A DNA stretch of 64,000 nucleotides from an uncultured Bacteroidales bacterium. GTDB taxonomy: Bacteria > Bacteroidota > Bacteroidia > Bacteroidales > UBA10428. Within the stretch, counting starts at the first letter, position 1. The number at the start of each line of letters is the position of its first letter. The stretch spans positions 261,641 to 325,640 of the forward strand of contig CAVVXI010000004.1 in assembly GCA_963752195.1 (NCBI GenBank), given 5' to 3'. Below the pieces are notes generated by a model that was given only the letters and a program-made list of their open reading frames with translations, was not told where the DNA came from and did not search any database. A program made the translations under genes and the position numbers. This document shows positions 1 to 64,000 of this stretch, piece after piece.

Positions 1-1996
1 CCCGGATAAGTGACCGGAATTCCTGTTTGTTCAGTCCCGCGAGCGGAAGCACCTGGGTTAGCAGGCCCTGATCGGAAAGACCTGCCCTGCATGCCTTATA
101 AAAGCCCGAGGTAAAAAGGGAAGGCGTATTCTGAAAATTCGTGTATCCGGAAGCAATCAGATCAAAAGGAACTGTATTTCGTGTAAGAAACAGCCGTGCA
201 TCCTCTATGGCAATATTTACCCTGCTGCTCGTGAGAATATCCTGGTTTTCATCGCTGAAAACATTGGCGGAAAGAGTCAGCACCTCGGGGTATACCTCAG
301 CGATATAGATGCGGGGTATATCGCAATCTTCAAGGGTGGAAGCAACAACGCCCGTTCCAAATCCGATGACAAGAGACGAACGGGCAGCCGGTGCCATCAC
401 ACAGGATAGAATGGCCGGAAGCACCTGGACCTTTTCACTACCGGTTACTGTGTTTTTCACCCCGTCAATGTATAATGCCGACCTGTCATTCTCCAGTTCC
501 CGAAGGGTGACAAGTGCGCTGCTTCCCTCCTTTTTAGCGGTTATAATCCGTGTGTCGATGCCCGGATGAATCCAGCCCAGTTTAAAAGCTCCAAATAGAA
601 TTCCCGTAAGGCAGGCCAATGAAATAACCGTATAGCTTAATCTGAAACCACGGATGAGCCTTGAATCCCGCAATAATAAATATATACCCGAAAGAAGGGC
701 GATACCCGTGAGGGTAAAAACAGAATAAAAGGAATGGACAAATGGTAAAAGGATATAATGAGTGATTACCAGGCCGAACATAACACCCGTATAGAACATG
801 GATCCGAGTTTGCCGATGTTGCGTCCCGAATGCTGGATGCGGCGCGGATAAATCCTGGCAGCCAATGGCAGTAAAATTCCTGTAATCATTGCCGGAAGAA
901 AAATCAGGGAGCTTATCGCCACCATCTGGCAGGCAGCCGCTTTTCGCCAGTTTTCTCCATTTCCCGCAAGGAGCTGCATCGCAGGGGCAGTAATGGTAAA
1001 CAGCATAAAAGAAAACAGGATAATAAAGCCCGTGAGAATTTCAAGTGACGCCATCAGCAGATAGCCATTTACCATGCCGGTGGTTATCCTTTTATACAGG
1101 GATGCGCCAAAAACCATCCCCATAAAGAATACGGAAAGCATAAATATATTCACCAGCGAAAGGCTCACAAGGGAATGCTGGCTTATTAACCGGTAAGAAA
1201 TGATCAGGAAGGATGTGCTGGCAAAAGCATGCACAGCGTGAACCCTGATCATGACCCGTGTTAATTTGGCGCCTGCCTCAAGAACCGGTTTTCGTTTTTT
1301 GAATAACATGGCAGTATTTCTTACCCGGGAAGCCATGACTGTCGCACCCGGTTCGGGAACCTTTGTTTTTTCACGAAAACGAAATAGAATTGACAGTACT
1401 GAAACCAGAAAAAACACAACGGATGACAAAAGCAGGGAGCGGTACATACCGGCCTGGCGGATATAGACGCCATAGAGGAGAAAGCCAGTGGCAAAACCTG
1501 TAAATAAAACCGACAGAAGCAGGCTTAGCCGGTTTCCGGCCTGAACAATATGCTTTGTAAAAAGCCTGCTCAGTACAGGTACTCCCGCGCCAATGGCTGA
1601 GAAGGGTATAAACAGGAATCCTGCCGTTAAAAGGATTCGGACAAATCCGATTCCAAAAGGTACAGGATGATAATCCCGGATTAACGCCCCGAAAATCCAT
1701 ACCAGGAGGTTATAGATCAGCGGGTGCAGAAGTGCATACAATCCCAGAATTGCCTGCAAAACTATAAAGATGACCAGCTGATCGGGAAGTTTGTCGGCAA
1801 TCTTTCCTCCGATGCGGCTTCCAATGGCCAGGCAAATGAATAGTGCCGCCATGATGGATGTAACGGAAAACTGGTGAATGCCGAAAAGAGTGATATACAT
1901 CCTGAACCATGTGACCATAGCAATGGAAGAGGCAATTCCGGAAAGAAAGAGAATGGGGTAAAATATATTTGGCAGACCTCGGCCGGAGGAGTTCAT
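1..1996 (-). CDS. Fused polytopic membrane / spermidine synthase-like protein (3' end runs off the window start)
   Basis: Absent from the ORF track because it has no stop inside the window. Reading the minus strand from ATG (1996-1994) gives an unbroken frame to base 2 (MNSSGRGLPNIFYPILFLSGIASS...). A long run of hydrophobic helices is followed by a class I methyltransferase-fold segment (SLVIGFGTGVVASTLED...IAEVYPEV...IEDARLFL...FDLIASG) typical of spermidine/spermine synthase-like domains. Confidence 0.7.
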   Translation of the reverse strand, partial: MNSSGRGLPNIFYPILFLSGIASSIAMVTWFRMYITLFGIHQFSVTSIMAALFICLAIGSRIGGKIADKLPDQLVIFIVLQAILGLYALLHPLIYNLLVWIFGALIRDYHPVPFGIGFVRILLTAGFLFIPFSAIGAGVPVLSRLFTKHIVQAGNRLSLLLSVLFTGFATGFLLYGVYIRQAGMYRSLLLSSVVFFLVSVLSILFRFREKTKVPEPGATVMASRVRNTAMLFKKRKPVLEAGAKLTRVMIRVHAVHAFASTSFLIISYRLISQHSLVSLSLVNIFMLSVFFMGMVFGASLYKRITTGMVNGYLLMASLEILTGFIILFSFMLFTITAPAMQLLAGNGENWRKAAACQMVAISSLIFLPAMITGILLPLAARIYPRRIQHSGRNIGKLGSMFYTGVMFGLVITHYILLPFVHSFYSVFTLTGIALLSGIYLLLRDSRLIRGFRLSYTVISLACLTGILFGAFKLGWIHPGIDTRIITAKKEGSSALVTLRELENDRSALYIDGVKNTVTGSEKVQVLPAILSCVMAPAARSSLVIGFGTGVVASTLEDCDIPRIYIAEVYPEVLTLSANVFSDENQDILTSSRVNIAIEDARLFLTRNTVPFDLIASGYTNFQNTPSLFTSGFYKACRAGLSDQGLLTQVLPLAGLNKQEFRSLIR

Positions 1997-2103
1997 AATC
2001 TTGGGTTATCCTTCAAAACTAATGAAAAAAACTTATACATTTCAAGATGCATTTGTTTCAACATAATAAGTTCTCAATGGTTTGGTATAATACGCAAAAT
2101 AGC

Positions 2104-2111
2104 TATTTTTG
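2104..2111 (+). promoter_or_regulatory. Candidate Bacteroidota -7 promoter box TATTTTTG
   Basis: Matches the TAnnTTTG consensus, 48 nt upstream of the SusC ATG at 2159. Confidence 0.3.
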
Positions 2112-2158
2112 AAAAGATGCTCGTTTGTAAACCTTTTGTAAACCTAAAAACATGATCC

Positions 2159-5149
2159 ATGAATAAATCTACTTTTTTACTTGTATTTCTATTGCTGACG
2201 GGATCAGGTTGTCTTCATGCACAGGAAGTACAGGTTAAGGGAAAGGTTACTGCGTCAGAGGACGGGACACCTGTTCCCGGAGCATATGTTGTGATAAAAG
2301 GAACACAATCAGGTACAACATCGGATGTGGACGGCAATTATGCCATTACGGCTCCGGCTGATGCCACCCTGGTATTCAGTTCAGTCGGGCTTAAGCCCAG
2401 GGAAATTTTGATTGGGGGCAGTTCGGTTATTGATGTTTCTCTTGAAGCCGATATTATAGGGATGCAGGAAGTTATTGTTGTAGGTTATACTACAGTAAGA
2501 AAGGAAGCGAACACGGGAGCCATGAATGTTGTGAAAAGCGAACGGCTTAAAGATGTTCCTGAGGTCAGTTTTGATAAAATGCTTAGCGGCAAAATCCCCG
2601 GCGTATCCATCAGTTCCTCCTCCGGACAGCCGGGTGCGTCTTCCCAGATACGTGTAAGAGGCATAACTTCCCTGACAGCCGGCAACGATCCCCTGATCGT
2701 GGTGGACGGATCGCCTGTAATGCAGGGGGATCAAACCGTTTTCACGAATACGTCAAATGCACTTTCCTCCATAAACCCCAATGATGTAGAGTCAGTCACC
2801 TTGCTGAAAGATGCGTCGGCAACTTCCATCTATGGCTCACGCGGCGCCAACGGTGTACTTATTATAACTACCAAATCAGGCCAACAGGGAAAATCGAGGG
2901 TTGATTTCCGTGCTTCATACGGCGTATCCATGCTGGCGAATGACAATGGATACGGAGTGATGACTCCGGAAGAGCTCGTCACCTATATGAGGGATGCTGT
3001 AACCAACGTCGGATTAGATCCGGATGATCCCGGCAACGGCAGATATTATGTTCCTGCCTCCCTGGCTACCGGCAAAACTTATGATTGGATGGATATAGTA
3101 ACAAGAAAAGGGAAATCGCAAAACTATGAACTCACGATCAGCGGGGGCAATGAAAAGACAAAACATTATATATCAGCGGGATATACCGACGATGAAGGCG
3201 TATTCTATGGAGTTGATTTTCAAAAATACCAGTTGCGTGCGAACGTCGATCATAAAGTAAATAACTGGCTGACGGCCGGTGTTCGCATTAACGGAGCGTA
3301 TACGAAAACCAATGATGTGCCCATGCAGGATTTGTATTATGCCAATCCGCTGTTTGCCGGTCAAATTATTGCTCCCTGGTCACCCCTGTATAATGCAGAC
3401 GGCGAATTTAACCTGGATATTCCGGAAAACGGAAATACCAATCCGCAGGCCAATGCGGCATATGATGATCAATGGGAAAAACAAAATCACATTAACGGAA
3501 CCTTATTTTTAGAATTAAAACCCTTTAAAGGATTTACTTTAAAAACCAATAATTCCTATGAACTGACCGATGGCGAGGGCAGGAGGTACTGGTCAGACAA
3601 ATCGGATGGCAATACGGTGCCTCCCGTTGCCACGCTGCAGACTTCCAATTCAAAATATACCCAATTGACCACATCGAATACGGCAACATACGATCTGATG
3701 CTCGGTGAACAACATAACTTCAGTTTTCTGGCAGGACAGGAAGCTACAAGGAACGATTATAATTCCTATTTCATTTATTCGCCGGAAGTAGATCCGGATA
3801 TCCCGTTCCCTACCACATCTTCATCCGTGAATGATGATGCGGATTACAGTGAATCTACACATACCATGCTATCCTTTTTTGGAATTGCAAATTATGATTT
3901 TGCCAGGAAGTATTTCTTTAAGGTTCATTTAAGGACAGACGGAAGCTCCAGATTTGGCAAGGATACAAAATGGGGAACATTTTATTCGGTTGGTGCCGCA
4001 TGGGTGATTACCCGGGAATCTTTTATGGAATCAATGAAGGTCATCGATTTGTTAAAACTGCGTGCCAGTTATGGAATTAATGGCAACGATAATATTCCTA
4101 ATTATGCCCAATGGGGTTTATATGGTTCTATACAATATAACGGTGTAAATGGAATGGCACCGGCTAATTTGCCGAATAGCGATCTTACCTGGGAATTGAA
4201 CAAGTCCTATAATATAGGTCTGGATTTTGGGATATTCCGGCGAGTAACAGGCACATTGGAGTTTTACCAGCGCAAAACAACCGATATGCTGCTTTCAAAA
4301 CCGTTGTCCAAAACAACCGGATTTGACAGCTATACCGATAATATCGGGGAAGTGATAAACACGGGTTACGAGGCATTGGTCAATGCCAATATGGTGGACG
4401 GTGATATTAAATGGGATGTGGGTTTAAACATTTCCCACAATAAAAGTAAAATCCTTTCCCTGGCAAGTGGAGAGGATCAATTTATTGACGCTTATAACAA
4501 TCGGATCATTCATAAGGTAGGGGAGAGTATGTATATGTTTTACCTGTTCGATTATGCCGGCGTGAACCCGATTAACGGTGAAGCGCTGTGGTATAATGCG
4601 GATGGAAAAATAACAAATAAATATTCAGAAGCAAGACAGGTGCTGGCAGGAAGTCCCGAGCCCAAGTTCACCGGTGGCTTCAATTCTACACTTGCGCTGA
4701 AAGGAATTACCCTTGATATCAATTTTGAATTCAGAACGGGCAACAAAGTGCTAATTGATGAAAACCGTTATCTCAACTCCGATGGTTATTTCTGGGGCGC
4801 AAACCAGGCCACAACCGCACTGGATTATTGGAAAAATCCGGGTGATATTTCGCGCAATCCCAAGCCACTGCCTGATAATCCAACTTTCTCCAGCGGATTT
4901 GAGAGCAAACGCTGGAGGCAGAACGGAGATTATCTGCGCATCAAGAACCTGACCCTGGCCTATTCACTTCCGGATAAACTGCTGAGTAAAGCGAAGATCA
5001 ATCAAATCCGGATCTATGCAAGCGCGATTAACCTGTATACTTTTCACAAGGTTAATTTCTGGGACCCGGAAAGGGGAGTAGACGGAACAGGATTTGGAAT
5101 TTATCCCCAGACGAAGAAAATCATGTTTGGAATAGAACTTTCGTTATAA
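2159..5149 (+). CDS. SusC/RagA family TonB-linked outer membrane protein
   Basis: 996 aa with a signal peptide, an N-terminal carboxypeptidase-regulatory-like domain (VKGKVTASEDGTPVPGAYVVIKGTQSGTTSDVDGNY), a plug region and a C-terminal beta-barrel ending in an aromatic/aliphatic residue. A SusD gene follows directly. Confidence 0.92.
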   Translation: MNKSTFLLVFLLLTGSGCLHAQEVQVKGKVTASEDGTPVPGAYVVIKGTQSGTTSDVDGNYAITAPADATLVFSSVGLKPREILIGGSSVIDVSLEADIIGMQEVIVVGYTTVRKEANTGAMNVVKSERLKDVPEVSFDKMLSGKIPGVSISSSSGQPGASSQIRVRGITSLTAGNDPLIVVDGSPVMQGDQTVFTNTSNALSSINPNDVESVTLLKDASATSIYGSRGANGVLIITTKSGQQGKSRVDFRASYGVSMLANDNGYGVMTPEELVTYMRDAVTNVGLDPDDPGNGRYYVPASLATGKTYDWMDIVTRKGKSQNYELTISGGNEKTKHYISAGYTDDEGVFYGVDFQKYQLRANVDHKVNNWLTAGVRINGAYTKTNDVPMQDLYYANPLFAGQIIAPWSPLYNADGEFNLDIPENGNTNPQANAAYDDQWEKQNHINGTLFLELKPFKGFTLKTNNSYELTDGEGRRYWSDKSDGNTVPPVATLQTSNSKYTQLTTSNTATYDLMLGEQHNFSFLAGQEATRNDYNSYFIYSPEVDPDIPFPTTSSSVNDDADYSESTHTMLSFFGIANYDFARKYFFKVHLRTDGSSRFGKDTKWGTFYSVGAAWVITRESFMESMKVIDLLKLRASYGINGNDNIPNYAQWGLYGSIQYNGVNGMAPANLPNSDLTWELNKSYNIGLDFGIFRRVTGTLEFYQRKTTDMLLSKPLSKTTGFDSYTDNIGEVINTGYEALVNANMVDGDIKWDVGLNISHNKSKILSLASGEDQFIDAYNNRIIHKVGESMYMFYLFDYAGVNPINGEALWYNADGKITNKYSEARQVLAGSPEPKFTGGFNSTLALKGITLDINFEFRTGNKVLIDENRYLNSDGYFWGANQATTALDYWKNPGDISRNPKPLPDNPTFSSGFESKRWRQNGDYLRIKNLTLAYSLPDKLLSKAKINQIRIYASAINLYTFHKVNFWDPERGVDGTGFGIYPQTKKIMFGIELSL

Positions 5150-5167
5150 TTCATAATATTGACAGAA

Positions 5168-6598
5168 ATGAAAATAAAAAAGATACGATATCCCGGCTTG
5201 GGTATGATTTTTCTGCTCCTGGTGTTTTCAGCATGCGAGGATTTTCTTACCAAGGAGTCCCGTCTGAATCAGACAAATGAACTGACACTTTCGACCTACA
5301 AGGGTCTGACATCGGCCACTGTCGGAGCCTATTCTCCTTTGTACTTAACAAGCTGGTACGGACGCGATTTCATCGTCACCGCCGATCTGAAAGGTGGCAA
5401 TGCCAGGATCAGCCCGATAACGTCCGGCAGATTTCAGACTCAATACCAATGGTCCGACGTGAGTACTGCCACAATCGATCTTTGGTCCAGTGCCTACAAC
5501 CTTATTGCGAGAACCAACAATGTGATCAATGCGCTGTCGGATTTTACTGAGAAGGATGTTGACCAGGCCGATATCGACAACCTGAGAGGTGAATGCCTGT
5601 TCCTGAGGGCTCTTGGATATTTTGACCTGGTCAGGTTTTATGCACAACCCTATTCCTCGGGTACCGACAATCCCGGTGTTCCCATTGTGCTTGTAACTGA
5701 AATTGGCAAGCCTGCCCGAAATACGGTAGGAGAAGTTTATCAGCAAATTGTTTCAGACCTGACGGCAGCGGACGGCATTATAAATAAGAGCAACAGGCAC
5801 GGGGATGATGCCGATTCCAGGGCATGGGCATCTTCAGACGCTGTGAAAGCATTGCTCGCCCGCGTTTATCTGTACATGGAAAACTGGCAGGCTGCGGCCG
5901 ATTATGCCTCTGAAATAATTAATTCCGGGGACTACCAGTTGTATGATGTTTTAACTTATACAACCTGGGATAAGGGAGGGGTATGGGGAACAGATGCAGC
6001 TTCCGAAATAATTTTCGAGGTGTATGGGGCCGAAGGCAATTCAAGTCACGGAAACTGGGATGTAATTTCCTATATCATGTCACCCGACGGGTACGGAGAT
6101 ATTGGCGCTTCGCATGATGTGTATGACCTCTATGAGGACATCGACATACGGAAGCAGCTTTTCAGAACGACGGATCAATATCCGAATTCCTTATGGTCTC
6201 TTAAATATCCCGGCAAGGAGGGAGACCTCAGGGAAGATAATATTCCGGTATTGCGACTGGGGGAAATGTACCTGATCCGTGCGGAAGCATTGTTGAATGG
6301 AGCGACCATCAGCAGGGCAAGTGCCCTGAAAGATTACAATGCCCTCCGGGTTCCCCTTGGGTTGGATGAAGCTACCACCGTAACATTGAATGATATTTAC
6401 GATGAAAGAAGACGCGAACTTTGCTTTGAGGGGCACCGCTTGTTTGACCTTGCCCGTACAAAAAGATCGCTTGTCCGCACAGACTATGATGGTTCGGTGA
6501 ACAAGGATGTTCCATTCCCCGATTACAAATGGGCGATGCCGATCCCCCAGGGTGAGTTGGATGCCAATGAAAATTGCATACAGAATGAAGGATACTAG
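5168..6598 (+). CDS. SusD/RagB family nutrient-binding outer membrane lipoprotein
   Basis: Lipobox LLLVFSAC, SusD-like TPR-rich body, immediately downstream of SusC. The track start 5159 is a TTG codon; the first ATG is 5168 (MKIKKIRY). Confidence 0.88.
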   Translation: MKIKKIRYPGLGMIFLLLVFSACEDFLTKESRLNQTNELTLSTYKGLTSATVGAYSPLYLTSWYGRDFIVTADLKGGNARISPITSGRFQTQYQWSDVSTATIDLWSSAYNLIARTNNVINALSDFTEKDVDQADIDNLRGECLFLRALGYFDLVRFYAQPYSSGTDNPGVPIVLVTEIGKPARNTVGEVYQQIVSDLTAADGIINKSNRHGDDADSRAWASSDAVKALLARVYLYMENWQAAADYASEIINSGDYQLYDVLTYTTWDKGGVWGTDAASEIIFEVYGAEGNSSHGNWDVISYIMSPDGYGDIGASHDVYDLYEDIDIRKQLFRTTDQYPNSLWSLKYPGKEGDLREDNIPVLRLGEMYLIRAEALLNGATISRASALKDYNALRVPLGLDEATTVTLNDIYDERRRELCFEGHRLFDLARTKRSLVRTDYDGSVNKDVPFPDYKWAMPIPQGELDANENCIQNEGY

Positions 6599-6616
6599 GA
6601 TTAATACGCGACTACC

Positions 6617-7495
6617 ATGAAATACAGGCATACATCAGTTTACTTTCTCTTCATTGCTGCAACCATTTTTGCGGCCTGTAAGAACGAGCCCATTATGTTT
6701 GACAATTCCAAGGCATTTGTTGCCTTCATTTCTTCTTCGGCTGCCATAAGTGAAAATGCCAATGACGGTGACATCCCGGTTATGGTTTCCGCTGTAGAAG
6801 GCAGTTCTGCCGTTACAGTGGATTATGAAATTGTTACGGAGGGTATTGCCGATCCGGCAGTGGAAGGTGTGGATTTTACAATAGTATCCGCAAGTTCACT
6901 TGACTTTCCGGAAGGCTCAGGCTACGCGTTTATTACAGTGCATCCGATTGACAATTCGGAACTGACCGGAAACAAATCGTTTAAATTAGTGCTTACGACC
7001 AATTCAAAAAATTATCCTACCGGTGCTGAAAATACAATTACAGTAGTGCTTAAGGATGACGAGCATCCCTTGTTTAATTGGATCGGATCCTATGTAGTAA
7101 CAGCCGAGAGTTATGGATCTCCGGGAAACTCCGAAAATTGGTTTGTAACTACAGAAGCCGATCCGGACGATTTTAATTATTTGATAATTAAAGGTATATC
7201 TACTGAAGAATCCAATCCTGTCCGTGCCAGGATTGATCTTAATAACAGGTTGATCATCCTCGCGCCCGGACAATCGCTTGGTGATATATATACCGATAAT
7301 GAAGGCAATCCGATGGGGATAGGCATTTACAAAGGAACAGACGGCGGTGATAATGTAATTAAGGACGAACCTTTGATTGGCATTATTGAAAATGACGGTA
7401 CAATACGGATCGATCTGTTTGGCGAACTTGTCATCTCCGGACAATACAAGAATTATTTGTGGGACGTTTTTAACACAACCTGGACTAAACAATAG
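6617..7495 (+). CDS. Lipoprotein with Calx-beta-like domain (PUL accessory surface protein)
   Basis: Lipobox IFAAC. VTVDYEIVTEGIADPAVEGVDFT...LDFPEGSGYAFITVHPIDNSELTGNKSFKLVL fits the Calx-beta pattern (DY..T..GTA..G.DF..F.pGe..i.v.i.dD..E..E.F.v.L). The C-terminal half is unassigned. Confidence 0.6.
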   Translation: MKYRHTSVYFLFIAATIFAACKNEPIMFDNSKAFVAFISSSAAISENANDGDIPVMVSAVEGSSAVTVDYEIVTEGIADPAVEGVDFTIVSASSLDFPEGSGYAFITVHPIDNSELTGNKSFKLVLTTNSKNYPTGAENTITVVLKDDEHPLFNWIGSYVVTAESYGSPGNSENWFVTTEADPDDFNYLIIKGISTEESNPVRARIDLNNRLIILAPGQSLGDIYTDNEGNPMGIGIYKGTDGGDNVIKDEPLIGIIENDGTIRIDLFGELVISGQYKNYLWDVFNTTWTKQ

Positions 7496-8120
7496 GCTGG
7501 CCTCGGTTTTTCAAAGAATTGTTTTCGTACCGCCAGGGAATTTTTATACAATACGGAAAAGAACTTTTCGCCTTATATTAAGGTATACGATCATTCTGGG
7601 CACTTTTTTAAGCGGAAATTTATTAATTCTATCCTTTGGAATCCGGTTTTCCTGATTTTTTTCTGCATTTGCTCAAAAAAGGCAGGACAGATAAACCGAT
7701 TTTCAGTGATAAAAGAATTTTTTGTTGACCCATGTTTAATTAGGGTATACAATCGATTACAGATAAATGTAAAAGGAATTTTGTTTATTTAACAGGGAGT
7801 ATATGAAGAAAATTACACATTATGGAAATAATTGCAAAAACGCCTGTTATTATTGTATACATAAAAATGAAACCGGGTGATTTTTTATATGTAAATATTA
7901 CCGTGTATTGACAAATGTTCTTTTTTTGGAGATAAAGGTCCTTTTTTCACCCATAGATGTACACAATTTGCAGGCTTTTCGCTCTGAATAGCCCGTAAAG
8001 AGAGCAAATTAGCGGCATGTGTATAAATATTACATCGAAAAGTAAATTTATTCCTATTAAGATGATGAAAATCAGTATTATATAAAATATATATTATTTT
8101 TTTTTATATATTTTTTTTTA

Positions 8121-8128
8121 TAGATTTG
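8121..8128 (+). promoter_or_regulatory. Candidate -7 promoter box TAGATTTG
   Basis: TAnnTTTG match 75 nt upstream of the second SusC ATG, at the end of a 707-bp AT-rich non-coding stretch. Confidence 0.35.
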
Positions 8129-8202
8129 ATTTTGAAACATGAGCTTCTCCTAACCGGAAGTTTAATGATGATTAACCTATTATAAACCTAAAATTCTAAT
8201 TT

Positions 8203-11200
8203 ATGAAAAGGATTACAAGTTTGCTTGTATGCTTGCTCTTATTTGGCTTCTCGGCCATTTTTGCGCAAGACATACAAATCAAGGGGACGGTTACAACTGC
8301 CGAAGAAGGTAGTCCGCTTCCCGGAGCATATGTTAAAATTAAGGGTACCAACACGGGTACTGCATCGGACTTCGAAGGGAAGTACCAGCTTACCGCACCT
8401 GCCACGGCTACTCTTGTTTTTTCATCTATTGGCTACAAAGATCAGGAAGTCGCACTGGCAGGCCAGAGCGTTCTTGATGTCGTGATGGAAGCAGATATTA
8501 CTCAGGTGGATGAAGTAGTTGTTACTGCTCTGGGTATTTCACGTGAGAGAAAATCCCTTGGATATGCTACACAGGAAGTAACAGGAGATGAGATATCTAC
8601 AGTGAAATCTGATAACTTCATCAATTCATTGTCGGGTAAGGTTGCCGGTGTCAATGTGAAGGTAAACGGTAACATGGGTGGATCAACCAATATTGTTATC
8701 CGCGGTTCAAAATCATTGACCGGAAACAACCAGGCATTGTTTGTAATTGACGGTGTTCCTGTAGATAATTCATTGACCAATAACTCGGGCCAGACAACAG
8801 GACGTAGCGGCTATGACTACGGTAATTCTGCTGCTGACATCAACCCCAATGATATTGAGTCGATCAATATCCTTAAAGGTGCTGCCGCCTCTGCATTGTA
8901 TGGTGCACGTGCTGCTAACGGCGTTGTGATGATCACCACCAAGAAAGCAGCCAGCAAGGCAAAAGGTCTCGGTGTAACCCTGAGTTCAAACGTAACTTTT
9001 GCCAAGATTGATAAATCAACTATGCCGGAATATCAAAACCAGTACGGCGGTGGATACGGTCCCTATTACAGTGTTGGAGCCCATCCGGGTTTGGAAGAAG
9101 TTGACGTTAACAATGATGGAACGGACGATTTGATGGCTCCTATGTATGAAGATGCTTCATATGGTGAAAAATTTGATCCCAGCCTGAATGTATACCAGTG
9201 GGATTCGTTTGTTCCTGAATCGAAGTATTTCGGACAGGCACATCCATGGGTGGCTTCACAACATGGTCCGGAAGATTTTTTTGAAACCGGTGTTACCTAT
9301 AATAATAGTATTGCCATAAACGGAGCATCAGATAAATCAGCTTTCAGACTTGGCTATTCCAATTTCAACCAGTCCGGTATCATGCCAAACGGTACTTTGA
9401 AAAAGAATAATTTCGATTTCAACGGATCCTATAAACTGAAAGACAACTTGAAAATATCTGCTTCCGCCAACTATGTTAACACAATGGGAAAAGGCAGAAA
9501 CTCAACCGGTTATAGCGATAACATTATGTCATCATTCCGTCAGTGGTACCAGGTGAACGTTGATATGAACGAGCTGAGGGATCTTTATAACAAGACCGGC
9601 AGAAACGTGACCTGGAACCGCACCTATTGGGATGATCCCGTTCCTCTTTACTGGGACAGTCCTTACTGGGTTAGATACAAAAATTACGAGACTGACGAAA
9701 GAAACCGTTTGATCGGTTATGCTCAGGTCGACTATAAAGCCAATGACTGGTTAAGTTTCATGGGTCGTACTGCCATTGATACTTACAGTGAATTACAGGA
9801 AGAACGAAAAGCAGTAGGTTCAGTTTCAGGTGAACTTGGAGTAGGCCGTCCTACGGTAACTTCAGGTTATTCAAGGTACACCCGTACCTTCCTGGAAACC
9901 AACATCGACCTGATGGCTAATTTCCATAAGAACATCACCGAAAAGTTCAATATAACAGGTATCCTGGGTACAAACTTCCGGAGGAATAAAAGTGACCGCG
10001 TTTTTTCTTCAACAAATGGCGGACTGAGCGTTCCTGAAGTATATGCCCTGAGCAATAGTCTTGCCCCAATGCTTCCACCGGAAGAAAGACTGGCCAGGAT
10101 CGGTATGAACGGCTATTTTGCAAGTGTGTCACTGGGATACAACAATATGTTCTTCTTAGATGGAACATATCGTATTGACCAGTCCTCCACGCTGCCCAAG
10201 AGCAACTGGACTTATAAATACCCCTCCGTCAGCGGTAGCTTCCTGTTCTCCGAATTGCTCGACGCCCATTGGCTGCAGCTTGGAAAAATCAGGTTGAATT
10301 ATGCCGAGGTAGGTAATGATGCACCCTGGGCCAGCGTATCCGATACGTATGTTCCTGTAACACCTTTTGGAACTTCCATGGTTTCAGTCGGGATTACCAA
10401 AAACAATGATAAACTGAAATCAGAAAGAACCAAGAGTATTGAAGCAGGTTTGGAAATGAGCATGTTCCAGAACAGGTTGAGCTTTGATATCGCTCTTTAC
10501 AAACAAAATACGGTTAACCAGATTATGCCGGTTACCATTTCCTTTGCTACCGGTTATTCTTCGAAATATGTAAATGCAGGTGAGCTACAGAATAAGGGTA
10601 TCGAACTTCACGTGACCGGTGTACCTGTGAGATTAGGTGATTTCCAGTGGGACATTTCATTGAACTTTGCTAAGAACCAGAATGAGGTTGTTTCTCTTGC
10701 AAAAGGAATCGAGAACCTGCAGATAGCTTCCCTGCAAGGTGGCGTAACTATCAATGCACGCAAAGGCGAACCTTACGGTGCCATCCAGGGAACTGACTAT
10801 GTATATACCAATGGTCAGAGAACAGTTCGTTCCAATGGTCACTATATGAAGAGCTCAACATCAGACAAGATCCTTGGTAACATTAATCCCGATTGGACGG
10901 GTGGTGTTCTGAACGCATTCCGCTTCAAAGATCTCAGCCTGAGTTTCCTCATTGACATTCAGCATGGTGGGGACATATTCTCACTTGACCAGTGGTATGG
11001 CCAGGCAACCGGCTTGTACAAGGAATCTGCCCGGATTAATGATTTAGGTAATCCGATCAGGGACCAGGTATATACCGATTATGGTGACAATACGACACCT
11101 ATGACTGCAAATCCCGGTGGATGGGTTTATGAAGGCGTTCTGGCTGACGGATCCCAGAATACAAATCGTATCGAGGCTGCTGATTACCTTTTTGCAGGGT

Positions 11201-11478
11201 ATGCATACATGCCAAATAAGGCCTTTATATATGATGCTTCCTACGTGAAACTTCGTGAGGTTGTACTTACCTATAACCTGCCTTCAAAACTGATGGCAAA
11301 GACCTTCATCGAAGCTGCTTCTTTGAGTTTTGTCGGTTCAAACCTCTGGATCATCAGCAAGAATCTTCCCTATGCCGATCCTGAAGCCAGCCAGGGAGCC
11401 GGTAACATCCAGGGATGGCAGAGTGGTGTCTTGCCTGCTACGCGAAATTATGGATTCAGTCTAAATCTTAAATTCTAA
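8203..11478 (+). CDS. SusC/RagA family TonB-linked outer membrane protein
   Basis: 1091 aa with a signal peptide, a carboxypeptidase-regulatory-like domain (IKGTVTTAEEGSPLPGAYVKIKGTNTGTASDFEGKY), a plug and a barrel with C-terminal F. A SusD-like gene follows. Confidence 0.92.
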   Translation: MKRITSLLVCLLLFGFSAIFAQDIQIKGTVTTAEEGSPLPGAYVKIKGTNTGTASDFEGKYQLTAPATATLVFSSIGYKDQEVALAGQSVLDVVMEADITQVDEVVVTALGISRERKSLGYATQEVTGDEISTVKSDNFINSLSGKVAGVNVKVNGNMGGSTNIVIRGSKSLTGNNQALFVIDGVPVDNSLTNNSGQTTGRSGYDYGNSAADINPNDIESINILKGAAASALYGARAANGVVMITTKKAASKAKGLGVTLSSNVTFAKIDKSTMPEYQNQYGGGYGPYYSVGAHPGLEEVDVNNDGTDDLMAPMYEDASYGEKFDPSLNVYQWDSFVPESKYFGQAHPWVASQHGPEDFFETGVTYNNSIAINGASDKSAFRLGYSNFNQSGIMPNGTLKKNNFDFNGSYKLKDNLKISASANYVNTMGKGRNSTGYSDNIMSSFRQWYQVNVDMNELRDLYNKTGRNVTWNRTYWDDPVPLYWDSPYWVRYKNYETDERNRLIGYAQVDYKANDWLSFMGRTAIDTYSELQEERKAVGSVSGELGVGRPTVTSGYSRYTRTFLETNIDLMANFHKNITEKFNITGILGTNFRRNKSDRVFSSTNGGLSVPEVYALSNSLAPMLPPEERLARIGMNGYFASVSLGYNNMFFLDGTYRIDQSSTLPKSNWTYKYPSVSGSFLFSELLDAHWLQLGKIRLNYAEVGNDAPWASVSDTYVPVTPFGTSMVSVGITKNNDKLKSERTKSIEAGLEMSMFQNRLSFDIALYKQNTVNQIMPVTISFATGYSSKYVNAGELQNKGIELHVTGVPVRLGDFQWDISLNFAKNQNEVVSLAKGIENLQIASLQGGVTINARKGEPYGAIQGTDYVYTNGQRTVRSNGHYMKSSTSDKILGNINPDWTGGVLNAFRFKDLSLSFLIDIQHGGDIFSLDQWYGQATGLYKESARINDLGNPIRDQVYTDYGDNTTPMTANPGGWVYEGVLADGSQNTNRIEAADYLFAGYAYMPNKAFIYDASYVKLREVVLTYNLPSKLMAKTFIEAASLSFVGSNLWIISKNLPYADPEASQGAGNIQGWQSGVLPATRNYGFSLNLKF

Positions 11479-11490
11479 TCTTTGAAAATT

Positions 11491-12948
11491 ATGAAAAACA
11501 AATATTTCATTTTATTGGTACTCATAGCCCTTTTTGCGGCCTGTACCGATAAATTTGAGGAATTCAACACGGATGTGAAGAATCCTGCTGTAGTAGCCGG
11601 TGAGCCGCTATTTTCCAATGCGCAGAAGGATATGGTTGACCAGATTTCCAGTACCAATGTCAACGAGAATGACTGGAAACTCTATGCCCAATACTGGACA
11701 GAAACCACCTATATAGATGAAGCCAACTATGACGTAGTGAACCGTACTGTTCCAGACTACCAGTTCCGCGCATATTACAGGGGCTTCTTACGCGACTTTC
11801 AGGAAGCAACCAAGATTATTACGGAATCAACGACGACCAGTGCAATAGGTGAGATTGAAAAGTCAAATAAGCTGAATATCATTGAATTAAATGTTTGCTA
11901 TGCCTACCAGGAACTGGTTGATATCTTTGGCGATATTCCTTATTCAGAGGCTATGGATGTTAGTAACATTTCCCCGGCATATGATAAAGCCGCTGATATT
12001 TATGCAGACCTTATCAACCGTGTAACGGCAGCTACTGCAGCATTGGATCCTTCACAGGGCAGCTTTGACGGAGCTGATATTGTTTATGGCGGCGACGTTG
12101 CATCCTGGATCAAATTTGGTAATTCCCTGAAAATAAAATTGGGTATCACCATAGCCGATGTTAATGAGAGTCTGGCCAAATCAACGATTGCATCCGGTAT
12201 TGACGGTGCATTTGAATCCCATGCGGATGATGCTCTGGTACATTATTTTGCTGCAAGTCCTAATTATAACCCGATCTTTGATGAACTGGTAGCCAGCGGC
12301 AGAAATGACTTTGTACCCGCAAATACCGTTGTGGATATTATGAATACCCTCGGAGATCCGAGACGCGCGGCTTATTTTGCACCAATGGATGATGGAAAAT
12401 ACCTCGGCGGACCTTATGGTTACACCTCACCGTATGCCAATTATTCGCACCTTTCAGCCTGGATACATGATCCGACATTTCCCGGTATTTTAATGACCTA
12501 TGATGAGGTTCAGTTCTACCTGGCTGAAGCCGCAGCAAGAGCATTTACTGTACCTGAAACCGCTGAAACATACTATAACAATGGTATCAAGGCTTCATTC
12601 GAATATTGGGGCTTATCAGCTGACGATGCTACAGCGTATCTTGCCAAACCTGAAGTAGCCTGGGCTACCGCAGCTGGCGACTGGAGACAGAAGATCGGCA
12701 CTCAGGCCTGGCTGTCTTTCTACACTCGCGGATTGCTTGGCTATACCGAATGGAGAAGATTGGATTACCCGATCTTCAATCTTGCAAAAACCATTACTGA
12801 TTACAATGAGATTCCAACAAGATTCACCTATCCGGTTAACGAGCAAACCCTGAATAAAGCTAATTACGAAGCAGCCTCCGCCAGTATCGGTGGTGATTCG
12901 CCTACAACCCGTTTATTCTGGGATACTCAGGCAGGAACTGGTAAGTAA
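11491..12948 (+). CDS. SusD-like outer membrane lipoprotein
   Basis: Lipobox LFAAC, position directly after SusC, SusD-like length and composition. The track start 11482 is TTG; the first ATG is 11491 (MKNKYFILL). Confidence 0.8.
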   Translation: MKNKYFILLVLIALFAACTDKFEEFNTDVKNPAVVAGEPLFSNAQKDMVDQISSTNVNENDWKLYAQYWTETTYIDEANYDVVNRTVPDYQFRAYYRGFLRDFQEATKIITESTTTSAIGEIEKSNKLNIIELNVCYAYQELVDIFGDIPYSEAMDVSNISPAYDKAADIYADLINRVTAATAALDPSQGSFDGADIVYGGDVASWIKFGNSLKIKLGITIADVNESLAKSTIASGIDGAFESHADDALVHYFAASPNYNPIFDELVASGRNDFVPANTVVDIMNTLGDPRRAAYFAPMDDGKYLGGPYGYTSPYANYSHLSAWIHDPTFPGILMTYDEVQFYLAEAAARAFTVPETAETYYNNGIKASFEYWGLSADDATAYLAKPEVAWATAAGDWRQKIGTQAWLSFYTRGLLGYTEWRRLDYPIFNLAKTITDYNEIPTRFTYPVNEQTLNKANYEAASASIGGDSPTTRLFWDTQAGTGK

Positions 12949-12973
12949 ACTTACTGTTATTCTTATACTTGAA

Positions 12974-13002
12974 CCCGGCAGCTCAAACTGCCGGGTTTTT
13001 TT
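12974..13002 (+). terminator. Rho-independent terminator after the SusD-like gene
   Basis: CCCGGCAG-ctcaaa-CTGCCGGG perfect 8-bp stem followed by a T7 tract. Confidence 0.85.
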
Positions 13003-13114
13003 GCACTTAATTCTTATGGACTTTTGAAATCTGTCTAACCCTGCAGATTCCTAAATGCAAATGATTATTCGCCGAATACTATGGGGCTGCTGGTATTTAT
13101 TTCATCCTATTCCT

Positions 13115-13122
13115 TATCTTTG
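13115..13122 (+). promoter_or_regulatory. Candidate -7 promoter box TATCTTTG for cysDN
   Basis: TAnnTTTG match 67 nt upstream of the cysD ATG. Confidence 0.35.
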
Positions 13123-13188
13123 CGATCTGGTAAATGAGACATCCAAAGCCAGATGTATTTTGCCAATTTCATTGTTTAAGAGATTTTT

Positions 13189-14094
13189 ATGGATAATTAC
13201 AACATCAACCACCTGAAAGAGCTGGAAGCGGAATCGATTTTCGTGATCCGGGAGGTGGCGGCACAGTTTGATAAACCCGCCATGTTATTCTCAGGCGGAA
13301 AAGATTCAATCGTAATGTATCACCTGGCCCGTAAAGCATTCTGGCCCATGAAGGTTCCATTCCCCCTGTTACATATCGATACCGGACATAATTTTCCGGA
13401 AACCCTTGATTTCAGGGATGAACTGATGGAGAAAACCGGTGGCCGCTGCATTGTCCGCCTGGTACAGGATAGCATAGACCAGGGAAAGGCTATTGAGGAA
13501 ACCGGCATCAATGCCAGCCGGAATATGCTGCAAACGGTTACACTACTCGATGCCATTGCCGAGTTCAAATTTGATGCGGCCATGGGCGGCGGAAGACGGG
13601 ATGAGGAAAAAGCCCGCGCCAAGGAACGGTTCTTTTCCCACCGCGATGAATTTGGCCAGTGGGACCCTAAAAACCAGCGTCCGGAATTATGGAACCTGTT
13701 TAACGGCCGGAAGAGAATGGGTGAACATTTCCGGGTTTTTCCCATCAGCAACTGGACTGAAATGGATGTATGGCAATATATTTATATGGACAATGTGGAT
13801 ATTCCTGCTTTATATTTTACACATCAGCGCGAAGTATTTAACCGTGACGGCGTTTTACTTGCTTCCGCCCCTTTTATGAAAATGAAACCGACTGAGCACA
13901 TTGAAAAACTGGATGTGCGGTGCAGGACGATTGGCGACATCACTTGCACGGGATTAACACTTTCACGTGCAAACAGTCTGGAAGATATCATCCTTGAGGT
14001 GGCTGCTTCCCGCACAACGGAAAGGGGAGGACGTTATGACGATAAACGCTCAGAATCCGCTATGGAAGACCGGAAGAAAGAAGGATATTTTTGA
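13189..14094 (+). CDS. cysD: Sulfate adenylyltransferase subunit 2
   Basis: 301 aa. PAPS-reductase/ATP-sulfurylase small-subunit motifs (MLFSGGKDSIVM, HIDTGHNFPE, GGGRRDEEKARAKERFFS, C-terminal KKEGYF). cysN lies downstream. Confidence 0.95.
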   Translation: MDNYNINHLKELEAESIFVIREVAAQFDKPAMLFSGGKDSIVMYHLARKAFWPMKVPFPLLHIDTGHNFPETLDFRDELMEKTGGRCIVRLVQDSIDQGKAIEETGINASRNMLQTVTLLDAIAEFKFDAAMGGGRRDEEKARAKERFFSHRDEFGQWDPKNQRPELWNLFNGRKRMGEHFRVFPISNWTEMDVWQYIYMDNVDIPALYFTHQREVFNRDGVLLASAPFMKMKPTEHIEKLDVRCRTIGDITCTGLTLSRANSLEDIILEVAASRTTERGGRYDDKRSESAMEDRKKEGYF

Positions 14095-14095
14095 G

Positions 14096-14127
14096 GAGGG
14101 ACAAGGGACGAGGGACGAGGGACGAGG
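14096..14127 (+). repeat. Heptad tandem repeat (GAGGGAC/AAGGGAC) x4.6
   Basis: Read directly: gagggac aagggac gagggac gagggac gagg, starting 2 nt after the cysD stop. G-rich on the sense strand. Confidence 0.95.
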
Positions 14128-14155
14128 AAAACCAAATCACAGGCATAAATCGTAC

Positions 14156-14176
14156 AGACAAGGCATTGCCTTGTCT
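14156..14176 (+). repeat. Near-perfect palindrome/hairpin AGACAAGGCA-t-TGCCTTGTCT
   Basis: 10-nt arms are exactly complementary, giving an effective 8-bp stem with a 5-nt loop. No T-tract follows. Confidence 0.85.
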
Positions 14177-14193
14177 CTACAACCTTCTTCCCT

Positions 14194-14249
14194 TACCGAA
14201 TACCGAATACCGAATACCGAATACCGAATACCGAATACCGAATACCGAT
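14194..14249 (+). repeat. Heptad tandem repeat (TACCGAA) x8
   Basis: Seven perfect TACCGAA units plus one TACCGAT, ending 21 nt before the cysN ATG. Confidence 0.95.
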
Positions 14250-14270
14250 TACTAACAACAGAATACCACT

Positions 14271-15551
14271 ATGACATCTCATCAGGAAAGACACAACGGA
14301 TACCTCGATATGGAATTGCTGCGATTTACCACCGCAGGCAGCGTGGATGACGGAAAAAGCACCCTTATCGGCCGGTTGTTGTATGACAGCAAGGCCATCT
14401 TTGAAGATCAGCTTGAGGCTCTTGAAAAAGCCAGCATAAACCGCGGGGAAGAACAGATCAACCTTTCCCTTCTTACGGACGGTCTTCGTGCGGAACGGGA
14501 ACAGGGGATTACAATCGATGTGGCCTACCGGTATTTTGCGACCCCCCGGCGAAAATTCATTATTGCCGATACCCCCGGTCATATACAATATACGAGGAAC
14601 ATGGTAACGGGAGCTTCTACGGCTAATGCCGCACTGATCCTGGTTGATGCGCGCAATGGAATCGTTGAACAAACCATCCGGCATTGTTTTATCGCTTCCC
14701 TGCTTCAGATTCCCCATGTGATTGTTTGTGTGAATAAGATGGACCTTGTAGGTTACAAGGAGGACGTTTTTGAAAAAATTCAGCATGATTTTAATAAGTT
14801 CTCAGATAAACTCGACATACGGGATATCTACTTTATTCCCATCAGTGCATTAAAAGGTGATAATGTGGTCGATCGTTCACAATTTATGAACTGGTACCAG
14901 GGTCCCACGCTGATGTACTCCCTGGAGCACCTGCATATCAGCAACGATCAGAATTTCATAGATCCCCGTTTTCCAGTTCAGTATATCGTAAGGCCTAACA
15001 GCGATGAATATCACGATTTCCGAGGCTATGCCGGCCGGGTAGCCGGGGGGGTGTTCCGCCCGGGCGAAAAAGTGGTCGTGCTTCCCTCGGGATTCACGAG
15101 CCGGATAAAATCCATTCACATGATGAATGAAACGCTTGAACTGGCTTTTCCTCCCCAGTCAGTAACCATCACTCTTGAAGATGACATTGATATCAGCAGA
15201 GGCGATATGATTGTAAAGGAAAACAATATGCCTCAGAAGGGCCAGGATATTACAGCGATGATCTGCTGGCTGAATGAGAAACCGATGCGTCCCGGTGCAA
15301 AATACTGGGTGAGGCACACCACGCGGGAAGCAAGATGCATCGTTCATGAGGTGAACTACAAAATAGACATAAACAGCCTGGGCAAAAATTACGACGACAA
15401 GAACATTGGTCTGAATGAAATTGCGGAAGTTACGCTCCGCACAACGCAGCCCTTATTTTTCGATTCATATCGGAAAAACAGGATTACCGGTTCGCTGGTG
15501 CTGGTGGATGAAGGTACGAACGAAACGATCTGCGCAGGGATGATTTTGTAG
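14271..15551 (+). CDS. cysN: Sulfate adenylyltransferase subunit 1 (GTPase, no APS-kinase domain)
   Basis: 426 aa. Translational-GTPase motifs GSVDDGKSTLIGRLL, DTPGH, NKMD. Adjacent to cysD. Confidence 0.93.
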   Translation: MTSHQERHNGYLDMELLRFTTAGSVDDGKSTLIGRLLYDSKAIFEDQLEALEKASINRGEEQINLSLLTDGLRAEREQGITIDVAYRYFATPRRKFIIADTPGHIQYTRNMVTGASTANAALILVDARNGIVEQTIRHCFIASLLQIPHVIVCVNKMDLVGYKEDVFEKIQHDFNKFSDKLDIRDIYFIPISALKGDNVVDRSQFMNWYQGPTLMYSLEHLHISNDQNFIDPRFPVQYIVRPNSDEYHDFRGYAGRVAGGVFRPGEKVVVLPSGFTSRIKSIHMMNETLELAFPPQSVTITLEDDIDISRGDMIVKENNMPQKGQDITAMICWLNEKPMRPGAKYWVRHTTREARCIVHEVNYKIDINSLGKNYDDKNIGLNEIAEVTLRTTQPLFFDSYRKNRITGSLVLVDEGTNETICAGMIL

Positions 15552-15552
15552 T

Positions 15553-15598
15553 CCGCGGGCCATGGGCCGCCGTGGGCCGCCGTGGGTTTTACCCACGG
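15553..15598 (+). repeat. GC-rich ~10-nt repeats (CATGGGCCGC/CGTGGGCCGC/CGTGGG) ending in a hairpin CCGTGGG-tttta-CCCACGG
   Basis: Read directly. Four GGG runs at 15557, 15564, 15574 and 15584, with a 7-bp stem at 15580-15598. Starts just after the cysN stop. Confidence 0.85.
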
Positions 15599-15610
15599 TT
15601 ATTAAGATCA

Positions 15611-15626
15611 GGCCCCTTCGGGGCCG
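15611..15626. terminator. GC hairpin GGCCCC-ttcg-GGGGCC between convergent cysN and the NlpC/P60 gene
   Basis: Perfect 6-bp GC stem with a UUCG-type tetraloop. No clear U-tract, so terminator function is inferred from position only. Confidence 0.45.
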
Positions 15627-15638
15627 AGAGCCTACAGC

Positions 15639-16452
15639 CTAACTCACAATCCTTCTCACTTCCTTTAACGAATGGGTATAGTCACCGCTTTCACGATTGA
15701 ATATGCCTTTTTCATCCAACAGGTCAATTCTTACCCATCCGGAACAATGGATGATTTGTTTATCCGCGAGAACCATTCCTACATGATTCACTTCGCCGGT
15801 ATCGTTGGAAAAGAAGGCAAGATCCCCGGGAACTGCATCTTTCAGCAACGGAATAAAACCACCCTCAAATACCTGCGGGCCGGTATCCCGCGGTAGGAAT
15901 TGCCCGTGAATCTTATATACCGTTTGTATGAAACCGGAACAATCAAAACCGAAAACCGATCTTCCACCCCATAAATAGGGGGTATTCATAAACTGCTGTG
16001 CTGTTTCAAAAATTTTTTGGGAAGGAGGAAGTAACAATTCGCCAATTAAAGGTCTGATTCTGAATTTTTGCTTTCCCATCATGAATTCCTGGTTCACTTT
16101 AATGTAATTTCGTAGACTGCTTCCCGCCGGAATAAGTTGTGTTGAACCGTCCGGCATTTCAATTTCACTGATTCTCGAATAAAGGACATTCGGCATAGGG
16201 TCTGTAATTCCTTCTTGCAACAGCCACTTCTCTGTAAAATTTCCGGTCTATCCAGCCAGTGAAATGATCAAATGACGTAGTTATTTTCAACCACTTATCC
16301 AAATTCCCATCCACCCTGTAATATTCGCCAAAGAGCAACTGGCTGGTCATTTCGGATTGTTCCTGCGGGGCTTTTCTTATAGGCACCACCGCCACCATGC
16401 ATACACCTGGTTTAACGCTGTGTTGAATAATATCGTGCAAAGATTTTGTCAT
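15639..16452 (-). pseudogene. NlpC/P60 (C40) peptidase with N-terminal SH3-like domain, interrupted by a frameshift
   Basis: Two overlapping ORFs: 16165-16452 is the SH3-like part (QLLFGEYYRVDGNLDKWLKITT...GWIDRKFY), and 15639-16220 is the C40 catalytic part (YLWGGRSVFGFDCSGFIQTVY...HVGMV). Together they make one normal-length protein if a single frame change near 16200-16235 is removed. Confidence 0.7.
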
Positions 16453-16587
16453 ACGGCATGAACTTCGGTAACTATATGTTGTTTAAAGGATATCAATAGA
16501 TTATTTTTCCTTATTTTGTACAAAGTTAACGTAAGCCAATACATTTTTTTCCTGAAGTACAAAATATAACCATTTGCCACAAAGATC

Positions 16588-18726
16588 ATGATTTTGAATT
16601 TCATACGTACCCACATCCGTTCAATTATCATCCTTTTCATTTTTGTTGTCACTTCTGTCATAATCATATACTTATTGCCGCATGAGGGCAAGTTCATGTA
16701 CGAATACCAGAAAGGCGGCTTCTGGAAACATGAAAGCCTGACGGCTCCTTTTAATTTTCCTGTAAACAAGACAAAGGCTGAAATCGATCGGGAACGTGAC
16801 TCGGTAATGCATGAATTTAAACCCATTTTTGTTTATGATAATAAAATAGGCCCTCAACGAATACAGGAAATGGAAGAGGACTTTACCGCCAGCTGGATTG
16901 AATATTCCATGGCGCTTTTTAAGATACCTTCACGCAACGAATATAAATCGAACCGGAAATATGAGATGAACCGCCAGCTGGAGGATGATTATCGGAATTA
17001 TATAGGATCTCTCTTACACGAAATATACCTGAAGGGAATTATAGATGCCGGCCCTCTTGAAGATAACGGACAGTTGAAATATTCAGATGTTACTGTTGTG
17101 AAAGGAAATGTTGCGGAAAACTATCCATTTTCAGAGTTGTATACTCCCAAAACAGCCTATGAATATACTACAACACGGTTAAAAAACAGTATACCAAAAA
17201 AAAACAGCCTTCTTGTACATAAATATAACCAATTCTTTCTTGATTTCCAGATCAATAATTACCTTTCGATCAATGTCACCTATGACGAAGAAAGATCCAC
17301 CAAAGTACACCAGGGCCTGCTTGAAAGCATTTCAAGCACCCGAGGTTTAATACAGGAGGGACAAGGAATTATTTCGAGGGGAGAGAACATTACGGATGAA
17401 AAATTTATGATCCTCGAATCTTTGAGGCAGGAGTATGAAAAAAACCTGGGTTCCATGGCCCGCCAGCTTGTAATCATTGGAAAGTTCATCCTGGTGTTTG
17501 CTTCGCTTATGGTAATATTCCTTTTTCTGAAAAGCTACAGAAAGGAAATATTGGAAAGTTACCGGAAGATTTTATTCATTTTGCTTACCATAGTTCTTAT
17601 GGTACTGGTGGCCAGTACGACCCTGAAATTCAACCTGGTTAGCATTTATTTACTTCCATTTGCCATACTGCCTATTATTCTAAAGACTTTCTTTGACTCA
17701 AGGCTGGCCCTTTTTGTCCATATAATAACCATTTTACTCGTCGGTTTCTTCGCTCCCAACAGTTTTGAATTCGTTTTTCTGAATGTGGTGGCCGGTATGG
17801 TGGCTATTATAAGCCTTACTAACGTTTACCGGCGTTCAAAGCTTGTGGTTACTTCCCTGTATGTGATTATGGCCTATTCCATAATTTACCTCGGAATTGC
17901 ACTGGTCCAGGAAGGCAGCCTGGCACGGATTGAATGGAAATATTTCCGGCTGTTTGGCGTAAATGGGATCCTGGTAATGATATCATATCCACTGATCTTT
18001 ATGTTTGAGAAAACATTCGGATTCATGTCTGACGCTACGCTCATGGAATTATCTGATACCAACCAGCCGCTGCTTCGCAAACTGGCGGAAGTTGCACCGG
18101 GTACCTTCCAGCATTCGTTGCAGGTGGCTAACCTCGCGGAAGATGCAGTATTCCAGGTTGGAGGGAATCCACTGCTTGTCAGGGCCGGTGCTCTTTACCA
18201 TGATATCGGCAAGATGGATGAACCGCTGTATTATATCGAAAACCAGACCTCTTCCATCAATCCCCACGATAACCTTGAATTTGAACAAAGCGCCCGTATC
18301 ATCATTGATCATGTGAGAAAAGGTGTGGATATGGCAAAAAAGAACAAGCTTCCGGAAGCTATCATTGAGTTTATCCGGTCGCATCATGGCACAACAACAG
18401 TGCAGTATTTCTATCGCTCCTATCTGAGAAAATACCCCGAAGCGGACGTGGATGTCAGGAAATTTTCCTATCCCGGACCACGACCAGGTTCCAGGGAGAC
18501 GGCTATTGTTATGATGGCTGATTCCGTAGAAGCCGCCTCACGAAGCCTTAAAGAAATTACCGAAAATACCCTGGATAAACTGGTTGATAGTATTATTGGC
18601 AATCAAATGACGGAAGAACAATACAATGATGCCCAGATCACATTCAAGGAAATCACCACCATCCGGGAAGTTTTTAAAAAACGCCTTCGTAATATATATC
18701 ACGCCCGTATCTCATACCCCACATAA
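16588..18726 (+). CDS. 7TM-receptor HD/HDIG phosphohydrolase (PgpH/YqfF-like)
   Basis: 712 aa. N-terminal extracytoplasmic region, a block of ~7 TM helices, and a C-terminal HD domain (HSLQVANLAE, YHDIGK, SHHG). Confidence 0.85.
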   Translation: MILNFIRTHIRSIIILFIFVVTSVIIIYLLPHEGKFMYEYQKGGFWKHESLTAPFNFPVNKTKAEIDRERDSVMHEFKPIFVYDNKIGPQRIQEMEEDFTASWIEYSMALFKIPSRNEYKSNRKYEMNRQLEDDYRNYIGSLLHEIYLKGIIDAGPLEDNGQLKYSDVTVVKGNVAENYPFSELYTPKTAYEYTTTRLKNSIPKKNSLLVHKYNQFFLDFQINNYLSINVTYDEERSTKVHQGLLESISSTRGLIQEGQGIISRGENITDEKFMILESLRQEYEKNLGSMARQLVIIGKFILVFASLMVIFLFLKSYRKEILESYRKILFILLTIVLMVLVASTTLKFNLVSIYLLPFAILPIILKTFFDSRLALFVHIITILLVGFFAPNSFEFVFLNVVAGMVAIISLTNVYRRSKLVVTSLYVIMAYSIIYLGIALVQEGSLARIEWKYFRLFGVNGILVMISYPLIFMFEKTFGFMSDATLMELSDTNQPLLRKLAEVAPGTFQHSLQVANLAEDAVFQVGGNPLLVRAGALYHDIGKMDEPLYYIENQTSSINPHDNLEFEQSARIIIDHVRKGVDMAKKNKLPEAIIEFIRSHHGTTTVQYFYRSYLRKYPEADVDVRKFSYPGPRPGSRETAIVMMADSVEAASRSLKEITENTLDKLVDSIIGNQMTEEQYNDAQITFKEITTIREVFKKRLRNIYHARISYPT

Positions 18727-18760
18727 AAAACCCCTTCCCGCCTCAGGCGAAAAGGGGTCT
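18725..18760. terminator. Bidirectional terminator-like hairpin
   Basis: CCCCTT..CGCC-tca-GGCG..AAGGGG with an A6 tract on the left (T6 on the minus strand). Lies between the convergent HD gene and the small lipoprotein gene. Confidence 0.6.
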
Positions 18761-18802
18761 ATTCTTTAATTTCTTCCCCTTGTATAGTTGATAATCAAAT
18801 GA

Positions 18803-18976
18803 TTACTGAACTACTGCTGCTGTATCTGCGGCAACTGTATCAGGAGTTGCCATAGGAGCTTCTTCTACTACGGTTGAATCAACTGCAGGAGCTTCAGCGG
18901 TTTTTGATTTGCAGGAACTTAGGGCAATAACACCAAAGAATGCGAAAGCAACAAAAACATAAGCTATCTTTTTCAT
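18803..18976 (-). CDS. Small (57 aa) lipoprotein
   Basis: Below the ORF-track size cut-off. MKKIAYVFVAFAFFGVIALSSCKSKTAEAPAVDSTVVEEAPMATPDTVAADTAAVVQ has a clear signal peptide and lipobox (LSSC), with a terminator hairpin ~45 nt downstream. Confidence 0.6.
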   Translation of the reverse strand: MKKIAYVFVAFAFFGVIALSSCKSKTAEAPAVDSTVVEEAPMATPDTVAADTAAVVQ

Positions 18977-19390
18977 TTTTTAAATTTTTGATGTGAATTA
19001 TAAGTTAATTAATCGCAGCAAAAATAGTAAATTAATTTATTTTACAATTTAATTTTTTTAGTTATTTGAATAATAGTGCATTAAAAATGCAATTTAACGG
19101 TTTACTTTTACTATATATTAACGAGTGTCAATTATTAAGTCAAAGAAAAACAATCTCTTACTAAAAATAACATGTTAACATACTTGTTAGTAAATATTAC
19201 TCCCCAATTTAGGATGATTTTATTCTGATTAAATGAATTCGCCTCTCTTTCGTTGCACTACCCCTTCACGGTAATATGGTATTAACAAAATTACTATTTC
19301 AGCGTTATGTATGATAAAAAAAGGGAGTCTTGTGAAAAAAAAGCAATATTTGCTTTTACTTCCAGTCTTTAGCGCTCTATTTCTTTTATC

Positions 19391-21364
19391 ATGATTTGTA
19401 AAACCCCATCCTTGTTATTAAAAGCCGTTTTAATCAGCTTCATGAGTTGTTCCCTTGTTCCGGTTATCCATGGGCAATCGGATACACTAACAGACAAATC
19501 CAAAGTAACTGAAATTGATAAGGTTGAAGTAACCGGTTATCGCAACCAATCTGTTTTCACCGATGGATCAAGGGTAGTTTCGGTTATCCCGGGCGATGAA
19601 TTGAAGAAAGCCGGCATTCAAAGTTTGCAGGATGTACTTGAATTCGCATCAAACATCGATGTGAGGCAACGCGGAGGATATGGCGTTCAGGCGGACGTAA
19701 CGATCAGGGGAGGGTCATTTGATCATGTAATGGTACTTATAAACGGGATCAATGTCAGCGATCCGCAAACCGGGCATGCCAGTATGGATCTTCCGATCGA
19801 TCCGGAAATGATTGAGCGTATTGAGATTCTTGAAGGTTCTGCAGCTCGTATTCTGGGGGCCGGTGCATTTACAGGAGCCATTAATGTGGTTACCCGGGGC
19901 GATAACTCCACCCAGGGCAGTGCCAGTCTGTTTATGGGTCAGTATGGCTTTCATCGTCTCAATCTGAATGCCATTATTAATAATTCCGGTTTCCGGCATA
20001 CACTTTCCTTTGGAGAGGCCTCATCGAAAGGATATATGGATGACACGGATTTCAAAATAAGAAATGGCTATTACAGGTTAAATTACGTGCGTGAGAATAC
20101 GGCAATTGATTTTCAGGCCGGAGTACAGGATAAGAAATTCGGGGCAGCCGGTTTTTACTCTCCCCGGTTTCCGAATCAGTATGAAGAAACCGGACTTTGG
20201 TTTGCCAGCCTGAGAGCATCCACAGGAAACAAGGTCAAGGTTTCCCCGTCTGTTTACTGGCGCCATCGCAGGGATCATTATTTGCTCGACAGGGATAACC
20301 CGTCCTTTTATGAAAATTTCCATCTTACGGATATTATTGGCAGTCAGTTTAATGTATCCTGGCGGATGCATAAAGTTTTGAATACGGTAGGTGTAGATGT
20401 CCGGTCGGAAAACATCATCAGCAACAACCTGGGTTTTGTTCGTCCCGATCCGGTACCGGTAAGAGGAACAGATAGTGCATTTTATACGAAGCAATATGGA
20501 AGGACAAACATCGCCTATTTCCAGGAACATGCATTCAATGCCGGCAACTTCAGGATATCCGGGGGGGTCATGATAAACTGGAATTCAGCATATCCCAATA
20601 AACCATCCGTGTTTCCCGGTCTGGATGTAAGCTACCGGCTGATTCCCGAAACCCGTATTTTCTTCAGTTTCAACAGGGCGTTGCACCTGCCGACCTTTAC
20701 CGATTTGTTCTACACGGATCCGGTAAACCAGGGAAATATCCATTTGAACCCAAACAGGATGATTTCCTATGAAGGAGGAATTAAATTTGACGGAAGGATA
20801 GCCGATGCCAATCTTGTTTTCTTTCAGAATACGGGAAAAGATATAATTGACTGGCTTTGGTCTTATGGCCAGAACCGGTTCAGTCCGGTTAACCTGGATC
20901 ACTTTCGTTCATTGGGATTGGAAACGGGATTATCTTTTCATTTTAATAATTCCGACGGATTGAATCCGGTTCAATCCCTCACAATAAATTACCTTTTTAT
21001 GGATATCGACAAATCCGTAAAAGATTCAGTTTCCAAGTACGATCATATTCGCAACAAGCTCTCAATTATAATGCGCCATCGTATTTACCGGAATATAGAG
21101 GCGATCTGGTTAGTAAGTTACCAAAACAGGGTGGGAGAGATGATCGCTTTCAATACATCTGAAAGTGCCTATTATTCAGAGCCGTATTCTCCATATTGGT
21201 TACTTGACGCAACGTTAAACTGGCATATGCGGCATATGGTGTTGTTTGCCACAGTTACCAATATTCTGGATACAGATTACACGGATGCCGGTTCGGTCAC
21301 ACAGCCCGGGCGATGGTTCAAGGCAGGATTAACATTGATGTTTGGAAAAAAAGAAGGAATGTAG
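19391..21364 (+). CDS. TonB-dependent receptor (plug + 22-strand barrel type)
   Basis: 657 aa. Signal peptide, plug motifs (VEVTGY, IRGG, NGINVSDP, IERIEILEGSAARILGAGA) and a C-terminal barrel. Confidence 0.85.
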   Translation: MICKTPSLLLKAVLISFMSCSLVPVIHGQSDTLTDKSKVTEIDKVEVTGYRNQSVFTDGSRVVSVIPGDELKKAGIQSLQDVLEFASNIDVRQRGGYGVQADVTIRGGSFDHVMVLINGINVSDPQTGHASMDLPIDPEMIERIEILEGSAARILGAGAFTGAINVVTRGDNSTQGSASLFMGQYGFHRLNLNAIINNSGFRHTLSFGEASSKGYMDDTDFKIRNGYYRLNYVRENTAIDFQAGVQDKKFGAAGFYSPRFPNQYEETGLWFASLRASTGNKVKVSPSVYWRHRRDHYLLDRDNPSFYENFHLTDIIGSQFNVSWRMHKVLNTVGVDVRSENIISNNLGFVRPDPVPVRGTDSAFYTKQYGRTNIAYFQEHAFNAGNFRISGGVMINWNSAYPNKPSVFPGLDVSYRLIPETRIFFSFNRALHLPTFTDLFYTDPVNQGNIHLNPNRMISYEGGIKFDGRIADANLVFFQNTGKDIIDWLWSYGQNRFSPVNLDHFRSLGLETGLSFHFNNSDGLNPVQSLTINYLFMDIDKSVKDSVSKYDHIRNKLSIIMRHRIYRNIEAIWLVSYQNRVGEMIAFNTSESAYYSEPYSPYWLLDATLNWHMRHMVLFATVTNILDTDYTDAGSVTQPGRWFKAGLTLMFGKKEGM

Positions 21365-21377
21365 GCAATGCCTTTGT

Positions 21378-21641
21378 TTACACTTCTTCCTTTACCTTCT
21401 TTGTAGAATGTGCCTTGATCACTCTAAGATTTCTTCCGGCCACTTCCTTTCCATCCAGGGTGCTGATGGCTTCCATAGCCTCTTTCTTATCTGGCATTTC
21501 AATAAAGCAGTAGCCTTTCGATTTGCCGGTGGGTTTGTCGCGGATGAGTTTGATTGTCTCAACCTTCCCCATAACTTCGAAGATCTTGCTTATATCTTCT
21601 TCACTTAAGGTGTAGCTGATATTGCCAACGTAAATTGTCAT
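21378..21641 (-). CDS. RNA-binding protein (RRM/RNP-1 type)
   Basis: 87 aa. RNP-2 IYVGNI and RNP-1 KGYCFIEM motifs. Confidence 0.88.
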   Translation of the reverse strand: MTIYVGNISYTLSEEDISKIFEVMGKVETIKLIRDKPTGKSKGYCFIEMPDKKEAMEAISTLDGKEVAGRNLRVIKAHSTKKVKEEV

Positions 21642-21731
21642 ACTTCATTTAAATTTATAGTGAATGCAGGATCTGACTGTCTTTGGATGTAAAACAAACG
21701 ACTATCTCTTTTGTTGAATAATTTTGTTTTG

Positions 21732-22313
21732 TTAAATATCATTCCAGTTCTCACCTCTTTTTATCCTGCTTATTTGCATTTCGGAAACTTTAAATGTGCG
21801 GGCCAGCACGGCACCGGGAACGCCCATATTGAGCTGGTGCTTGATGATGCGCACATCTGCAATGTTTAACTTGGTATAGTGCCTGGGATCGGGAGCTTCG
21901 TAGGCAGCGCCTAAAAATTCCTTCCAGCCATTCCATTCTTCATAAAAATATTCAGGACGTGCCGGCATATTGGCCGGGCGCTCTTTCCAATGCAGGTACT
22001 CTTTTGAGTTTTTAATACCCGATTCCCGTGAAACACGCGATGCATCTTTGTAAACAAGGTAGTGACGGGATTTTTTCTGTTCAGGGTAACCCAGGAAATC
22101 TCTCCATCCTTTCCAGGTTCCTTTTCGCATGAAATATTCATCAGGTATCCTTGGAAACTTACGGGGAAGGGGCTTTTTATTCCGCTTATAGGCATCAAAT
22201 TTTCGGGCTGAATTTACACCCTGGTGAACCAGATTTTCGATCGCGTATTTACGGGCCAGGGTATATGACCATTTCAGTATATTATCCCAATCACTGATCT
22301 CTATCTTTTTCAT
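21732..22313 (-). CDS. Hypothetical protein with two W-x-GW-x-x-FLG repeats and a phage/homing-endonuclease-like C-terminal HTH
   Basis: Repeat 1: PDEYFMRKGTWKGWRDFLGY. Repeat 2: PEYFYEEWNGWKEFLGA. The tail KLNIADVRIIKHQLNMGVPGAVLARTFKVSEMQISRIKRGENW resembles the HTH found at the C-terminus of phage HNH/AP2 proteins. Confidence 0.5.
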   Translation of the reverse strand: MKKIEISDWDNILKWSYTLARKYAIENLVHQGVNSARKFDAYKRNKKPLPRKFPRIPDEYFMRKGTWKGWRDFLGYPEQKKSRHYLVYKDASRVSRESGIKNSKEYLHWKERPANMPARPEYFYEEWNGWKEFLGAAYEAPDPRHYTKLNIADVRIIKHQLNMGVPGAVLARTFKVSEMQISRIKRGENWNDI

Positions 22314-22373
22314 TGCTCTTGGTTAATTTCTGTAAATGTAATAACCAAGTATTGGCGAAAAAGTTATGAATTG

Positions 22374-23339
22374 TCAGTCAGAGTCTTCCTCCTCATGGTC
22401 ATCATCCAGAAAGGTCGCCTTTACAATGATGGGGTCTGAAGCAGGAAGTCCCTGTCCCTGGGAGTGCTCCCCATTTTTACCGATTATTTCCCAGAGTTTT
22501 ATATCGGGATATCTTACAGAAAGCAGAAGGGCCATCATGGAAAACACTTTTGGCCCTTGCGGTATGATCATTACTTCCTGATTTATGCGATGATCAAGGC
22601 AGCAGGAGGTTAATAATGAATTAATAACTTCCGGATGGTTCATGTCATACCTGAAAATATGATTCGGATTCATTTTTTCGAGGAGTGACTTATTATTCTC
22701 TGCAACCGAATGCGTGTAATCGGGGTCTGACATTGCCTCGGGCATAAAAGCCAGGATATTGAGCGGCTTTATCTTTGAAATGGCCTCATTTAGTAATTTC
22801 ACATTGTTATCGAGTCCTGCAATGACAGTGACAGGCTTTTTCCGGTTAAGATTGTCTTTTTCATGAATAATGGGACCAAAATATTCAGTGTCTTTTATCT
22901 TTTTGGTTTGTTCAAATACTTTGGGTGTGTAGGATAAGAACAGGTTTATTTTTTTTGATTGAAAATTATTTCGGGTAATATTGTCCATGATTACGGCATA
23001 CCATTTTTTAGGCATGCAGGAGTAATCAATCAGTATATTCAGTTTTTCCATGTTCTTATTGCAGATATCGCCGACAAGCCCTTCAATAGCCGTTGATTCG
23101 GTTACCGTTCCAGTATATGTTTTGAACCCATTGGAGTCAAAAAAGTCCATATGCTTGCTGCGATCCATGCAATTATCCTGTTCATCAATTTTAAGCAGGA
23201 ATTTAGTCTCTGCTTTCATGGCCAGCTTGGATGCCAGGAATTTACATCGGGGCTGATAGCCACATACTGCAATAAAATAGTCAAATTGCTCATAGCGTAG
23301 TTCATCGTAAGCGAGTTCGCTGATGTGCGTAAGTTCCAT
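22374..23339 (-). CDS. Uncharacterized 321-aa cytoplasmic alpha/beta protein, tightly linked to the cyclase gene
   Basis: Strong ORF whose ATG is 8 nt after the cyclase stop. No TM segments and no motif I can assign. Alternating beta-alpha pattern and an acidic tail DDDHEEEDSD. Confidence 0.6.
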   Translation of the reverse strand: MELTHISELAYDELRYEQFDYFIAVCGYQPRCKFLASKLAMKAETKFLLKIDEQDNCMDRSKHMDFFDSNGFKTYTGTVTESTAIEGLVGDICNKNMEKLNILIDYSCMPKKWYAVIMDNITRNNFQSKKINLFLSYTPKVFEQTKKIKDTEYFGPIIHEKDNLNRKKPVTVIAGLDNNVKLLNEAISKIKPLNILAFMPEAMSDPDYTHSVAENNKSLLEKMNPNHIFRYDMNHPEVINSLLTSCCLDHRINQEVMIIPQGPKVFSMMALLLSVRYPDIKLWEIIGKNGEHSQGQGLPASDPIIVKATFLDDDHEEEDSD

Positions 23340-23347
23340 TATTTTTG

Positions 23348-24973
23348 CTACAGTTTATTTACTTTGTTAACCATCAAGTCGTTAGGAAGTATGCCAAATT
23401 TATCAGAAGAATATTCAGGTTTTATCCTGTTTACAAAATACATATCGATTTTACCAAGATTTTTTGTTTCGATTTTGCCACGGTAATCGCAATCAAAAAA
23501 ATCCTTAATATACTCATATGTAGCACCTGAAATATTTACCCAGCCAACATGCCCGCTCTGTTCCATGCGGCTGGCAATATTTACTGTATCTCCCCAGATG
23601 TCATAGGCAAAACGCTTCTTTCCCACTACCCCTGCTACCACAGGTCCGGAATGAATACCAAGCCTGAGTTCCCAGACCGGCAAATTATTTAAAACCTTGG
23701 AATCATTTAACGTATTCATGTAGTACTGAATTTCAAGGCCCGCCAGTACTGCGTCAATGGGATTGCTCTTATTGCTGAGGGGCAGTCCGCCGGCACACAT
23801 ATAGGCATCACCGATGGTTTTTATTTTTTCAATATAATGGGCACCGGTTATTTCATCAAATTTAGCAAAATAGGAATCGAGTATGCTGACAAGATCTTTT
23901 GGATCCAGCGTTTTACTGATGTTTGAGAAACCTTTGAAATCCGTAAAAAGTACCGATACAAGTTTATACTGGCGCGTGCCGGCCCTTCCTTTCGATTTTA
24001 ATTGCTTGGCAACTTCGAAAGGCAATATGTTGAGCAATAGCTTTTCCGATTTCTCCTGTTCCTCTTCAATAATCATTTTTTGCTGGTTGATCTCTCCTTT
24101 TTGGACCTCCAGCTGCGCATTTGCTTTTTCAAGATGGCGGGTGATTTCCTTCATCCTCTTATACTGGGCATTCAACTCTTCTTCTTTAATTTTGAACGGA
24201 GAAATGTCAACCTCCACGGCAACCAGTTTTTCAATTATGCCGGAGGCGTTAAGCCGGGGAGTTATAAAGATTTGCAGCCATCTGTTGTCCCCATTCCTCA
24301 GTCCAACACGGGTAGTGCATTCAATTGATTTTTTTTCTTTCAGGCATTTATAGAACAAACTGGCGATCTCAGAACCCGGTGATAGTCCAAATATTGTTTT
24401 GCCATGCGTGGCACGGTATTCTTCGAGACTATATCCGTGCAGACGTTCAAAACCATCGTTCACCCATTCTATTTCACCGGAAGGGTTAATGAGGATGTAT
24501 GCAAAAGAAGCATGGGAAGAGGTAGTTAACAGATTTTCAATTTTCAGAATATCTTCTTTAACATGCTGTATTTTTTTATCTATATTCCGGTAGGAATCCA
24601 CAACTTCTATGGCCTTTTTTAGCCGGCAATCGAATTCATTGGCAATAATGGGTTTAATGATAAAATCAAACGCGCCGGCATTGCATAAATCATCAACAAG
24701 ACTTTGTGTTTGAAACGAAGTGAATACAATAACCGGTACTCTTTTCCCGGTTTGCTTTTCATGGAATAGTTTAAGAAAGGCATATGAATCCGGGTCGTCT
24801 GCATTAATATCCAATAATACAAGATCAGGCTGATTGCCGTCCTCCTGTATTTTTTCTCCCGTCAAATCCTCAGTCCGGGTGATTTGGAAACAGTATGCAG
24901 ATTGGTTCAGCATTTCCGTAATCAATTCACTGTTTTCGGAATTGCTGCTGATTAAAACTACTTTATAATCCAT
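23348..24973 (-). CDS. Receiver(atypical)-PAS-coiled coil-class III adenylate cyclase
   Basis: 541 aa. REC fold with D (LVLLD), T (VFTS) and K (IIKP) present, but the acidic pair is replaced (VVLISSNSE). PAS region (ILINPSGEIEWVNDGFERLHGYSLEEY). Cyclase motifs FTDFKGF, KTIGDAYM, YDIWGDTVNIASRME. Confidence 0.88.
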   Translation of the reverse strand: MDYKVVLISSNSENSELITEMLNQSAYCFQITRTEDLTGEKIQEDGNQPDLVLLDINADDPDSYAFLKLFHEKQTGKRVPVIVFTSFQTQSLVDDLCNAGAFDFIIKPIIANEFDCRLKKAIEVVDSYRNIDKKIQHVKEDILKIENLLTTSSHASFAYILINPSGEIEWVNDGFERLHGYSLEEYRATHGKTIFGLSPGSEIASLFYKCLKEKKSIECTTRVGLRNGDNRWLQIFITPRLNASGIIEKLVAVEVDISPFKIKEEELNAQYKRMKEITRHLEKANAQLEVQKGEINQQKMIIEEEQEKSEKLLLNILPFEVAKQLKSKGRAGTRQYKLVSVLFTDFKGFSNISKTLDPKDLVSILDSYFAKFDEITGAHYIEKIKTIGDAYMCAGGLPLSNKSNPIDAVLAGLEIQYYMNTLNDSKVLNNLPVWELRLGIHSGPVVAGVVGKKRFAYDIWGDTVNIASRMEQSGHVGWVNISGATYEYIKDFFDCDYRGKIETKNLGKIDMYFVNRIKPEYSSDKFGILPNDLMVNKVNKL

Positions 24974-25035
24974 GGATGCACAATGCCATAAGGAATGAGC
25001 GTTTTATATTCATTGGTTAAACGGATTAATGCTGA

Positions 25036-25043
25036 CAAAGTTA
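25036..25043 (-). promoter_or_regulatory. Candidate -7 box (TAACTTTG on the minus strand) for the cyclase operon
   Basis: TAnnTTTG match ~63 nt upstream of the cyclase ATG and downstream of the rocD terminator. Confidence 0.3.
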
Positions 25044-25064
25044 TATTGAATTGAAAAGCAGCGC

Positions 25065-25097
25065 ATAAAAAAACCCGGCCTCAGCGACCGGGTTTTC
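25065..25097 (-). terminator. Rho-independent terminator after rocD
   Basis: On the minus strand: AACCCGG-tcgctgagg-CCGGGTT followed by a T-tract. Confidence 0.75.
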
Positions 25098-25111
25098 ATT
25101 TTCATGCATAA

Positions 25112-26338
25112 TTAGTGAAATTGCGTAAGTGTTTCCTTGATGATATCAATTGCTTCAAACAGCTGGTCCTCAGTGATTACAAGGGGAGGTGCAAAGCGGA
25201 TAATGTGATCATGCGTAGGTTTCGCAAGCAATCCGTTTTCCTTGAGTGCCAGGCAAACATCCCATGCGGTTTTTCCATTTTGGGGTTTTATTACGATGGC
25301 ATTGAGCAATCCTTTGCCACGCACAACTTCTACCATTTCGTGTTCTCTTTCAAAAGTCTTCAGTTCTTCGCGGAATATGTTGCCCAGCCGTTCAGCATTT
25401 TCTGCCAGTTTTTCTTCAATCAGCACTTTTAATGCAGCAATTCCTACTTTAGCAGCCAACGGGTTGCCTCCAAAGGTTGATCCATGTTCGCCCGGCTTGA
25501 TACACAACATAATATCGTTGGCGGCAAGAACGGCAGAAATGGGAAGTACGCCACCGGAAAGGGCTTTACCGAGAATGAGGATATCCGGATGTACACTTTC
25601 ATGGTCACAGGCCAGCATTTTGCCTGTACGTGCCAGTCCCGTCTGAACCTCATCTGCAATAAACAGTACATTCTTCTTTCGGCAAAGCTCCCATGCTGTT
25701 TTCAGATAACCGCTGTCGGGGACATACACACCTGCCTCGCCCTGGATAGGCTCTACAAGGAATCCGGCCACATTGGGATCTTCAAGTGCCTTTTCAAGCG
25801 CTTTGGTATCATTGTAGGGGATAATCACAAATCCAGGGGTGAAGGGGCCGAATCCTTTAAAAGAGGACGGGTCAGTGGACATGGTAACGATTGTAATGGT
25901 CCTGCCATGAAAGTTGTTCTCGCAAACGATAATCTTTGCTTCATTTTCAGCAATTCCTTTCTTTTCGTATGCCCATTTCCGGCATAATTTCAGTGCAGTT
26001 TCAACTGCCTCCGCACCCGTGTTCATCGGCAACAGCTTATCATAACCCAGTAATTCGGCAGTATATTTTTCAAACTTGCCCAGGCAATCATTATAGAATG
26101 CCCTGGAAGTAAGTGTTAATTTTTTGGCCTGCTTTTTTAGTGCCTTAATAATTTTTGGATGGCAGTGACCCTGATTTACAGCAGAGTAGGCTGAAAGAAA
26201 GTCATAGTATTTTTTGCCTTCAGTATCCCAGACAAAAACTCCCTTTCCCTTTTTTAATACAACAGGGAGTGGATGATAATTATGAGCTCCGAATTCGTGT
26301 TCAAGATTTATATAATCCTGGTTTGTAAGTGTTGTCAT
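25112..26338 (-). CDS. rocD: Ornithine--oxo-acid aminotransferase
   Basis: 408 aa. Class III aminotransferase motifs ([29 protein letters not shown]) with OAT-like overall sequence. Confidence 0.85.
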
Positions 26339-26526
26339 ATTTCTATCTCTTTACATATAATTAAACAAAAATACAGAATTTATTTACGCAAGTTTTGAAT
26401 TATTATTCAAAAATAATATGACAAATAGCAGTGTTGAAAGATAAATAATACTATTTATAGTAGCTGGCGTTTTGCAAATAAATTAAACATTTTTTCATAA
26501 ATAGTTGATTATATCATTTCACCGCT

Positions 26527-26534
26527 TATTTTTG
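26527..26534 (+). promoter_or_regulatory. Candidate -7 promoter box TATTTTTG
   Basis: TAnnTTTG match 32 nt upstream of the ATG at 26566. Confidence 0.3.
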
Positions 26535-26565
26535 AATAAAATTATAAACTAACTCAACAACGCAA

Positions 26566-28029
26566 ATGGAACAAAACGCGATGCCTGTGGTGAAATTCTT
26601 TAATGGTAAGAATATACCGGTTGAACTTCACAAAGTGAGGGTAGTACAAAAACTGCACCTGAAAAAAATCGAAGATAGATTTAAAGCCATTGAAGAAGCC
26701 GGATACAATACTTTTCTTCTGAATACAAAGGACATTTTTCTGGATATGCTTACCGATTCCGGGACAAATGCCATGAGCGACAACCAGATTGCTTCCATGA
26801 TGCAGGCGGATGATGCATATGCCGGATCACAGAGTTACTACAGGATGGAGGCTGCCTTGCGGGATGTTTTTGGAAAACATTACATTTTGCCTGCTCATCA
26901 GGGCAGGGCAGCAGAAAATATTATTTCACAGACCTTTATCACGAAAGGCGATGTAATTCCCATGAACTATCATTTTACGACCACCAAGGCCCATATGGAA
27001 CTTAACGGGGGCACCGTTCTTGAAATCTACACGGATGAAGCCCTTCAAATTAAAAGCTCAAATCCATTTAAAGGAAATATCGACATTGAAAAACTAAAAA
27101 AGGTAGTGAAGGATTATGGCAAGGATCATGTTCCGTTTATTCGTATGGAGGCTTCTACCAACCTTATCGGCGGCCAGCCCTTCTCAATAAAAAATATGCG
27201 TGAGGTAAAGGCGGTTGCTGATGCGCATGGGATCATTATTATTTTGGATGCCAGTCTCATTGGCGAAAATGCCTATTTTGTAAAAATGCGCGAGGATGAA
27301 TTTAAAAACAGTACTGTTAAAGACATCCTGCGCGAAATGTGCGGGCTGGCCGATATTGTTTATTTTTCAAGCAGGAAGGTGAGTTCCACCCGCGGTGGTG
27401 GCATCTGCACCGACAACAAGGACCTTTATATGAAAATGAGGGACCTGGTTCCCTTATATGAGGGATTTTTGACCTATGGTGGTATGTCAACCCGCGAAAT
27501 CGAAGCCATGGCCGTAGGCTTGTATGAAACCTGCGATGATACGGTTATCAGTCAATCCCCTTCATTTATAGCTTATGCCGTCAATGAGCTCGACTCAATG
27601 GGGATTCCTGTTGTTACACCTCCTGGTGCTCTCGGATGCCATATTGATGCAATGTCGTTTCTCTCCCATGTTCCACAATCGGAATATCCTGCAGGTGCCC
27701 TCGCTGCTGCCTTATTTATTGCTTCCGGTTGCCGTGGAATGGAACGCGGTACCATTTCAAGTGTAAGGGATGAAAATGGGAACGATGTACTTGCAGATGT
27801 GGAGTTGTTGAGGCTTGCCTTTCCGAGACGGGTATTCACCTTGTCACAAACCATGTTCATGATCGACCGTGTAAACTGGCTGTATCAGAACCGTAAACTT
27901 ATAGGTGGACTGACATTTACGGAAGAACCCGCAGTTCTCCGGTTCTTTATGGGAAGACTTAAGCCCACCAGCGATTGGACTACAAAGCTGATAAAGAAGT
28001 ATAAGGAAGATTTCGGGGATTCCCTGTAG
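26566..28029 (+). CDS. Beta-eliminating lyase family protein (tryptophanase / tyrosine phenol-lyase-like)
   Basis: 487 aa. N-terminal region (FLDMLTDSGTNAMSDNQ...DDAYAGSQSY...HQGRAAENI) is typical of TnaA/TPL PLP enzymes. Substrate cannot be assigned by eye. Confidence 0.72.
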   Translation: MEQNAMPVVKFFNGKNIPVELHKVRVVQKLHLKKIEDRFKAIEEAGYNTFLLNTKDIFLDMLTDSGTNAMSDNQIASMMQADDAYAGSQSYYRMEAALRDVFGKHYILPAHQGRAAENIISQTFITKGDVIPMNYHFTTTKAHMELNGGTVLEIYTDEALQIKSSNPFKGNIDIEKLKKVVKDYGKDHVPFIRMEASTNLIGGQPFSIKNMREVKAVADAHGIIIILDASLIGENAYFVKMREDEFKNSTVKDILREMCGLADIVYFSSRKVSSTRGGGICTDNKDLYMKMRDLVPLYEGFLTYGGMSTREIEAMAVGLYETCDDTVISQSPSFIAYAVNELDSMGIPVVTPPGALGCHIDAMSFLSHVPQSEYPAGALAAALFIASGCRGMERGTISSVRDENGNDVLADVELLRLAFPRRVFTLSQTMFMIDRVNWLYQNRKLIGGLTFTEEPAVLRFFMGRLKPTSDWTTKLIKKYKEDFGDSL

Positions 28030-28030
28030 A

Positions 28031-28058
28031 AGCGACGAGTGACGAGGGACTAGTGACC
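28031..28058 (+). repeat. Degenerate heptad repeat (AGCGACG AGTGACG AGGGACT AGTGACC)
   Basis: Read directly, starting 2 nt after the tnaA-like stop. Related to the GGGACG heptad family and inverted relative to 28236-28263. Confidence 0.85.
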
Positions 28059-28092
28059 AGGTTGATAAGTCTTCGAAATTCGATATTCAGTG

Positions 28093-28138
28093 TTCCTTGT
28101 TCGGTGTAATTTAACGTAAAATAATACCGAACAAGGAA
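28093..28138. repeat. Hairpin with perfect 13-bp stem (TTCCTTGTTCGGT / ACCGAACAAGGAA), 20-nt loop
   Basis: Read directly. Confidence 0.9.
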
Positions 28139-28168
28139 TATCCAACATCGAACTCCGTACATTCCTAA

Positions 28169-28236
28169 CTGCAAAACTGCAAAACTGCAAAACTGCAAAA
28201 CTGCAAAACTGCAAAACTGCAAAACTGCAAAACTGC
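28169..28236 (+). repeat. Octamer tandem repeat (CTGCAAAA) x8.5
   Basis: Eight perfect units plus CTGC. Confidence 0.95.
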
Positions 28237-28263
28237 CTTGTCCCTTGTCCCTCGTCACTCGTC
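28236..28263 (-). repeat. Heptad repeat, reverse orientation (minus strand GACGAGT GACGAGG GACAAGG GACAAGG)
   Basis: Plus strand reads ccttgtc ccttgtc cctcgtc actcgtc. Overlaps the last codons and stop of the ADH gene. Confidence 0.9.
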
Positions 28264-29298
28264 ACTAAATTGAATCATCGCCTTCATCACCCCGTCTTTG
28301 TATCCGGCAACCATATCAAAGGCACGGGGGGTCTCTGAAAAGCTGAACCGGTGCGTTGCCATGAGGCTGACGTCGATTTTTCCGGTTGACATGGAATGAA
28401 GGGCATCTTCCGTACAATCCACCTGCCTGCGGATATTTTGTATTATGATTTCCTTTCTGCGAGCGACATCTGCTGGAACTTTCCAAAAATCAAATTCGGG
28501 AATGCCAACAGCAACGAGCTTTCCTCCCGGTTTCAGTAATTCGAAGGCCTGGCCAAACGCTTCCTGCTGGCCGCAGCATTCAAAAATCACGTCAAGCATC
28601 AGGGGTTCGATCCCGAGTATTTCTTTTACAACATCCTGTTTCTCAACATTGCCCGCATAGGTTGCGCCGGCATTTTTCACAATCCTCAGCCGTTCATCCA
28701 GTTTATCCGTCATGTAAATCTTTTCGCATCCCCCGGCTTTGGCAGCCAGCAATACACTCATACCGATGGGGCCGGAACCAAGTATGCCAATCCGGGCTCC
28801 CTCCATTGGTATCGATTTTCGAACCGCATACACACCAATGGCAAGGGGTTCCGAAATAACCGCATGCTCCAGGCTAAGGTGATCATCTATCCGGATGCAA
28901 CTTGTCTCAGGCATAATGATATATTCTGTAAGACAACCATCGGCTTGTCCCGGACAACCCAAAAACCGCAGATTTCGACAGGTATGATGCCGGCCGGCCA
29001 TACATTGATCACACTCCCAGCATGGCATTGCAGGTTCGATGGCAATCCGGTCACCGGCTTTTACACGGGTAACCCCCGGTCCGGTTTTTATAACTATGCC
29101 TGCACCTTCATGTCCGACCGGAAATGGATATTGCACAACCTGGCTGCCGATTTTACCGGCAACATAATAATGAATATCGGATCCACAGACACCCACTACA
29201 GCCATTTTAATTAATACATCAGTATCATTCTTCAGCACAGGATCCGGAATATTTTTCATCTCCATCTTCCTGATGCCGGTGAGCATCATGGCTTTCAT
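28255..29298 (-). CDS. Zinc-dependent alcohol/polyol dehydrogenase (MDR family)
   Basis: 347 aa. GVCGSDIHYY, GHEGAG, a Cys cluster (CWECDQCMAGRHHTC) and a GxGxxG Rossmann motif (ILGSGPIG). Confidence 0.88.
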   Translation of the reverse strand: MKAMMLTGIRKMEMKNIPDPVLKNDTDVLIKMAVVGVCGSDIHYYVAGKIGSQVVQYPFPVGHEGAGIVIKTGPGVTRVKAGDRIAIEPAMPCWECDQCMAGRHHTCRNLRFLGCPGQADGCLTEYIIMPETSCIRIDDHLSLEHAVISEPLAIGVYAVRKSIPMEGARIGILGSGPIGMSVLLAAKAGGCEKIYMTDKLDERLRIVKNAGATYAGNVEKQDVVKEILGIEPLMLDVIFECCGQQEAFGQAFELLKPGGKLVAVGIPEFDFWKVPADVARRKEIIIQNIRRQVDCTEDALHSMSTGKIDVSLMATHRFSFSETPRAFDMVAGYKDGVMKAMIQFSDE

Positions 29299-29334
29299 AC
29301 CTTACATTAGTTAGTAAGGAACAAATATAATTCT

Positions 29335-30468
29335 TTAACCGAGATTTTTTGAGGGCAGGATAAATTTGAAGGTTGAACCTTTGGAAGGTTCGCTTTCCGC
29401 CCACATCCTGCCACGATGAATGCCTATGTAGCTTTTACAGATAGCCAGGCCCAGGCCGGTTCCATGCTCCATGCAGGTGCCATTTGAGCTTTGAATTTTT
29501 TCATTGCTGAAAAGCTTTGACAGTTCCTCTTTTTGAATACCGATTCCGTTATCCGATACATTATATTCCACACCTTCGGATACGGAAAATGATTTAATCG
29601 TGATTTTGCCACCTGGATTACAAAATTTGATGGCGTTCGAAATAAGATTTACAAGAACCGTCCTTATCATGTTCACATCCCCGTAAACCTTTAAATGGGC
29701 TTCAATATCCGTTCTTAACAGGATATTTTTGGAATCAGCCTGGAATCTGCAAAGTCTGATTATTTGCTTTACTGGAAAATCAGCATCGAAATATACCGGG
29801 TTGAAAGGCTGTGGATCGTTTTGGAGCCTGCCCCAATCAAGCAATCGTACCAGGAAACTTAAAGTTTGCTCGGTTGCATCCTTTATAATGCGCGTATACA
29901 TGACCGATTTGTTAAGTTCGCTGTTAATTATGCTGTTGTTCAGCAGTTCACAATATCCAAGTATTGTATTGAAAGGGCTCCGCAGATCATGAGCAATTAC
30001 GGAGAAAATATTGTCCTTATACGATTGGATTTCATTAATGCCCGAGACTTCGTTTTCTCCCTCGGGAACAATGGATAAATTAACAGGCAAAGGACCAATA
30101 GCAGAAACTAAAACATATTTTCCGTTCAGGAAGTCAACTTTTTCTCCCATAAGGTAAACGTTCAAATAATCTCCTTTGCTGGTTTTTATCCTGCATTCCG
30201 ACTTATAGGGAAATTCAGGGGTATTAATATGGTTGAATAATTCGTTTAACCGGGAATCAGAAAAAACTTCAAGCACTGAAAAATGTTTTCCAATTAAATT
30301 CTCATGCGGATATCCGAGTATTTGAAACACAGTGTTGTTTGCAGCAACCATTAATCCTTGTGGATCGAGTATCCATAAGAAGAACCCGGTTTGGCTTGCA
30401 TTCAGGCAGGAGTCTGATTTTGCTTTTTTTTCACCTGAATATGATTGACTATTTAGGTAGGGGTCCAT
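29335..30468 (-). CDS. PAS sensor histidine kinase
   Basis: 377 aa. H-box SVIAHDLRSPFNTILGY, N/G boxes (LISNAIKF, DNGIGI, GTGLGLAICK). Confidence 0.88.
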   Translation of the reverse strand: MDPYLNSQSYSGEKKAKSDSCLNASQTGFFLWILDPQGLMVAANNTVFQILGYPHENLIGKHFSVLEVFSDSRLNELFNHINTPEFPYKSECRIKTSKGDYLNVYLMGEKVDFLNGKYVLVSAIGPLPVNLSIVPEGENEVSGINEIQSYKDNIFSVIAHDLRSPFNTILGYCELLNNSIINSELNKSVMYTRIIKDATEQTLSFLVRLLDWGRLQNDPQPFNPVYFDADFPVKQIIRLCRFQADSKNILLRTDIEAHLKVYGDVNMIRTVLVNLISNAIKFCNPGGKITIKSFSVSEGVEYNVSDNGIGIQKEELSKLFSNEKIQSSNGTCMEHGTGLGLAICKSYIGIHRGRMWAESEPSKGSTFKFILPSKNLG

Positions 30469-30479
30469 TTTGTCAGCTT

Positions 30480-30863
30480 TTAACTTGCCTGGAAAATTCT
30501 GACAGGCTGAAATTGAAGAACATTTTTTACTTTGTCGTAAAAATGATGTTGATTCAAAGGTTTGTTGAATGTAGCTTCCACGCCCAGCTTTTTCGCAACA
30601 TACAAGTAGTAAGGCTTGCTTCCGCTGATTGCGATGATTTTCAGATTTGGATGATGTTTTTTTACTTCCCTTATCATTTCCGTTCCTTCCATCACGGGCA
30701 TAATAATATCGGTGATAACCAGGTCATATATTTTGGATGATATTTTTTCCAAACCTTCTCTTCCGTCGGAAGCTTCGTCAAATTCAAGATTTTCGTTGCG
30801 GAAAAGGTTAATGATCAATCTGCGCATCATTACATTATCATCTACAAGCAATATCTTCTTCAT
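30480..30863 (-). CDS. Single-domain response regulator (receiver)
   Basis: MKKILLVDDN..., LVITDIIMP, IAISG, NKP. The start was moved to the ATG at 30863 rather than the track start 30899. Confidence 0.85.
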   Translation of the reverse strand: MKKILLVDDNVMMRRLIINLFRNENLEFDEASDGREGLEKISSKIYDLVITDIIMPVMEGTEMIREVKKHHPNLKIIAISGSKPYYLYVAKKLGVEATFNKPLNQHHFYDKVKNVLQFQPVRIFQAS

Positions 30864-31144
30864 ATGACCCGATTTTAATATAAATTTTGAAAAAGGCACT
30901 TCTATAAAAGTTTGATTATATGATGTTAAACGACTGTCATTCTTTTTGGTTGGAAATATTAAAGTAACAACCTATAATCATTGACGAACGAATCAAATTG
31001 AATGGCTAATGCTATACAGCAGGATTTCTTTGAAATGGAAGAATTGTTTTTTCTCAAATTCATCCCTGATTATATTAAATTTACCTGATGGATTGTTAAT
31101 TGCATGTTTTTGCAGTGACCTGACTTATCACTAAAACCCGGATA

Positions 31145-32092
31145 ATGATGAAAAGAATTCTAGTAACAGGAGGAGCAGGATTCATAGGATCTCATGTATG
31201 TGAAAGGCTTTTAGCGGAAGGGAATGACGTGATATGTCTCGATAATTACTTCACCGGATCCAAAGAAAATGTTGTTCATCTGCTGGATAGTCATTATTTT
31301 GAGCTGGTGAGGCATGACGTAACCACACCTTATTATGCCGAAGTGGATGAAATTTACAACCTTGCCTGTCCGGCTTCTCCCATCCATTACCAGTTTAATC
31401 CCATAAAAACAATCAAAACTTCCGTTATGGGAGCGATTAACATGCTGGGTCTGGCAAAGCGAGTAAAAGCCAAAATATTACAGGCCTCAACAAGTGAGGT
31501 TTATGGAGATCCGGAAGTGCATCCGCAGGTTGAGGGTTACTGGGGCCATGTTAACCCTATCGGAATCCGTTCCTGCTACGATGAAGGAAAGAGGTGTGCA
31601 GAATCTCTTTTTATGAACTACCATTATCAGAACAAAGTAAAAATTAAGATTGTCAGGATTTTTAATACCTATGGACCCAGGATGTTACCGAATGACGGGC
31701 GTGTGGTTTCGAATTTTATAGTTCAGGCACTCGGAAACAGGGATATCACAATATTCGGGGACGGAAACCAGACTCGCAGTTTTCAATATGTCACCGATCT
31801 GGTGCAGGGGATGATTAGTATGATGAACAGCAGGGATGACTTCAGGGGACCGGTAAATATTGGAAATCCTCATGAATTCACCATCAAGAAATTAGCCGAA
31901 ACTGTGATTGGCCTTACCGGTTCAAGATCAAAAATAATTTATATGCCTCTCCCTGAGGATGATCCGATGCAGCGGCAACCTGATATAAGCCTGGCCAGGA
32001 AGGAGTTGAACGATTGGGAACCTACCGTGGATCTTGAAAAAGGACTCATTCAAACGATTGGGTATTTCAGGAAAAGATTACATTCTGTCTGA
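31145..32092 (+). CDS. UDP-glucuronate decarboxylase (UDP-xylose synthase)
   Basis: 315 aa. SDR fold with [22 protein letters not shown] and overall UXS-like sequence. Confidence 0.88.
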
Positions 32093-32181
32093 ACGGTGGA
32101 ATCCTTGCCATAAAATTGGGTCAACAGGTTTTTGTTTGTTGCGATATGCTTATATTCGATGAATAATTTAACGCGCGGGAA

Positions 32182-33642
32182 ATGAAAAACAAAATCTATA
32201 ACAAATTTCTGGTTCTTGTGGCTGCCTTGTCACTTATGGGTATTTGCAGTTCATCGTTTGATAACGGGATTACGGATAATTCCCGCTTACAGCCCACAAT
32301 CAAAGACTGGGTTAACAAAGGAGCAGACCAAACAGGGAACGGTTTCACCTTTGCAAAAAAAGACGCCAGTTTATCTACAAAGGCAAACCTTAAAAATTTC
32401 ATTCTTAATTTACGCATTAAGACTTCTGCCGGCGCTGAAGGGATAATATTATTCCATGCATCAGCTGACGGAAAGGACTTAGCCAGGGGATATCGGGTAA
32501 TTATTAATAACAGCGATTACAGGGCCGGAAACCCTCAAAAAACGGGTAGCCTGGCATATATTCGTAATAATTTCGTTCGAAACGCTTCAGAGGATACATG
32601 GTTTGATATGCAGGTCTTTGTGAAGTCAAACCATATTTCAGTAAAGGTGAATGATAAACTCATCAGTGATTATATTGAACCGCTGAAACCACAGCGCATT
32701 AAAGGGAAGGAAGGAATGGTCCTTTCATCCGGCCGGGTAATTATACAAAAGAACAGTGAGTCAGGGAGTATTCAGATAGATCAGATCAGCATTGCGTCCC
32801 TGCCGGATTCACCCCCTGAAATACCCGATCCACTGACCGTGGATTCTGTTGGCGAAGCGCTGACAAAGCTGAACCAGATGGGTTATCCTTTAATTGACTT
32901 CCATGGTCATTTAAAAGGGGGGTTAACGGTGGATCAGGTAAGTGAACATGGTAGAAAATATGGTTACAACTATGGGATCTCTCCTAACTGTGGATTGAAT
33001 TTTCCGGTAACAAATGATTCTTCTTTAAGCGCATATTATAATAGTCTCGCTCCTGAACCCGTATTTAAAGCAATGCAGTGTGAAGGAAGAGAATGGATAA
33101 CCCTCTTCTCCCCGGAAGTAATAAGCCGGTTCGATTACATTTTTACGGATGCAATGACGTGGACAGATCACAAAGGACGTCGGATGAGGCTCTGGATCCC
33201 GGCCGAAACATTTGTTGATGATGAACAACAATTCATGGAAATGCTGGTAGGAAAAATTGAGGCCATCTTAAACAATGAACCTGTGGATATACATGTAAAT
33301 CCTACATATTTACCTGCCGTTATAGCCGCCGACTATGATAAACTCTGGACTCCCGGGAGAATGGACCGCGTGATTAAAGCATTAAAAGATAACGACGTAG
33401 CTCTTGAAATTAATGCCCGGTTTAAAATTCCGAGCCTTGCCTTTATAAAAAGAGCCCGGACGGCCGGAGTTAAATTTTCGCTGGGCACAAACAATGCCGA
33501 CAATACTGATCTGAACCGGCTTGAATATTGTATTAGGATAATTGAACAAGCCGGGATCACACCACAGGATATATTCCTGCCCAGACCTTCAGGAGATAAA
33601 AAAGTATTGAAAAAAGGATTGCCGGCAAAAATTACCGGATAA
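32182..33642 (+). CDS. Secreted fusion: DUF1080/LamG-like domain + PHP-like metal hydrolase domain
   Basis: Signal peptide. N-terminal half has the DUF1080 pattern (NFILNLRIKTSAGAEGIILFHAS...GYRVIINN...WFDMQVFVKSNHISVKVND). C-terminal half has IDFHGH and ALEINA, reminiscent of the PHP/HisJ family. Confidence 0.5.
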   Translation: MKNKIYNKFLVLVAALSLMGICSSSFDNGITDNSRLQPTIKDWVNKGADQTGNGFTFAKKDASLSTKANLKNFILNLRIKTSAGAEGIILFHASADGKDLARGYRVIINNSDYRAGNPQKTGSLAYIRNNFVRNASEDTWFDMQVFVKSNHISVKVNDKLISDYIEPLKPQRIKGKEGMVLSSGRVIIQKNSESGSIQIDQISIASLPDSPPEIPDPLTVDSVGEALTKLNQMGYPLIDFHGHLKGGLTVDQVSEHGRKYGYNYGISPNCGLNFPVTNDSSLSAYYNSLAPEPVFKAMQCEGREWITLFSPEVISRFDYIFTDAMTWTDHKGRRMRLWIPAETFVDDEQQFMEMLVGKIEAILNNEPVDIHVNPTYLPAVIAADYDKLWTPGRMDRVIKALKDNDVALEINARFKIPSLAFIKRARTAGVKFSLGTNNADNTDLNRLEYCIRIIEQAGITPQDIFLPRPSGDKKVLKKGLPAKITG

Positions 33643-33665
33643 ACTCAATTTCAGAATATTTTTTA

Positions 33666-33687
33666 TGCATTTTTGCAAAAAAATGCA
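33666..33687 (+). promoter_or_regulatory. Perfect inverted repeat TGCATTTTT-gcaa-AAAAATGCA upstream of speA
   Basis: Read directly. Ends 23 nt before the speA ATG. Candidate operator or 5' UTR hairpin. Confidence 0.3.
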
Positions 33688-33709
33688 GATTTATTAATTT
33701 TTGGCAGCA

Positions 33710-35602
33710 ATGAGAAAATGGCGCATAGATGACTCGGCAGAACTGTATAATATCCAGGGATGGGGAGTAAACTATTTTTCTATAAATGACAAGGGAAATG
33801 TAACGGTTTCACCTCGCAAAGATGGTTTTGAAATTGATTTGCGGGGTCTTGTGGATGAGCTGATCCTCCGTGATGTATCAGCTCCTATGCTTATCCGTTT
33901 TCCGGATATCCTGGATAACCGGATCGAGAAGATGGCAAAGTGTTTTGAAGTTGCAGCAAAAGCTTATAAATATAACGCCCAGAATTTTATCATATACCCG
34001 ATAAAGGTTAACCAGATGCGTCCTGTGGTGGAGGAAATAGTCAGGCATGGCAAAAAATTCAACATCGGACTGGAAGCAGGTTCTAAACCTGAACTTCATG
34101 CTGTTATTGGAATCAATGCTGACAGTGACTCCCTGATCATTTGCAACGGTTACAAAGATGAGGATTATGTAGAACTTGCCCTGTTGGCCCAGAAGATGGG
34201 CAAACGGATTTACCTTGTCGTTGAAAAACTGAATGAACTGAAATTGATTGCTTCGGTAGCCCGAAGGCTTAAGATAAAGCCCAATATGGGCATTCGCATA
34301 AAGCTTGCAAGCACGGGAAGTGGCAAATGGGAAGATTCGGGCGGAGACGTGAGTAAGTTCGGACTCACTTCCAGCGAGGTTCTGGAAGCAATGGATTTTC
34401 TTGAAAAGAATAAAATGAAGGACTGTCTTCACCTGGTTCATTTTCATATCGGTAGCCAGGTGACGAAAATCCGTCGTATCAAAACCGCTTTGCGCGAAGC
34501 ATCACAATTTTATGTTCAATTATTTAAAAATGGGTATAACATTGATTTTGTGGATATTGGCGGTGGATTGGGAGTGGATTATGACGGTACCCGTTCCGCC
34601 AACAGCGAAAGCAGTGTTAATTACAGCCTGCAGGAATACGTAAATGACTCAATTTATACAATGGTTGATGCAAGTGATAAAAATGGTATTCCGCATCCCA
34701 ATATCATAACCGAATCCGGTCGGTCACTTACTGCTCATCATTCCGTACTTATTTTCGAAGTATTGGAAACCACAACATTACCTGAATGGAGTGATGAGAC
34801 GCAGCCCGGTACGAGTGATCACGAATTGGTTCAGGAGTTGTATTCCTCATGGGACAGGTTGAATCAAAGTGGCATGCTTGAAACCTGGCATGACGCAGAA
34901 CAAATCCGGGAAGAAGCACTCGACAGGTTCAGCCTTGGTTTGCTGGATCTGAAAACCCGTGCACAGATTGAGCGTTTGTTCTGGTCTATTGCCAGGGAAC
35001 TATACCAGATGACCAATGAAACAAAACACGTTCCGGAAGAACTCAGGCATTTACCTAAAATATTGTCCGATAAATATTTTTGTAATTTTTCCCTGTTCCA
35101 ATCCATGCCTGATTCCTGGGCAATTGATCAGATATTTCCCATAGTTCCTCTTCAAAGGCTTGATGAGAAGCCAACTCGGGCAGCCACTCTTCAGGATATA
35201 ACCTGCGATTCTGACGGTAAAATTGACAATTTTATATCAACCCGCAATTTTTCATACTATCTTCCCGTACATTCAATTAAACAAAAGGAACCCTATTATC
35301 TGGGTGTATTTCTTGTAGGGGCTTACCAGGAAATACTCGGAGATCTTCACAACCTGTTTGGCGATACCAATGCCGTACATGTATCGGTTACAGATAAGGG
35401 GTATGAAATTGATCAGATCATTGATGGCGAAACGGTTGCTGAAGTTCTTGACTATGTGCAATACAATGCGAAAAAGCTGGTTCGCACCGTGGAAACATGG
35501 GTAACATCTGCAGTCAAATCAGAAACCATTACAGCGGAAGAAGGGAAAGAATTTCTTTCCACATACAGGTCGGGATTATATGGTTATACCTACTTGGAGT
35601 AG
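33710..35602 (+). CDS. speA: Biosynthetic arginine decarboxylase
   Basis: ~630 aa. MRKWRIDDSAELYNIQGWG N-terminus, PLP-lysine context IIYPIKVNQ, FHIGSQ, GGGLGVDYDG. The track start 33701 is TTG; the first ATG is 33710. Confidence 0.93.
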   Translation: MRKWRIDDSAELYNIQGWGVNYFSINDKGNVTVSPRKDGFEIDLRGLVDELILRDVSAPMLIRFPDILDNRIEKMAKCFEVAAKAYKYNAQNFIIYPIKVNQMRPVVEEIVRHGKKFNIGLEAGSKPELHAVIGINADSDSLIICNGYKDEDYVELALLAQKMGKRIYLVVEKLNELKLIASVARRLKIKPNMGIRIKLASTGSGKWEDSGGDVSKFGLTSSEVLEAMDFLEKNKMKDCLHLVHFHIGSQVTKIRRIKTALREASQFYVQLFKNGYNIDFVDIGGGLGVDYDGTRSANSESSVNYSLQEYVNDSIYTMVDASDKNGIPHPNIITESGRSLTAHHSVLIFEVLETTTLPEWSDETQPGTSDHELVQELYSSWDRLNQSGMLETWHDAEQIREEALDRFSLGLLDLKTRAQIERLFWSIARELYQMTNETKHVPEELRHLPKILSDKYFCNFSLFQSMPDSWAIDQIFPIVPLQRLDEKPTRAATLQDITCDSDGKIDNFISTRNFSYYLPVHSIKQKEPYYLGVFLVGAYQEILGDLHNLFGDTNAVHVSVTDKGYEIDQIIDGETVAEVLDYVQYNAKKLVRTVETWVTSAVKSETITAEEGKEFLSTYRSGLYGYTYLE

Positions 35603-36790
35603 ATGGATTTTAATGCAGACAGGGATAAACTTTACAGGCTGATTACTGAGAATGCCGGGGATGTTATCTGGATCATGGATGTTGAAAAGGGAAAGTTTAC
35701 CTATGTAAGTCCGTCGGTTCAGAAATTGCGTGGTTTTTCGCCGGAAGAAGTCATCAATCAACCTGTTTCAGAAGTATTAACCCCGGAAAGCTATCAGTTC
35801 ATTCTCAATAATCTGGGAATGCGGATTGAACAATTTTCGCAGGGCAATGATTCCCTTCGGGTAATGGTTCATGAAATGGATCAGACGTGCAAGGATGGGT
35901 CAATAGTTCATACAGAGGTGGTTACAACCCTGATGACAAATAAAGAAGGCAGGGTAAATGAGATCCTTGGAGTGTCAAGGGACATTACGGAACGTAAACT
36001 TGCACAGCAGGAAATTGCACGCTTAAATGGGGAACTTGAACAACGAATTGCAGAAAGAACTTCCCAGCTATTAATTTCAAATAACGAGCTCGAAGCTTTT
36101 ACCTATTCCGTATCGCACGATCTGAGGGCACCCTTGCGTGCCATTAATGGCTTTTCCACAATCCTTTCCAGGGAATACTCCGGCTGCCTTGACTTGGAGG
36201 CCAAAAGGCTGTTGAATATTATATGCGACAATGTGAAAAAAATGGATCGTCTGATCACCGATTTATTGGCTTTTTCACGACTATCCCGAAGCGAGATCAA
36301 TCTGCATCGTACAGCTATGAATTCAATTGTTAGTGCAGCCTTTGATTCCAATTCTTCCGATGAGGACAGAAAGAATATCAGGTTCATACTCCACGATCTT
36401 CCTGATGTGCCTTGTGATCCGACGTTAATGGGCCAGGTATGGGGTAACCTTATCTCCAATTCCATCAAGTTTACTTCGCCAATGAAAGAGCGTATCATCG
36501 AAATTTCCGGAAAAAGGGATGGGAATAAAACGGTTATTTATGAAATTAAGGATAATGGGGTAGGATTTAACCCAAAATATAAAAATAAGCTATTTGAGGT
36601 CTTCCAGCGATTGCATAAGATGGATGAATTTGAGGGATCCGGGGTTGGACTTGCTATTGTCAAACGTATTGTAAACAGGCACGGGGGTGTTGTTTCTGCC
36701 GAAGGAAAAGAAGGACTGGGTTCCAAATTTACAATTTCACTCCCCAATACACCCTTCAAGGGTGCCACCCTTGAAGGGTGCCACCCTTGA
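35603..36790 (+). CDS. PAS sensor histidine kinase (cytoplasmic, orphan)
   Basis: 395 aa. PAS region (ENAGDVIWIMDVEKGKFTYVSPSVQKLRGFSPEE), H-box SVSHDLRAPLRAINGF and HATPase boxes. The ATG directly abuts the speA stop (TAGATG). Confidence 0.88.
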   Translation: MDFNADRDKLYRLITENAGDVIWIMDVEKGKFTYVSPSVQKLRGFSPEEVINQPVSEVLTPESYQFILNNLGMRIEQFSQGNDSLRVMVHEMDQTCKDGSIVHTEVVTTLMTNKEGRVNEILGVSRDITERKLAQQEIARLNGELEQRIAERTSQLLISNNELEAFTYSVSHDLRAPLRAINGFSTILSREYSGCLDLEAKRLLNIICDNVKKMDRLITDLLAFSRLSRSEINLHRTAMNSIVSAAFDSNSSDEDRKNIRFILHDLPDVPCDPTLMGQVWGNLISNSIKFTSPMKERIIEISGKRDGNKTVIYEIKDNGVGFNPKYKNKLFEVFQRLHKMDEFEGSGVGLAIVKRIVNRHGGVVSAEGKEGLGSKFTISLPNTPFKGATLEGCHP

Positions 36791-36795
36791 AGGGT
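36751..36795. repeat. Three tandem 16-nt palindromic units (ACCCTT[C/G]AAGGGT + GCC)
   Basis: Read directly. Contains the HK stop (36788-90) and touches the yjbQ stop (36795-97). Confidence 0.9.
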
Positions 36796-37211
36796 CATTC
36801 ACCGATAATTTTTACCAGAACCCGTTTCCTGCGCTTGCCGTCAAATTCGCCATAGAAGATCTGTTCCCAGGGACCAAAGTCCATTTTTCCGGCAGTAACT
36901 GCCACCACAACTTCCCGGCCCATCAGTGTTCTTTTGATATGAGCATCGGCATTGTCTTCAAAACCGTTGTGTTTGTATTGCGAATAGGGCTTTTCCGGAG
37001 CCAGTTTTTCAAGCCATACTTCAAAGTCGTGATGCAGGCCCGATTCATCATCATTTATAAAAACACTGGCGCTGATGTGCATGGCATTTACAAGGATGAG
37101 GCCTTCTTTGATCCCGCTTTCAGCCAGGCACTGTCCCACCTGGCCTGTTATGTTGATAAATGCTCTGCGGGTGGGTACTTCGTACCATAGTTCCTTCCTG
37201 TATGTTTTCAT
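36795..37211 (-). CDS. yjbQ: YjbQ/UPF0047 family protein (secondary thiamine-phosphate synthase-like)
   Basis: 138 aa. Characteristic ITGQV...[26 protein letters not shown]...DNADAHIK...[13 protein letters not shown]. Confidence 0.85.
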
Positions 37212-37332
37212 GGATTTATATTTTTCAATAACTTCTTTCCAAGGCCATTATCCCCCAACTGGCGGGGGTTGGGGGGTGGACTTTGACCATTTTTCTACCG
37301 ATAGCGAATCCCTACGGGATTTTCCCCTAATT

Positions 37333-37556
37333 CGTCCCTCGTCCCTGGTCCCTCGTTCCTCGTCCCTGGTCCCTCGTCCCTGGTCCCTGGTCCCTCGTCC
37401 CTCGTCCCTCGTCCCTCGTCCCTCGTCCCTCGTCCCTCGTCCCTCGTCCCTTGTCCCTCGTCCCTTGTCCCTCGTCCCTCGTCCCTCGTCCCTCGTCCCT
37501 TGTCCCTCGTCCCTCGTCCCTTGTCCCTCGTCCCTCGTCCCTCGTCCCTTGTCCCT
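37333..37556 (-). repeat. 32-unit heptad microsatellite: plus strand (CGTCCCT)n, minus strand (AGGGACG)n
   Basis: Counted unit by unit: 22 CGTCCCT, 4 GGTCCCT, 5 TGTCCCT, 1 CGTTCCT, giving exactly 224 nt. Lies between the pgm stop (37559-61) and the yjbQ start (37211). Confidence 0.97.
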
Positions 37557-37558
37557 AA

Positions 37559-39298
37559 TTAGAGTTTCAAATCCGCAATTATATCATTAATTCGCTGATC
37601 CAGCAGAGCATTTGTCTTATCATAATCAGCGGCGGATTTTAAACTGTCCTTCACGCCAAAATAGAATTTAATTTTCGGTTCGGTGCCCGAAGGCCTGATT
37701 GAAATTTTACTCCCGTCGGCAGTAAAAAACTGTAAAACATCCGCTTTGGGTATTTTAATTCCCCCGTTTTTCCGGTTTGCTTTTTCAATGCACTCGTTAT
37801 CCAGGTAGTCCATTATTTCGGTCAGGGGTGAACCGTTGATCTTTGAAGGCGGACTTTTCCGGAAATCCACCATCATGCGATGGATTTCTTCCTGGCCTGA
37901 TTTGCCTTTCTTTTCAATGGAAATCAGTTTTTCTTTATACAGGCCGTATACCCTGTAAATTTCAAGCAACTGATCGTACATGGTCTTTCCTTTATCTTTC
38001 GCATAAGCACATGCTTCGGCAATAAGCGCGCATGACATTACGGCGTCCTTGTCACGAACAAACTCCCCTGCCAGGTAACCATAGCTTTCTTCACCCCCGC
38101 CGATGAAGGTCTGTTTGCCTTCAAACGTTTTGATCACATCCGCAATATATTTGAAACCGGTGAGTACGTCATAGCAGGTTACGGAGAATTTGGCGGCCAT
38201 GGCGGCCAGCAATTCCGTAGTGACGATTGTTTTAACTATATACTCAATGCCTTTTAATTTACCGTTTTCCGACCATTTAGTCAGAAGATAGTGAATGAGA
38301 AGGCTGGCTGTCTGATTCCCATTCAATACGATATATTCGCCCTGGTTATTCCGGACTACTATACCCACCCTGTCAGCATCAGGATCTGTGGCCATAACCA
38401 GGTCGGCGTTCGTATCCTTTGCCTTCTGAATTGCCATGGCCAGGGCTGAACTTTCTTCCGGGTTGGGTGATTTGATGGTTGGAAAATTACCATCGGAAAC
38501 ATCCTGTTCAGGTACATTGAGAACATTGGTAAAACCAAACTTCTTCAGCACCATGGGAACAAGTTTCACACCTGATCCATGCAAAGGTGTATAAACGATT
38601 TTCATATCCTTTTGTCGCCTGATTATATCGTGTGCCAGCGACAATCCGGTGATCTGGTTTGTATAGATATCATCAATTTCTGCGCCAATCGATTCTATAT
38701 TTTCAGGTCGCGCCTTGAAATTCACTTTATCCGGCGAAACCTTCAGTACTTCCGTTATGATTAACTTATCATGGGGTGAAATGATTTGTCCTCCGTCATC
38801 CCAATAGGCTTTATATCCGTTATATTCTTTCGGATTATGGGAAGCCGTTATAACAATCCCGCTCTGGCATTTAAAATAGCGGATTGCAAAGGAAAGCTCG
38901 GGAGTTGGGCGGAGTGAATCAAAGAGATAGACCTTGAATCCATTTGCTGAAAATATATTGGCGGTGGTTTCGGCGAATAGCCTGCTGTTGTTGCGGGAAT
39001 CATGGGCAATCGCAACTTTGATCTGTGGCACGGTTTTGAATTCCTGCAAAAGATAATTGCTCAGGCCTTGGGTAGCCATTGCAACGGTGTATATATTCAT
39101 TCGGTTGGTTCCCACGCCCATAATTCCGCGCAATCCCCCGGTGCCAAATTCAAGGTCACGGTAGAAGCATTCGATTAATTCGGCTTCATTTCCGTCCATC
39201 AATTCCTTTACTTTTTTTCTGGTCGCGGCATCAAAAGGCTCATTGAGCCATTTACTGGCGCGATTTTTAACTTGGGTAAGCAGATCCTGGTTTTCCAT
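37559..39298 (-). CDS. Phosphoglucomutase/phosphomannomutase family phospho-sugar mutase
   Basis: 579 aa. Active-site loop TASHNPKEYNGYK, Mg loop ATDPDADR, GGEESYG. Confidence 0.9.
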   Translation of the reverse strand: MENQDLLTQVKNRASKWLNEPFDAATRKKVKELMDGNEAELIECFYRDLEFGTGGLRGIMGVGTNRMNIYTVAMATQGLSNYLLQEFKTVPQIKVAIAHDSRNNSRLFAETTANIFSANGFKVYLFDSLRPTPELSFAIRYFKCQSGIVITASHNPKEYNGYKAYWDDGGQIISPHDKLIITEVLKVSPDKVNFKARPENIESIGAEIDDIYTNQITGLSLAHDIIRRQKDMKIVYTPLHGSGVKLVPMVLKKFGFTNVLNVPEQDVSDGNFPTIKSPNPEESSALAMAIQKAKDTNADLVMATDPDADRVGIVVRNNQGEYIVLNGNQTASLLIHYLLTKWSENGKLKGIEYIVKTIVTTELLAAMAAKFSVTCYDVLTGFKYIADVIKTFEGKQTFIGGGEESYGYLAGEFVRDKDAVMSCALIAEACAYAKDKGKTMYDQLLEIYRVYGLYKEKLISIEKKGKSGQEEIHRMMVDFRKSPPSKINGSPLTEIMDYLDNECIEKANRKNGGIKIPKADVLQFFTADGSKISIRPSGTEPKIKFYFGVKDSLKSAADYDKTNALLDQRINDIIADLKL

Positions 39299-39321
39299 CG
39301 ATAGGATTTGTTAAGATATTA

Positions 39322-40197
39322 TCAAATTTCTTTATTTTTTTTCAAATTTGCGAAGGCTTTTGACAAACTATCTTTCCAGTAAGGTATTTGTATCCCAAAG
39401 GTACGCTTGATCTTCGCTTTATCCAATACGCTGTATTCGGGTCGTTTAGCAGGCAAAGGGTATTCCCGGGTCCGGATCGGTTTAACTTCACAGTTTCTGC
39501 CACCCAGGGTCATAATTTCCCTTGCAAAGTCATACCAGCTGCAAACCCCTTCATTGGAATAATTGTAAATACCCGGGATAAATTCTTTTATCTCAGAAAA
39601 GGAGATAATTTCCATTAATGTTCTGGCCAGGTCCCCTGTAAAGGTTGGCGTGCCTGTCTGATCAAATACCACTCCCAGCTCGTTTCTTTCCATACCCAGT
39701 TTGAGCATGCTCTTCAGAAAATTATTCCCATACTCACCGTATAACCACGATGTACGGATAATAATGGCCCTGGAATTATCCGAAAAGGGCTTCTCGCCTG
39801 CGAATTTACTTTGCCCATAAACGGAAGCCGGGGCCGGTATTTCATTTTCTGTATGGGGAATAGAAAGAGATCCGTCATAAACATAGTCTGTCGAAATATG
39901 AATCAGCCGGGTGTTGTACAGATCAGATATACCTGCCAGAAGTTGCGGTATACCTGCGTTAACAGCAAATGCAGCGTCCTTTTCACTTTCTGCCTTATCA
40001 ACAGCCGTGTACGCGGCACAATTGATGATGTAATTGAAATGACGCTCTCGGAAATATTCGTTTACAGCTTCCCTGTCTGTCAGATCAAGTTCCTCATAAT
40101 CGATAAAAACAAGGTTATACTCGGGAAAGGACGGCATCATATTTCGAAGGCTGCTGCCGAGTTGTCCCTTACCCCCTGTGACCAGGATGTTTTTCAT
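39322..40197 (-). CDS. rfbD: dTDP-4-dehydrorhamnose reductase
   Basis: 291 aa. GGKGQLG Rossmann motif and YGQSK catalytic motif. Sits in an rfbA-rfbC-rfbD cluster. Confidence 0.9.
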   Translation of the reverse strand: MKNILVTGGKGQLGSSLRNMMPSFPEYNLVFIDYEELDLTDREAVNEYFRERHFNYIINCAAYTAVDKAESEKDAAFAVNAGIPQLLAGISDLYNTRLIHISTDYVYDGSLSIPHTENEIPAPASVYGQSKFAGEKPFSDNSRAIIIRTSWLYGEYGNNFLKSMLKLGMERNELGVVFDQTGTPTFTGDLARTLMEIISFSEIKEFIPGIYNYSNEGVCSWYDFAREIMTLGGRNCEVKPIRTREYPLPAKRPEYSVLDKAKIKRTFGIQIPYWKDSLSKAFANLKKNKEI

Positions 40198-40202
40198 ACC
40201 TG

Positions 40203-40757
40203 TCAGAGAATAAAATTATATTCTGAATCCTCAAAACCAGGAAGCTGTGCGTCCTTTTCAGAAACCAGCCTGGCGGATGGATCCGTTTTCCAATCAATGT
40301 TCAGCAGGGGATCATTGCAAACTATCCCTCTTTCAGATTCCTTATTGTAGTAGCTGTCGGTCTTATAATGTACAACCGCTCTGTTTGACAAAGTTGAAAA
40401 GCCATGGGCAAAACCTTGCGGGACGAGCAATTGATATTTGTTCTCATCGGATAGTTCAACCCCGAACCATTTTCCGAAAGTGGCAGATCCCTTACGGAGA
40501 TCGACGACGACGTCAAAAACAGTTCCTGCAATGACACGCACCAGCTTAGTCTGTGCGTGTGGTGCAAGCTGATAATGCAATCCACGGATTACTCCCCTTA
40601 TGGATTCGGATTGGTTATCCTGGATAAAAACGAATGGAATTCCCGCCAGCTTATAGGCCTCGTGATTATAGCTTTCATAAAAATATCCCCTGTCATCTTC
40701 GAATATACGCGGGACAATAATGATTAGTCCTTCGAATGGTGTTTTTTTTACTTCCAT
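40203..40757 (-). CDS. rfbC: dTDP-4-dehydrorhamnose 3,5-epimerase
   Basis: ~184 aa. FEDDRGYFYES, RGLHYQ, PQGFAHGF. The track start 40760 is TTG; the ATG at 40757 overlaps the rfbA stop by 1 nt (TGATG). Confidence 0.92.
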   Translation of the reverse strand: MEVKKTPFEGLIIIVPRIFEDDRGYFYESYNHEAYKLAGIPFVFIQDNQSESIRGVIRGLHYQLAPHAQTKLVRVIAGTVFDVVVDLRKGSATFGKWFGVELSDENKYQLLVPQGFAHGFSTLSNRAVVHYKTDSYYNKESERGIVCNDPLLNIDWKTDPSARLVSEKDAQLPGFEDSEYNFIL

Positions 40758-41653
40758 CAATTATCTTCAACATCAAAATTAAAAATCTGTTCATCTACGA
40801 TTTTCAGGAGATACTTGCCATATTGATTTTTCAAAAATGGTTTCGCCAGGTCAACCAACTGATCACGGGTTATAAATCCCTGCTTGTATGCAATTTCTTC
40901 AATGCATGATATTTTCAGACCCTGTCTTTCCTCAATGGTCTGAATATATACAGATGCCTGGAGAAGTGATTCATGGGTGCCTGTATCAAGCCATGCCATT
41001 CCCCGTCCCATTATCTTTACATTTAATCGGTTTTCATGGAGATAGAGGCGATTGAGATCGGTTATCTCAAGTTCTCCCCTGGGTGAAGGTTTCAGCGATT
41101 TTGCCTTCTCAACTACGTCATTTCCATAAAAATAAAGGCCTGTTATTGCATAGAAGGATTTTGCCACTTTGGGCTTTTCTTCAATGCTGATCACTTTACC
41201 TGATTTGTCAAATTCGACTACCCCATATCTTTCAGGATCATTGACATAATACCCGAAAACCACGGCGCCATCCGTTATTTTAGCTGTTTCGGTAAGCACC
41301 CTGCCAAATCCGTGGCCATAAAATATATTATCACCCAGAATCATGCAAACGGGAGCATTCCCAATAAATTTTTCGCCAATGATGAAAGCCTGCGCGAGTC
41401 CATCGGGGGAGGGTTGTACCGCATAACTGATCTGAAGTCCCAATTGTGTTCCATTTCCCAGAAGATCCTCATACAGGTGAATATCCTTAGGGGTTGAGAT
41501 GATCAGAATCTCTCGGATGTTTGCAAGCATCAGCACAGCCAGAGGATAGTATATCATTGGCTTATCATAGATCGGAATGATTTGCTTTGAGATGCTTTTT
41601 GTAATTGGATAGAGACGAGTGCCGGAGCCCCCTGCCAGGATAATTCCTTTCAT
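40757..41653 (-). CDS. rfbA: Glucose-1-phosphate thymidylyltransferase
   Basis: 298 aa. [31 protein letters not shown]. Confidence 0.95.
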
Positions 41654-41662
41654 ATAGTAGAT

Positions 41663-42988
41663 TTAAGAGACTGTTTTTCTGCCTATGCCGAAATAAGTAA
41701 ATCCATTTTCAATTATATCCGTGGGTTCGTAAATGTTCCGGCCGTCAAAAATAACTTTTTCTTTCATTATGCGGGTAAGCAATTTAAAATTCGGGATCCG
41801 GAATTCCGGCCATTCGGTAACAAGAACAAGCGCATTTGCATCAATCATCACGTCATAAGGATCACGACCGAATTCGACCTTGTTTCCCAGAACTTTTCTG
41901 GTTTCTTCCATGGAAACCGGATCATAAGCCTTTACAATAGCCCCCGCCTCAAGTAATTTCTCAATGATCTTAAGGGAGGGAGCTTCGCGTATGTCGTCTG
42001 TATTGGGTTTAAATGACAATCCCCAGATGCCAAATACTTTGCCTTTCAGGTTTCCTCCAAAATGGTTTTCAATTTTAGTAAAAATGACTTCCTTCTGCCG
42101 AATGTTCACATGCTCTACCGCCTCAATCACCTCAAGCCTGTAACCTATGTCTGCCGCAGTTTTAATAAGCGCCTTCACATCCTTTGGGAAACAGGATCCT
42201 CCATAACCAATGCCCGCAAATATAAATTTATTACCGATCCGGGGATCGCTGCCGATTCCCTTTCTAACGGCATTTATATCGGCGCCCACAAGTTCACAAA
42301 GGTTAGCGAGGTCGTTCATGAAACTGATTTTGGTGGCCAGCATGCAATTGGCAGCATACTTCGTCATTTCCGCAGAAGGAATATCCATATATATTATCGG
42401 ATGTCCGTTGAGAAGAAACGGATGGTACAACCGGTTCATCATCTTTCGGGCCTGTTCCGATTCCACACCCAGGATGATCCGGTTTGGCTTGAGAAAATCT
42501 TCTACTGCAGCTCCTTCTTTTAGAAACTCCGGATTAGAGGCCACATCAAATTCAAAAGAAACACCCCGTTTATCGAGCTCACCCTGGATGGCTTCCTTCA
42601 CTTTGATTGACGTTCCAATGGGAACTGTACTTTTGGTAACAACAACCATGTAGGAATTCAGGTGCATCCCGATATCCCGGGCTGCCGACAGTACATGCCG
42701 GAGGTCAGCGCTTCCGTCCTCACCCGGAGGAGTTCCCACGGCAAGGAAAATGGCTTCAGCATCCTCAATATTGTCCTTCAGGCTAGTTGAAAATGTAAGA
42801 CGTTTTTTTTCGAGGTTTCTTCTAACCATTGGCTCCAGACCCGGTTCATAAATGGGAATTATTCCCTGGCGCAGTTTTTCAATTTTTTCCTTGTCGATAT
42901 CAACACAAACGACATCGATTCCCGTTTCAGCAAAACAGGTACCTGTTACAAGTCCAACATATCCGGTGCCAATAATGATTGTTTTCAT
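41663..42988 (-). CDS. ugd: UDP-glucose 6-dehydrogenase
   Basis: 441 aa. GTGYVGLVTG and catalytic GGSCFPKD. Confidence 0.92.
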   Translation of the reverse strand: MKTIIIGTGYVGLVTGTCFAETGIDVVCVDIDKEKIEKLRQGIIPIYEPGLEPMVRRNLEKKRLTFSTSLKDNIEDAEAIFLAVGTPPGEDGSADLRHVLSAARDIGMHLNSYMVVVTKSTVPIGTSIKVKEAIQGELDKRGVSFEFDVASNPEFLKEGAAVEDFLKPNRIILGVESEQARKMMNRLYHPFLLNGHPIIYMDIPSAEMTKYAANCMLATKISFMNDLANLCELVGADINAVRKGIGSDPRIGNKFIFAGIGYGGSCFPKDVKALIKTAADIGYRLEVIEAVEHVNIRQKEVIFTKIENHFGGNLKGKVFGIWGLSFKPNTDDIREAPSLKIIEKLLEAGAIVKAYDPVSMEETRKVLGNKVEFGRDPYDVMIDANALVLVTEWPEFRIPNFKLLTRIMKEKVIFDGRNIYEPTDIIENGFTYFGIGRKTVS

Positions 42989-43149
42989 ATTTATCGAATT
43001 GTTCGATAAAAATAGCGTTTCCTTATAATAATAGAAAGGAGTTTTGCAAAGATTCCATTAATTATTGAAAAGAGGCGATACGTGGGATGTGGTCAAATTC
43101 AGTTTTATTATTTTTTTGTATATCTTTAGTTTTTTAACGGGGAAAATGA

Positions 43150-43157
43150 TAGTTTTG
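43150..43157 (+). promoter_or_regulatory. Candidate -7 promoter box TAGTTTTG for rpsA
   Basis: TAnnTTTG match 56 nt upstream of the ATG. Confidence 0.35.
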
Positions 43158-43212
43158 CAGCTCGTTTTTAACAACATAATGTCTAACTTACTAAATTTTA
43201 ACTTTTAATTTA

Positions 43213-45255
43213 ATGGTTGAAAATAACAAAAACAATCTGGAGCAGTCTGACAGCCAGGCTGAAAATGCTGAAAACCAGATGCAACAGGAACCAGTCAACG
43301 TTGAGATGACCGAAACTGAAAATGCAAATACTTCGTCACAGCCGGTTCAGGAAACGGCAACCGAAGTGATTACGGAAAAAGAAGCCCCCGTGACGAAGGC
43401 AAACGAAAATCAGGCTGTTGATGTAAATATTGAATCAGATCCCTCATTCGACTGGAACAAGTACGAAGAAGGAGATTATCAGACAGAATTACAGAAAACA
43501 GACCTTGAAAAAATGTATGACGAAACCCTCAGTGCCATAAAGGTAAACGAGGTTGTGGAGGGTACCGTTATTTCCATGAACAAGCGCGAAGTTGTTGTTA
43601 ACATCGGGTATAAATCCGAAGGTGTGGTTAGTTTGAATGAATTCAGGTACAATCCTGAGCTTGCAAACGGCGACAAAGTTGAGGTTTATATCGAAAGCCA
43701 GGAAGATAAAAAAGGCCAGCTGGTTCTTTCCCACAAGAAAGCCAGGGCATTAAAATCCTGGGATCGGGTTAACGAATCGCTTGAAAAGAATGAAATTATC
43801 AAGGGATATATCAAGTGCCGCACCAAGGGTGGTATGATCGTAGATGTATTTGGCATCGAAGCTTTCCTCCCCGGCTCGCAGATTGACGTTAAACCTATCC
43901 GCGATTACGATATCTATGTGGGCAAAACCATGGAATTCAAGGTAGTGAAAATAAACCATGAATTCAAGAACGTGGTTGTTTCCCATAAGGCACTTATTGA
44001 AGCTGAACTTGAACAGCAAAAGAAGGAGATTATTGCAAAACTCGAAAAGGGCCAGATCCTCGAAGGTACTGTCAAGAATATTACTTCCTATGGCGTATTC
44101 ATTGATCTTGGCGGAGTAGATGGTTTAATTCACATCACCGACCTCTCCTGGGGCAGGATCAACCATCCCGAGGAAATAGTTCAGCTTGATCAGAAATTGC
44201 AGGTTGTAATCCTCGATTTTGATGATGAAAAGAAACGTATCGCTCTGGGTCTGAAGCAGCTTACCCCACATCCATGGGATTCACTCGACGCTAACATCAA
44301 TGTGGGAGACAAGGTGAAGGGCCGTGTTGTGGTTATGGCTGATTACGGCGCATTTATTGAAATAGCACCCGGCGTTGAAGGTCTGATCCATGTTTCAGAA
44401 ATGTCATGGTCACAGCATTTGCGCAGCGCCCAGGAATTCCTTAAAGTGGGTGACGAAGTGGAAGCCGTTATCCTTACGCTCGACCGTGATGAACGGAAGA
44501 TGTCACTGGGTATGAAACAACTCAAAACGGATCCTTGGGAAAAGATTGAAGAAAAGTACCCGATGGGAAGTAAACATACCGCAAAAGTTCGTAACTTTAC
44601 AAACTTCGGTGTTTTTGTTGAAATAGAAGAAGGTGTGGATGGTTTGATCCATATTTCTGATCTGTCCTGGACCAAAAAAATCAAGCACCCGGCCGAGTTC
44701 ACCAACATTGGTGAAAACATCGATGTAGTTGTTCTTGAAATTGATAAGGATAACCGGAGATTAAGTCTTGGTCATAAACAACTGGAGGAAAATCCCTGGG
44801 ATGTATTCGAAACAATTTTCACTGTTGATTCCATTCACGAAGGAACGATCATTGAGGTAACCGACAAAGGTGCAGTAGTTGCGCTTCCTTATGGTGTTGA
44901 AGGTTTTGTAACCCCGAAGCACCTTATCAAGGAAGACAACAGGCCGGCAAAACTGGATGAAAAACTGCCTTTCAAGGTCATTGAATTTTCAAAGGGTGCC
45001 AAGAAAATCATCGTCTCTCACAGCAGGGTTCATGAGGATGTGAAACGTGCTGCATCTGATGCAGAACGGAAAACTACTTCCGATACAACTCATAAAACTG
45101 CCAAAAAGATGAAAACCAGCATGGAAAAAACCACGTTGGGTGATATCACCGATCTGATGGCTATTAAGACTGAGATGGAAAAGAAGGAATCCAAGAAGAA
45201 AAAAGCAGAAAAAAAGCCGAAGGATGAGGATGAAAACCAGGTTGAAAATGAGTAA
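43213..45255 (+). CDS. rpsA: 30S ribosomal protein S1 (with acidic N-terminal and K/E-rich C-terminal extensions)
   Basis: 680 aa. Six S1 OB-fold repeats (e.g. GTVKNITSYGVFIDLGGVDGLIHITDLSW). Confidence 0.93.
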   Translation: MVENNKNNLEQSDSQAENAENQMQQEPVNVEMTETENANTSSQPVQETATEVITEKEAPVTKANENQAVDVNIESDPSFDWNKYEEGDYQTELQKTDLEKMYDETLSAIKVNEVVEGTVISMNKREVVVNIGYKSEGVVSLNEFRYNPELANGDKVEVYIESQEDKKGQLVLSHKKARALKSWDRVNESLEKNEIIKGYIKCRTKGGMIVDVFGIEAFLPGSQIDVKPIRDYDIYVGKTMEFKVVKINHEFKNVVVSHKALIEAELEQQKKEIIAKLEKGQILEGTVKNITSYGVFIDLGGVDGLIHITDLSWGRINHPEEIVQLDQKLQVVILDFDDEKKRIALGLKQLTPHPWDSLDANINVGDKVKGRVVVMADYGAFIEIAPGVEGLIHVSEMSWSQHLRSAQEFLKVGDEVEAVILTLDRDERKMSLGMKQLKTDPWEKIEEKYPMGSKHTAKVRNFTNFGVFVEIEEGVDGLIHISDLSWTKKIKHPAEFTNIGENIDVVVLEIDKDNRRLSLGHKQLEENPWDVFETIFTVDSIHEGTIIEVTDKGAVVALPYGVEGFVTPKHLIKEDNRPAKLDEKLPFKVIEFSKGAKKIIVSHSRVHEDVKRAASDAERKTTSDTTHKTAKKMKTSMEKTTLGDITDLMAIKTEMEKKESKKKKAEKKPKDEDENQVENE

Positions 45256-45282
45256 CATTCAATATATTTAAATTTTTTCATC

Positions 45283-45627
45283 ATGGAATTCAAGATCGAA
45301 AAGCTCAAAAATTATACTTTCATCCAGGTACTGGAAGAAAAACTTGATACTCACATTGCACCGACGTTGAAATCAGAACTCGTGCTTGTGTCAGGCAATG
45401 GTGAGAAAAACATCGTGCTTGACCTTAGCAAATGCCGGTACTGTGATTCTTCAGGGCTTAGTGCGATCCTTGTGGCCAACCGGCTATGTAAAAATGCCAA
45501 CGGAACTTTTGTGCTAACCGGTTTAAATGACGCCGTGGAAAGACTTATAACAATTTCCCAGCTCGATACGGTTTTGAACATTGCTGTTTCAGTGGATGAG
45601 GCCACTAAATTGTTTAATGAGGCGTAG
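45283..45627 (+). CDS. STAS domain protein (anti-sigma-factor antagonist-like)
   Basis: 114 aa. SpoIIAA-like with the conserved phosphorylatable-serine motif CDSSGLSAIL. Confidence 0.8.
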   Translation: MEFKIEKLKNYTFIQVLEEKLDTHIAPTLKSELVLVSGNGEKNIVLDLSKCRYCDSSGLSAILVANRLCKNANGTFVLTGLNDAVERLITISQLDTVLNIAVSVDEATKLFNEA

Positions 45628-45647
45628 AATTTATATATAGTGCGCAG

Positions 45648-46580
45648 ATGTCATTCTCGCTGACGGTATTGGGAAGCAGTTCGGCTATTCCCACAACCAA
45701 AAGATTCCCGACCGCTCAGGTACTTAACGTACATGAGCGGTTTTTTTTAATTGACTGCGGAGAAGGAACCCAGATCCAGCTCAGACGGTTTTCTGTAAAT
45801 ATGGCCAGGATAAACCATATTTTCATCAGCCATCTTCACGGGGATCACGTGTTCGGTTTGTATGGATTATTTTCAAGTTATAATCTTCTGGGCAGAAAAT
45901 CTGATTTGCATGTGTATGCATACCGCGATCTTGATATTACAATCGATCATTTTAAAAAGCAGTTTGGCGTAAACATGTCATATAACATTATTTTGCATCC
46001 ATTTACCGCTGATCAGCCTTACGAAATTTATAATGACCGCCGGATGACGGTCCACACACTGCCATTACGGCACAGTGTTCCCGTTGTTGGATTCATTTTC
46101 AGAGAAAAACAAAAGCTGCAGAACATCCGAAAAGAAAAAATTACCCAATATAACTTGGGAATCAGGGAAATACGGAGCATCAAGGAGGGAAATGATCTGG
46201 AAAGGCCGGATGGGACTTTTGTTCCAAATAATGAACTGACTTTCCCCCCCATAAAGCCCAGATCTTATGCCTTTTGTACGGATACTTCCTGTTTTCCATC
46301 CTTGGCGGAAAGTTTAAAAAATATTGACTTGCTGTATTTTGAGGCAACTTTCATGCATGAGGACAAGAAACTGGCTAAAATCACGAACCATTCAACCTCG
46401 GTTCAGGCCGCTACGCTGGCTAAAAAAGCCGGGGTGGGAAAACTGCTGATGGGACACTTTTCAAACCGGTACAGGAGCCTTGCACAGCTTTTATCAGAGG
46501 CCCGGGAAATATTTCCCATGAGTTTTGCCGCAGAGGATGGAGATAGTTATCCGATTCCTGAAGTACGTGAAACCTTATGA
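45648..46580 (+). CDS. rnz: Ribonuclease Z
   Basis: 310 aa. Metallo-beta-lactamase motif ISHLHGDHVFGL, LGSSSAIPT N-terminus, C-terminal GHFS. Confidence 0.88.
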   Translation: MSFSLTVLGSSSAIPTTKRFPTAQVLNVHERFFLIDCGEGTQIQLRRFSVNMARINHIFISHLHGDHVFGLYGLFSSYNLLGRKSDLHVYAYRDLDITIDHFKKQFGVNMSYNIILHPFTADQPYEIYNDRRMTVHTLPLRHSVPVVGFIFREKQKLQNIRKEKITQYNLGIREIRSIKEGNDLERPDGTFVPNNELTFPPIKPRSYAFCTDTSCFPSLAESLKNIDLLYFEATFMHEDKKLAKITNHSTSVQAATLAKKAGVGKLLMGHFSNRYRSLAQLLSEAREIFPMSFAAEDGDSYPIPEVRETL

Positions 46581-46600
46581 GACTGTAGCACTAAAAAACG

Positions 46601-46608
46601 TATATTTG
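46601..46608 (+). promoter_or_regulatory. Candidate -7 promoter box TATATTTG for guaA
   Basis: TAnnTTTG match 29 nt upstream of the GTG start. Confidence 0.3.
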
Positions 46609-46636
46609 CGCATTCATTAAGACTAATTTATCCTTT

Positions 46637-48166
46637 GTGGAAGAAAAGATCATCATCCTGGATTTCGGTTCCCAATACACGCAGCTCATTGCCCGCCGGG
46701 TCCGCGAATTGAATGTATATTGTGAAATATGGCCGTTTAATAAGGCGAACCTGCATGATCCCCCGGTAAAGGGAGTTATCCTCTCAGGAAGTCCGTTTTC
46801 CGTTCGCGATTCCAATGCACCCCTGCCGGATTTGAATGGCATAAAGGGCAAATTGCCGGTACTCGGAATATGCTATGGCGCTCAATATCTGTCGCATTTT
46901 TTCGGGGGTGAGGTAGCCCCCTCCAAATTCAGGGAGTACGGCCGGGCAAACCTTGAGATAACCGATCCTTCATGTATACTTTTACAGGGAATCTCCAACG
47001 GTACACAGGTTTGGATGTCACATGCCGATACCATTGTCAAAACCCCGGATGATTACCACATTGTGGGAAATACTAGCGATGTTAAAATCGGGGCTTTTGC
47101 TGTCAGAGGCGAGGAAACCTATGGCATTCAGTTTCATCCGGAAGTATATCATACCACGGAAGGATTGAAAATACTAAGAAATTTTGTTGTTGATATCTGC
47201 GGATGTAAACAAAACTGGACTCCGGAATCCTTTGTTGCAGAAACGATCGAAAACCTGAAAAATACCCTGCTGGATGACAAGGTAGTCCTGGGACTATCGG
47301 GAGGGGTTGATTCCTCCGTAGCGGCTGTTCTTCTTCACCGGGCCATCGGAAAGAACCTGACCTGTATTTTTGTGGATAACGGTTTATTGCGTAAGGATGA
47401 ATTTGAAAGTGTATTGTCATCATACCTTCATATGGGTTTGAATGTACATGGAATAAATGCACGTGATCTGTTTCTGGAAGACCTTAGGGGAATAAGCGAT
47501 CCCGAGAAAAAGCGCAAAAGCATCGGTAAAAATTTTATTGAAATATTTAATCGTGAAGCCCATAAGATCGAGGGTGTAAAATGGCTTGCGCAAGGCACCA
47601 TTTATCCTGATGTAATTGAGTCGGTCTCTGTTAATGGACCGTCTGCCACGATTAAATCACACCATAACGTGGGCGGACTGCCCGAGATAATGCATCTTAA
47701 AGTGGTCGAACCTCTTAAGCTGCTGTTTAAAGATGAAGTGCGGCGTGTTGGCAAAACCCTGCAAATAGATCCAAAAATATTGAACCGGCATCCTTTTCCC
47801 GGACCCGGACTTGCCATCCGGATTATCAGCGATATCACTCCTGAAAAAGTACGATTATTGCAGGATGTGGACGACATCTTTATACAGGGCTTACGTGAAT
47901 ATGGCTTGTATGATAAAGTTTGGCAGGCAGGGGCTATACTATTGCCTGTTCAGTCTGTAGGGGTTATGGGAGATGAACGAACCTATGAAAATGTTATTGC
48001 ATTGAGGGCGGTTTCATCAACCGATGGAATGACAGCTGATTGGTCTCAACTTCCATACGAATTTCTAAGTTATATCTCAAACCGGATCATTAACAGGGTA
48101 AAAGGTGTCAACAGGGTGGTTTATGATATCAGCTCAAAACCGCCTGCAACAATTGAATGGGAATAA
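46637..48166 (+). CDS. guaA: GMP synthase (glutamine-hydrolysing)
   Basis: 509 aa. [33 protein letters not shown]-terminal [12 protein letters not shown] start. Confidence 0.96.
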
Positions 48167-48192
48167 ATTTCGGGTTAACGAAGGTTAGAAAT

Positions 48193-49818
48193 ATGAAAAA
48201 GCGTGGAATGAAAAAGAGCATAAGGCCTGGCTTTTTAATCCTTTGCCTTTTGTCGGGGTGGGCTTTGCACGCCCAGGTACTGAATGAACAAGTTTTGAAA
48301 TTTGGAACTGTGCTTGACAGAATTCAGAAATATTACGTGGATTCGACCAACCAGGAGATGCTTGTTGAAGATGCCATAAAAGGATTGCTGAAGGAACTCG
48401 ATCCGCATTCTTCCTACCTTACGCCAAAAGAGGTGGAAGAAATGAATGAGCCCCTGCAGGGGAATTTTGAAGGCATTGGTGTTTCCTTTAATATTCTTAA
48501 TGATACAGTTTATATTATTTCCCCTATTTCCGGGGGGCCATCGGAAAAATCCGGTATTTTGTCAGGTGACAGGATTATTAAAGTGAATGGCAAAAATATA
48601 GCCGGCATATCTATAACCAATGACCAGGTGTTTTCCTTGCTGAAAGGGAAAAAAGGAACAAAGGTAAACCTCAGTATTTTAAGAAAGGGTGAGGGAATTG
48701 TTGAATTCGAAGTTGTAAGGGATAAAATACCGATTTACAGCGTTGATGCGAGTTACGATGCCGGGGATGGCATTGGCTACATTAAGCTGAACCGGTTTTC
48801 CATGACGACCATGGAAGAATTCCAAAAAGCCTTGAAAAACCTGAAAGAGAGGAATATAAAAAACCTGATCCTTGACCTGACCGGCAACGGTGGAGGATAT
48901 CTGGATGTGGCTATTAGTCTGGCTGACCAGTTTCTTGAAAACAACAAACTTGTATTATATACCCAGGGTGTCAACAGCCCCAAACAGGAATATTATTCCA
49001 CGCGGGAAGGAAGCTTTGAAAAAGGACACCTCGTAATTTTGATCGATGAAGGATCAGCCTCAGCAAGCGAAATTGTAACAGGCGCCATACAGGATTGGGA
49101 CCGTGGGATTATTGTCGGCCGTCGTTCCTATGGCAAAGGATTGGTGCAAAAACAAATGCCATTGCCCGATCGATCCATGATAAGACTTACCGTGGCAAAA
49201 TACTATACTCCTACCGGGCGATTGATTCAAAAACCCTATAAAATGAACAGGGATGAATATGACAAGGATTTGCTCAACCGTTATATGAACGGTGAGATGG
49301 CCCATAAAGACAGCATACATTTTCCGGATTCACTTAAATTTTACACATTGAAGAACACTCGGCTTGTATACGGTGGAGGGGGTATCATGCCCGACTACTT
49401 TGTATCCATCGACACAAGCTATTATTCCGATTATTACCGGCAGGTAATCCGAAAAGGATTGCTTAACCGGTTTGTGCTTCAATACGTGGATATCCGGAGA
49501 AGTGAATTGCATGAAACTTACCCTGATTTTGCTTCTTTCAAAAAGAGCTTTGAACTCAATGATGATTTTGTGACCCGGTTTTACAGTTATGCTGCTGAAA
49601 ACGGGGTTCCAAAAAATGATAAAGAGATTGCCCTTTCAGGCAATCAGATACAGTTGCTGCTCAAATCATATGTAGCCCGCGATCTTTGGTCAAACAATGA
49701 ATTTTTTGAAATCATCAACGACAGTGATCCCAAGTTCGAAACTGCGATGAACATTCTGCGAAACTGGGACAAGTACGAGGTTATGCTGCTAAATACCAGC
49801 AACAGCTCGGGAAACTGA
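48193..49818 (+). CDS. S41 family C-terminal processing peptidase
   Basis: PDZ plus S41 motifs (DLTGNGGGYL, GSASASEI, SYGKGLVQ). The ATG at 48193 (MKKRGMKKSI, signal peptide) is preferred over the track start 48157, which overlaps guaA. Confidence 0.88.
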   Translation: MKKRGMKKSIRPGFLILCLLSGWALHAQVLNEQVLKFGTVLDRIQKYYVDSTNQEMLVEDAIKGLLKELDPHSSYLTPKEVEEMNEPLQGNFEGIGVSFNILNDTVYIISPISGGPSEKSGILSGDRIIKVNGKNIAGISITNDQVFSLLKGKKGTKVNLSILRKGEGIVEFEVVRDKIPIYSVDASYDAGDGIGYIKLNRFSMTTMEEFQKALKNLKERNIKNLILDLTGNGGGYLDVAISLADQFLENNKLVLYTQGVNSPKQEYYSTREGSFEKGHLVILIDEGSASASEIVTGAIQDWDRGIIVGRRSYGKGLVQKQMPLPDRSMIRLTVAKYYTPTGRLIQKPYKMNRDEYDKDLLNRYMNGEMAHKDSIHFPDSLKFYTLKNTRLVYGGGGIMPDYFVSIDTSYYSDYYRQVIRKGLLNRFVLQYVDIRRSELHETYPDFASFKKSFELNDDFVTRFYSYAAENGVPKNDKEIALSGNQIQLLLKSYVARDLWSNNEFFEIINDSDPKFETAMNILRNWDKYEVMLLNTSNSSGN

Positions 49819-49839
49819 ATTATAATCAACTGATAGAAT

Positions 49840-50463
49840 ATGAGTATGATAACCGATGTAGTGCATTGGCTTCAAATGCATTATCTGAAGATATTTGAAT
49901 GGCTGGCCACAATCACCGGATTTATCTACATTTTTTATACGATCAGGGAAAATATACGACTCTGGCTTTACGGCATTATTTCTTCGGCGCTATTTGCAAT
50001 GGTTTTCTTTAAAACATCCATCTATGCCAATTCAATTCTATACATTTACTATGTGATCATTGGATTTTACGGTTGGTATACATGGTCACGCGCTGAAAAA
50101 TCAAAGGATAGAAAATCGAAGCTGGCCATTCACAAATTGTCATCTTTAAAGTTGACTGCCTATATTGCATTATCCATTGGATCAGCAATTCCTGTGTATC
50201 TTATCTTAGAAAGGTTTTCTGATTCGGAAGCGCCCTCAATTGATGCACTGCTTACTACCGGGGGTATGGTGGCCACCTGGATGCTGACTCAGAAGCTGAT
50301 TGAACAATGGATATTTTGGATAGTAATTGACCTGACATGGTGCGGTCTTATGTTATATAAAGGAATGTATCCGAGCATGCTGTTGTTTATCGCTTATACA
50401 ATCCTTGCTTTTAAAGGATACTTTGAATGGAAAAAGGAACTGGCCTTGCCGGCAACAGAATAA
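49840..50463 (+). CDS. pnuC: Nicotinamide riboside transporter
   Basis: 207 aa. ~7 TM helices, PnuC-like W-rich motifs (GFYGWYTW, QWIFWIVID). A NadR-type kinase gene follows. Confidence 0.8.
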   Translation: MSMITDVVHWLQMHYLKIFEWLATITGFIYIFYTIRENIRLWLYGIISSALFAMVFFKTSIYANSILYIYYVIIGFYGWYTWSRAEKSKDRKSKLAIHKLSSLKLTAYIALSIGSAIPVYLILERFSDSEAPSIDALLTTGGMVATWMLTQKLIEQWIFWIVIDLTWCGLMLYKGMYPSMLLFIAYTILAFKGYFEWKKELALPATE

Positions 50464-50993
50464 TCCGGATTGTATTGACCGGCCCCGAATGTACCGGGAA
50501 ATCCACGCTTTCTGTGCAGCTGGCACAACATTACAAAACTTTATGCATTCCCGAATATGCCCGTGAATATGTGGCCAATCTTTCACGTCCCTATGCGTAT
50601 GACGATGTAGTTCATATTGCAGAAACACAGGTAAGGCAGCTTACGGAATATACAAATCGTGCCGGGAGAATATTGTTTCTTGACACCTGGCTTATCATTA
50701 CAAAGATTTGGTTTGATCTTGTTTATAAAAAGTGTCCGGAATGGATCGATAAAGAATTATCAGAACATACGGTGGATTTTTATTTACTTTGTGATACCGA
50801 TATACCATGGAAAGCCGACGCCGTAAGAGAAAACGGGGGTTCACGCCGGGAATATCTCCTGGGATTATATAAAAAGGAGCTTGAGGGTTTTCAATGTGAA
50901 TTTGGAATAGTGCGGGGATTGGGAAACCAGCGCCTCAATAATGCAATCACGCTTGTTGATAATTATGTTCAAAAACTGACGACCTATGTTTGA
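50427..50993 (+). CDS. NadR-type ATPase (ribosylnicotinamide kinase-like)
   Basis: 188 aa. Walker A LTGPECTGKSTL. Overlaps pnuC by 37 nt. Confidence 0.7.
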   Translation: MEKGTGLAGNRIIRIVLTGPECTGKSTLSVQLAQHYKTLCIPEYAREYVANLSRPYAYDDVVHIAETQVRQLTEYTNRAGRILFLDTWLIITKIWFDLVYKKCPEWIDKELSEHTVDFYLLCDTDIPWKADAVRENGGSRREYLLGLYKKELEGFQCEFGIVRGLGNQRLNNAITLVDNYVQKLTTYV

Positions 50994-52134
50994 CATGGTA
51001 GCAAAAACACTGTTCGGGATGGAGGATATTCTTGCCACGGAACTTTCGGAGATGAATGCCCGAAACATACGAATTCTAAACAGGGCCGTATCGTTTACCG
51101 GTGATAAGAAACTGATGTACAAAGCAAATTATAACCTCAGACTGGCCCTTACAATCCTTGTGCCTATCGGGGAATCGGAATTAAAAAATGAAAATGATCT
51201 GTATCCCTATGTACGCAGTATTCAATGGGATCAATACATGAGCGTTGATGAAACACTTGCCATTGATGTGGCACTGAAATCCGACCTGTTTACGCATTCG
51301 CAGTTTGTGGCACAAAAAGTAAAAGATGCTATTGTTGACCAGTTTCGCGATAAATATGGGCGCAGACCATCAGTCGATCTTGAATTTCCTGCGCTCAGGA
51401 TAAATGTCTTTTTAAGTGATAAAAAAATCACCCTGTCCATCGACAGCAGCGGGGATCCTCTATACAAAAGGGGGTACCGGTTTAAACAGGGGTTGGCGCC
51501 ACTAAATGAGGTGCTTGCGGCCGGACTCATTAAGATGACGGGTTGGACAGGTGGGGTTCCCTTGGTAGACTTTATGTGCGGGTCCGGCACTATACCGGTG
51601 GAAGCTGCTATGATGGCGGCAAAAATACCGCCGGGATCTCTTGGACGTCCTTATGGTTTTCAAAAGTGGAAGGATTATGATAAAGACCTTTTTCGCGAAA
51701 TAGAAAAAGAAGCTGTTCCTCAAAAACAGGAAATCAAAATCTATGCATCTGACATTTCTCCCGAAGCAGTACGATTGGCTGCAAGCCACGCGCGAAATGC
51801 CCGTGTTATGGATTCTATCAGTTTCAGTGCCTGTGATTTCAGCGAAGTTAATCCTCCTGCAGGTGCCGGTATTGTTCTGATCAATCCCCCTTATGGGGAA
51901 CGCATAATACCTGAAAACATAAACGAACTCTATGGACTGATCGGCAGTAAATTTAAAAAAAGCTTTGAAGGATATACTGCCTGGATTTTCAGCGGTAATT
52001 ATGAAGCCATGAAGAATGTTGGATTAAGGCCCTTTCGAAAGATACATCTTTTCAATGGCCAGCTCGAATGCAGGTTAAACGGTTATGCCTTGTATTCAGG
52101 ATCAAAAAAGGCAAGCAAGCAGATCCATTCATAG
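50986..52134 (+). CDS. THUMP domain class I SAM-dependent RNA methyltransferase (RlmL/YpsC-like)
   Basis: 382 aa. DFMCGSGTIPVEA SAM motif and NPPYGERI catalytic motif. Confidence 0.82.
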   Translation: MFDMVAKTLFGMEDILATELSEMNARNIRILNRAVSFTGDKKLMYKANYNLRLALTILVPIGESELKNENDLYPYVRSIQWDQYMSVDETLAIDVALKSDLFTHSQFVAQKVKDAIVDQFRDKYGRRPSVDLEFPALRINVFLSDKKITLSIDSSGDPLYKRGYRFKQGLAPLNEVLAAGLIKMTGWTGGVPLVDFMCGSGTIPVEAAMMAAKIPPGSLGRPYGFQKWKDYDKDLFREIEKEAVPQKQEIKIYASDISPEAVRLAASHARNARVMDSISFSACDFSEVNPPAGAGIVLINPPYGERIIPENINELYGLIGSKFKKSFEGYTAWIFSGNYEAMKNVGLRPFRKIHLFNGQLECRLNGYALYSGSKKASKQIHS

Positions 52135-52301
52135 CCAGAAAACATATGTTCGTCAACAACCTGTAACTCTTGTTTACAAAAAAACGTTGACTACCTGTAT
52201 TGATTTATTAAAAATAGTTATATTTAAATGACAGAAGAAATTGCATATCAGGTGCTAAAATCGCGATTTATCCCTGTAGGTTATTTCAGGATATTTTTTT
52301 A

Positions 52302-52309
52302 TATATTTG
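52302..52309 (+). promoter_or_regulatory. Candidate -7 promoter box TATATTTG
   Basis: TAnnTTTG match 44 nt upstream of the ATG at 52353. Confidence 0.3.
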
Positions 52310-52352
52310 TTGTGCATTCAATTTTTCTGTTAAAAAGCAACCAAGCCTTTTT

Positions 52353-52898
52353 ATGAGCTTTAATCTTAAGGAATACTACTCCAATCTAAGCAAGGGTGAT
52401 GTTTTGCTGGCATATAAAGGCAGTATTACTTCCGATCTTATAAATGATATCCTTGAAGCGGTTGAAAAGAAACTGGATGAGGCGAATGCAGAAAGCAAAC
52501 TCAGGAAGAAAATTTACAACGTACTGGTAGAGAGTTTGCAGAATCTGTTTCATCATATTGAAACCAATCATGAGGGAATAAAAGAAGAACTTGACCCTAA
52601 ATTCGGTGTTCTTATTATTGAACGTGAGGGTGAATTTTATAAGGTTACCACCGGAAATTTTGTTAACACAAAACGAATTAAGTTCTTAAAGGAAAAGATT
52701 GACAAAATCAACTCTCTTACAAAAGATGAGTTGAAGGATATGTATAAATTCATACTAAACCATCAGAAGCTGTCGGCTAAAGGTGGCGGAGGACTTGGAC
52801 TCGTGGATATAGCCAGAAAATCAGGAAATAAACTGGAATATGAGTTTTATGTTTATGATGACAATTATTCTTTTTTCAATTTAACTATCAGGGTATAA
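52353..52898 (+). CDS. SiaB-like serine/threonine protein kinase (HATPase-like, partner-switch type)
   Basis: 181 aa. G-box-like GGGGLGLVDIARKSG. Small size and pairing with a DUF1987 gene match SiaB/SiaC-type modules. Confidence 0.6.
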   Translation: MSFNLKEYYSNLSKGDVLLAYKGSITSDLINDILEAVEKKLDEANAESKLRKKIYNVLVESLQNLFHHIETNHEGIKEELDPKFGVLIIEREGEFYKVTTGNFVNTKRIKFLKEKIDKINSLTKDELKDMYKFILNHQKLSAKGGGGLGLVDIARKSGNKLEYEFYVYDDNYSFFNLTIRV

Positions 52899-52926
52899 TT
52901 ACAGTTTCTGAAATTCATAATTACGT

Positions 52927-53307
52927 ATGGAACCAATTAATATCGAGGGCAGTCCTAAAACACCATCTATCAAATTTGATATTGAAAAAGGAATTCTTGA
53001 AATAAGGGGGAGATCCATTCCCGAAAATTCCATTGAATTCTATAAGCCACTGGTAGATTGGCTGGATGAATATTCAAAAGATCCGGTAAAGAAAACCCAG
53101 GTGAATATACATCTCGAGTATTTCAATACCAGTTCTTCAAAATGTATTCTGGATGTTTTTAAAAAGCTCGAAGCAATTCATAAGGCAAAGCACGATGTAG
53201 TCATTTTCTGGTATTATGAGGAAGATGATGAAGATATGCTTGAAGCCGGTGAGGATTATGAATCAATCATCCGCATACCTTTCAAAATGGTAGAAATTGT
53301 AGATTAA
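52927..53307 (+). CDS. DUF1987 (SiaC-like) protein
   Basis: 126 aa. TPSIKFDIEKGILEIRGRSIPENSIEFYKPLVDWLDEY...LEYFNTSSSKCILDVFKKLE is the characteristic DUF1987 pattern. Confidence 0.75.
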   Translation: MEPINIEGSPKTPSIKFDIEKGILEIRGRSIPENSIEFYKPLVDWLDEYSKDPVKKTQVNIHLEYFNTSSSKCILDVFKKLEAIHKAKHDVVIFWYYEEDDEDMLEAGEDYESIIRIPFKMVEIVD

Positions 53308-53313
53308 TTTTTT

Positions 53314-56300
53314 CTACGACGGATTCGTCCATCTCGGACTCAATTGTTCAAGCCTGTCAAGAGACCTTTTTAATAACCTGAAATACAGGATCAGGTAAAG
53401 CATCAGTGTAAAACACCAGATGATAATTGCGTTTACTGCAAAGGTGCTGTAGTAATTTCCAAAGAGCATCTTTCGTGGCGCATAAAAATGAGCCTTTATA
53501 AAGCGTGATTCAGGATCAAGATAAATAGGATCCATTTTCTGGTATAACTTTCCTTTATATTCTATGATCTTATCGAGCTCGTTGTTGTTTTCTACAAATT
53601 CAGTGAGCTTTTCATTGTGGTACATTCTTTTCAATCCCAGAAAATTATCCTTGTCTGAATCAGTCTTCTGTAATTCCCTGATCAGGTTATCTTTGTTGTC
53701 ATTGGCATTGTTATAAATGCGCATATAGATCTTATTCAATATCTTTATGAAATCGCGGGTTTGCTTTATTACATCCATATTTACACTTTCCGGGGTAAGT
53801 CGCGCCAAAGCCGGAAATTCCAAATTCTGAATGTGTGAGACCGGTATTTTTTTAATTACCGGCAATTCATGTGCTAATTCATTTTTTAACAGATTTACCG
53901 CTGTTTCATACTTTTGAGGCTTGTCAGGATTGTTCAGATTGGACTCAATATAGTCCACCTTTTTTTCCAGTTCCTTTATCCAGTAGTTTTTCTTGTATTC
54001 CGCAATGCTCATAGCCTTGTTAACAGTGTAGAATTTGGCATCGTAGTCGTTGTGCATGAATTGTTCCACAACAAGTGCCTCATAGCCCCACCTTGCCGTC
54101 ATCACTTCACCATAAACCGGAATATTGCCGGGTGACGAAATCCTCGGATTCAACTTGTCATATTTTACTATTACACCGCTTAGAATGATTTGTGGAATAA
54201 CGAGAAATGGAATCAGGATATAGATTGTAACAACAGTTTTAAAACTATCTGAAATGACAAGTCCCATCAGGTTCGACGACACCCATGCACTGAAAAGAAT
54301 GAGCCAGTAATCAAAATACATGCCCTTGATTCCCAGTATGGAGTTGCCGATCAAAACAAAGGTGAAGGCCTGAATGGCTGATATTGTAAGCAAGACGGAA
54401 ACCTTTGACAGCAAATATCCCGACCAGCTGAGATTTAAAAAGGCTTCCCGCTTAAGAATTTTTCTATCCTTGATTATTTCTTCCGCACTAAGCGTTAATC
54501 CCATAAAAGTTGCGACAATAACCGACATGAACAGGTATACCGGAAGATTGCTGTTATCCATGAATACATAACTTCCTTCACTGGTTTCGCTTACATTAAA
54601 ATACTTAATGATGAATGATAGAATAAACGCGAGAACAGGCGCTTCCAGCAATGTAATGATGAGATACTGTGTGTTTGAAATTTTAGATAATACATCACGG
54701 GTTATAAACACCCTGATTTGTTTTAGCAAGCCGGGGATCTTAAAGGAAATGGACGGCACATGGATTTTTTCCCTGTTCTTTTCTTTCCCGGGCTTCTCGG
54801 TCTTTGAAAAAAAGCCGTGCCATTCGCCGGGCGATATTTTCCTGATACGTGTTTCTTTCCCGTATTCATCAATCACCAATGACTCTACAATATTGAATAT
54901 TTGTTCAGGATTGACGTTTCCGCAAGCATGGCATTCACTGTCCGCCCAGTTGGCATGATGTACCTTTGATTTGAAATACATGATGGAATCTACCGGGTTG
55001 CCGTTATATATAAGATAACCTCCTGTATCCAGGATCAGCAGATTATCAAACATTTTGAAAATATCGGATGACGGCTGGTGTATTACTACAAAAATCAATT
55101 TTCCTTTCAGGGTCAGATCTTTAAGCAAATCAAGTATATTTTCCGAATCCCTTGATGACAATCCGGATGTGGGTTCATCAAGAAACAAGATTGCCGGTTC
55201 CCGGATAAGTTCAAGCGCTATATTTAGCCTTTTCCTCTGACCTCCGCTGATTTTTTTATTCAACGGCGTGCCCACCTGGATATCCTTGATTTCAAATAAA
55301 CCCAGACTGTGAAGCATGTTGTTCACGGTTTGCACTATCAGCTCTTCGGTATAATTATCAAAGCACAGCCTGGCATTGTAATACAGATTCTGATAAACGG
55401 AAAGTTCTTCAATCAGCAGATCATCCTGTGAAACATGTCCTATCAATCCCCTGATTTTGTCTTCTTCCTTATGGATATCGATTCCATTTATCAGCACCCT
55501 GCCCTCAGTGGGTTCCACTGATCCGTTAAGGATATTCAGCAGGGTTGACTTACCTGCACCGCTTGATCCCATTATACCTACAAGCCTTCCGGATTCTTCA
55601 CTGAAATTTATCTTATACAGCCCGTTCTTGCCATTTTTAAACCGGTATGTGACCTCTTCCGCATCAAAAATAATGACGGGCAATTCCTGGTCATCTTTGA
55701 ATGCATTCACAAGGTCACTGAAGTACAATGGTTTTACATGGTGGTTTCGAATTGAGGTTCCGGTACTTAAAACATACACCTTGTCCTCCTGAAGGATCTG
55801 ACCGTTGAGATACAGTTCACTTTCACCCTTGTAGCGAAGAAAATACATGCCTGCGGAAGAAACGTGAATGATCCATATTTTACCCGTGAGAAATTCGGAG
55901 CATAAATGCCTGGTTTCCGGAACAAGAGCCTTTTTATGATTGTCAATCAGTAGAAGGGATCTGTTTTTGGGAACCTCAAGAAAGGGATTAAGTATGAAAT
56001 CACGGATCAATTCATATTCATCTTTGGGAATATAAAAGGAATCTGCAACCGCTGTAATAAAGGCAAATTCCTGGTCTGTGACCTGGTTGCCGTCGGATTT
56101 CACAAATTCAAACAACTGTACGAGAACAATAACTTTTTGTTTCTGAGCCAATTCCTTATTGATCTCGTTGCATATCCGAAGCACTTTCACGGAATCGGCG
56201 CCGATCCTTTTATTCCCCCTCTCGTTTTGAAGCAATTGATGCTTTGAATAATTGGAATCAAACAGGGTAATATAATCTTTGACCAAATCATGGTTCAGCT

Positions 56301-56409
56301 GTCTTTCAAGGAAGGAATGGACAACAGTGCGCCTGTCCTTTCCATTGCTGTAGGGACTGGCGATAATTGCAAATAATTCCATTAAAGCTTTGAGAATCTT
56401 TTCACTCAT
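53314..56409 (-). CDS. Multidomain ABC transporter: N-terminal TerB-like + beta-rich (FHA-like?) region, ABC ATPase, ABC-2 permease, C-terminal coiled-coil extension with terminal TM
   Basis: 1031 aa. Walker A GSSGAGKST, signature SGGQRKR, Walker B LFLDEPTSGL, and ~6 TM helices. A ~200-aa charged region is then followed by a final TM (AVNAIIIWCFTLMLYLILYF). Confidence 0.85.
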   Translation of the reverse strand: MSEKILKALMELFAIIASPYSNGKDRRTVVHSFLERQLNHDLVKDYITLFDSNYSKHQLLQNERGNKRIGADSVKVLRICNEINKELAQKQKVIVLVQLFEFVKSDGNQVTDQEFAFITAVADSFYIPKDEYELIRDFILNPFLEVPKNRSLLLIDNHKKALVPETRHLCSEFLTGKIWIIHVSSAGMYFLRYKGESELYLNGQILQEDKVYVLSTGTSIRNHHVKPLYFSDLVNAFKDDQELPVIIFDAEEVTYRFKNGKNGLYKINFSEESGRLVGIMGSSGAGKSTLLNILNGSVEPTEGRVLINGIDIHKEEDKIRGLIGHVSQDDLLIEELSVYQNLYYNARLCFDNYTEELIVQTVNNMLHSLGLFEIKDIQVGTPLNKKISGGQRKRLNIALELIREPAILFLDEPTSGLSSRDSENILDLLKDLTLKGKLIFVVIHQPSSDIFKMFDNLLILDTGGYLIYNGNPVDSIMYFKSKVHHANWADSECHACGNVNPEQIFNIVESLVIDEYGKETRIRKISPGEWHGFFSKTEKPGKEKNREKIHVPSISFKIPGLLKQIRVFITRDVLSKISNTQYLIITLLEAPVLAFILSFIIKYFNVSETSEGSYVFMDNSNLPVYLFMSVIVATFMGLTLSAEEIIKDRKILKREAFLNLSWSGYLLSKVSVLLTISAIQAFTFVLIGNSILGIKGMYFDYWLILFSAWVSSNLMGLVISDSFKTVVTIYILIPFLVIPQIILSGVIVKYDKLNPRISSPGNIPVYGEVMTARWGYEALVVEQFMHNDYDAKFYTVNKAMSIAEYKKNYWIKELEKKVDYIESNLNNPDKPQKYETAVNLLKNELAHELPVIKKIPVSHIQNLEFPALARLTPESVNMDVIKQTRDFIKILNKIYMRIYNNANDNKDNLIRELQKTDSDKDNFLGLKRMYHNEKLTEFVENNNELDKIIEYKGKLYQKMDPIYLDPESRFIKAHFYAPRKMLFGNYYSTFAVNAIIIWCFTLMLYLILYFRLLKRSLDRLEQLSPRWTNPS

Positions 56410-56537
56410 TGCTTATAGCGGATTTTTTGTACCGGGCATTTGTTAATCATTATTCATTCTACGTAATACGGGTATGCAGGTTTCAATGCATTTCTCGCGG
56501 ATCTCGGGGAGAAAAGAATTTGCGGGGCTTTTTTGCT

Positions 56538-56564
56538 CGCAGATTTCACAGATTTCGCAGATTT
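56538..56564 (+). repeat. Nonamer tandem repeat C[G/A]CAGATTT x3
   Basis: Read directly in the ABC/clpB divergent intergenic region. Confidence 0.85.
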
Positions 56565-56641
56565 TTTTGGTTAACGTCGTTCGGACAAGGCTCCGCCTTG
56601 GTCGAAAATATGCAATCAGGCTTTGCCTGCATATATTCAAT

Positions 56642-56662
56642 CGGACGCTGGTCCGTTTTTTT
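56642..56662 (+). terminator. Orphan intrinsic-terminator-like hairpin (CGGAC-gctg-GTCCG + T7)
   Basis: Read directly. No annotated plus-strand gene lies upstream of it. It sits 145 nt upstream of clpB. Confidence 0.45.
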
Positions 56663-56806
56663 CCGTGGTAAAAGTTTATTTGCCAATAAGTCACAAACGA
56701 AAAAACAATGTAGCCAAAATGACATTTACACATCTTATTTGTTGTCAAAATGTCAAGGTATTTTCCTCTTATTGAGATGGTTCAATATTTGACATAGTAA
56801 AAAAAA

Positions 56807-59407
56807 ATGGTTATGAATCTGGAAAATTTCACTACAAGATCCCAGGAGGCTCTTCAGCAGGCATTTACGCTTGCCCGTGACAGTCAGCACCAGGCCGTGG
56901 AGACAGGACATCTCTTAAAAGCCCTGCTGACTTCAGGGGATGGGATTACAGAACAGTTGCTTAATAAGGCGGGTGTTCAAACCCCTGTTATTTCGGATAG
57001 GCTTGACCGGATAATTAATTCCTATCCAAAGGTTACGGGGGGTGAGCAATATGTATCAAACGGAACAAACAGGGCCCTTCAAAAAGCCCTCGACAGCTCA
57101 AAGGGAATGAAGGACCAGTATGTTTCAGTGGAGCATCTGTTAATCGGACTGATAAATTCAGGGGATAATATAAGTCAATTGTTGAAGGATTCCGGGTTAA
57201 ATGAAAAAGAATTAACATCATCGATTATGGACTATAGAAACGGAAAAAAGGCCGATACACAATCCGCTGAAGATACCTACAACTCGTTGAACCGGTTTGC
57301 CATTAACCTGAATGAGCAGGCCCGGAACGGTAAGCTTGATCCTGTAATTGGCAGGGACGAGGAGATCAGGCGGGTTTTGCAAATTCTTTCCAGGCGAACA
57401 AAAAATAACCCATTGTTAATAGGTGAACCCGGAGTAGGTAAAACGGCCATTGCCGAAGGCCTCGCCCACAGGATCATTTCAGGTGACGTTCCTGAGAATC
57501 TGAAATCCAGACTTATTTTCTCCCTTGACATGGGTGCATTGATTGCCGGGGCAAAATACAAAGGCGAATTCGAGGAAAGGCTCAAGGCTGTCATCAAAGA
57601 GGTAATTGATGCTGCCGGTGAGATCATCCTTTTTATTGATGAAATCCATACATTGGTTGGGGCCGGGCAGAGTGAAGGGGCCATGGATGCTGCCAATATT
57701 CTCAAACCTGCCCTGGCAAGGGGAGAATTGCGTGCAATCGGCGCAACCACCCTGGGAGAATACCAGAAGTATTTTGAAAAGGATAAAGCGCTGGAACGCA
57801 GATTCCAGGTGGTAATGATAAATGAGCCCGATACGGCCAGTGCCATTTCTATTTTACGAGGTCTTCGGGAACGTTATGAAAACCATCACAAGGTGAGAAT
57901 ACGCGATGAAGCCATTGTGGCATCCGTTGAACTTTCGCAGCGTTATATTACCGGCAGATTCCTTCCCGATAAGGCTATTGACCTGATTGACGAAGCCGCC
58001 TCGGGACTCAGGCTGGAAATGAATTCGGTACCCCAGGAAATTGACAACCTGGAAAGAAAGATCCAGCAGTTTGAGATTGAAAGAGAGGCTTTGAAACGTG
58101 AGAATGACCATGTAAAGGTGGCTGTTCTGAGCAAGGAGATTGGCAGTCTGAATGAAGAAAGAACCAAACTGAGAGCCAAATGGCAATCAGAAAAGAAACT
58201 GGTTGAAGATATTCAATCCGACAAACAAAAGATAGAGGACCTGAAGTTTGAAGCCGACCAGGCAGAGCGGATGGGGGATTATGGCAAGGTTGCCGAAATT
58301 CGGTATGGAAGAATCCGTGAAGCTGAAAAAAGAATCGAGGATCAAAAGGAAAAGCTGGCCGAAATGCAGCAAAATTCTGCCATGATAAATGAGGAAGTTA
58401 CGGCAGAAGATATTGCCGTCATTGTATCAAAATGGACAGGTATACCCGTGAGCAGGATGATACAGGCTGAGCGTGATAAATTGATGAACCTTGAAAAGGA
58501 ACTTCATAAACGCGTCATTGGTCAGGATGAAGCCATTGCCGCCGTTTCAGATGCGGTACGCAGAAGCCGGGCCGGTTTGCAGGACCCCCGCAGGCCAATA
58601 GGTTCCTTCCTCTTCCTCGGTACTACAGGAGTAGGAAAGACTGAACTTGCGAAAGCTCTGGCAGAATTGCTGTTCAATGACGAAAACTACTTGACCCGGA
58701 TTGATATGTCGGAATACCAGGAGAGACACACGGTCTCACGCCTGGTGGGGGCTCCTCCCGGGTATGTGGGGTATGAGGAAGGAGGCCAGCTGACAGAGGC
58801 AGTGAGAATGAAACCCTATTCTGTAATTCTTCTCGATGAAATTGAAAAAGCGCATCCGGATGTATTTAACATCTTATTACAGGTACTTGATGATGGACGT
58901 TTAACGGATAATAAGGGTCGTGTTGTTAATTTCAAAAACACGCTTATTATCATGACTTCCAATATAGGCTCGTCCATACTTCAGGAGAATCTTCTGAATC
59001 TGAATATCGCTAACCGGGAAAGTGTACTCGAAAAAACCCGGAGCGAGGTTTTTGAAATGGTCAAAAGAACATTCAGACCCGAATTTCTGAACAGAATCGA
59101 TGAATTAATCATGTTTACGCCGCTTTCGGTTAAAGAAATTAGGGAAATTGTGAGATTGCAGTTAAATATTGTCATACGTCAACTCGAGGGAATTGATATA
59201 AAGCTTCAGATTACAGATGCAGCGATTGATTTGATAGCCGAACAGGGCTTTGATCCTCAATATGGTGCCCGGCCGATTAAAAGACTTGTTCAGAAGGTGG
59301 TTCTGAATGAATTGTCGAGGCAGATCCTTGAAGGAAAAATTAAGAAGGACCAGGAAGTGCTGGTAGACAGGGACAAAGATGGTATTACGATATCGGCTTT
59401 GTCCTAA
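56807..59407 (+). CDS. clpB: ATP-dependent chaperone ClpB
   Basis: 866 aa. Clp N domain, two AAA+ modules ([18 protein letters not shown]), a long M-domain coiled coil, and the sensor motif GARP. The true start may be the ATG at 56813 (MNLENFT). Confidence 0.96.
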
Positions 59408-59751
59408 CTTGCTTTCGTAAAACTCTCCAGGCACTCGTCAAGAGTAGGGTAGAGTTTAAAGACATTGTGCAGTTGAAGCAATTTGAAAAGCTCCATTACT
59501 TCAGGCCCGATATTGCACAGCCTGAACTGTCCCTTATTGTTGGCTGCGGTTTTCAGAATGGACAGGAATACACCAAAGCCGGAACTGTCAATATATTTAA
59601 TTCCTTCGAGGTTCAATATCATACGGGTACCGGGAGAATTGAAAAAGCTTTTCAGATCCTCCTTAACAGGTTCGGTGATCAATGCATTAAACCGATCTAT
59701 GTTATCAAATCGAACAACAGATATGTTATTAATTTTCTCAGTTTTAAGCAT
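59404..59751 (-). CDS. STAS domain protein (anti-sigma-factor antagonist-like)
   Basis: 115 aa. SpoIIAA-like with IDSSGFGVFL. Its stop overlaps the clpB stop by 4 nt (convergent). Confidence 0.8.
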   Translation of the reverse strand: MLKTEKINNISVVRFDNIDRFNALITEPVKEDLKSFFNSPGTRMILNLEGIKYIDSSGFGVFLSILKTAANNKGQFRLCNIGPEVMELFKLLQLHNVFKLYPTLDECLESFTKAS

Positions 59752-59762
59752 ATAATTTGATA

Positions 59763-60116
59763 TTAAAAGTATAGTTCGATATTTGCACTAACCACTTCCA
59801 GTTCCTGCAAGGCAACTGTTGTTACTTTTTTGAATTTCTCAACAATAGCGGCGTAGCTTTCAGGCTTTTTACCATCCCTGGCAAGATTCTCCAGGTCCTT
59901 TAATTTGGATGCCAATTCCTGAAGGCCCATAATGGAAACAGAGGATTTTGCCTTATGCGCCAGTTTTCCCAGTGCTTCATAATCATGGGCGGCCAAATGC
60001 TTATCCATTTCAATTGAAAATTCGGAAACCTGATCCTTGAATATTTCAATCATTTCCAGGACCAGTTCCTTATTTCCGCCTGACATTTCTTTCAGGTATG
60101 ATAAATCAGTATTCAT
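59763..60116 (-). CDS. Hpt (histidine phosphotransfer) domain protein
   Basis: 117 aa from the ATG at 60116 (MNTDLSYLKEM...). Hpt motif LAHKAKSSVSIMG. Confidence 0.75.
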   Translation of the reverse strand: MNTDLSYLKEMSGGNKELVLEMIEIFKDQVSEFSIEMDKHLAAHDYEALGKLAHKAKSSVSIMGLQELASKLKDLENLARDGKKPESYAAIVEKFKKVTTVALQELEVVSANIELYF

Positions 60117-60273
60117 TAATACGTAAAATTGACTTTCATGAAAGCAATGGAATTTTTTATAAATATATATCAATTTTTGCTGATTTAAGCCTTTCGATTG
60201 TCAGTTATTTTAAACCACTGAACAGGAATAGCTGTATATGGTAAAAATCATATTTCACTGATGATATTTTTTT

Positions 60274-60281
60274 TATTTTTG
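60274..60281 (+). promoter_or_regulatory. Candidate -7 promoter box TATTTTTG for gcvT
   Basis: TAnnTTTG match 24 nt upstream of the ATG. Confidence 0.3.
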
Positions 60282-60304
60282 AATACTACGTGAATATATG
60301 AACA

Positions 60305-61540
60305 ATGAAAAAAACAGCTTTTAATATCCGGCATCATCAAATGGGTGCCAGAATGGTGGAATTTGCAGGTTATGAGATGCCTATCGAATATGCTGGTATA
60401 AACACAGAACATATGGCTGTAAGGAATGCTGTCGGATTGTTCGATGTATCACATATGGGTGAGATATGGGTGAAAGGTCCAAAAGCCCTTGAATTGCTGA
60501 ATTATGTATTATCCAATGATCCACGGATTCTTATTCCGGGAAAAGCCCAATATTCCTGTTTCCCCAATGGTAAGGGCGGAATAGTAGACGACCTGATTGT
60601 TCATAAGTTCTCAAAGGAACTGTTTCTGCTGGTTGTCAATGCCTCAAATGTAGAAAAGGATTGGCTCTGGCTGAATGATAATAACAAGGCAGGAGCTGAA
60701 CTGGAAAATGCATCGGACCGTTATTCACAACTTGCAGTACAGGGGCCAAAGGCTACGCTCTTATTGCAGGAACTTACCAGGTTTGACCTCAGTGCTATGC
60801 GGCCTTTTACTTTTGTGGAAGGCGAGATTGCCGGACTGCATAATGTGATCATTGCTTCTACCGGCTATACCGGATCAGGGGGATTTGAATTATACCTCGA
60901 CCATTCCGATCCGCTTCCTTTATGGGATAACATTATGGAAACAGGAAGAAAATATGGCATCATGCCTGTCGGACTTGCAGCCCGGGATACATTGCGGCTC
61001 GAGATGGGTTACAGCCTTTATGGAAATGACATTGACGGCACTACCTCACCCATTGAGGCTGGTTTGGGCTGGATTACCAGGTTTTCGGATGACCGCGATT
61101 TTATTGATAAAAACATATTGCTTGCCCAAAAGCAAAACGGTGTAAGCCGTATGATGACAGGTTTTGAAATGATTGACAGGGGAATACCCCGTCACAGTTA
61201 TTCCTTGTTTAACAACAGGCATGTAAATATTGGGGAAGTAACTTCCGGCACAATGTCACCCTGTTTGAAAACGGGGATTGGTATGGCGTATGTTCAGCCT
61301 GAATATGCACAGCCCGGAAAGGAAATATTTGTCAGTATACGCGACAAAATGCTGAAGGCCCGTATCGTTAAAATGCCGTTCTACACTCCTTCAGAACGTG
61401 TCAGTAGGGACAGGTCGCGACCTTCCCTACATACGGTCGCGACCTGTCCCTACATATTCACCACGGATCTGCATTTACCAGGTCCGATTCAATATGACCG
61501 TCAAGCAGTCGTATTATCCTGTGGGCATGGCGTGCAATAG
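60305..61540 (+). CDS. gcvT: Glycine cleavage system aminomethyltransferase T, with an apparent ~50-aa C-terminal read-through extension
   Basis: GcvT-like from [29 protein letters not shown] to ...[10 protein letters not shown] (aa 360). The remaining 51 aa are encoded by an inverted repeat and by the antisense of the convergent ABC gene. Confidence 0.88.
61404..61453. repeat. Perfect 19-bp inverted repeat GTAGGGACAGGTCGCGACC / GGTCGCGACCTGTCCCTAC, 12-nt loop
   Basis: Read directly. Located between the conserved end of gcvT (61384) and the stop of the convergent ABC ATPase gene (61458). Confidence 0.95.
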
Positions 61541-62153
61541 TCTCTTCATGTGTGACCAGGATAATCGTATTTCCTTTTACATGAATATCATGAAAAAGAT
61601 CCATAATGTCAATTGATGTTTTGGAGTCAAGATTACCTGTCGGTTCATCTGCCAGGATGATAGCCGGATTATTAACCAATGCCCTGGCGACAGACACACG
61701 TTGCCTCTGGCCTCCTGAAAGTTCGTTCGGTTTATGTGTCATCCGGTCCGCCAGTCCCACACTTTCAAGGGCAGTTTTCGCCCTGGCAATTCGTTCCTGT
61801 TTGGATACTCCTGCATAAACCAGGGGAAGCATAACATTTTCAAGGGCTGAATACCGTGGCAAAAGGTTGAAGGTTTGAAAAACAAATCCAATTTCACGGT
61901 TCCTGATCTCCGCGAGTTGATTATCCACCAGGCTGCTTGCATCCTGACCATTCAATATGTAAACGCCGGAAGTTGGTGTGTCGAGACAGCCGATAATGTT
62001 CATCAGCGTCGACTTCCCCGAACCCGAGGGGCCCATGATCGCAACATACTCATTTTTATTGATATCCACTGAGACCGATCGTAGCGCATTAACAACCTCT
62101 GTACCGGGGTAATAATTTTTGATGATGGATTTAAGATGGATAATTTTATTCAT
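61458..62153 (-). CDS. ABC transporter ATP-binding protein (MacB/LolD/FtsE-like)
   Basis: 231 aa. [35 protein letters not shown]. Confidence 0.9.
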
Positions 62154-62196
62154 GGGAATTCAATTGAACCTTAAAATTAACATTAATAACCGATTG

Positions 62197-62973
62197 CTAA
62201 TAATTGATCCGGAATATTTGTCCGGGGGATTCCACGTTGGTAAAATAAATACCCATATGGAACAAATCAACAATTATGCCCTGTCTGGCATGTGACCGGA
62301 TCTTTTTCCAGGCAGCTCTCATGTCATGAGACCAGTTGATATCATCAAAAATGAGAATTGGATTTTTACCGGTTCCCGTAAAGGCCGTATAATATCTCCA
62401 TGTAGCCTCTGCAGTGTGGTTGCCGTCAATATACACAAGATCACCGGGCATAATGTAGTTGGCAAGCCGGGGCAGTACATCATCAAATGAACTGTTAATT
62501 ACCGTAATATTTTTTATGCGGTTTATCCTGAAATTCTGTGATGCCACTTCGGCCAGACGGGGGTTTCCCTCCACGGTAATGATCTCGGACCGGGGATTTC
62601 CCATTGCAAGGTATTGTGTGCTTATGCCCGCGGCTGTACCGAGTTCAATGATATGCGCCGGGTTATAGTGGCCTGCCATCCGGTATAATAATCTGCCTTT
62701 CCGCTCATTGACAGAAGCAATCCGGGTAACCTCACCCACGGTTCTGCTTATGCGTTTTTTTTTACTTCCCGCTCCAAAATCCACAGAAGGTAAAAGGGTA
62801 ATATCCCTTAAAAGAACAGATCTTCTTTCTTCAATCCTTTCATAATCTGCACTTGTTTTGGTATCATTAACCACATGAATCCGAAAACCATTCATAAACT
62901 CACCGGCACCCTTCCGATAGAAGGTCTTTACCCGGTGAAAAATCAAATGGATCAGATAGAACAGCGAATTCAT
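62197..62973 (-). CDS. Class I SAM-dependent methyltransferase (O-methyltransferase-like)
   Basis: Motif I IIELGTAAGIST, post-I VEGNP, DLVYIDGNH. Start set at the ATG at 62973 (MNSLFYLIHL) because the track start 63153 would overlap the recG start region. Confidence 0.75.
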   Translation of the reverse strand: MNSLFYLIHLIFHRVKTFYRKGAGEFMNGFRIHVVNDTKTSADYERIEERRSVLLRDITLLPSVDFGAGSKKKRISRTVGEVTRIASVNERKGRLLYRMAGHYNPAHIIELGTAAGISTQYLAMGNPRSEIITVEGNPRLAEVASQNFRINRIKNITVINSSFDDVLPRLANYIMPGDLVYIDGNHTAEATWRYYTAFTGTGKNPILIFDDINWSHDMRAAWKKIRSHARQGIIVDLFHMGIYFTNVESPGQIFRINY

Positions 62974-63067
62974 GGATGCAAAATTAATCCGTATTCTCTT
63001 TGTGTGTGTAAATCTTTTTGGCAATCTTGAGTAAACTTTTGCGATATTTACGCATCTCCTTAACGTC

Positions 63068-64000
63068 ATGAGCGATATACTGGACACGGAAATAAAGTAT
63101 CTGAAAGGGGTTGGACCCAAACGGGCAGAAATGTTTGCAAAAGAATTGGGCATTTTAACCTTCCGGGATATCCTGTATTATTTTCCGTTTAAATATATTG
63201 ACCGGTCAAGGATATACAAGATAAACGAGATAGATACCACCCAGACTTTTATTCAGGTAAAAGGAAGGATATCCCGTTTCAGGATGGAAGGCCAGCGTAA
63301 TAAACAACGTCTTGTAGGCATTTTTACAGATGGGACCGGAATTCTGGAGATGGTCTGGTTCAAGGGGGTCCAATGGGTAATGAGTAATTATCAGTTGAAC
63401 ACCGAATATATTGCTTTTGGTCGTCCCACCCTTTTTAATAATAAACTGTCCATAGCCCATCCTGAACTTGAAACAACTGACAAGGAGGACAATCCACTGA
63501 ATTCTCCCCTGCAGCCACAGTATAGTCTTACCGAAAAACTAAGGAACAGTTTTATTACTTCCAGGACGATTCACCGGATGAATGGTCAGATCTTGTCGCA
63601 ACTGAATACGATTCCCGAAACGCTTTCCGAAGCCCTCATTTCAAGAAAGCGACTAATGAGTTTGTTTGAATCAATCCGTAATATTCACTTTCCTGAAAGC
63701 AACGATAAACTGAACAAGGCCACTTACAGGCTGAAATTCGAGGAGCTTTTTTATATACAGCTGAATATTCTGGGTCAGAAGAACAAGCGGCAGATCCTTT
63801 CGCATGGTATTGTCTTTTCGAAGGTGGGGGATAAGCTGAATAATTTCTATAAAAACAGGCTTCAATTCGAGCTTACGGGAGCGCAAAAAAGGGTGATCAG
63901 GGAGATAAGGAAGGACATGGGTTCTGGAAGGCAAATGAACCGGTTACTGCAAGGAGACGTCGGCAGCGGAAAGACGCTGGTGGCGCTGATGTCCATGCTT
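63068..64000 (+). CDS. recG: ATP-dependent DNA helicase RecG (N-terminal part; runs off the window end)
   Basis: Absent from the ORF track (no stop in the window). MSDILDTEIKYLKGVGPKRAEMFAKELGILTFRDILYYFPFKY..., wedge domain, then LTGAQKRVIREI and helicase motif I LLQGDVGSGKT. Confidence 0.92.
   Translation, partial: MSDILDTEIKYLKGVGPKRAEMFAKELGILTFRDILYYFPFKYIDRSRIYKINEIDTTQTFIQVKGRISRFRMEGQRNKQRLVGIFTDGTGILEMVWFKGVQWVMSNYQLNTEYIAFGRPTLFNNKLSIAHPELETTDKEDNPLNSPLQPQYSLTEKLRNSFITSRTIHRMNGQILSQLNTIPETLSEALISRKRLMSLFESIRNIHFPESNDKLNKATYRLKFEELFYIQLNILGQKNKRQILSHGIVFSKVGDKLNNFYKNRLQFELTGAQKRVIREIRKDMGSGRQMNRLLQGDVGSGKTLVALMSML

Follow-up and report, generated by a model that had tools for sequence, protein, structure and literature searches.

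Arrays at Gene Ends in the Window

The window, by which we mean the whole 64,000-nt stretch of DNA analyzed here, comes from an uncultured Bacteroidales lineage and contains four genes that end at tandem arrays of a 7-nt unit, RAGGGAC (equivalently GGGACRA). These genes, the identities of which were checked with Pfam, are functionally unrelated: cysD (PAPS_reduct, stop TGA 14092-94), a beta-eliminating lyase (stop TAG 28027-29), ADH (stop TGA 28255-57, minus strand), and pgm (stop 37559-61, minus strand). The arrays, of the general form (GNGACNR)n, begin 1-3 nt past the cysD, lyase, and pgm stops, while the ADH stop lies inside its array. The features are the following.

14096..14127, plus strand: cysD array (GAGGGAC)x4.6, four GGG tracts, onset 1 nt past the cysD stop
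14156..14176, plus strand: hairpin AGACAAGGC-ATT-GCCTTGTCT, past the cysD array, no U-tract behind it
14194..14252, plus strand: (TACCGAA)x8.4, a second, unrelated heptamer array in the cysD-cysN spacer
15557..15586, plus strand: cysN repeat (GCCGTGGGCC)x2.8, onset 5 nt past the cysN stop
28030..28061, plus strand: lyase array, units AAGCGAC, GAGTGAC, GAGGGAC, TAGTGAC, and a final CAGG (in full AAGCGACGAGTGACGAGGGACTAGTGACCAGG), directly past the lyase stop
28093..28138, no strand assigned: central 13-bp hairpin (TTCCTTGTTCGGT...ACCGAACAAGGAA), middle of the lyase/ADH convergent spacer
28167..28236, minus strand: octamer array (CAGTTTTG)x8.8 in ADH sense, read on the plus strand as (AACTGCAA), immediately behind the ADH G-array
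28236..28266, minus strand: ADH array, units AGTGAC, GAGTGAC, GAGGGAC, AAGGGAC, and a final AAGG, on the ADH sense strand
37307..37321, minus strand: small hairpin AATCCC-GTA-GGGATT, shortly behind the pgm array
37332..37558, minus strand: pgm array (RAGGGAC)x32, in the spacer of the co-directional genes pgm and YjbQ

The pattern GNGACNRGNGACNRGNGAC has 33 matches in the window vs 0 in 100 dinucleotide shuffles, all of them confined to the cysD, lyase, ADH, and pgm arrays, and each of the four arrays is G-rich when read in the sense of its own gene. The last three codons of ADH (S-D-E) lie in the array together with the stop, the gene ending AGT GAC GAG TGA. The pgm array opens TAA-TTA-GGGAC on the pgm sense strand, corresponds to (TCGTCCC)x32.1 at 37332-37556 on the plus strand, and contains variant units interspersed in a structured fashion. 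Both the cysD and the pgm array are located within probable operons (cysD-cysN and pgm-YjbQ, respectively), and the (TACCGAA)x8.4 array ends 18 nt ahead of the cysN start codon.

Among the ~45 gene ends in the window, no more than 4 have arrays. Classical hairpin-plus-T terminators are present elsewhere in it, and the arrays are therefore dispensable. As the first-pass annotation had noted, terminator prediction does not identify the arrays as classical stem-plus-U terminators, and it makes no terminator call at the 14156..14176 hairpin, the arms of which resemble one G-unit and one C-unit.

The first-pass annotation had listed five independent cases, of which the four above are borne out at the coordinates given there, the remaining one being the end of cysN. 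At cysN, the GGG runs are indeed found at 15557, 15564, 15574, and 15584, but they belong to a GC-rich decamer of another family, the copies of which are tandem 5' arms of a GC-rich hairpin, the last copy being the 5' arm of CCGTGGG-TTTTA-CCCACGG. In folding calculations, this region forms ordinary hairpins (-48 kcal/mol, z -2.7). The lyase and ADH cases, in turn, are not fully independent, because they are the two inverted arms of one convergent-gene spacer. The five cases thus reduce to one family at three loci, where one locus is an inverted pair, plus an unrelated decamer.

Predicted Folding

The cysD array is G4-capable, with energies of -9.1 vs -1.2 kcal/mol (ViennaRNA with G4 terms), and a G4 is likewise predicted for the pgm array. 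With one GGG tract in the lyase array and two in the ADH array, and with GTGAC arrays at equivalent sites in relatives, the G-quadruplex is excluded as a common denominator. The earlier suggestion of a G-quadruplex needs correcting in this respect. A structural role at the RNA or DNA level is plausible on the basis of the cysD energies and of the prevalence of four-unit arrays described below.

The lyase array is the 5' arm of a spacer-wide hairpin, with the ADH array as its inverted partner. Since the two are inverted complements, the whole convergent spacer folds into a long hairpin, which is obtained for the window and for three relatives with energies of -43 to -106 kcal/mol and z of -4 to -11. 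The arms pair as GTGAC:GTCAC in the relative L121 and as GGGAC:GTCCC in L122. The central 13-bp hairpin is kept in L122, as is the CAGTTTTG array, with 3.5 copies at the equivalent position.

Persistence and Turnover in Relatives

Five genomes with at least 92% pgm identity have an array at the pgm stop; in four of them the locus extends to ADH and the lyase, and all four have arrays at those two stops as well. The number of copies at orthologous sites ranges from 2 to 32, and the unit variants differ too, each genome having its own unit "flavor" at its array sites; L121 and L205 have GTGAC arrays. At 87% pgm identity (L123), a different octamer occupies the pgm stop. The array is absent from relatives at 80-85% pgm identity, where the pgm-YjbQ spacer is only 9-11 nt, and from the first 40 of 80 orthologs at no more than 71% pgm identity.

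The comparison of orthologous regions argues strongly against an assembly or sequencing artefact, because independent assemblies of relatives carry the arrays at the lyase, ADH, and pgm ends. It is true that the 32-copy count comes from one assembly and that gene calls in L122 and L205 are often fragmented, as is typical of long-read indel errors; in L122, pgm seems to read through into the array, perhaps owing to just such a 1-nt indel. However, arrays occupy orthologous sites in five independent assemblies, their variant units are interspersed in a structured manner, and they occur in more than 100 assemblies, the contig names of which point to short-read (NODE_, k141_) and long-read (tig, contig_) assemblers alike. 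We consider an artefact hardly credible.

Relative to the outgroups, pgm and ADH in genomes with arrays have lost their original stop and the codon before it, which the arrays replace, and a module of ~130-350 nt, consisting of the array, an AATCCC-NNN-GGGATT hairpin (kept as AATCCC-GTA-GGGATT in four relatives), and further arrays, fills the spacer that is 9-11 nt there. Such replacement and insertion, together with the inverted arrays that bracket entire convergent spacers, could reflect a mobile miniature element, with the arrays as "terminal inverted repeats" mobilized in a MITE- or REP-like manner, or the footprint of insertion by a dedicated stop-targeting enzyme. However, the cysD, pgm, and lyase/ADH spacers have no common internal sequence beyond the heptamer, no target-site duplication is seen, the majority of arrays stand alone, and viral contigs rarely carry them (29 matches in 2.9 million). 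We therefore regard mobility as very improbable.

A quite possible alternative is that the arrays are neutral or selfish microsatellites without function, in a lineage with a high rate of 7-8-nt slippage. They would survive only in the few unconstrained nucleotides between the stop and the next signal, and stop adjacency would be largely geometric because the ancestral spacers are tiny, any insert into a pgm-YjbQ spacer of 9-11 nt having to adjoin the stop. The orientation would follow from the harm done by the reverse one, since RNA polymerase would be blocked by a template rich in G, and Rho would load within operons on sense RNA rich in C. The range of copy numbers, the decay of units to GTGAC, the lack of arrays in slightly more distant relatives, and the unrelated functions of the carrier genes all fit this explanation, as does the crowding of the clade's intergenic regions with several unrelated 7-8-nt arrays (TACCGAA, CAGTTTTG, TACGATT, AGTAAGG, GAATTAT, and TAACAGAC). 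On the other hand, the GGGAC-type array consistently comes first after the stop, with the other units behind it, and C exceeds G in other arrays on the sense strand (TACCGAA and TAACAGAC, for example), which means that avoidance of Rho loading is no general rule.

Distribution across Phyla

A scan of 185,579 species genomes, using a search pattern that required three perfect units, recovered the RAGGGAC unit in many phyla (120 loci examined). In 30/118 cases (25%), with crude gene calls, an ORF of at least 100 codons has its stop on the G strand within -12..+9 nt of the array 5' edge, as compared to 9/118 (8%) in the mirror orientation and 2.4-4.9% at random positions. The histogram of stop-to-array distances peaks at no more than 9 nt (21/96 vs 6/96). 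The stop placement and the sense orientation put forward in the first-pass annotation are thus real and far from what chance would give, in the window as well as in the other genomes.

Array lengths are distributed as three units in 16 arrays, four in 49, five in 27, and six in 13. Four units, the minimum for an intramolecular G4, is the commonest length and 3 times commoner than three, whereas slippage alone predicts monotonic lengths. This, and the recurrence of the GGGACRA unit and its arrangement in many phyla, speaks against purely neutral microsatellites.

An inverted C-rich partner is found downstream in about one third of the arrays. At least two GTCCC within 250 nt occur downstream of 28/122 arrays vs upstream of 3/122, and a duplex z of -3 or lower is obtained downstream in 37/127 vs upstream in 7/127; with such partners, convergent-gene spacers fold into long hairpins. 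Arrays adjoin both convergent stops in Pyrinomonadaceae and other Acidobacteriota, Gemmatimonadaceae, Anaerolineae, Verrucomicrobiota, Gammaproteobacteria (Rudaea), and Bacteroidota.

All seven unit positions except R are 90-97% conserved, a figure inflated by the three perfect units that the search pattern required. The conservation could mean that an oligomeric protein uses the arrays, as RNA or DNA, as its binding platform, for instance a ring-shaped protein coating the 3' UTR. Every unit variant (GAG-GGAC, AAG-GGAC, TAG-TGAC, CAG-GGAC) follows NAG-N4 with a period of 7 nt, which is how NAG triplets are spaced in HutP-type sites, and NAG and GAC persist even where the G3 tract is lost. The per-genome unit flavor would also be expected if the units co-evolved with a trans factor. 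Very distant phyla with the GGGACRA unit are, however, unlikely to share one specific binding protein, and the copy number of 2 to 32 does not suit such a platform either, making it very improbable.

Relation to Known Repeats

The first-pass annotation knew of no described element of this kind. At the class level this is wrong, since the window arrays match the known G-rich heptanucleotide microsatellites (long simple sequence repeats, STRR-like, "G4-SSRs"). Rehm et al. (2015, PLoS One, PMC4692102) described G4-forming heptameric SSRs in Xanthomonas (GGGAATC) and Nostoc (GGGGACT/GGGGATT), the stop-proximal, coding-strand placement and four-unit preference of which place the RAGGGAC arrays in the same class. 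Also common to both are the 7-nt unit with a G3-4 tract, dispersal over the genome in mostly non-coding positions, functionally unrelated carrier genes, the occurrence of inverted pairs, and a location shared by related species that differ in copy number and sequence. The window unit is GGGACRA, rather than GGGNATC, and is found in many further phyla; several arrays here have drifted to the G4-incapable GTGAC, and non-G-rich 7-8-nt arrays accompany them within one spacer. While the Xanthomonas and Nostoc SSRs form G-quadruplexes, the G4 of the window arrays is a prediction. Xanthomonas RNA-seq found no regulatory effect of the heptamer SSRs (Rehm et al. 2015, PMC4692102), in line with neutral microsatellites and counting against the structural function considered below.

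Heptamer arrays are described for Bacteroidota as well: TAACTGA arrays are intergenic in Beggiatoaceae, Cyanobacteria, and five Bacteroidetes (MacGregor 2015, PMC4679880). They are sometimes long, have other heptamer arrays alongside, and are missing from equivalent sites in close relatives, as are those studied here. However, they lie mostly just upstream of start codons rather than at stop codons, and TAACTGA has stops in all three forward frames, whereas all six frames of GGGACRA are open. Long simple sequence repeats (Mrazek 2007, as cited in PMC4679880) share with the window arrays the intergenic tandem heptanucleotides, the lineage-specific abundance, and the attribution to polymerase slippage.

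The same features are common to the cyanobacterial STRR repeats, reportedly described by Mazel in 1990. STRR units have other sequences and were defined in heterocystous cyanobacteria, and the general STRR and long-SSR descriptions are without the stop-codon and strand rule seen here.

Co-transcriptional RNA:DNA hybrid G4 on the non-template strand leads to termination at mitochondrial CSB II (PMC3488243, PMC3905843), which likewise involves non-template-strand G tracts and a strand-specific effect on the transcribing polymerase. Since it concerns mitochondrial/phage-type polymerases and eukaryotic genomes, not bacterial gene ends, it offers a possible mechanism and not a family.

Proposed Role

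The reading that we favor, at slightly less than even confidence, is that slippage generates the arrays as microsatellites and that they are then maintained as strand-specific structure modules where a cistron ends at its 3' side, each functioning as a G-quadruplex or hairpin arm. A number of observations weigh against it. The 32-unit array is far beyond structural need, termination inside the probable operons would be harmful, several arrays (lyase, ADH, L121, L205) are G4-incapable, and across phyla only about a quarter of the arrays adjoin a long-ORF stop, by crude gene calls. In addition, most gene ends in the window do without an array, and the complementarity of the arms could stem from gene conversion and not from selection.

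If the arrays do act as structure modules, slipped-strand replication would make and resize them, and they would be retained only where the G-rich strand is the non-template strand. A lone array of at least four units may then fold into a G-quadruplex, either of RNA or as an RNA:DNA hybrid, and a paired array may form the stem of a long hairpin starting inside the footprint of the terminating ribosome. Either structure could halt 3' exonucleases, make RNA polymerase pause or terminate, or do both. Antisense transcription coming back into the gene would meet a G4 on the template strand and yield a C-rich transcript favorable to Rho, both of which would oppose it.

The closest functional analogy is with the REP/BIME elements of enterobacteria, abundant structured repeats past stop codons, in co-directional or convergent spacers, that stabilize the upstream mRNA. 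A REP less than 15 nt from the stop is said, by Liang, Rudd, and Deutscher in 2015, to interfere with the terminating ribosome. REPs are ~35-nt imperfect palindromes mobilized by RAYT transposases, while the window arrays are tandem heptamers; if they serve as structure modules of the strand-specific kind proposed here, the arrays may nevertheless play an analogous role at cistron ends.

Heptamer arrays at stop codons of the window

Tandem Repeats Finder (TRF) and direct reading locate four arrays of the heptamer RAGGGAC in the window, each at the 3′ end of a gene whose identity was checked by Pfam:

14096-14127, plus strand: cysD array, 4.6 copies, its first nucleotide 1 nt past the cysD TGA
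28030-28061, plus strand: beta-eliminating lyase array, directly behind the lyase TAG
28236-28266, minus strand: zinc alcohol dehydrogenase (ADH) array, with the TGA and the last three codons inside it (AGT GAC GAG TGA)
37332-37556, minus strand: phosphoglucomutase (pgm) array, 32 copies, behind the TAA-TTA of pgm

The period is 7 in all cases, with 4.6, 3.4, 3.0, and 32.1 copies according to TRF, and the unit is GGGACRA with a tract of at least three G, accompanied by the variants AAGGGAC, CAGGGAC, GAGTGAC, TAGTGAC, and AAGCGAC. In all four arrays, the ending gene has the G-rich strand as its sense strand. An orientation set by the replication strand was considered and rejected, as both orientations are found within 25 kb and track gene direction rather than GC skew. 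The search pattern proposed in the first-pass annotation, in its three-unit form, matches the window 33 times and 100 dinucleotide shuffles not once, and all 33 matches fall inside the four arrays. Of about 45 gene ends inspected, no others bear arrays of this kind; at other places the window has classical hairpin-plus-T terminators, such as those after 12948 and, on the minus strand, after 25112. One convergent spacer is bounded by both the lyase array and the ADH array, so these two do not count as independent cases.

The first-pass annotation had described five stop-codon arrays. Its observation holds at four of these gene ends (cysD, lyase, ADH, and pgm), where coordinates and sense-strand G were read directly, and its interpretation is right in part. 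The fifth case, cysN, does contain the reported GGG runs, but its unit is a GC-rich decamer, (GCCGTGGGCC)x2.8, whose copies fold as ordinary hairpins, the last of them providing the 5′ arm of CCGTGGG-TTTTA-CCCACGG. The cysN repeat was for these reasons rejected as an instance of the same element.

Further repeats and hairpins lie in the array-bearing spacers:

14194-14252: (TACCGAA)x8.4 array, its last nucleotide 18 nt ahead of the cysN start codon, in the spacer shared with the cysD array
28167-28236, ADH sense strand: (CAGTTTTG)x8.8 octamer array, directly behind the ADH array
14156-14176, 28093-28138, and 37307-37321: hairpins without a U-tract, downstream of arrays
37250-37285, minus-strand reading: C-rich/G-rich hairpin CCACCCCCCAACCCCCGCCAGTTGGGGGAT, between the pgm array and yjbQ

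Rfam 15 gives no match at the gathering threshold across the whole window.

Orthologous sites in related genomes

Close homologs of the window pgm (92-94% identity) are found in independent assemblies, and four syntenic loci, L121, L122, L204, and L205, were compared with the window. All four carry an array at the pgm stop, with 2-4 units vs 32 in the window, and some of their units are spelled TAGTGAC, TAGGGAC, or TGGGGAC. The ADH/lyase spacer has arrays at both ends in all four genomes whose loci reach it. Genomes differ in how the unit is spelled: GTGAC prevails in L121, and GGGAC in both L122 and the window. Most arrays of the window and its relatives have about four units, the 32-unit pgm array being an outlier. 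Across the five genomes compared, arrays of variable length and sequence occupy the same intergenic site at the pgm end and, where the loci reach them, at the ADH and lyase ends. The first-pass annotation had asked for a comparison of orthologous intergenic regions and had named an assembly artefact as a way to be wrong; with arrays at orthologous sites in independent assemblies, an artefact is very unlikely.

More distant relatives have another unit at the pgm site or no array. In L123, a relative with 87% pgm identity, an unrelated array, (TAACAGAC)x7, fills the whole pgm-yjbQ spacer (9263-9320), starting 5 nt past the pgm stop and ending 5 nt ahead of the yjbQ start. The relatives at 85% and 80% (L206 and L207) have no array in a pgm-yjbQ gap of just 9-11 nt, and the ADH of L207 ends in ...DFE-TAG, likewise with no array. 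A metagenome scan with pgm returned distant orthologs only (at most 71% identity), which served as array-free outgroups rather than as close relatives. The first 40 of these 80 show no stop-adjacent repeat; many have classical terminators, and one has (TCTCAAT)x3 behind a hairpin. An exact-sequence look-up of the window pgm and cysD proteins found no other contigs with identical copies. Relative to the outgroups, the arrays take the place of the last codon and the original stop: pgm ends in ...DLKL* or ...DLKLE* in the array genomes vs ...DLKLT* or ...DLKLK* in the outgroups, and ADH in ...F-SDE*, ...F-SDEQ*, or ...F-RD* vs ...DFE*.

Within the clade of the window, a GGGAC-type array consistently comes first behind the stop and other heptamers follow. 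Chains of different 7-9-nt arrays (TACGATT, ACCGATT, GTGAATG, GAATTAT, TTCATAA, and AGTAAGG among them) stand behind the G-rich array in clade spacers. They are located at 11810-12557 in L121, 11827-11852 in L122, 6279-6418 in L055, and 2655-2687 in L112, the latter two loci being on the same contig as L122, from an uncultured Bacteroidales MAG. Heptamer and octamer microsatellites appear unusually abundant in the lineage. The (CAGTTTTG)n octamer has 3.5 copies at the equivalent site of L122 (19697-19724) and is absent in L121, and the hairpin at 37250-37285 was not found in the orthologous spacers of L121, L122, and L204.

Many genes of L122 and L205 are in fragments (e.g., an S1-domain protein, an NTP transferase, and GMP synthase), which suggests frequent indel errors. 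A 590-aa pgm of L122 that would translate the array was accordingly rejected as evidence: it differs from L204 by a single extra T, among many split genes, and the read-through is probably a 1-nt indel of an error-prone long-read assembly.

Other features of the window were recorded along the way. At 36750-36797, a 16-nt palindrome, CACCCTT(C/G)AAGGGTG, stands in three tandem copies. Two convergent stops 4 nt apart, the TGA of a histidine kinase (36788-90) and the stop of YjbQ (36795-97, minus strand), fall within or beside the third copy, and the final ~12 residues of the kinase are encoded by the first two; the kinase has 395 aa in the window vs 383 aa in L204. At 61403-61456, a 19-nt inverted repeat, GTAGGGACAGGTCGCGACC / GGTCGCGACCTGTCCCTAC, with GGGAC/GTCCC at the outer ends, overlaps a 22-nt direct repeat; it starts a few nt past the stop of the minus-strand ORF 61458-62153, and the plus-strand ORF 60305-61540 overlaps it with its 3′ end. 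At 2159-6598 and 8203-12948, a ~1000-aa ORF precedes a ~480-aa ORF; the two pairs have the spacing typical of SusC/SusD-like pairs and are candidates for such.

Occurrence in other genomes

One genome per species, for 185,579 species, was scanned with the pattern GGGACRAGGGACRAGGGAC, resulting in at least 120 loci. The matches listed include Bacteroidota, Acidobacteriota, Gemmatimonadota, Planctomycetota, Verrucomicrobiota, Chloroflexota, Proteobacteria, Cyanobacteria, and others. Gene calls were long-ORF heuristics, and a test free of gene callers was also used, in which a stop closing an open frame of at least 100 codons has to fall within -12 to +9 nt of the array edge. Among the matches listed, such a stop is present at the 5′ edge on the G-rich strand in 30/118 arrays, compared to 9/118 for the mirror arrangement and 2.4-4.9% for random positions. 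The distance between array and stop peaks sharply at 9 nt or less, on the G-rich strand only (21/96 vs 6/96, matches listed). The scan suggests that the stop adjacency and sense orientation proposed from the window alone extend to other genomes. On viral contigs the unit is rare (29 matches), a count that carries little weight with the few long ORFs there. A variant array whose unit cannot form a G-quadruplex, (GTGACGA)x20, was seen in an Akkermansiaceae MAG of 71% GC (L036, minus strand, reverse-complement coordinates 416-555 of the 8000-nt locus).

Arrays with 3, 4, 5, and 6 units number 16, 49, 27, and 13, respectively, among the matches listed, the mode being four. The deficit of three-unit arrays appears real, because requiring three perfect units gives longer arrays only a mild advantage. 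These counts bear on a reading in which the arrays have no function and simply arise in a lineage rich in 7-8-nt slippage, with tiny ancestral spacers and an orientation filtered by the avoidance of harm. We consider this the main rival to the role proposed below, and somewhat less likely than that role; it leaves unexplained both the four-unit mode and the order in which the G-rich array always comes first.

Folding, G-quadruplexes, and inverted pairs

ViennaRNA with G-quadruplex terms predicts a G-quadruplex for the cysD array (-9.1 vs -1.2 kcal/mol) and also for the pgm array, and none for the lyase and ADH arrays, which cannot form an intramolecular G-quadruplex because they have only one and two GGG tracts, respectively. 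The G-quadruplex was rejected as the sole common feature, as GTGAC arrays occupy the same places.

The inverted, C-rich partner of an array is found mainly on one side. At least two GTCCC within 250 nt occur downstream of 28/122 arrays and upstream of 3/122, and an array-to-flank duplex with z ≤ -3 is formed downstream in 37/127 and upstream in 7/127 (both among the matches listed). Examples from several phyla have convergent stops that are each abutted by a G-rich array in their own sense, the pair constituting the arms of one long hairpin, and inspection shows this to be the architecture of the lyase/ADH spacer. The latter is a long hairpin in the window and three relatives, with energies of -43 to -106 kcal/mol and z of -4 to -11 relative to shuffles. 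The four spacers were folded one by one, since their lengths differ by 100 nt and MAFFT/RNAalifold was uninformative. The arms pair as GTGAC:GTCAC in L121 and as GGGAC:GTCCC in L122, a pattern that either selection for the stem or gene conversion between the arms could produce.

In the folds the arrays as such are unpaired, and paired arrays are hairpins without a U-tract. The promoter/terminator scan gave nothing at the arrays, and no intrinsic terminator (GC-rich hairpin plus U-tract) at the cysD and cysN spacers, in agreement with the initial impression that the arrays are not classical terminators.

Relation to known repeat classes

The arrays had been thought to match no described element. 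The class is known, however, from Rehm et al. 2015 (PMC4692102), who reported the units GGGAATC from Xanthomonas and GGGGA(C/T)T from Nostoc. The published repeats are dispersed, mostly non-coding, and next to unrelated genes; they prefer four units, form G-quadruplexes in vitro, sometimes occur as inverted pairs, and keep the same location with varying length between Xcc and Xac (PMC4692102). Rehm et al. also report arrays that abut start codons on the non-coding strand, and found no function for the repeats (PMC4692102). Other heptamer arrays were described in Bacteroidetes spacers, mostly at start codons, by MacGregor 2015 (PMC4679880), and the (TACCGAA)x8.4 array of the window is placed like these.

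The window arrays share with the Rehm repeats the 7-nt unit with a tract of at least three G. All four also lie within 50 bp of, or overlap, a stop with the coding strand G-rich, as do 30/118 elsewhere vs 9/118 in the mirror (matches listed), and the preference for four units recurs (16/49/27/13, matches listed). The units differ, GGGAC(A/G)A here vs the published GGGNATC and GGGGA(C/T)T, and G-quadruplex formation, observed in vitro for the published repeats, is a prediction for the present ones. A literature search on the unit strings returned irrelevant eukaryotic papers and no bacterial GGGACGA or GGGACAA repeats. Considering the common features, the arrays belong to a described class and are not a new kind of element; what is new is the unit, the lineage, and the wide distribution.

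Phase-variation repeats sit in promoters or 5′ coding regions of surface or virulence genes; the present arrays sit at 3′ gene ends (cysD, lyase, ADH, pgm), and only the last 2-3 codons of ADH lie inside one. REP/BIME or MITE elements are discrete, with conserved internal sequence, terminal inverted repeats, and an associated transposase. Inverted arrays do bracket the lyase/ADH spacer here, but the three spacers have nothing in common apart from the heptamer; a mobile element is a less likely reading. Less likely, too, is a protein-binding platform. Binding arrays of the HutP/TRAP type consist of NAG triplets at regular spacing, with a cognate oligomeric protein, and in the present arrays a NAG-N4 period can be seen by eye in every unit variant.

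Proposed role

The results establish a slippage-type heptamer microsatellite with stop adjacency, G on the sense strand, a four-unit mode, frequent inverted pairing with the G-rich array first, and positional persistence with turnover of the unit. On this basis, we tentatively infer that the arrays function as strand-specific structure modules at the 3′ boundary of the cistron, a reading we hold as plausible but far from secure. Only arrays whose G-rich strand is the non-template strand would be tolerated or favoured, and the module would be a G-quadruplex, of RNA or of an RNA:DNA hybrid, or a hairpin arm. An RNA:DNA hybrid G-quadruplex is known at mitochondrial CSB II (PMC3488243, PMC3905843). 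The structure would start inside the stretch covered by the terminating ribosome. It could stop 3′ exonucleases, make RNA polymerase pause or terminate, and oppose antisense read-in. REP elements are a functional analogue of such a role.

A wider reading, which we regard as unlikely, is that stop-abutting G-rich heptamer arrays are a convergent pan-bacterial 3′-boundary device, or the product of a dedicated process that begins where the ribosome ceases to shield the nascent RNA. Lone arrays would then act as RNA or hybrid G-quadruplexes and paired arrays as whole-spacer hairpins, which would couple translation termination to the formation or protection of the transcript 3′ end and insulate genes against antisense read-in. 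Identical GGGACRA is found in Bacteroidota, Acidobacteriota, Gemmatimonadota, Planctomycetota, Verrucomicrobiota, Chloroflexota, and Proteobacteria (matches listed), and its recurrence across these seven phyla would, on the pan-bacterial reading, stem from a constraint that universal machinery (ribosome, RNA polymerase, or Rho) imposes on all of them, and not from descent.

Conclusions

G-rich heptamer repeats at gene ends have been described before in cyanobacteria (STRR) and Xanthomonas. The window extends the known placement rule to another unit and to an uncultured Bacteroidales lineage. Many phyla, as the scan suggests, have the identical unit placed by this rule, which turns a two-lineage curiosity into a broadly testable pattern. 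Natural experiments are at hand in orthologous sites with 0, 3, 4, or 32 units, in G-quadruplex-competent vs GTGAC units, and in lone vs paired arrays. Should the arrays prove to shape mRNA 3′ ends or to block antisense transcription, they would offer a non-canonical substitute, and one that evolves easily, for hairpin-plus-U terminators and REP elements; should they have no effect, they would still be a clean case of transcription and translation boundaries filtering the survival of microsatellites.

Follow-up and report, generated by a model that had tools for sequence, protein, structure and literature searches.

A 32-unit heptad array behind pgm in an uncultured Bacteroidales bacterium is probably an expanded, solo copy of a dispersed repeat element that abuts stop codons

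Introduction

Tandem heptads and stop-proximal repeats are known from several bacterial lineages. The STRR of heterocystous cyanobacteria are heptanucleotide, intergenic tandem families with a lineage-restricted and patchy distribution, several unit families occurring per genome. The REP/BIME elements of enterobacteria are dispersed and extragenic, lie in 3′UTRs, often a few bases from stop codons, and form RNA duplexes. They differ from tandem heptads in that each REP is one imperfect palindrome, and RAYT transposases mobilise it.

The G-rich heptamers described by Rehm et al. (2015, PLoS One; PMC4692102) comprise two units, GGGAATC from Xanthomonas and GGGGA(C/T)T from Nostoc PCC 7120. These occur at about 180 copies per genome in arrays of 2–26 units, with four units preferred and 70 convergent inverted pairs, and they vary between related species. 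Both GGGAATC and GGGGAYT repeats fold into G-quadruplexes (G4) in vitro, most copies are transcribed, and transcripts start and stop there more than at controls. No function was assigned to them, and Rehm et al. were negative on a contingency role, with no link to surface or virulence genes. The TAACTGA direct repeats are also patchily distributed, mainly just upstream of start codons (MacGregor, 2015; PMC4679880), and heptamers are the commonest long simple-sequence-repeat unit in prokaryotes, as Mrazek (2007) is cited in that paper.

Heptamers are also part of Coxiella burnetii's 23S rRNA intervening sequence (IVS), which bears the gene for S23p and whose terminal inverted repeats make up a stem of 28 bp (Warrier et al., 2016; PMC4990558). 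The arms of this IVS consist of tandem heptameric repeats in strain-variable number and are cut by RNase III, and S23p is apparently not made and is decaying. In the present study, a heptad array located between pgm and yjbQ in an uncultured Bacteroidales bacterium is compared with these systems.

Results

The genome under study (G000) is a 4.99-Mb assembly in 4 contigs with 44–46% GC; the window is the whole 64-kb stretch of DNA that was analysed. The focal array occupies positions 37333–37556 on the minus strand, where the sense strand reads (AGGGACN)32, and is a member of the G[GT]GACNN family. Its 224 nt comprise 32 heptads, namely, in plus-strand letters, 22 CGTCCCT, 5 TGTCCCT, 4 GGTCCCT, and 1 CGTTCCT; the first-pass annotation had given this length and these counts, and the window sequence and unit count reproduced them exactly. 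GGG is present in 31 of the 32 units, and a TRF score of 380 makes the array the top tandem array of the window by a wide margin. A polar distribution of the variants, also claimed earlier, was confirmed. On the plus strand, the GGTCCCT units all lie in units 1–9 and the TGTCCCT units all in the final 15; on the sense strand, the 5 AGGGACA units, within the stop-proximal 15 units, all come before the 4 AGGGACC units, within the distal 9 (complete separation, P = 0.016).

Both flanking genes lie on the minus strand, as had been annotated, and both were confirmed by Pfam: pgm (phosphoglucomutase/phosphomannomutase; 37559–39298; PGM_PMM I–IV), with its TAA stop at 37559–37561, and yjbQ (UPF0047; 36795–37211). 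The length given previously for the spacer between them, 347 nt, is correct; the array begins 2 nt past the pgm TAA, and the distance from its end to the yjbQ ATG is 121 nt rather than the 122 nt reported. No inverted partner of the array was found in the spacer and no PF05635/S23p gene at the locus. An Rfam scan of 36500–38000 (E ≤ 1) returned chance miRNA matches only, on the adjacent 16-nt palindrome, and an ORF at 37075–37590 on the plus strand, which runs through the C-rich strand and has no Pfam match, was rejected as spurious.

Two further modules stand in the spacer on the minus strand. Module H1 (37292–37321) consists of the hairpin AATCCC-GTA-GGGATT followed by CGCTATCGGTAGAAA and has 68 strict copies genome-wide; relative to the gene upstream, 53 of them are in sense and 8 in antisense orientation. 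Module H2 (37251–37281), with the sequence GTCCACCCCCCAACCCCCGCCAGTTGGGGGA, is a C-rich hairpin that the genome contains about 10 times, in many cases 15–20 nt past H1. H2 and H1 are the first and second of two GC hairpins that had been annotated here; the coordinates hold, and both are dispersed repeat modules, not local regulatory structures.

The junction has a short history. In 23 congeners (at least 20; Pgm 70–80% identical), yjbQ starts 0–42 nt past the pgm stop with no heptad array, the distance being 2–25 nt in 21 of these 23 compact junctions. Genomes G043, G004, and G006 have longer, differently arranged spacers, also without heptads. Only the closest species, G020, G024, and G001 (Pgm 93–94% identical), share an inserted block, in which the stop codon is followed by 3–5 partly decayed GKGAC units, an AATCCC/GGGATT-GGTAGAAA module, a (TACGATT)n run, and one more hairpin module. 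The compact junction in congeners and the restriction of the insert to the closest three species show that the block is a recent insertion that is dispensable in most of the genus. The three sisters have 3–5 units at the pgm junction against 32 here, so growth to 32 units is specific to this lineage; the stepwise expansion that had been read from the variants alone is thus borne out by the relatives. In G001, the pgm frame runs through the array for 12 extra codons and ends at a TAG inside a unit. Throughout the syntenic 64 kb of the sister species, array positions are kept at orthologous gene ends, and unit type and number change or the arrays decay. No other assembly encoding an identical YjbQ or Pgm, and no metagenome contig with the pgm 3′ end of this species, was found.

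By TRF, the whole assembly contains 467 period-7 and 289 period-8 arrays. A strict pattern search for at least 3 units of G[GT]GACNN returned 184 arrays in the genome, 166 of them intergenic, and the focal array is the largest. What the first-pass annotation had taken for a stand-alone G4, contingency, or insulator element is accordingly one of 184 dispersed arrays, 103 of which are without a G3 tract. The main units of the family are GTGACGA, GTGACAA, GGGACGA, GGGACAA, GTGACTG, and GTGACTA. Array sizes have a sharp mode at four, with 33, 112, 18, and 6 arrays of 3, 4, 5, and 6 units, respectively, and a thin tail in which the runners-up to the focal array have 17, 13, 11, and 11 units. The 112 4-unit arrays include 84 distinct sequences, a diversity that ruled out recent copying from a few master sequences.

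Other members lie in the same window. A (GGGACNA)4 array (14096–14127, plus strand) stands 3 nt past the TGA of a cysD-like gene (PAPS_reduct), and decayed versions occupy the same position in three sister species. A convergent inverted pair has its left arm (28034–28061, plus strand) just past the TAG of a beta-eliminating lyase gene and its right arm (28236–28266, minus strand) overlapping the stop of a minus-strand Zn-alcohol dehydrogenase gene, with pairing predicted over 21 bp. Inverted pairs in the family are convergent in 23 cases and divergent in none, and 19 of the 23 are predicted to fold with at least 20 arm–arm bp (median 24). The prediction of this arm model that expanded arrays would be those freed from an inverted partner failed and the idea was rejected, arrays of at least 7 units accounting for 10 of 133 solo and 5 of 51 paired arrays.

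Placement was scored against crude, ORF-based gene calls, on which the G-rich strand is sense to the gene ending on the array's 5′ side in 117 of the 166 intergenic arrays. Of these sense arrays, 77 start −8 to +10 nt of the upstream stop codon, whereas setting arrays at random positions in their own spacers gave 8.3 on average and never more than 17 (2000 simulations). The opposite array end lies within 10 nt of the converging gene's stop in only 1 of 97 cases. In many cases the first GTGAC unit itself supplies the stop, as its TGA, or the first G completes a TAG. Stop-abutting arrays are found at 46 of 682 convergent gene ends versus 31 of 1230 co-directional ones (p = 1.5e-5). Many other 7-/8-mer families of this genome, AT-rich ones included, also abut stops in a fixed orientation.

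Three other accounts of this placement were rejected. Orientation set by replication, as for Chi- or KOPS-like sequences, fits poorly with a leading-strand share of 62% against a gene baseline of 54%, gene direction being followed 77 to 1. The arrays neither replace nor require canonical intrinsic terminators, the comparison being 14/77 vs 295/1296 (not significant), and canonical terminators after arrays are neither enriched nor depleted. Units acting as three-frame stop cassettes would be true of GTGAC and TAG-containing units and not of the focal array; AGGGACG and AGGGACA have no stop in any frame, and the idea therefore cannot explain it. As a separate observation, GGGACGA and GTGACGA fit the elemental RNA-polymerase pause consensus (G−10, Y−1, G+1), the TA and TG variants do not, and neither do the AT-rich families with the same placement rule.

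The first-pass annotation had read the sense strand as G3-N4 repeated 32 times, in keeping with the quadruplex rule and sufficient for up to 8 G4s. The fit to the rule stands, but the tract occurs 31 times, and the unit AGGAACG splits the run into 28 intact G3 tracts and then 3, so that the canonical G3N1–7 rule gives 7 tandem quadruplex motifs, not 8. These 7 non-overlapping (G3+N1–7)×4 motifs belong to 131 genome-wide. G4Hunter scoring, which had been proposed as a check, gave a borderline 1.17, and a G4-aware RNA fold preferred about 6 tandem G4s (−112.5 vs −84.3 kcal/mol under the energy model).

Across the family, 311 of 835 units contain GGG and 63% are GTGAC, which carries the G-to-T change at the second G that served Rehm et al. 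(2015; PMC4692102) as a quadruplex-null control. Of the 103 arrays without any G3 tract, 70 have four units, as do 102 of the 154 arrays with fewer than four G3 tracts; stops are abutted by 36 of the 100 intergenic arrays without any G3 tract and by 58 of the 140 with fewer than four. Arrays incompetent for G4 thus keep both the 4-unit mode and the stop placement, so that size and placement are independent of quadruplex competence. G4-competent arrays do abut stops more (19/26, 73% vs 58/140, 41%; p = 0.005), and at least 7 units are reached by 12 of 43 GGG-type but 3 of 117 GTG-type arrays (Fisher, 9e-6), a size difference that holds without the focal array (Mann–Whitney, 8e-4).

A protein family is linked to these repeats. 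PF05635 (23S rRNA intervening-sequence protein) has 6 matches in the genome under study and 0–18 in congeners; the protein here is a TIGR02436 four-helix bundle, with XCC0516 of Xanthomonas campestris as its nearest solved structure (2GSC, E = 2e-26). Compared with Avd of diversity-generating retroelements, the family scored 29.5 bits, below cut-off. All 5 of the 5 genes inspected in this genome stand between inverted 7/8-mer arrays, and the unit differs from gene to gene; at the copy C4:2586828–2587142, GKGAC arrays stand on both sides, each abutting the neighbouring gene's stop. In a strict genome-wide control, 10 of 3973 genes were bracketed, 3 of the 10 being PF05635, and genus-wide, matching inverted arrays bracket 36 of 65 PF05635 genes. 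The genome also contains rnc (RNase III).

In a maximum-likelihood tree, nine proteins with G[GT]GAC heptad arms, from seven species, form one clade (96/89 support), and other PF05635 clades carry their own related units. The unit labels require 3 changes on the tree, the fewest possible, the shuffled mean being 5.8 and none of 200 shuffles as low. The GKGAC-arm clade occupies at least five loci, at one of which the copy in G006 has the opposite orientation although the genes on either side are the same, so this is not simple inheritance at one site. GKGAC arrays are more numerous in genomes with a gene of this clade (a median of 51 vs 2; p = 0.011), although the counts track genome size and relatedness and the relatives compared are non-independent samples. 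In G019, G020, and G024, GKGAC arrays are present without the clade-specific gene, so the PF05635 protein is not needed for array persistence.

The G[GT]GACNN pattern occurs in 18 of 24 congeneric species genomes, with a reversed-pattern control near zero, and in none of 16 genomes of other families in Bacteroidales; a search of 400 other Bacteroidota genomes, representing 180 genera, gave no match to (GGGACGA)3GGGAC. Exact (AGGGACG)6 is present in metagenome contigs at no fewer than 120 loci (at least 120), and the 80 examined have 39–76% GC (median 61.5%) and arrays of 6–33 units. Among 66 arrays from these 80 loci, 25 have the end of an ORF of 100 codons or more at their G-strand 5′ boundary; at the C-strand boundary 4 of 66 do, and random positions give 4.4% (p = 1e-5 and 9e-16). 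The same rule at 39–76% GC indicates that unit and placement are patchily spread over very different lineages. At 2 of the 80 examined, unrelated metagenome loci, a PF05635 homologue is embedded in AGGGACG-type arrays.

Discussion

By every sequence-level criterion, the family described here belongs to the G-rich heptamer class of Rehm et al. (2015). As in that class, 7-nt units with a G tract form about 180 dispersed, mostly intergenic arrays whose sizes peak at four units and tail off far upwards (3–32 here), the G-rich strand lies on the coding strand, overlapping the stop codon or 0–50 bp from it, inverted pairs are convergent, unit number varies between species, and no link to surface or virulence genes is seen. 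The differences are the phylum, the unit G[GT]GACNN, the inability of most arrays here to form canonical G4, a stricter strand rule at stops (77 to 1), and the bracketing of a specific PF05635 clade, a link not drawn in that paper. Considered alone, the focal array is an ordinary though extreme member of a class published in 2015, and no special regulatory story is needed for it. The family also resembles the STRR and TAACTGA repeats, which likewise are lineage-restricted, patchy tandem heptamers occupying intergenic DNA, more than one unit family being present in a genome, but the units differ, and the published descriptions of TAACTGA repeats give neither a stop-codon/sense-strand rule nor a flanked gene family. 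A literature search for the heptad unit itself found no description.

As in the Coxiella IVS, the family elsewhere has an S23p/PF05635 gene between inverted arms, with a stem of about 28 bp. Unlike 23S rRNA IVSs, its elements follow the stop codons of protein genes and are not in 23S rRNA helices, and the majority are solo arrays or pairs that enclose no ORF. The focal array has no inverted partner, and a fold-back/RNase III mechanism therefore cannot apply to it in cis. A link of PF05635 to dispersed heptamer arrays outside the Coxiella IVS was not found in the literature.

Considering these results, we propose that the focal array is probably a solo, lineage-specifically expanded copy of a dispersed, polar, stop-abutting repeat element, not a purpose-built quadruplex switch, and most likely has no dedicated function. 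The element consists of about four G[GT]GACNN heptads (28 nt) on the mRNA-sense strand, at or a few bases from a stop codon, and often comprises two convergent inverted copies able to pair into a duplex of about 24–28 bp. Inverted arrays of the family bracket one PF05635/TIGR02436 clade, an arrangement that corresponds to the build of 23S rRNA intervening sequences. Comparison of the orthologous junctions shows that the array and two or three dispersed modules entered the compact pgm–yjbQ junction in a recent ancestor of four species. Growth to 32 units would then have occurred via replication slippage, favoured by the homogeneous G3N4 units of the expansion-prone subset and plausibly by structure of the G-strand, for example quadruplexes. 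The array may be transcribed as pgm 3′UTR or intercistronic RNA, and its effect would be at most a longer junction and perhaps a weak uncoupling of yjbQ from pgm. A dedicated regulatory or contingency role for it is unsupported; of the rival mechanisms, the quadruplex roadblock has more support than the protein-binding platform, and that in turn more than the contingency switch.

A functional quadruplex, in which tandem G4s of the RNA or the non-template DNA past the pgm stop slow the ribosome or RNA polymerase and serve as a terminator, attenuator, insulator, or 3′-end protector, is in our view unlikely. The 31 G3 tracts with 4-nt loops and 7 canonical motifs, the 28 kcal/mol gained in the G4-aware fold, the G-rich strand being always the sense strand, the commoner stop abutment of competent arrays (73% vs 41%), and the in vitro folding of the related GGGAATC/GGGGAYT repeats with their enriched transcript starts and stops (PMC4692102) are all in its favour. 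However, the 4-unit mode persists in arrays without G3 (103 of 184), of which 36 among the 100 intergenic ones lie against stops; the 4-unit mode in arrays incapable of G4 argues against four units as a G4 requirement. In addition, the focal array scores only 1.17 by G4Hunter, the sisters have 3–5 decayed units, in one case read as coding, the repeat is missing from most congeners, canonical terminators are about as frequent after arrays as elsewhere, and many 7/8-mer families that are not G-rich follow the same placement rule. Under the energy model, G4 folding of the focal copy is plausible, but it is not the family's defining property; structure of the G-strand is a plausible promoter of slippage, with side effects on the transcript that are possible too, and is not what the family is built around. 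The commoner stop abutment of G4-competent arrays leaves room for a G4-related role.

We attach a similarly low probability to a neutral, STRR-like microsatellite that arose by polymerase slippage alone, is unrelated to IVS-type elements, and lies at stops as the tolerated sites of a compact genome. Heptamers are the commonest long prokaryotic repeat unit according to Mrazek (2007) as cited in PMC4679880, arrays decay rapidly in the sister species, the 4-unit arrays are diverse in sequence (84/112), and the ancestral pgm–yjbQ spacer of 0–42 nt means that any tolerated insert must abut a stop. Such a microsatellite would be at odds with the sharp mode at four units in place of a decaying length distribution, the strand bias of 77 to 1 at stops, the maintenance of the same rule by the AGGGACG-type unit in contigs of 39–76% GC, inverted pairs that are convergent only (23 to 0), and a unit family that tracks its PF05635 clade over five or more loci.

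Improbable to a greater degree is a putative binding-site array for the cognate PF05635 protein, with the 32 units of the pgm mRNA or DNA serving the protein as a sink or a platform. It would fit the pairing of each PF05635 clade with its own unit family, the richness in GKGAC arrays of genomes with the matching gene (median 51 vs 2, p = 0.011), and the distant relationship, below cut-off at 29.5 bits, of the family to the nucleic-acid-binding Avd. However, the arrays persist without the gene in G019, G020, and G024, the association could come from cassettes recombining into arrays that match their arms, and Coxiella S23p is apparently not made and is decaying (PMC4990558). A contingency (phase-variation) locus, in which unit-number change switches yjbQ or pgm on and off, is hardly credible: the 7-nt period is slippage-prone and not divisible by 3, and species differ in unit number, but the array stands amid dispersed modules, outside ORFs and away from promoter spacers, where a change in unit number would not obviously turn anything on or off, pgm and yjbQ are housekeeping genes, the family follows the stops of unrelated metabolic genes, and Rehm et al. 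were equally negative for their repeats (PMC4692102).

Beyond the focal array as an expanded copy of a stop-abutting element, we tentatively suggest a wider possibility, namely that heptamer repeats of the Rehm type, of the STRR type, and of the type described here might derive from widespread IVS-like cassettes, as their cis-arms or as their solo or empty copies, each unit family being tied to its own PF05635 clade. The protein might recognise the heptad or travel with the array, and paired arms might be processed as RNA duplexes of about 28 bp past stops. Should this be true, the 4-unit rule and the stop/sense-strand rules would be properties of the element and not of G-quadruplexes.

The GTG-type arrays provide a natural control, and they contradict, for this lineage, the popular explanation that the unit number is four because quadruplexes require four G-tracts; in this family, G-tracts matter only for runaway expansion. 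The nearest PF05635 structure comes from Xanthomonas, the model organism for heptamer repeats, and the link to PF05635 turns the long-standing heptamer question into concrete experiments on protein–repeat binding and RNase III.

Heptad arrays within composite blocks

A composite block built as (AAAAACT)n-GTGAnGAAGAAA-(GTGACNA)4-GCTGACGCGGCTGA-(CTGCAAAA)n was found at many loci of the source genome (G000), which carried dozens of near-identical copies, and the block looks like a larger dispersed element enclosing the 4-heptad array. Other unit families also occurred beside arrays of the G[GT]GACNN heptad family (GKGAC) in the window: the spacer of one such array contained (TACCGAA)8.4 at 14194-14252, ending 18 nt upstream of a cysN-like gene's start codon, and the loop of a convergent GKGAC pair was filled by (AACTGCAA)8.8 at 28167-28236. 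Spacers combining GKGAC arrays with other unit families have the look of ordered module chains.

The dispersed H1 module, comprising an AATCCC/GGGATT hairpin and the sequence following it, lies at 37292-37321 in the spacer between pgm and yjbQ. Seven near-identical copies (the AATCCC hairpin plus GGTAGAAA) stood in tandem with a period of 57 nt at C1:54325-54668 of G000, and similar tandems of approximately 56 nt were located at C1:565487-565672 and C1:779087-779255. A short motif distinct from this module, A(A/C)AAAGT(A/G/T)TAA, was common to seven loci (L141, L143, L156, L170, L171, L180, and L181) downstream of (AGGGACG)n on metagenomic contigs with a GC content of about 50-54%, where it may represent a downstream module specific to a lineage. 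Beyond yjbQ, 2.9 copies of a 16-nt palindromic unit (CACCCTTGAAGGGTGC) occupied 36750-36795, in the spacer where yjbQ converges with the gene for a PAS histidine kinase; in the comparison of the pgm-yjbQ region with Rfam, this palindrome alone was matched, by chance miRNA-like similarity.

Coding potential of the arrays at pgm

In the sister species G001 (L090, C15), the pgm reading frame is extended into the heptad array by 12 extra codons (VKRDEGRGTRD), and the extended frame is terminated by a TAG within a heptad unit. The pgm frame of this species crosses the array, and the repeat is therefore able to become coding sequence. A 171-codon ORF (37075-37590, plus strand) traverses the C-rich strand of the focal array, (AGGGACN)32 at 37333-37556 on the minus strand; it had no match in the Pfam comparison and could be annotated automatically as a repetitive hypothetical protein. 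At three distant Bacteroidales pgm loci (L015, L024, and L044; Pgm 56-60% identical), about four copies of very different heptads (GAACGAT, AATTATT, and AAGTTCC) began 3-6 nt past the pgm stop codon; they have the appearance of arrays independent of one another that occupy a site of the same type.

Orientation of the four-helix-bundle gene

The four-helix-bundle gene (PF05635) bracketed by inverted GKGAC arrays was in the opposite orientation in the congeneric species G006 (L315, C145:26987-28204) compared to L282, L301, L310, and L295, and the same two genes flanked it in G006 and in these four other species. The orientation in G006 suggests that recombination between the inverted GKGAC arms caused an inversion of the gene.
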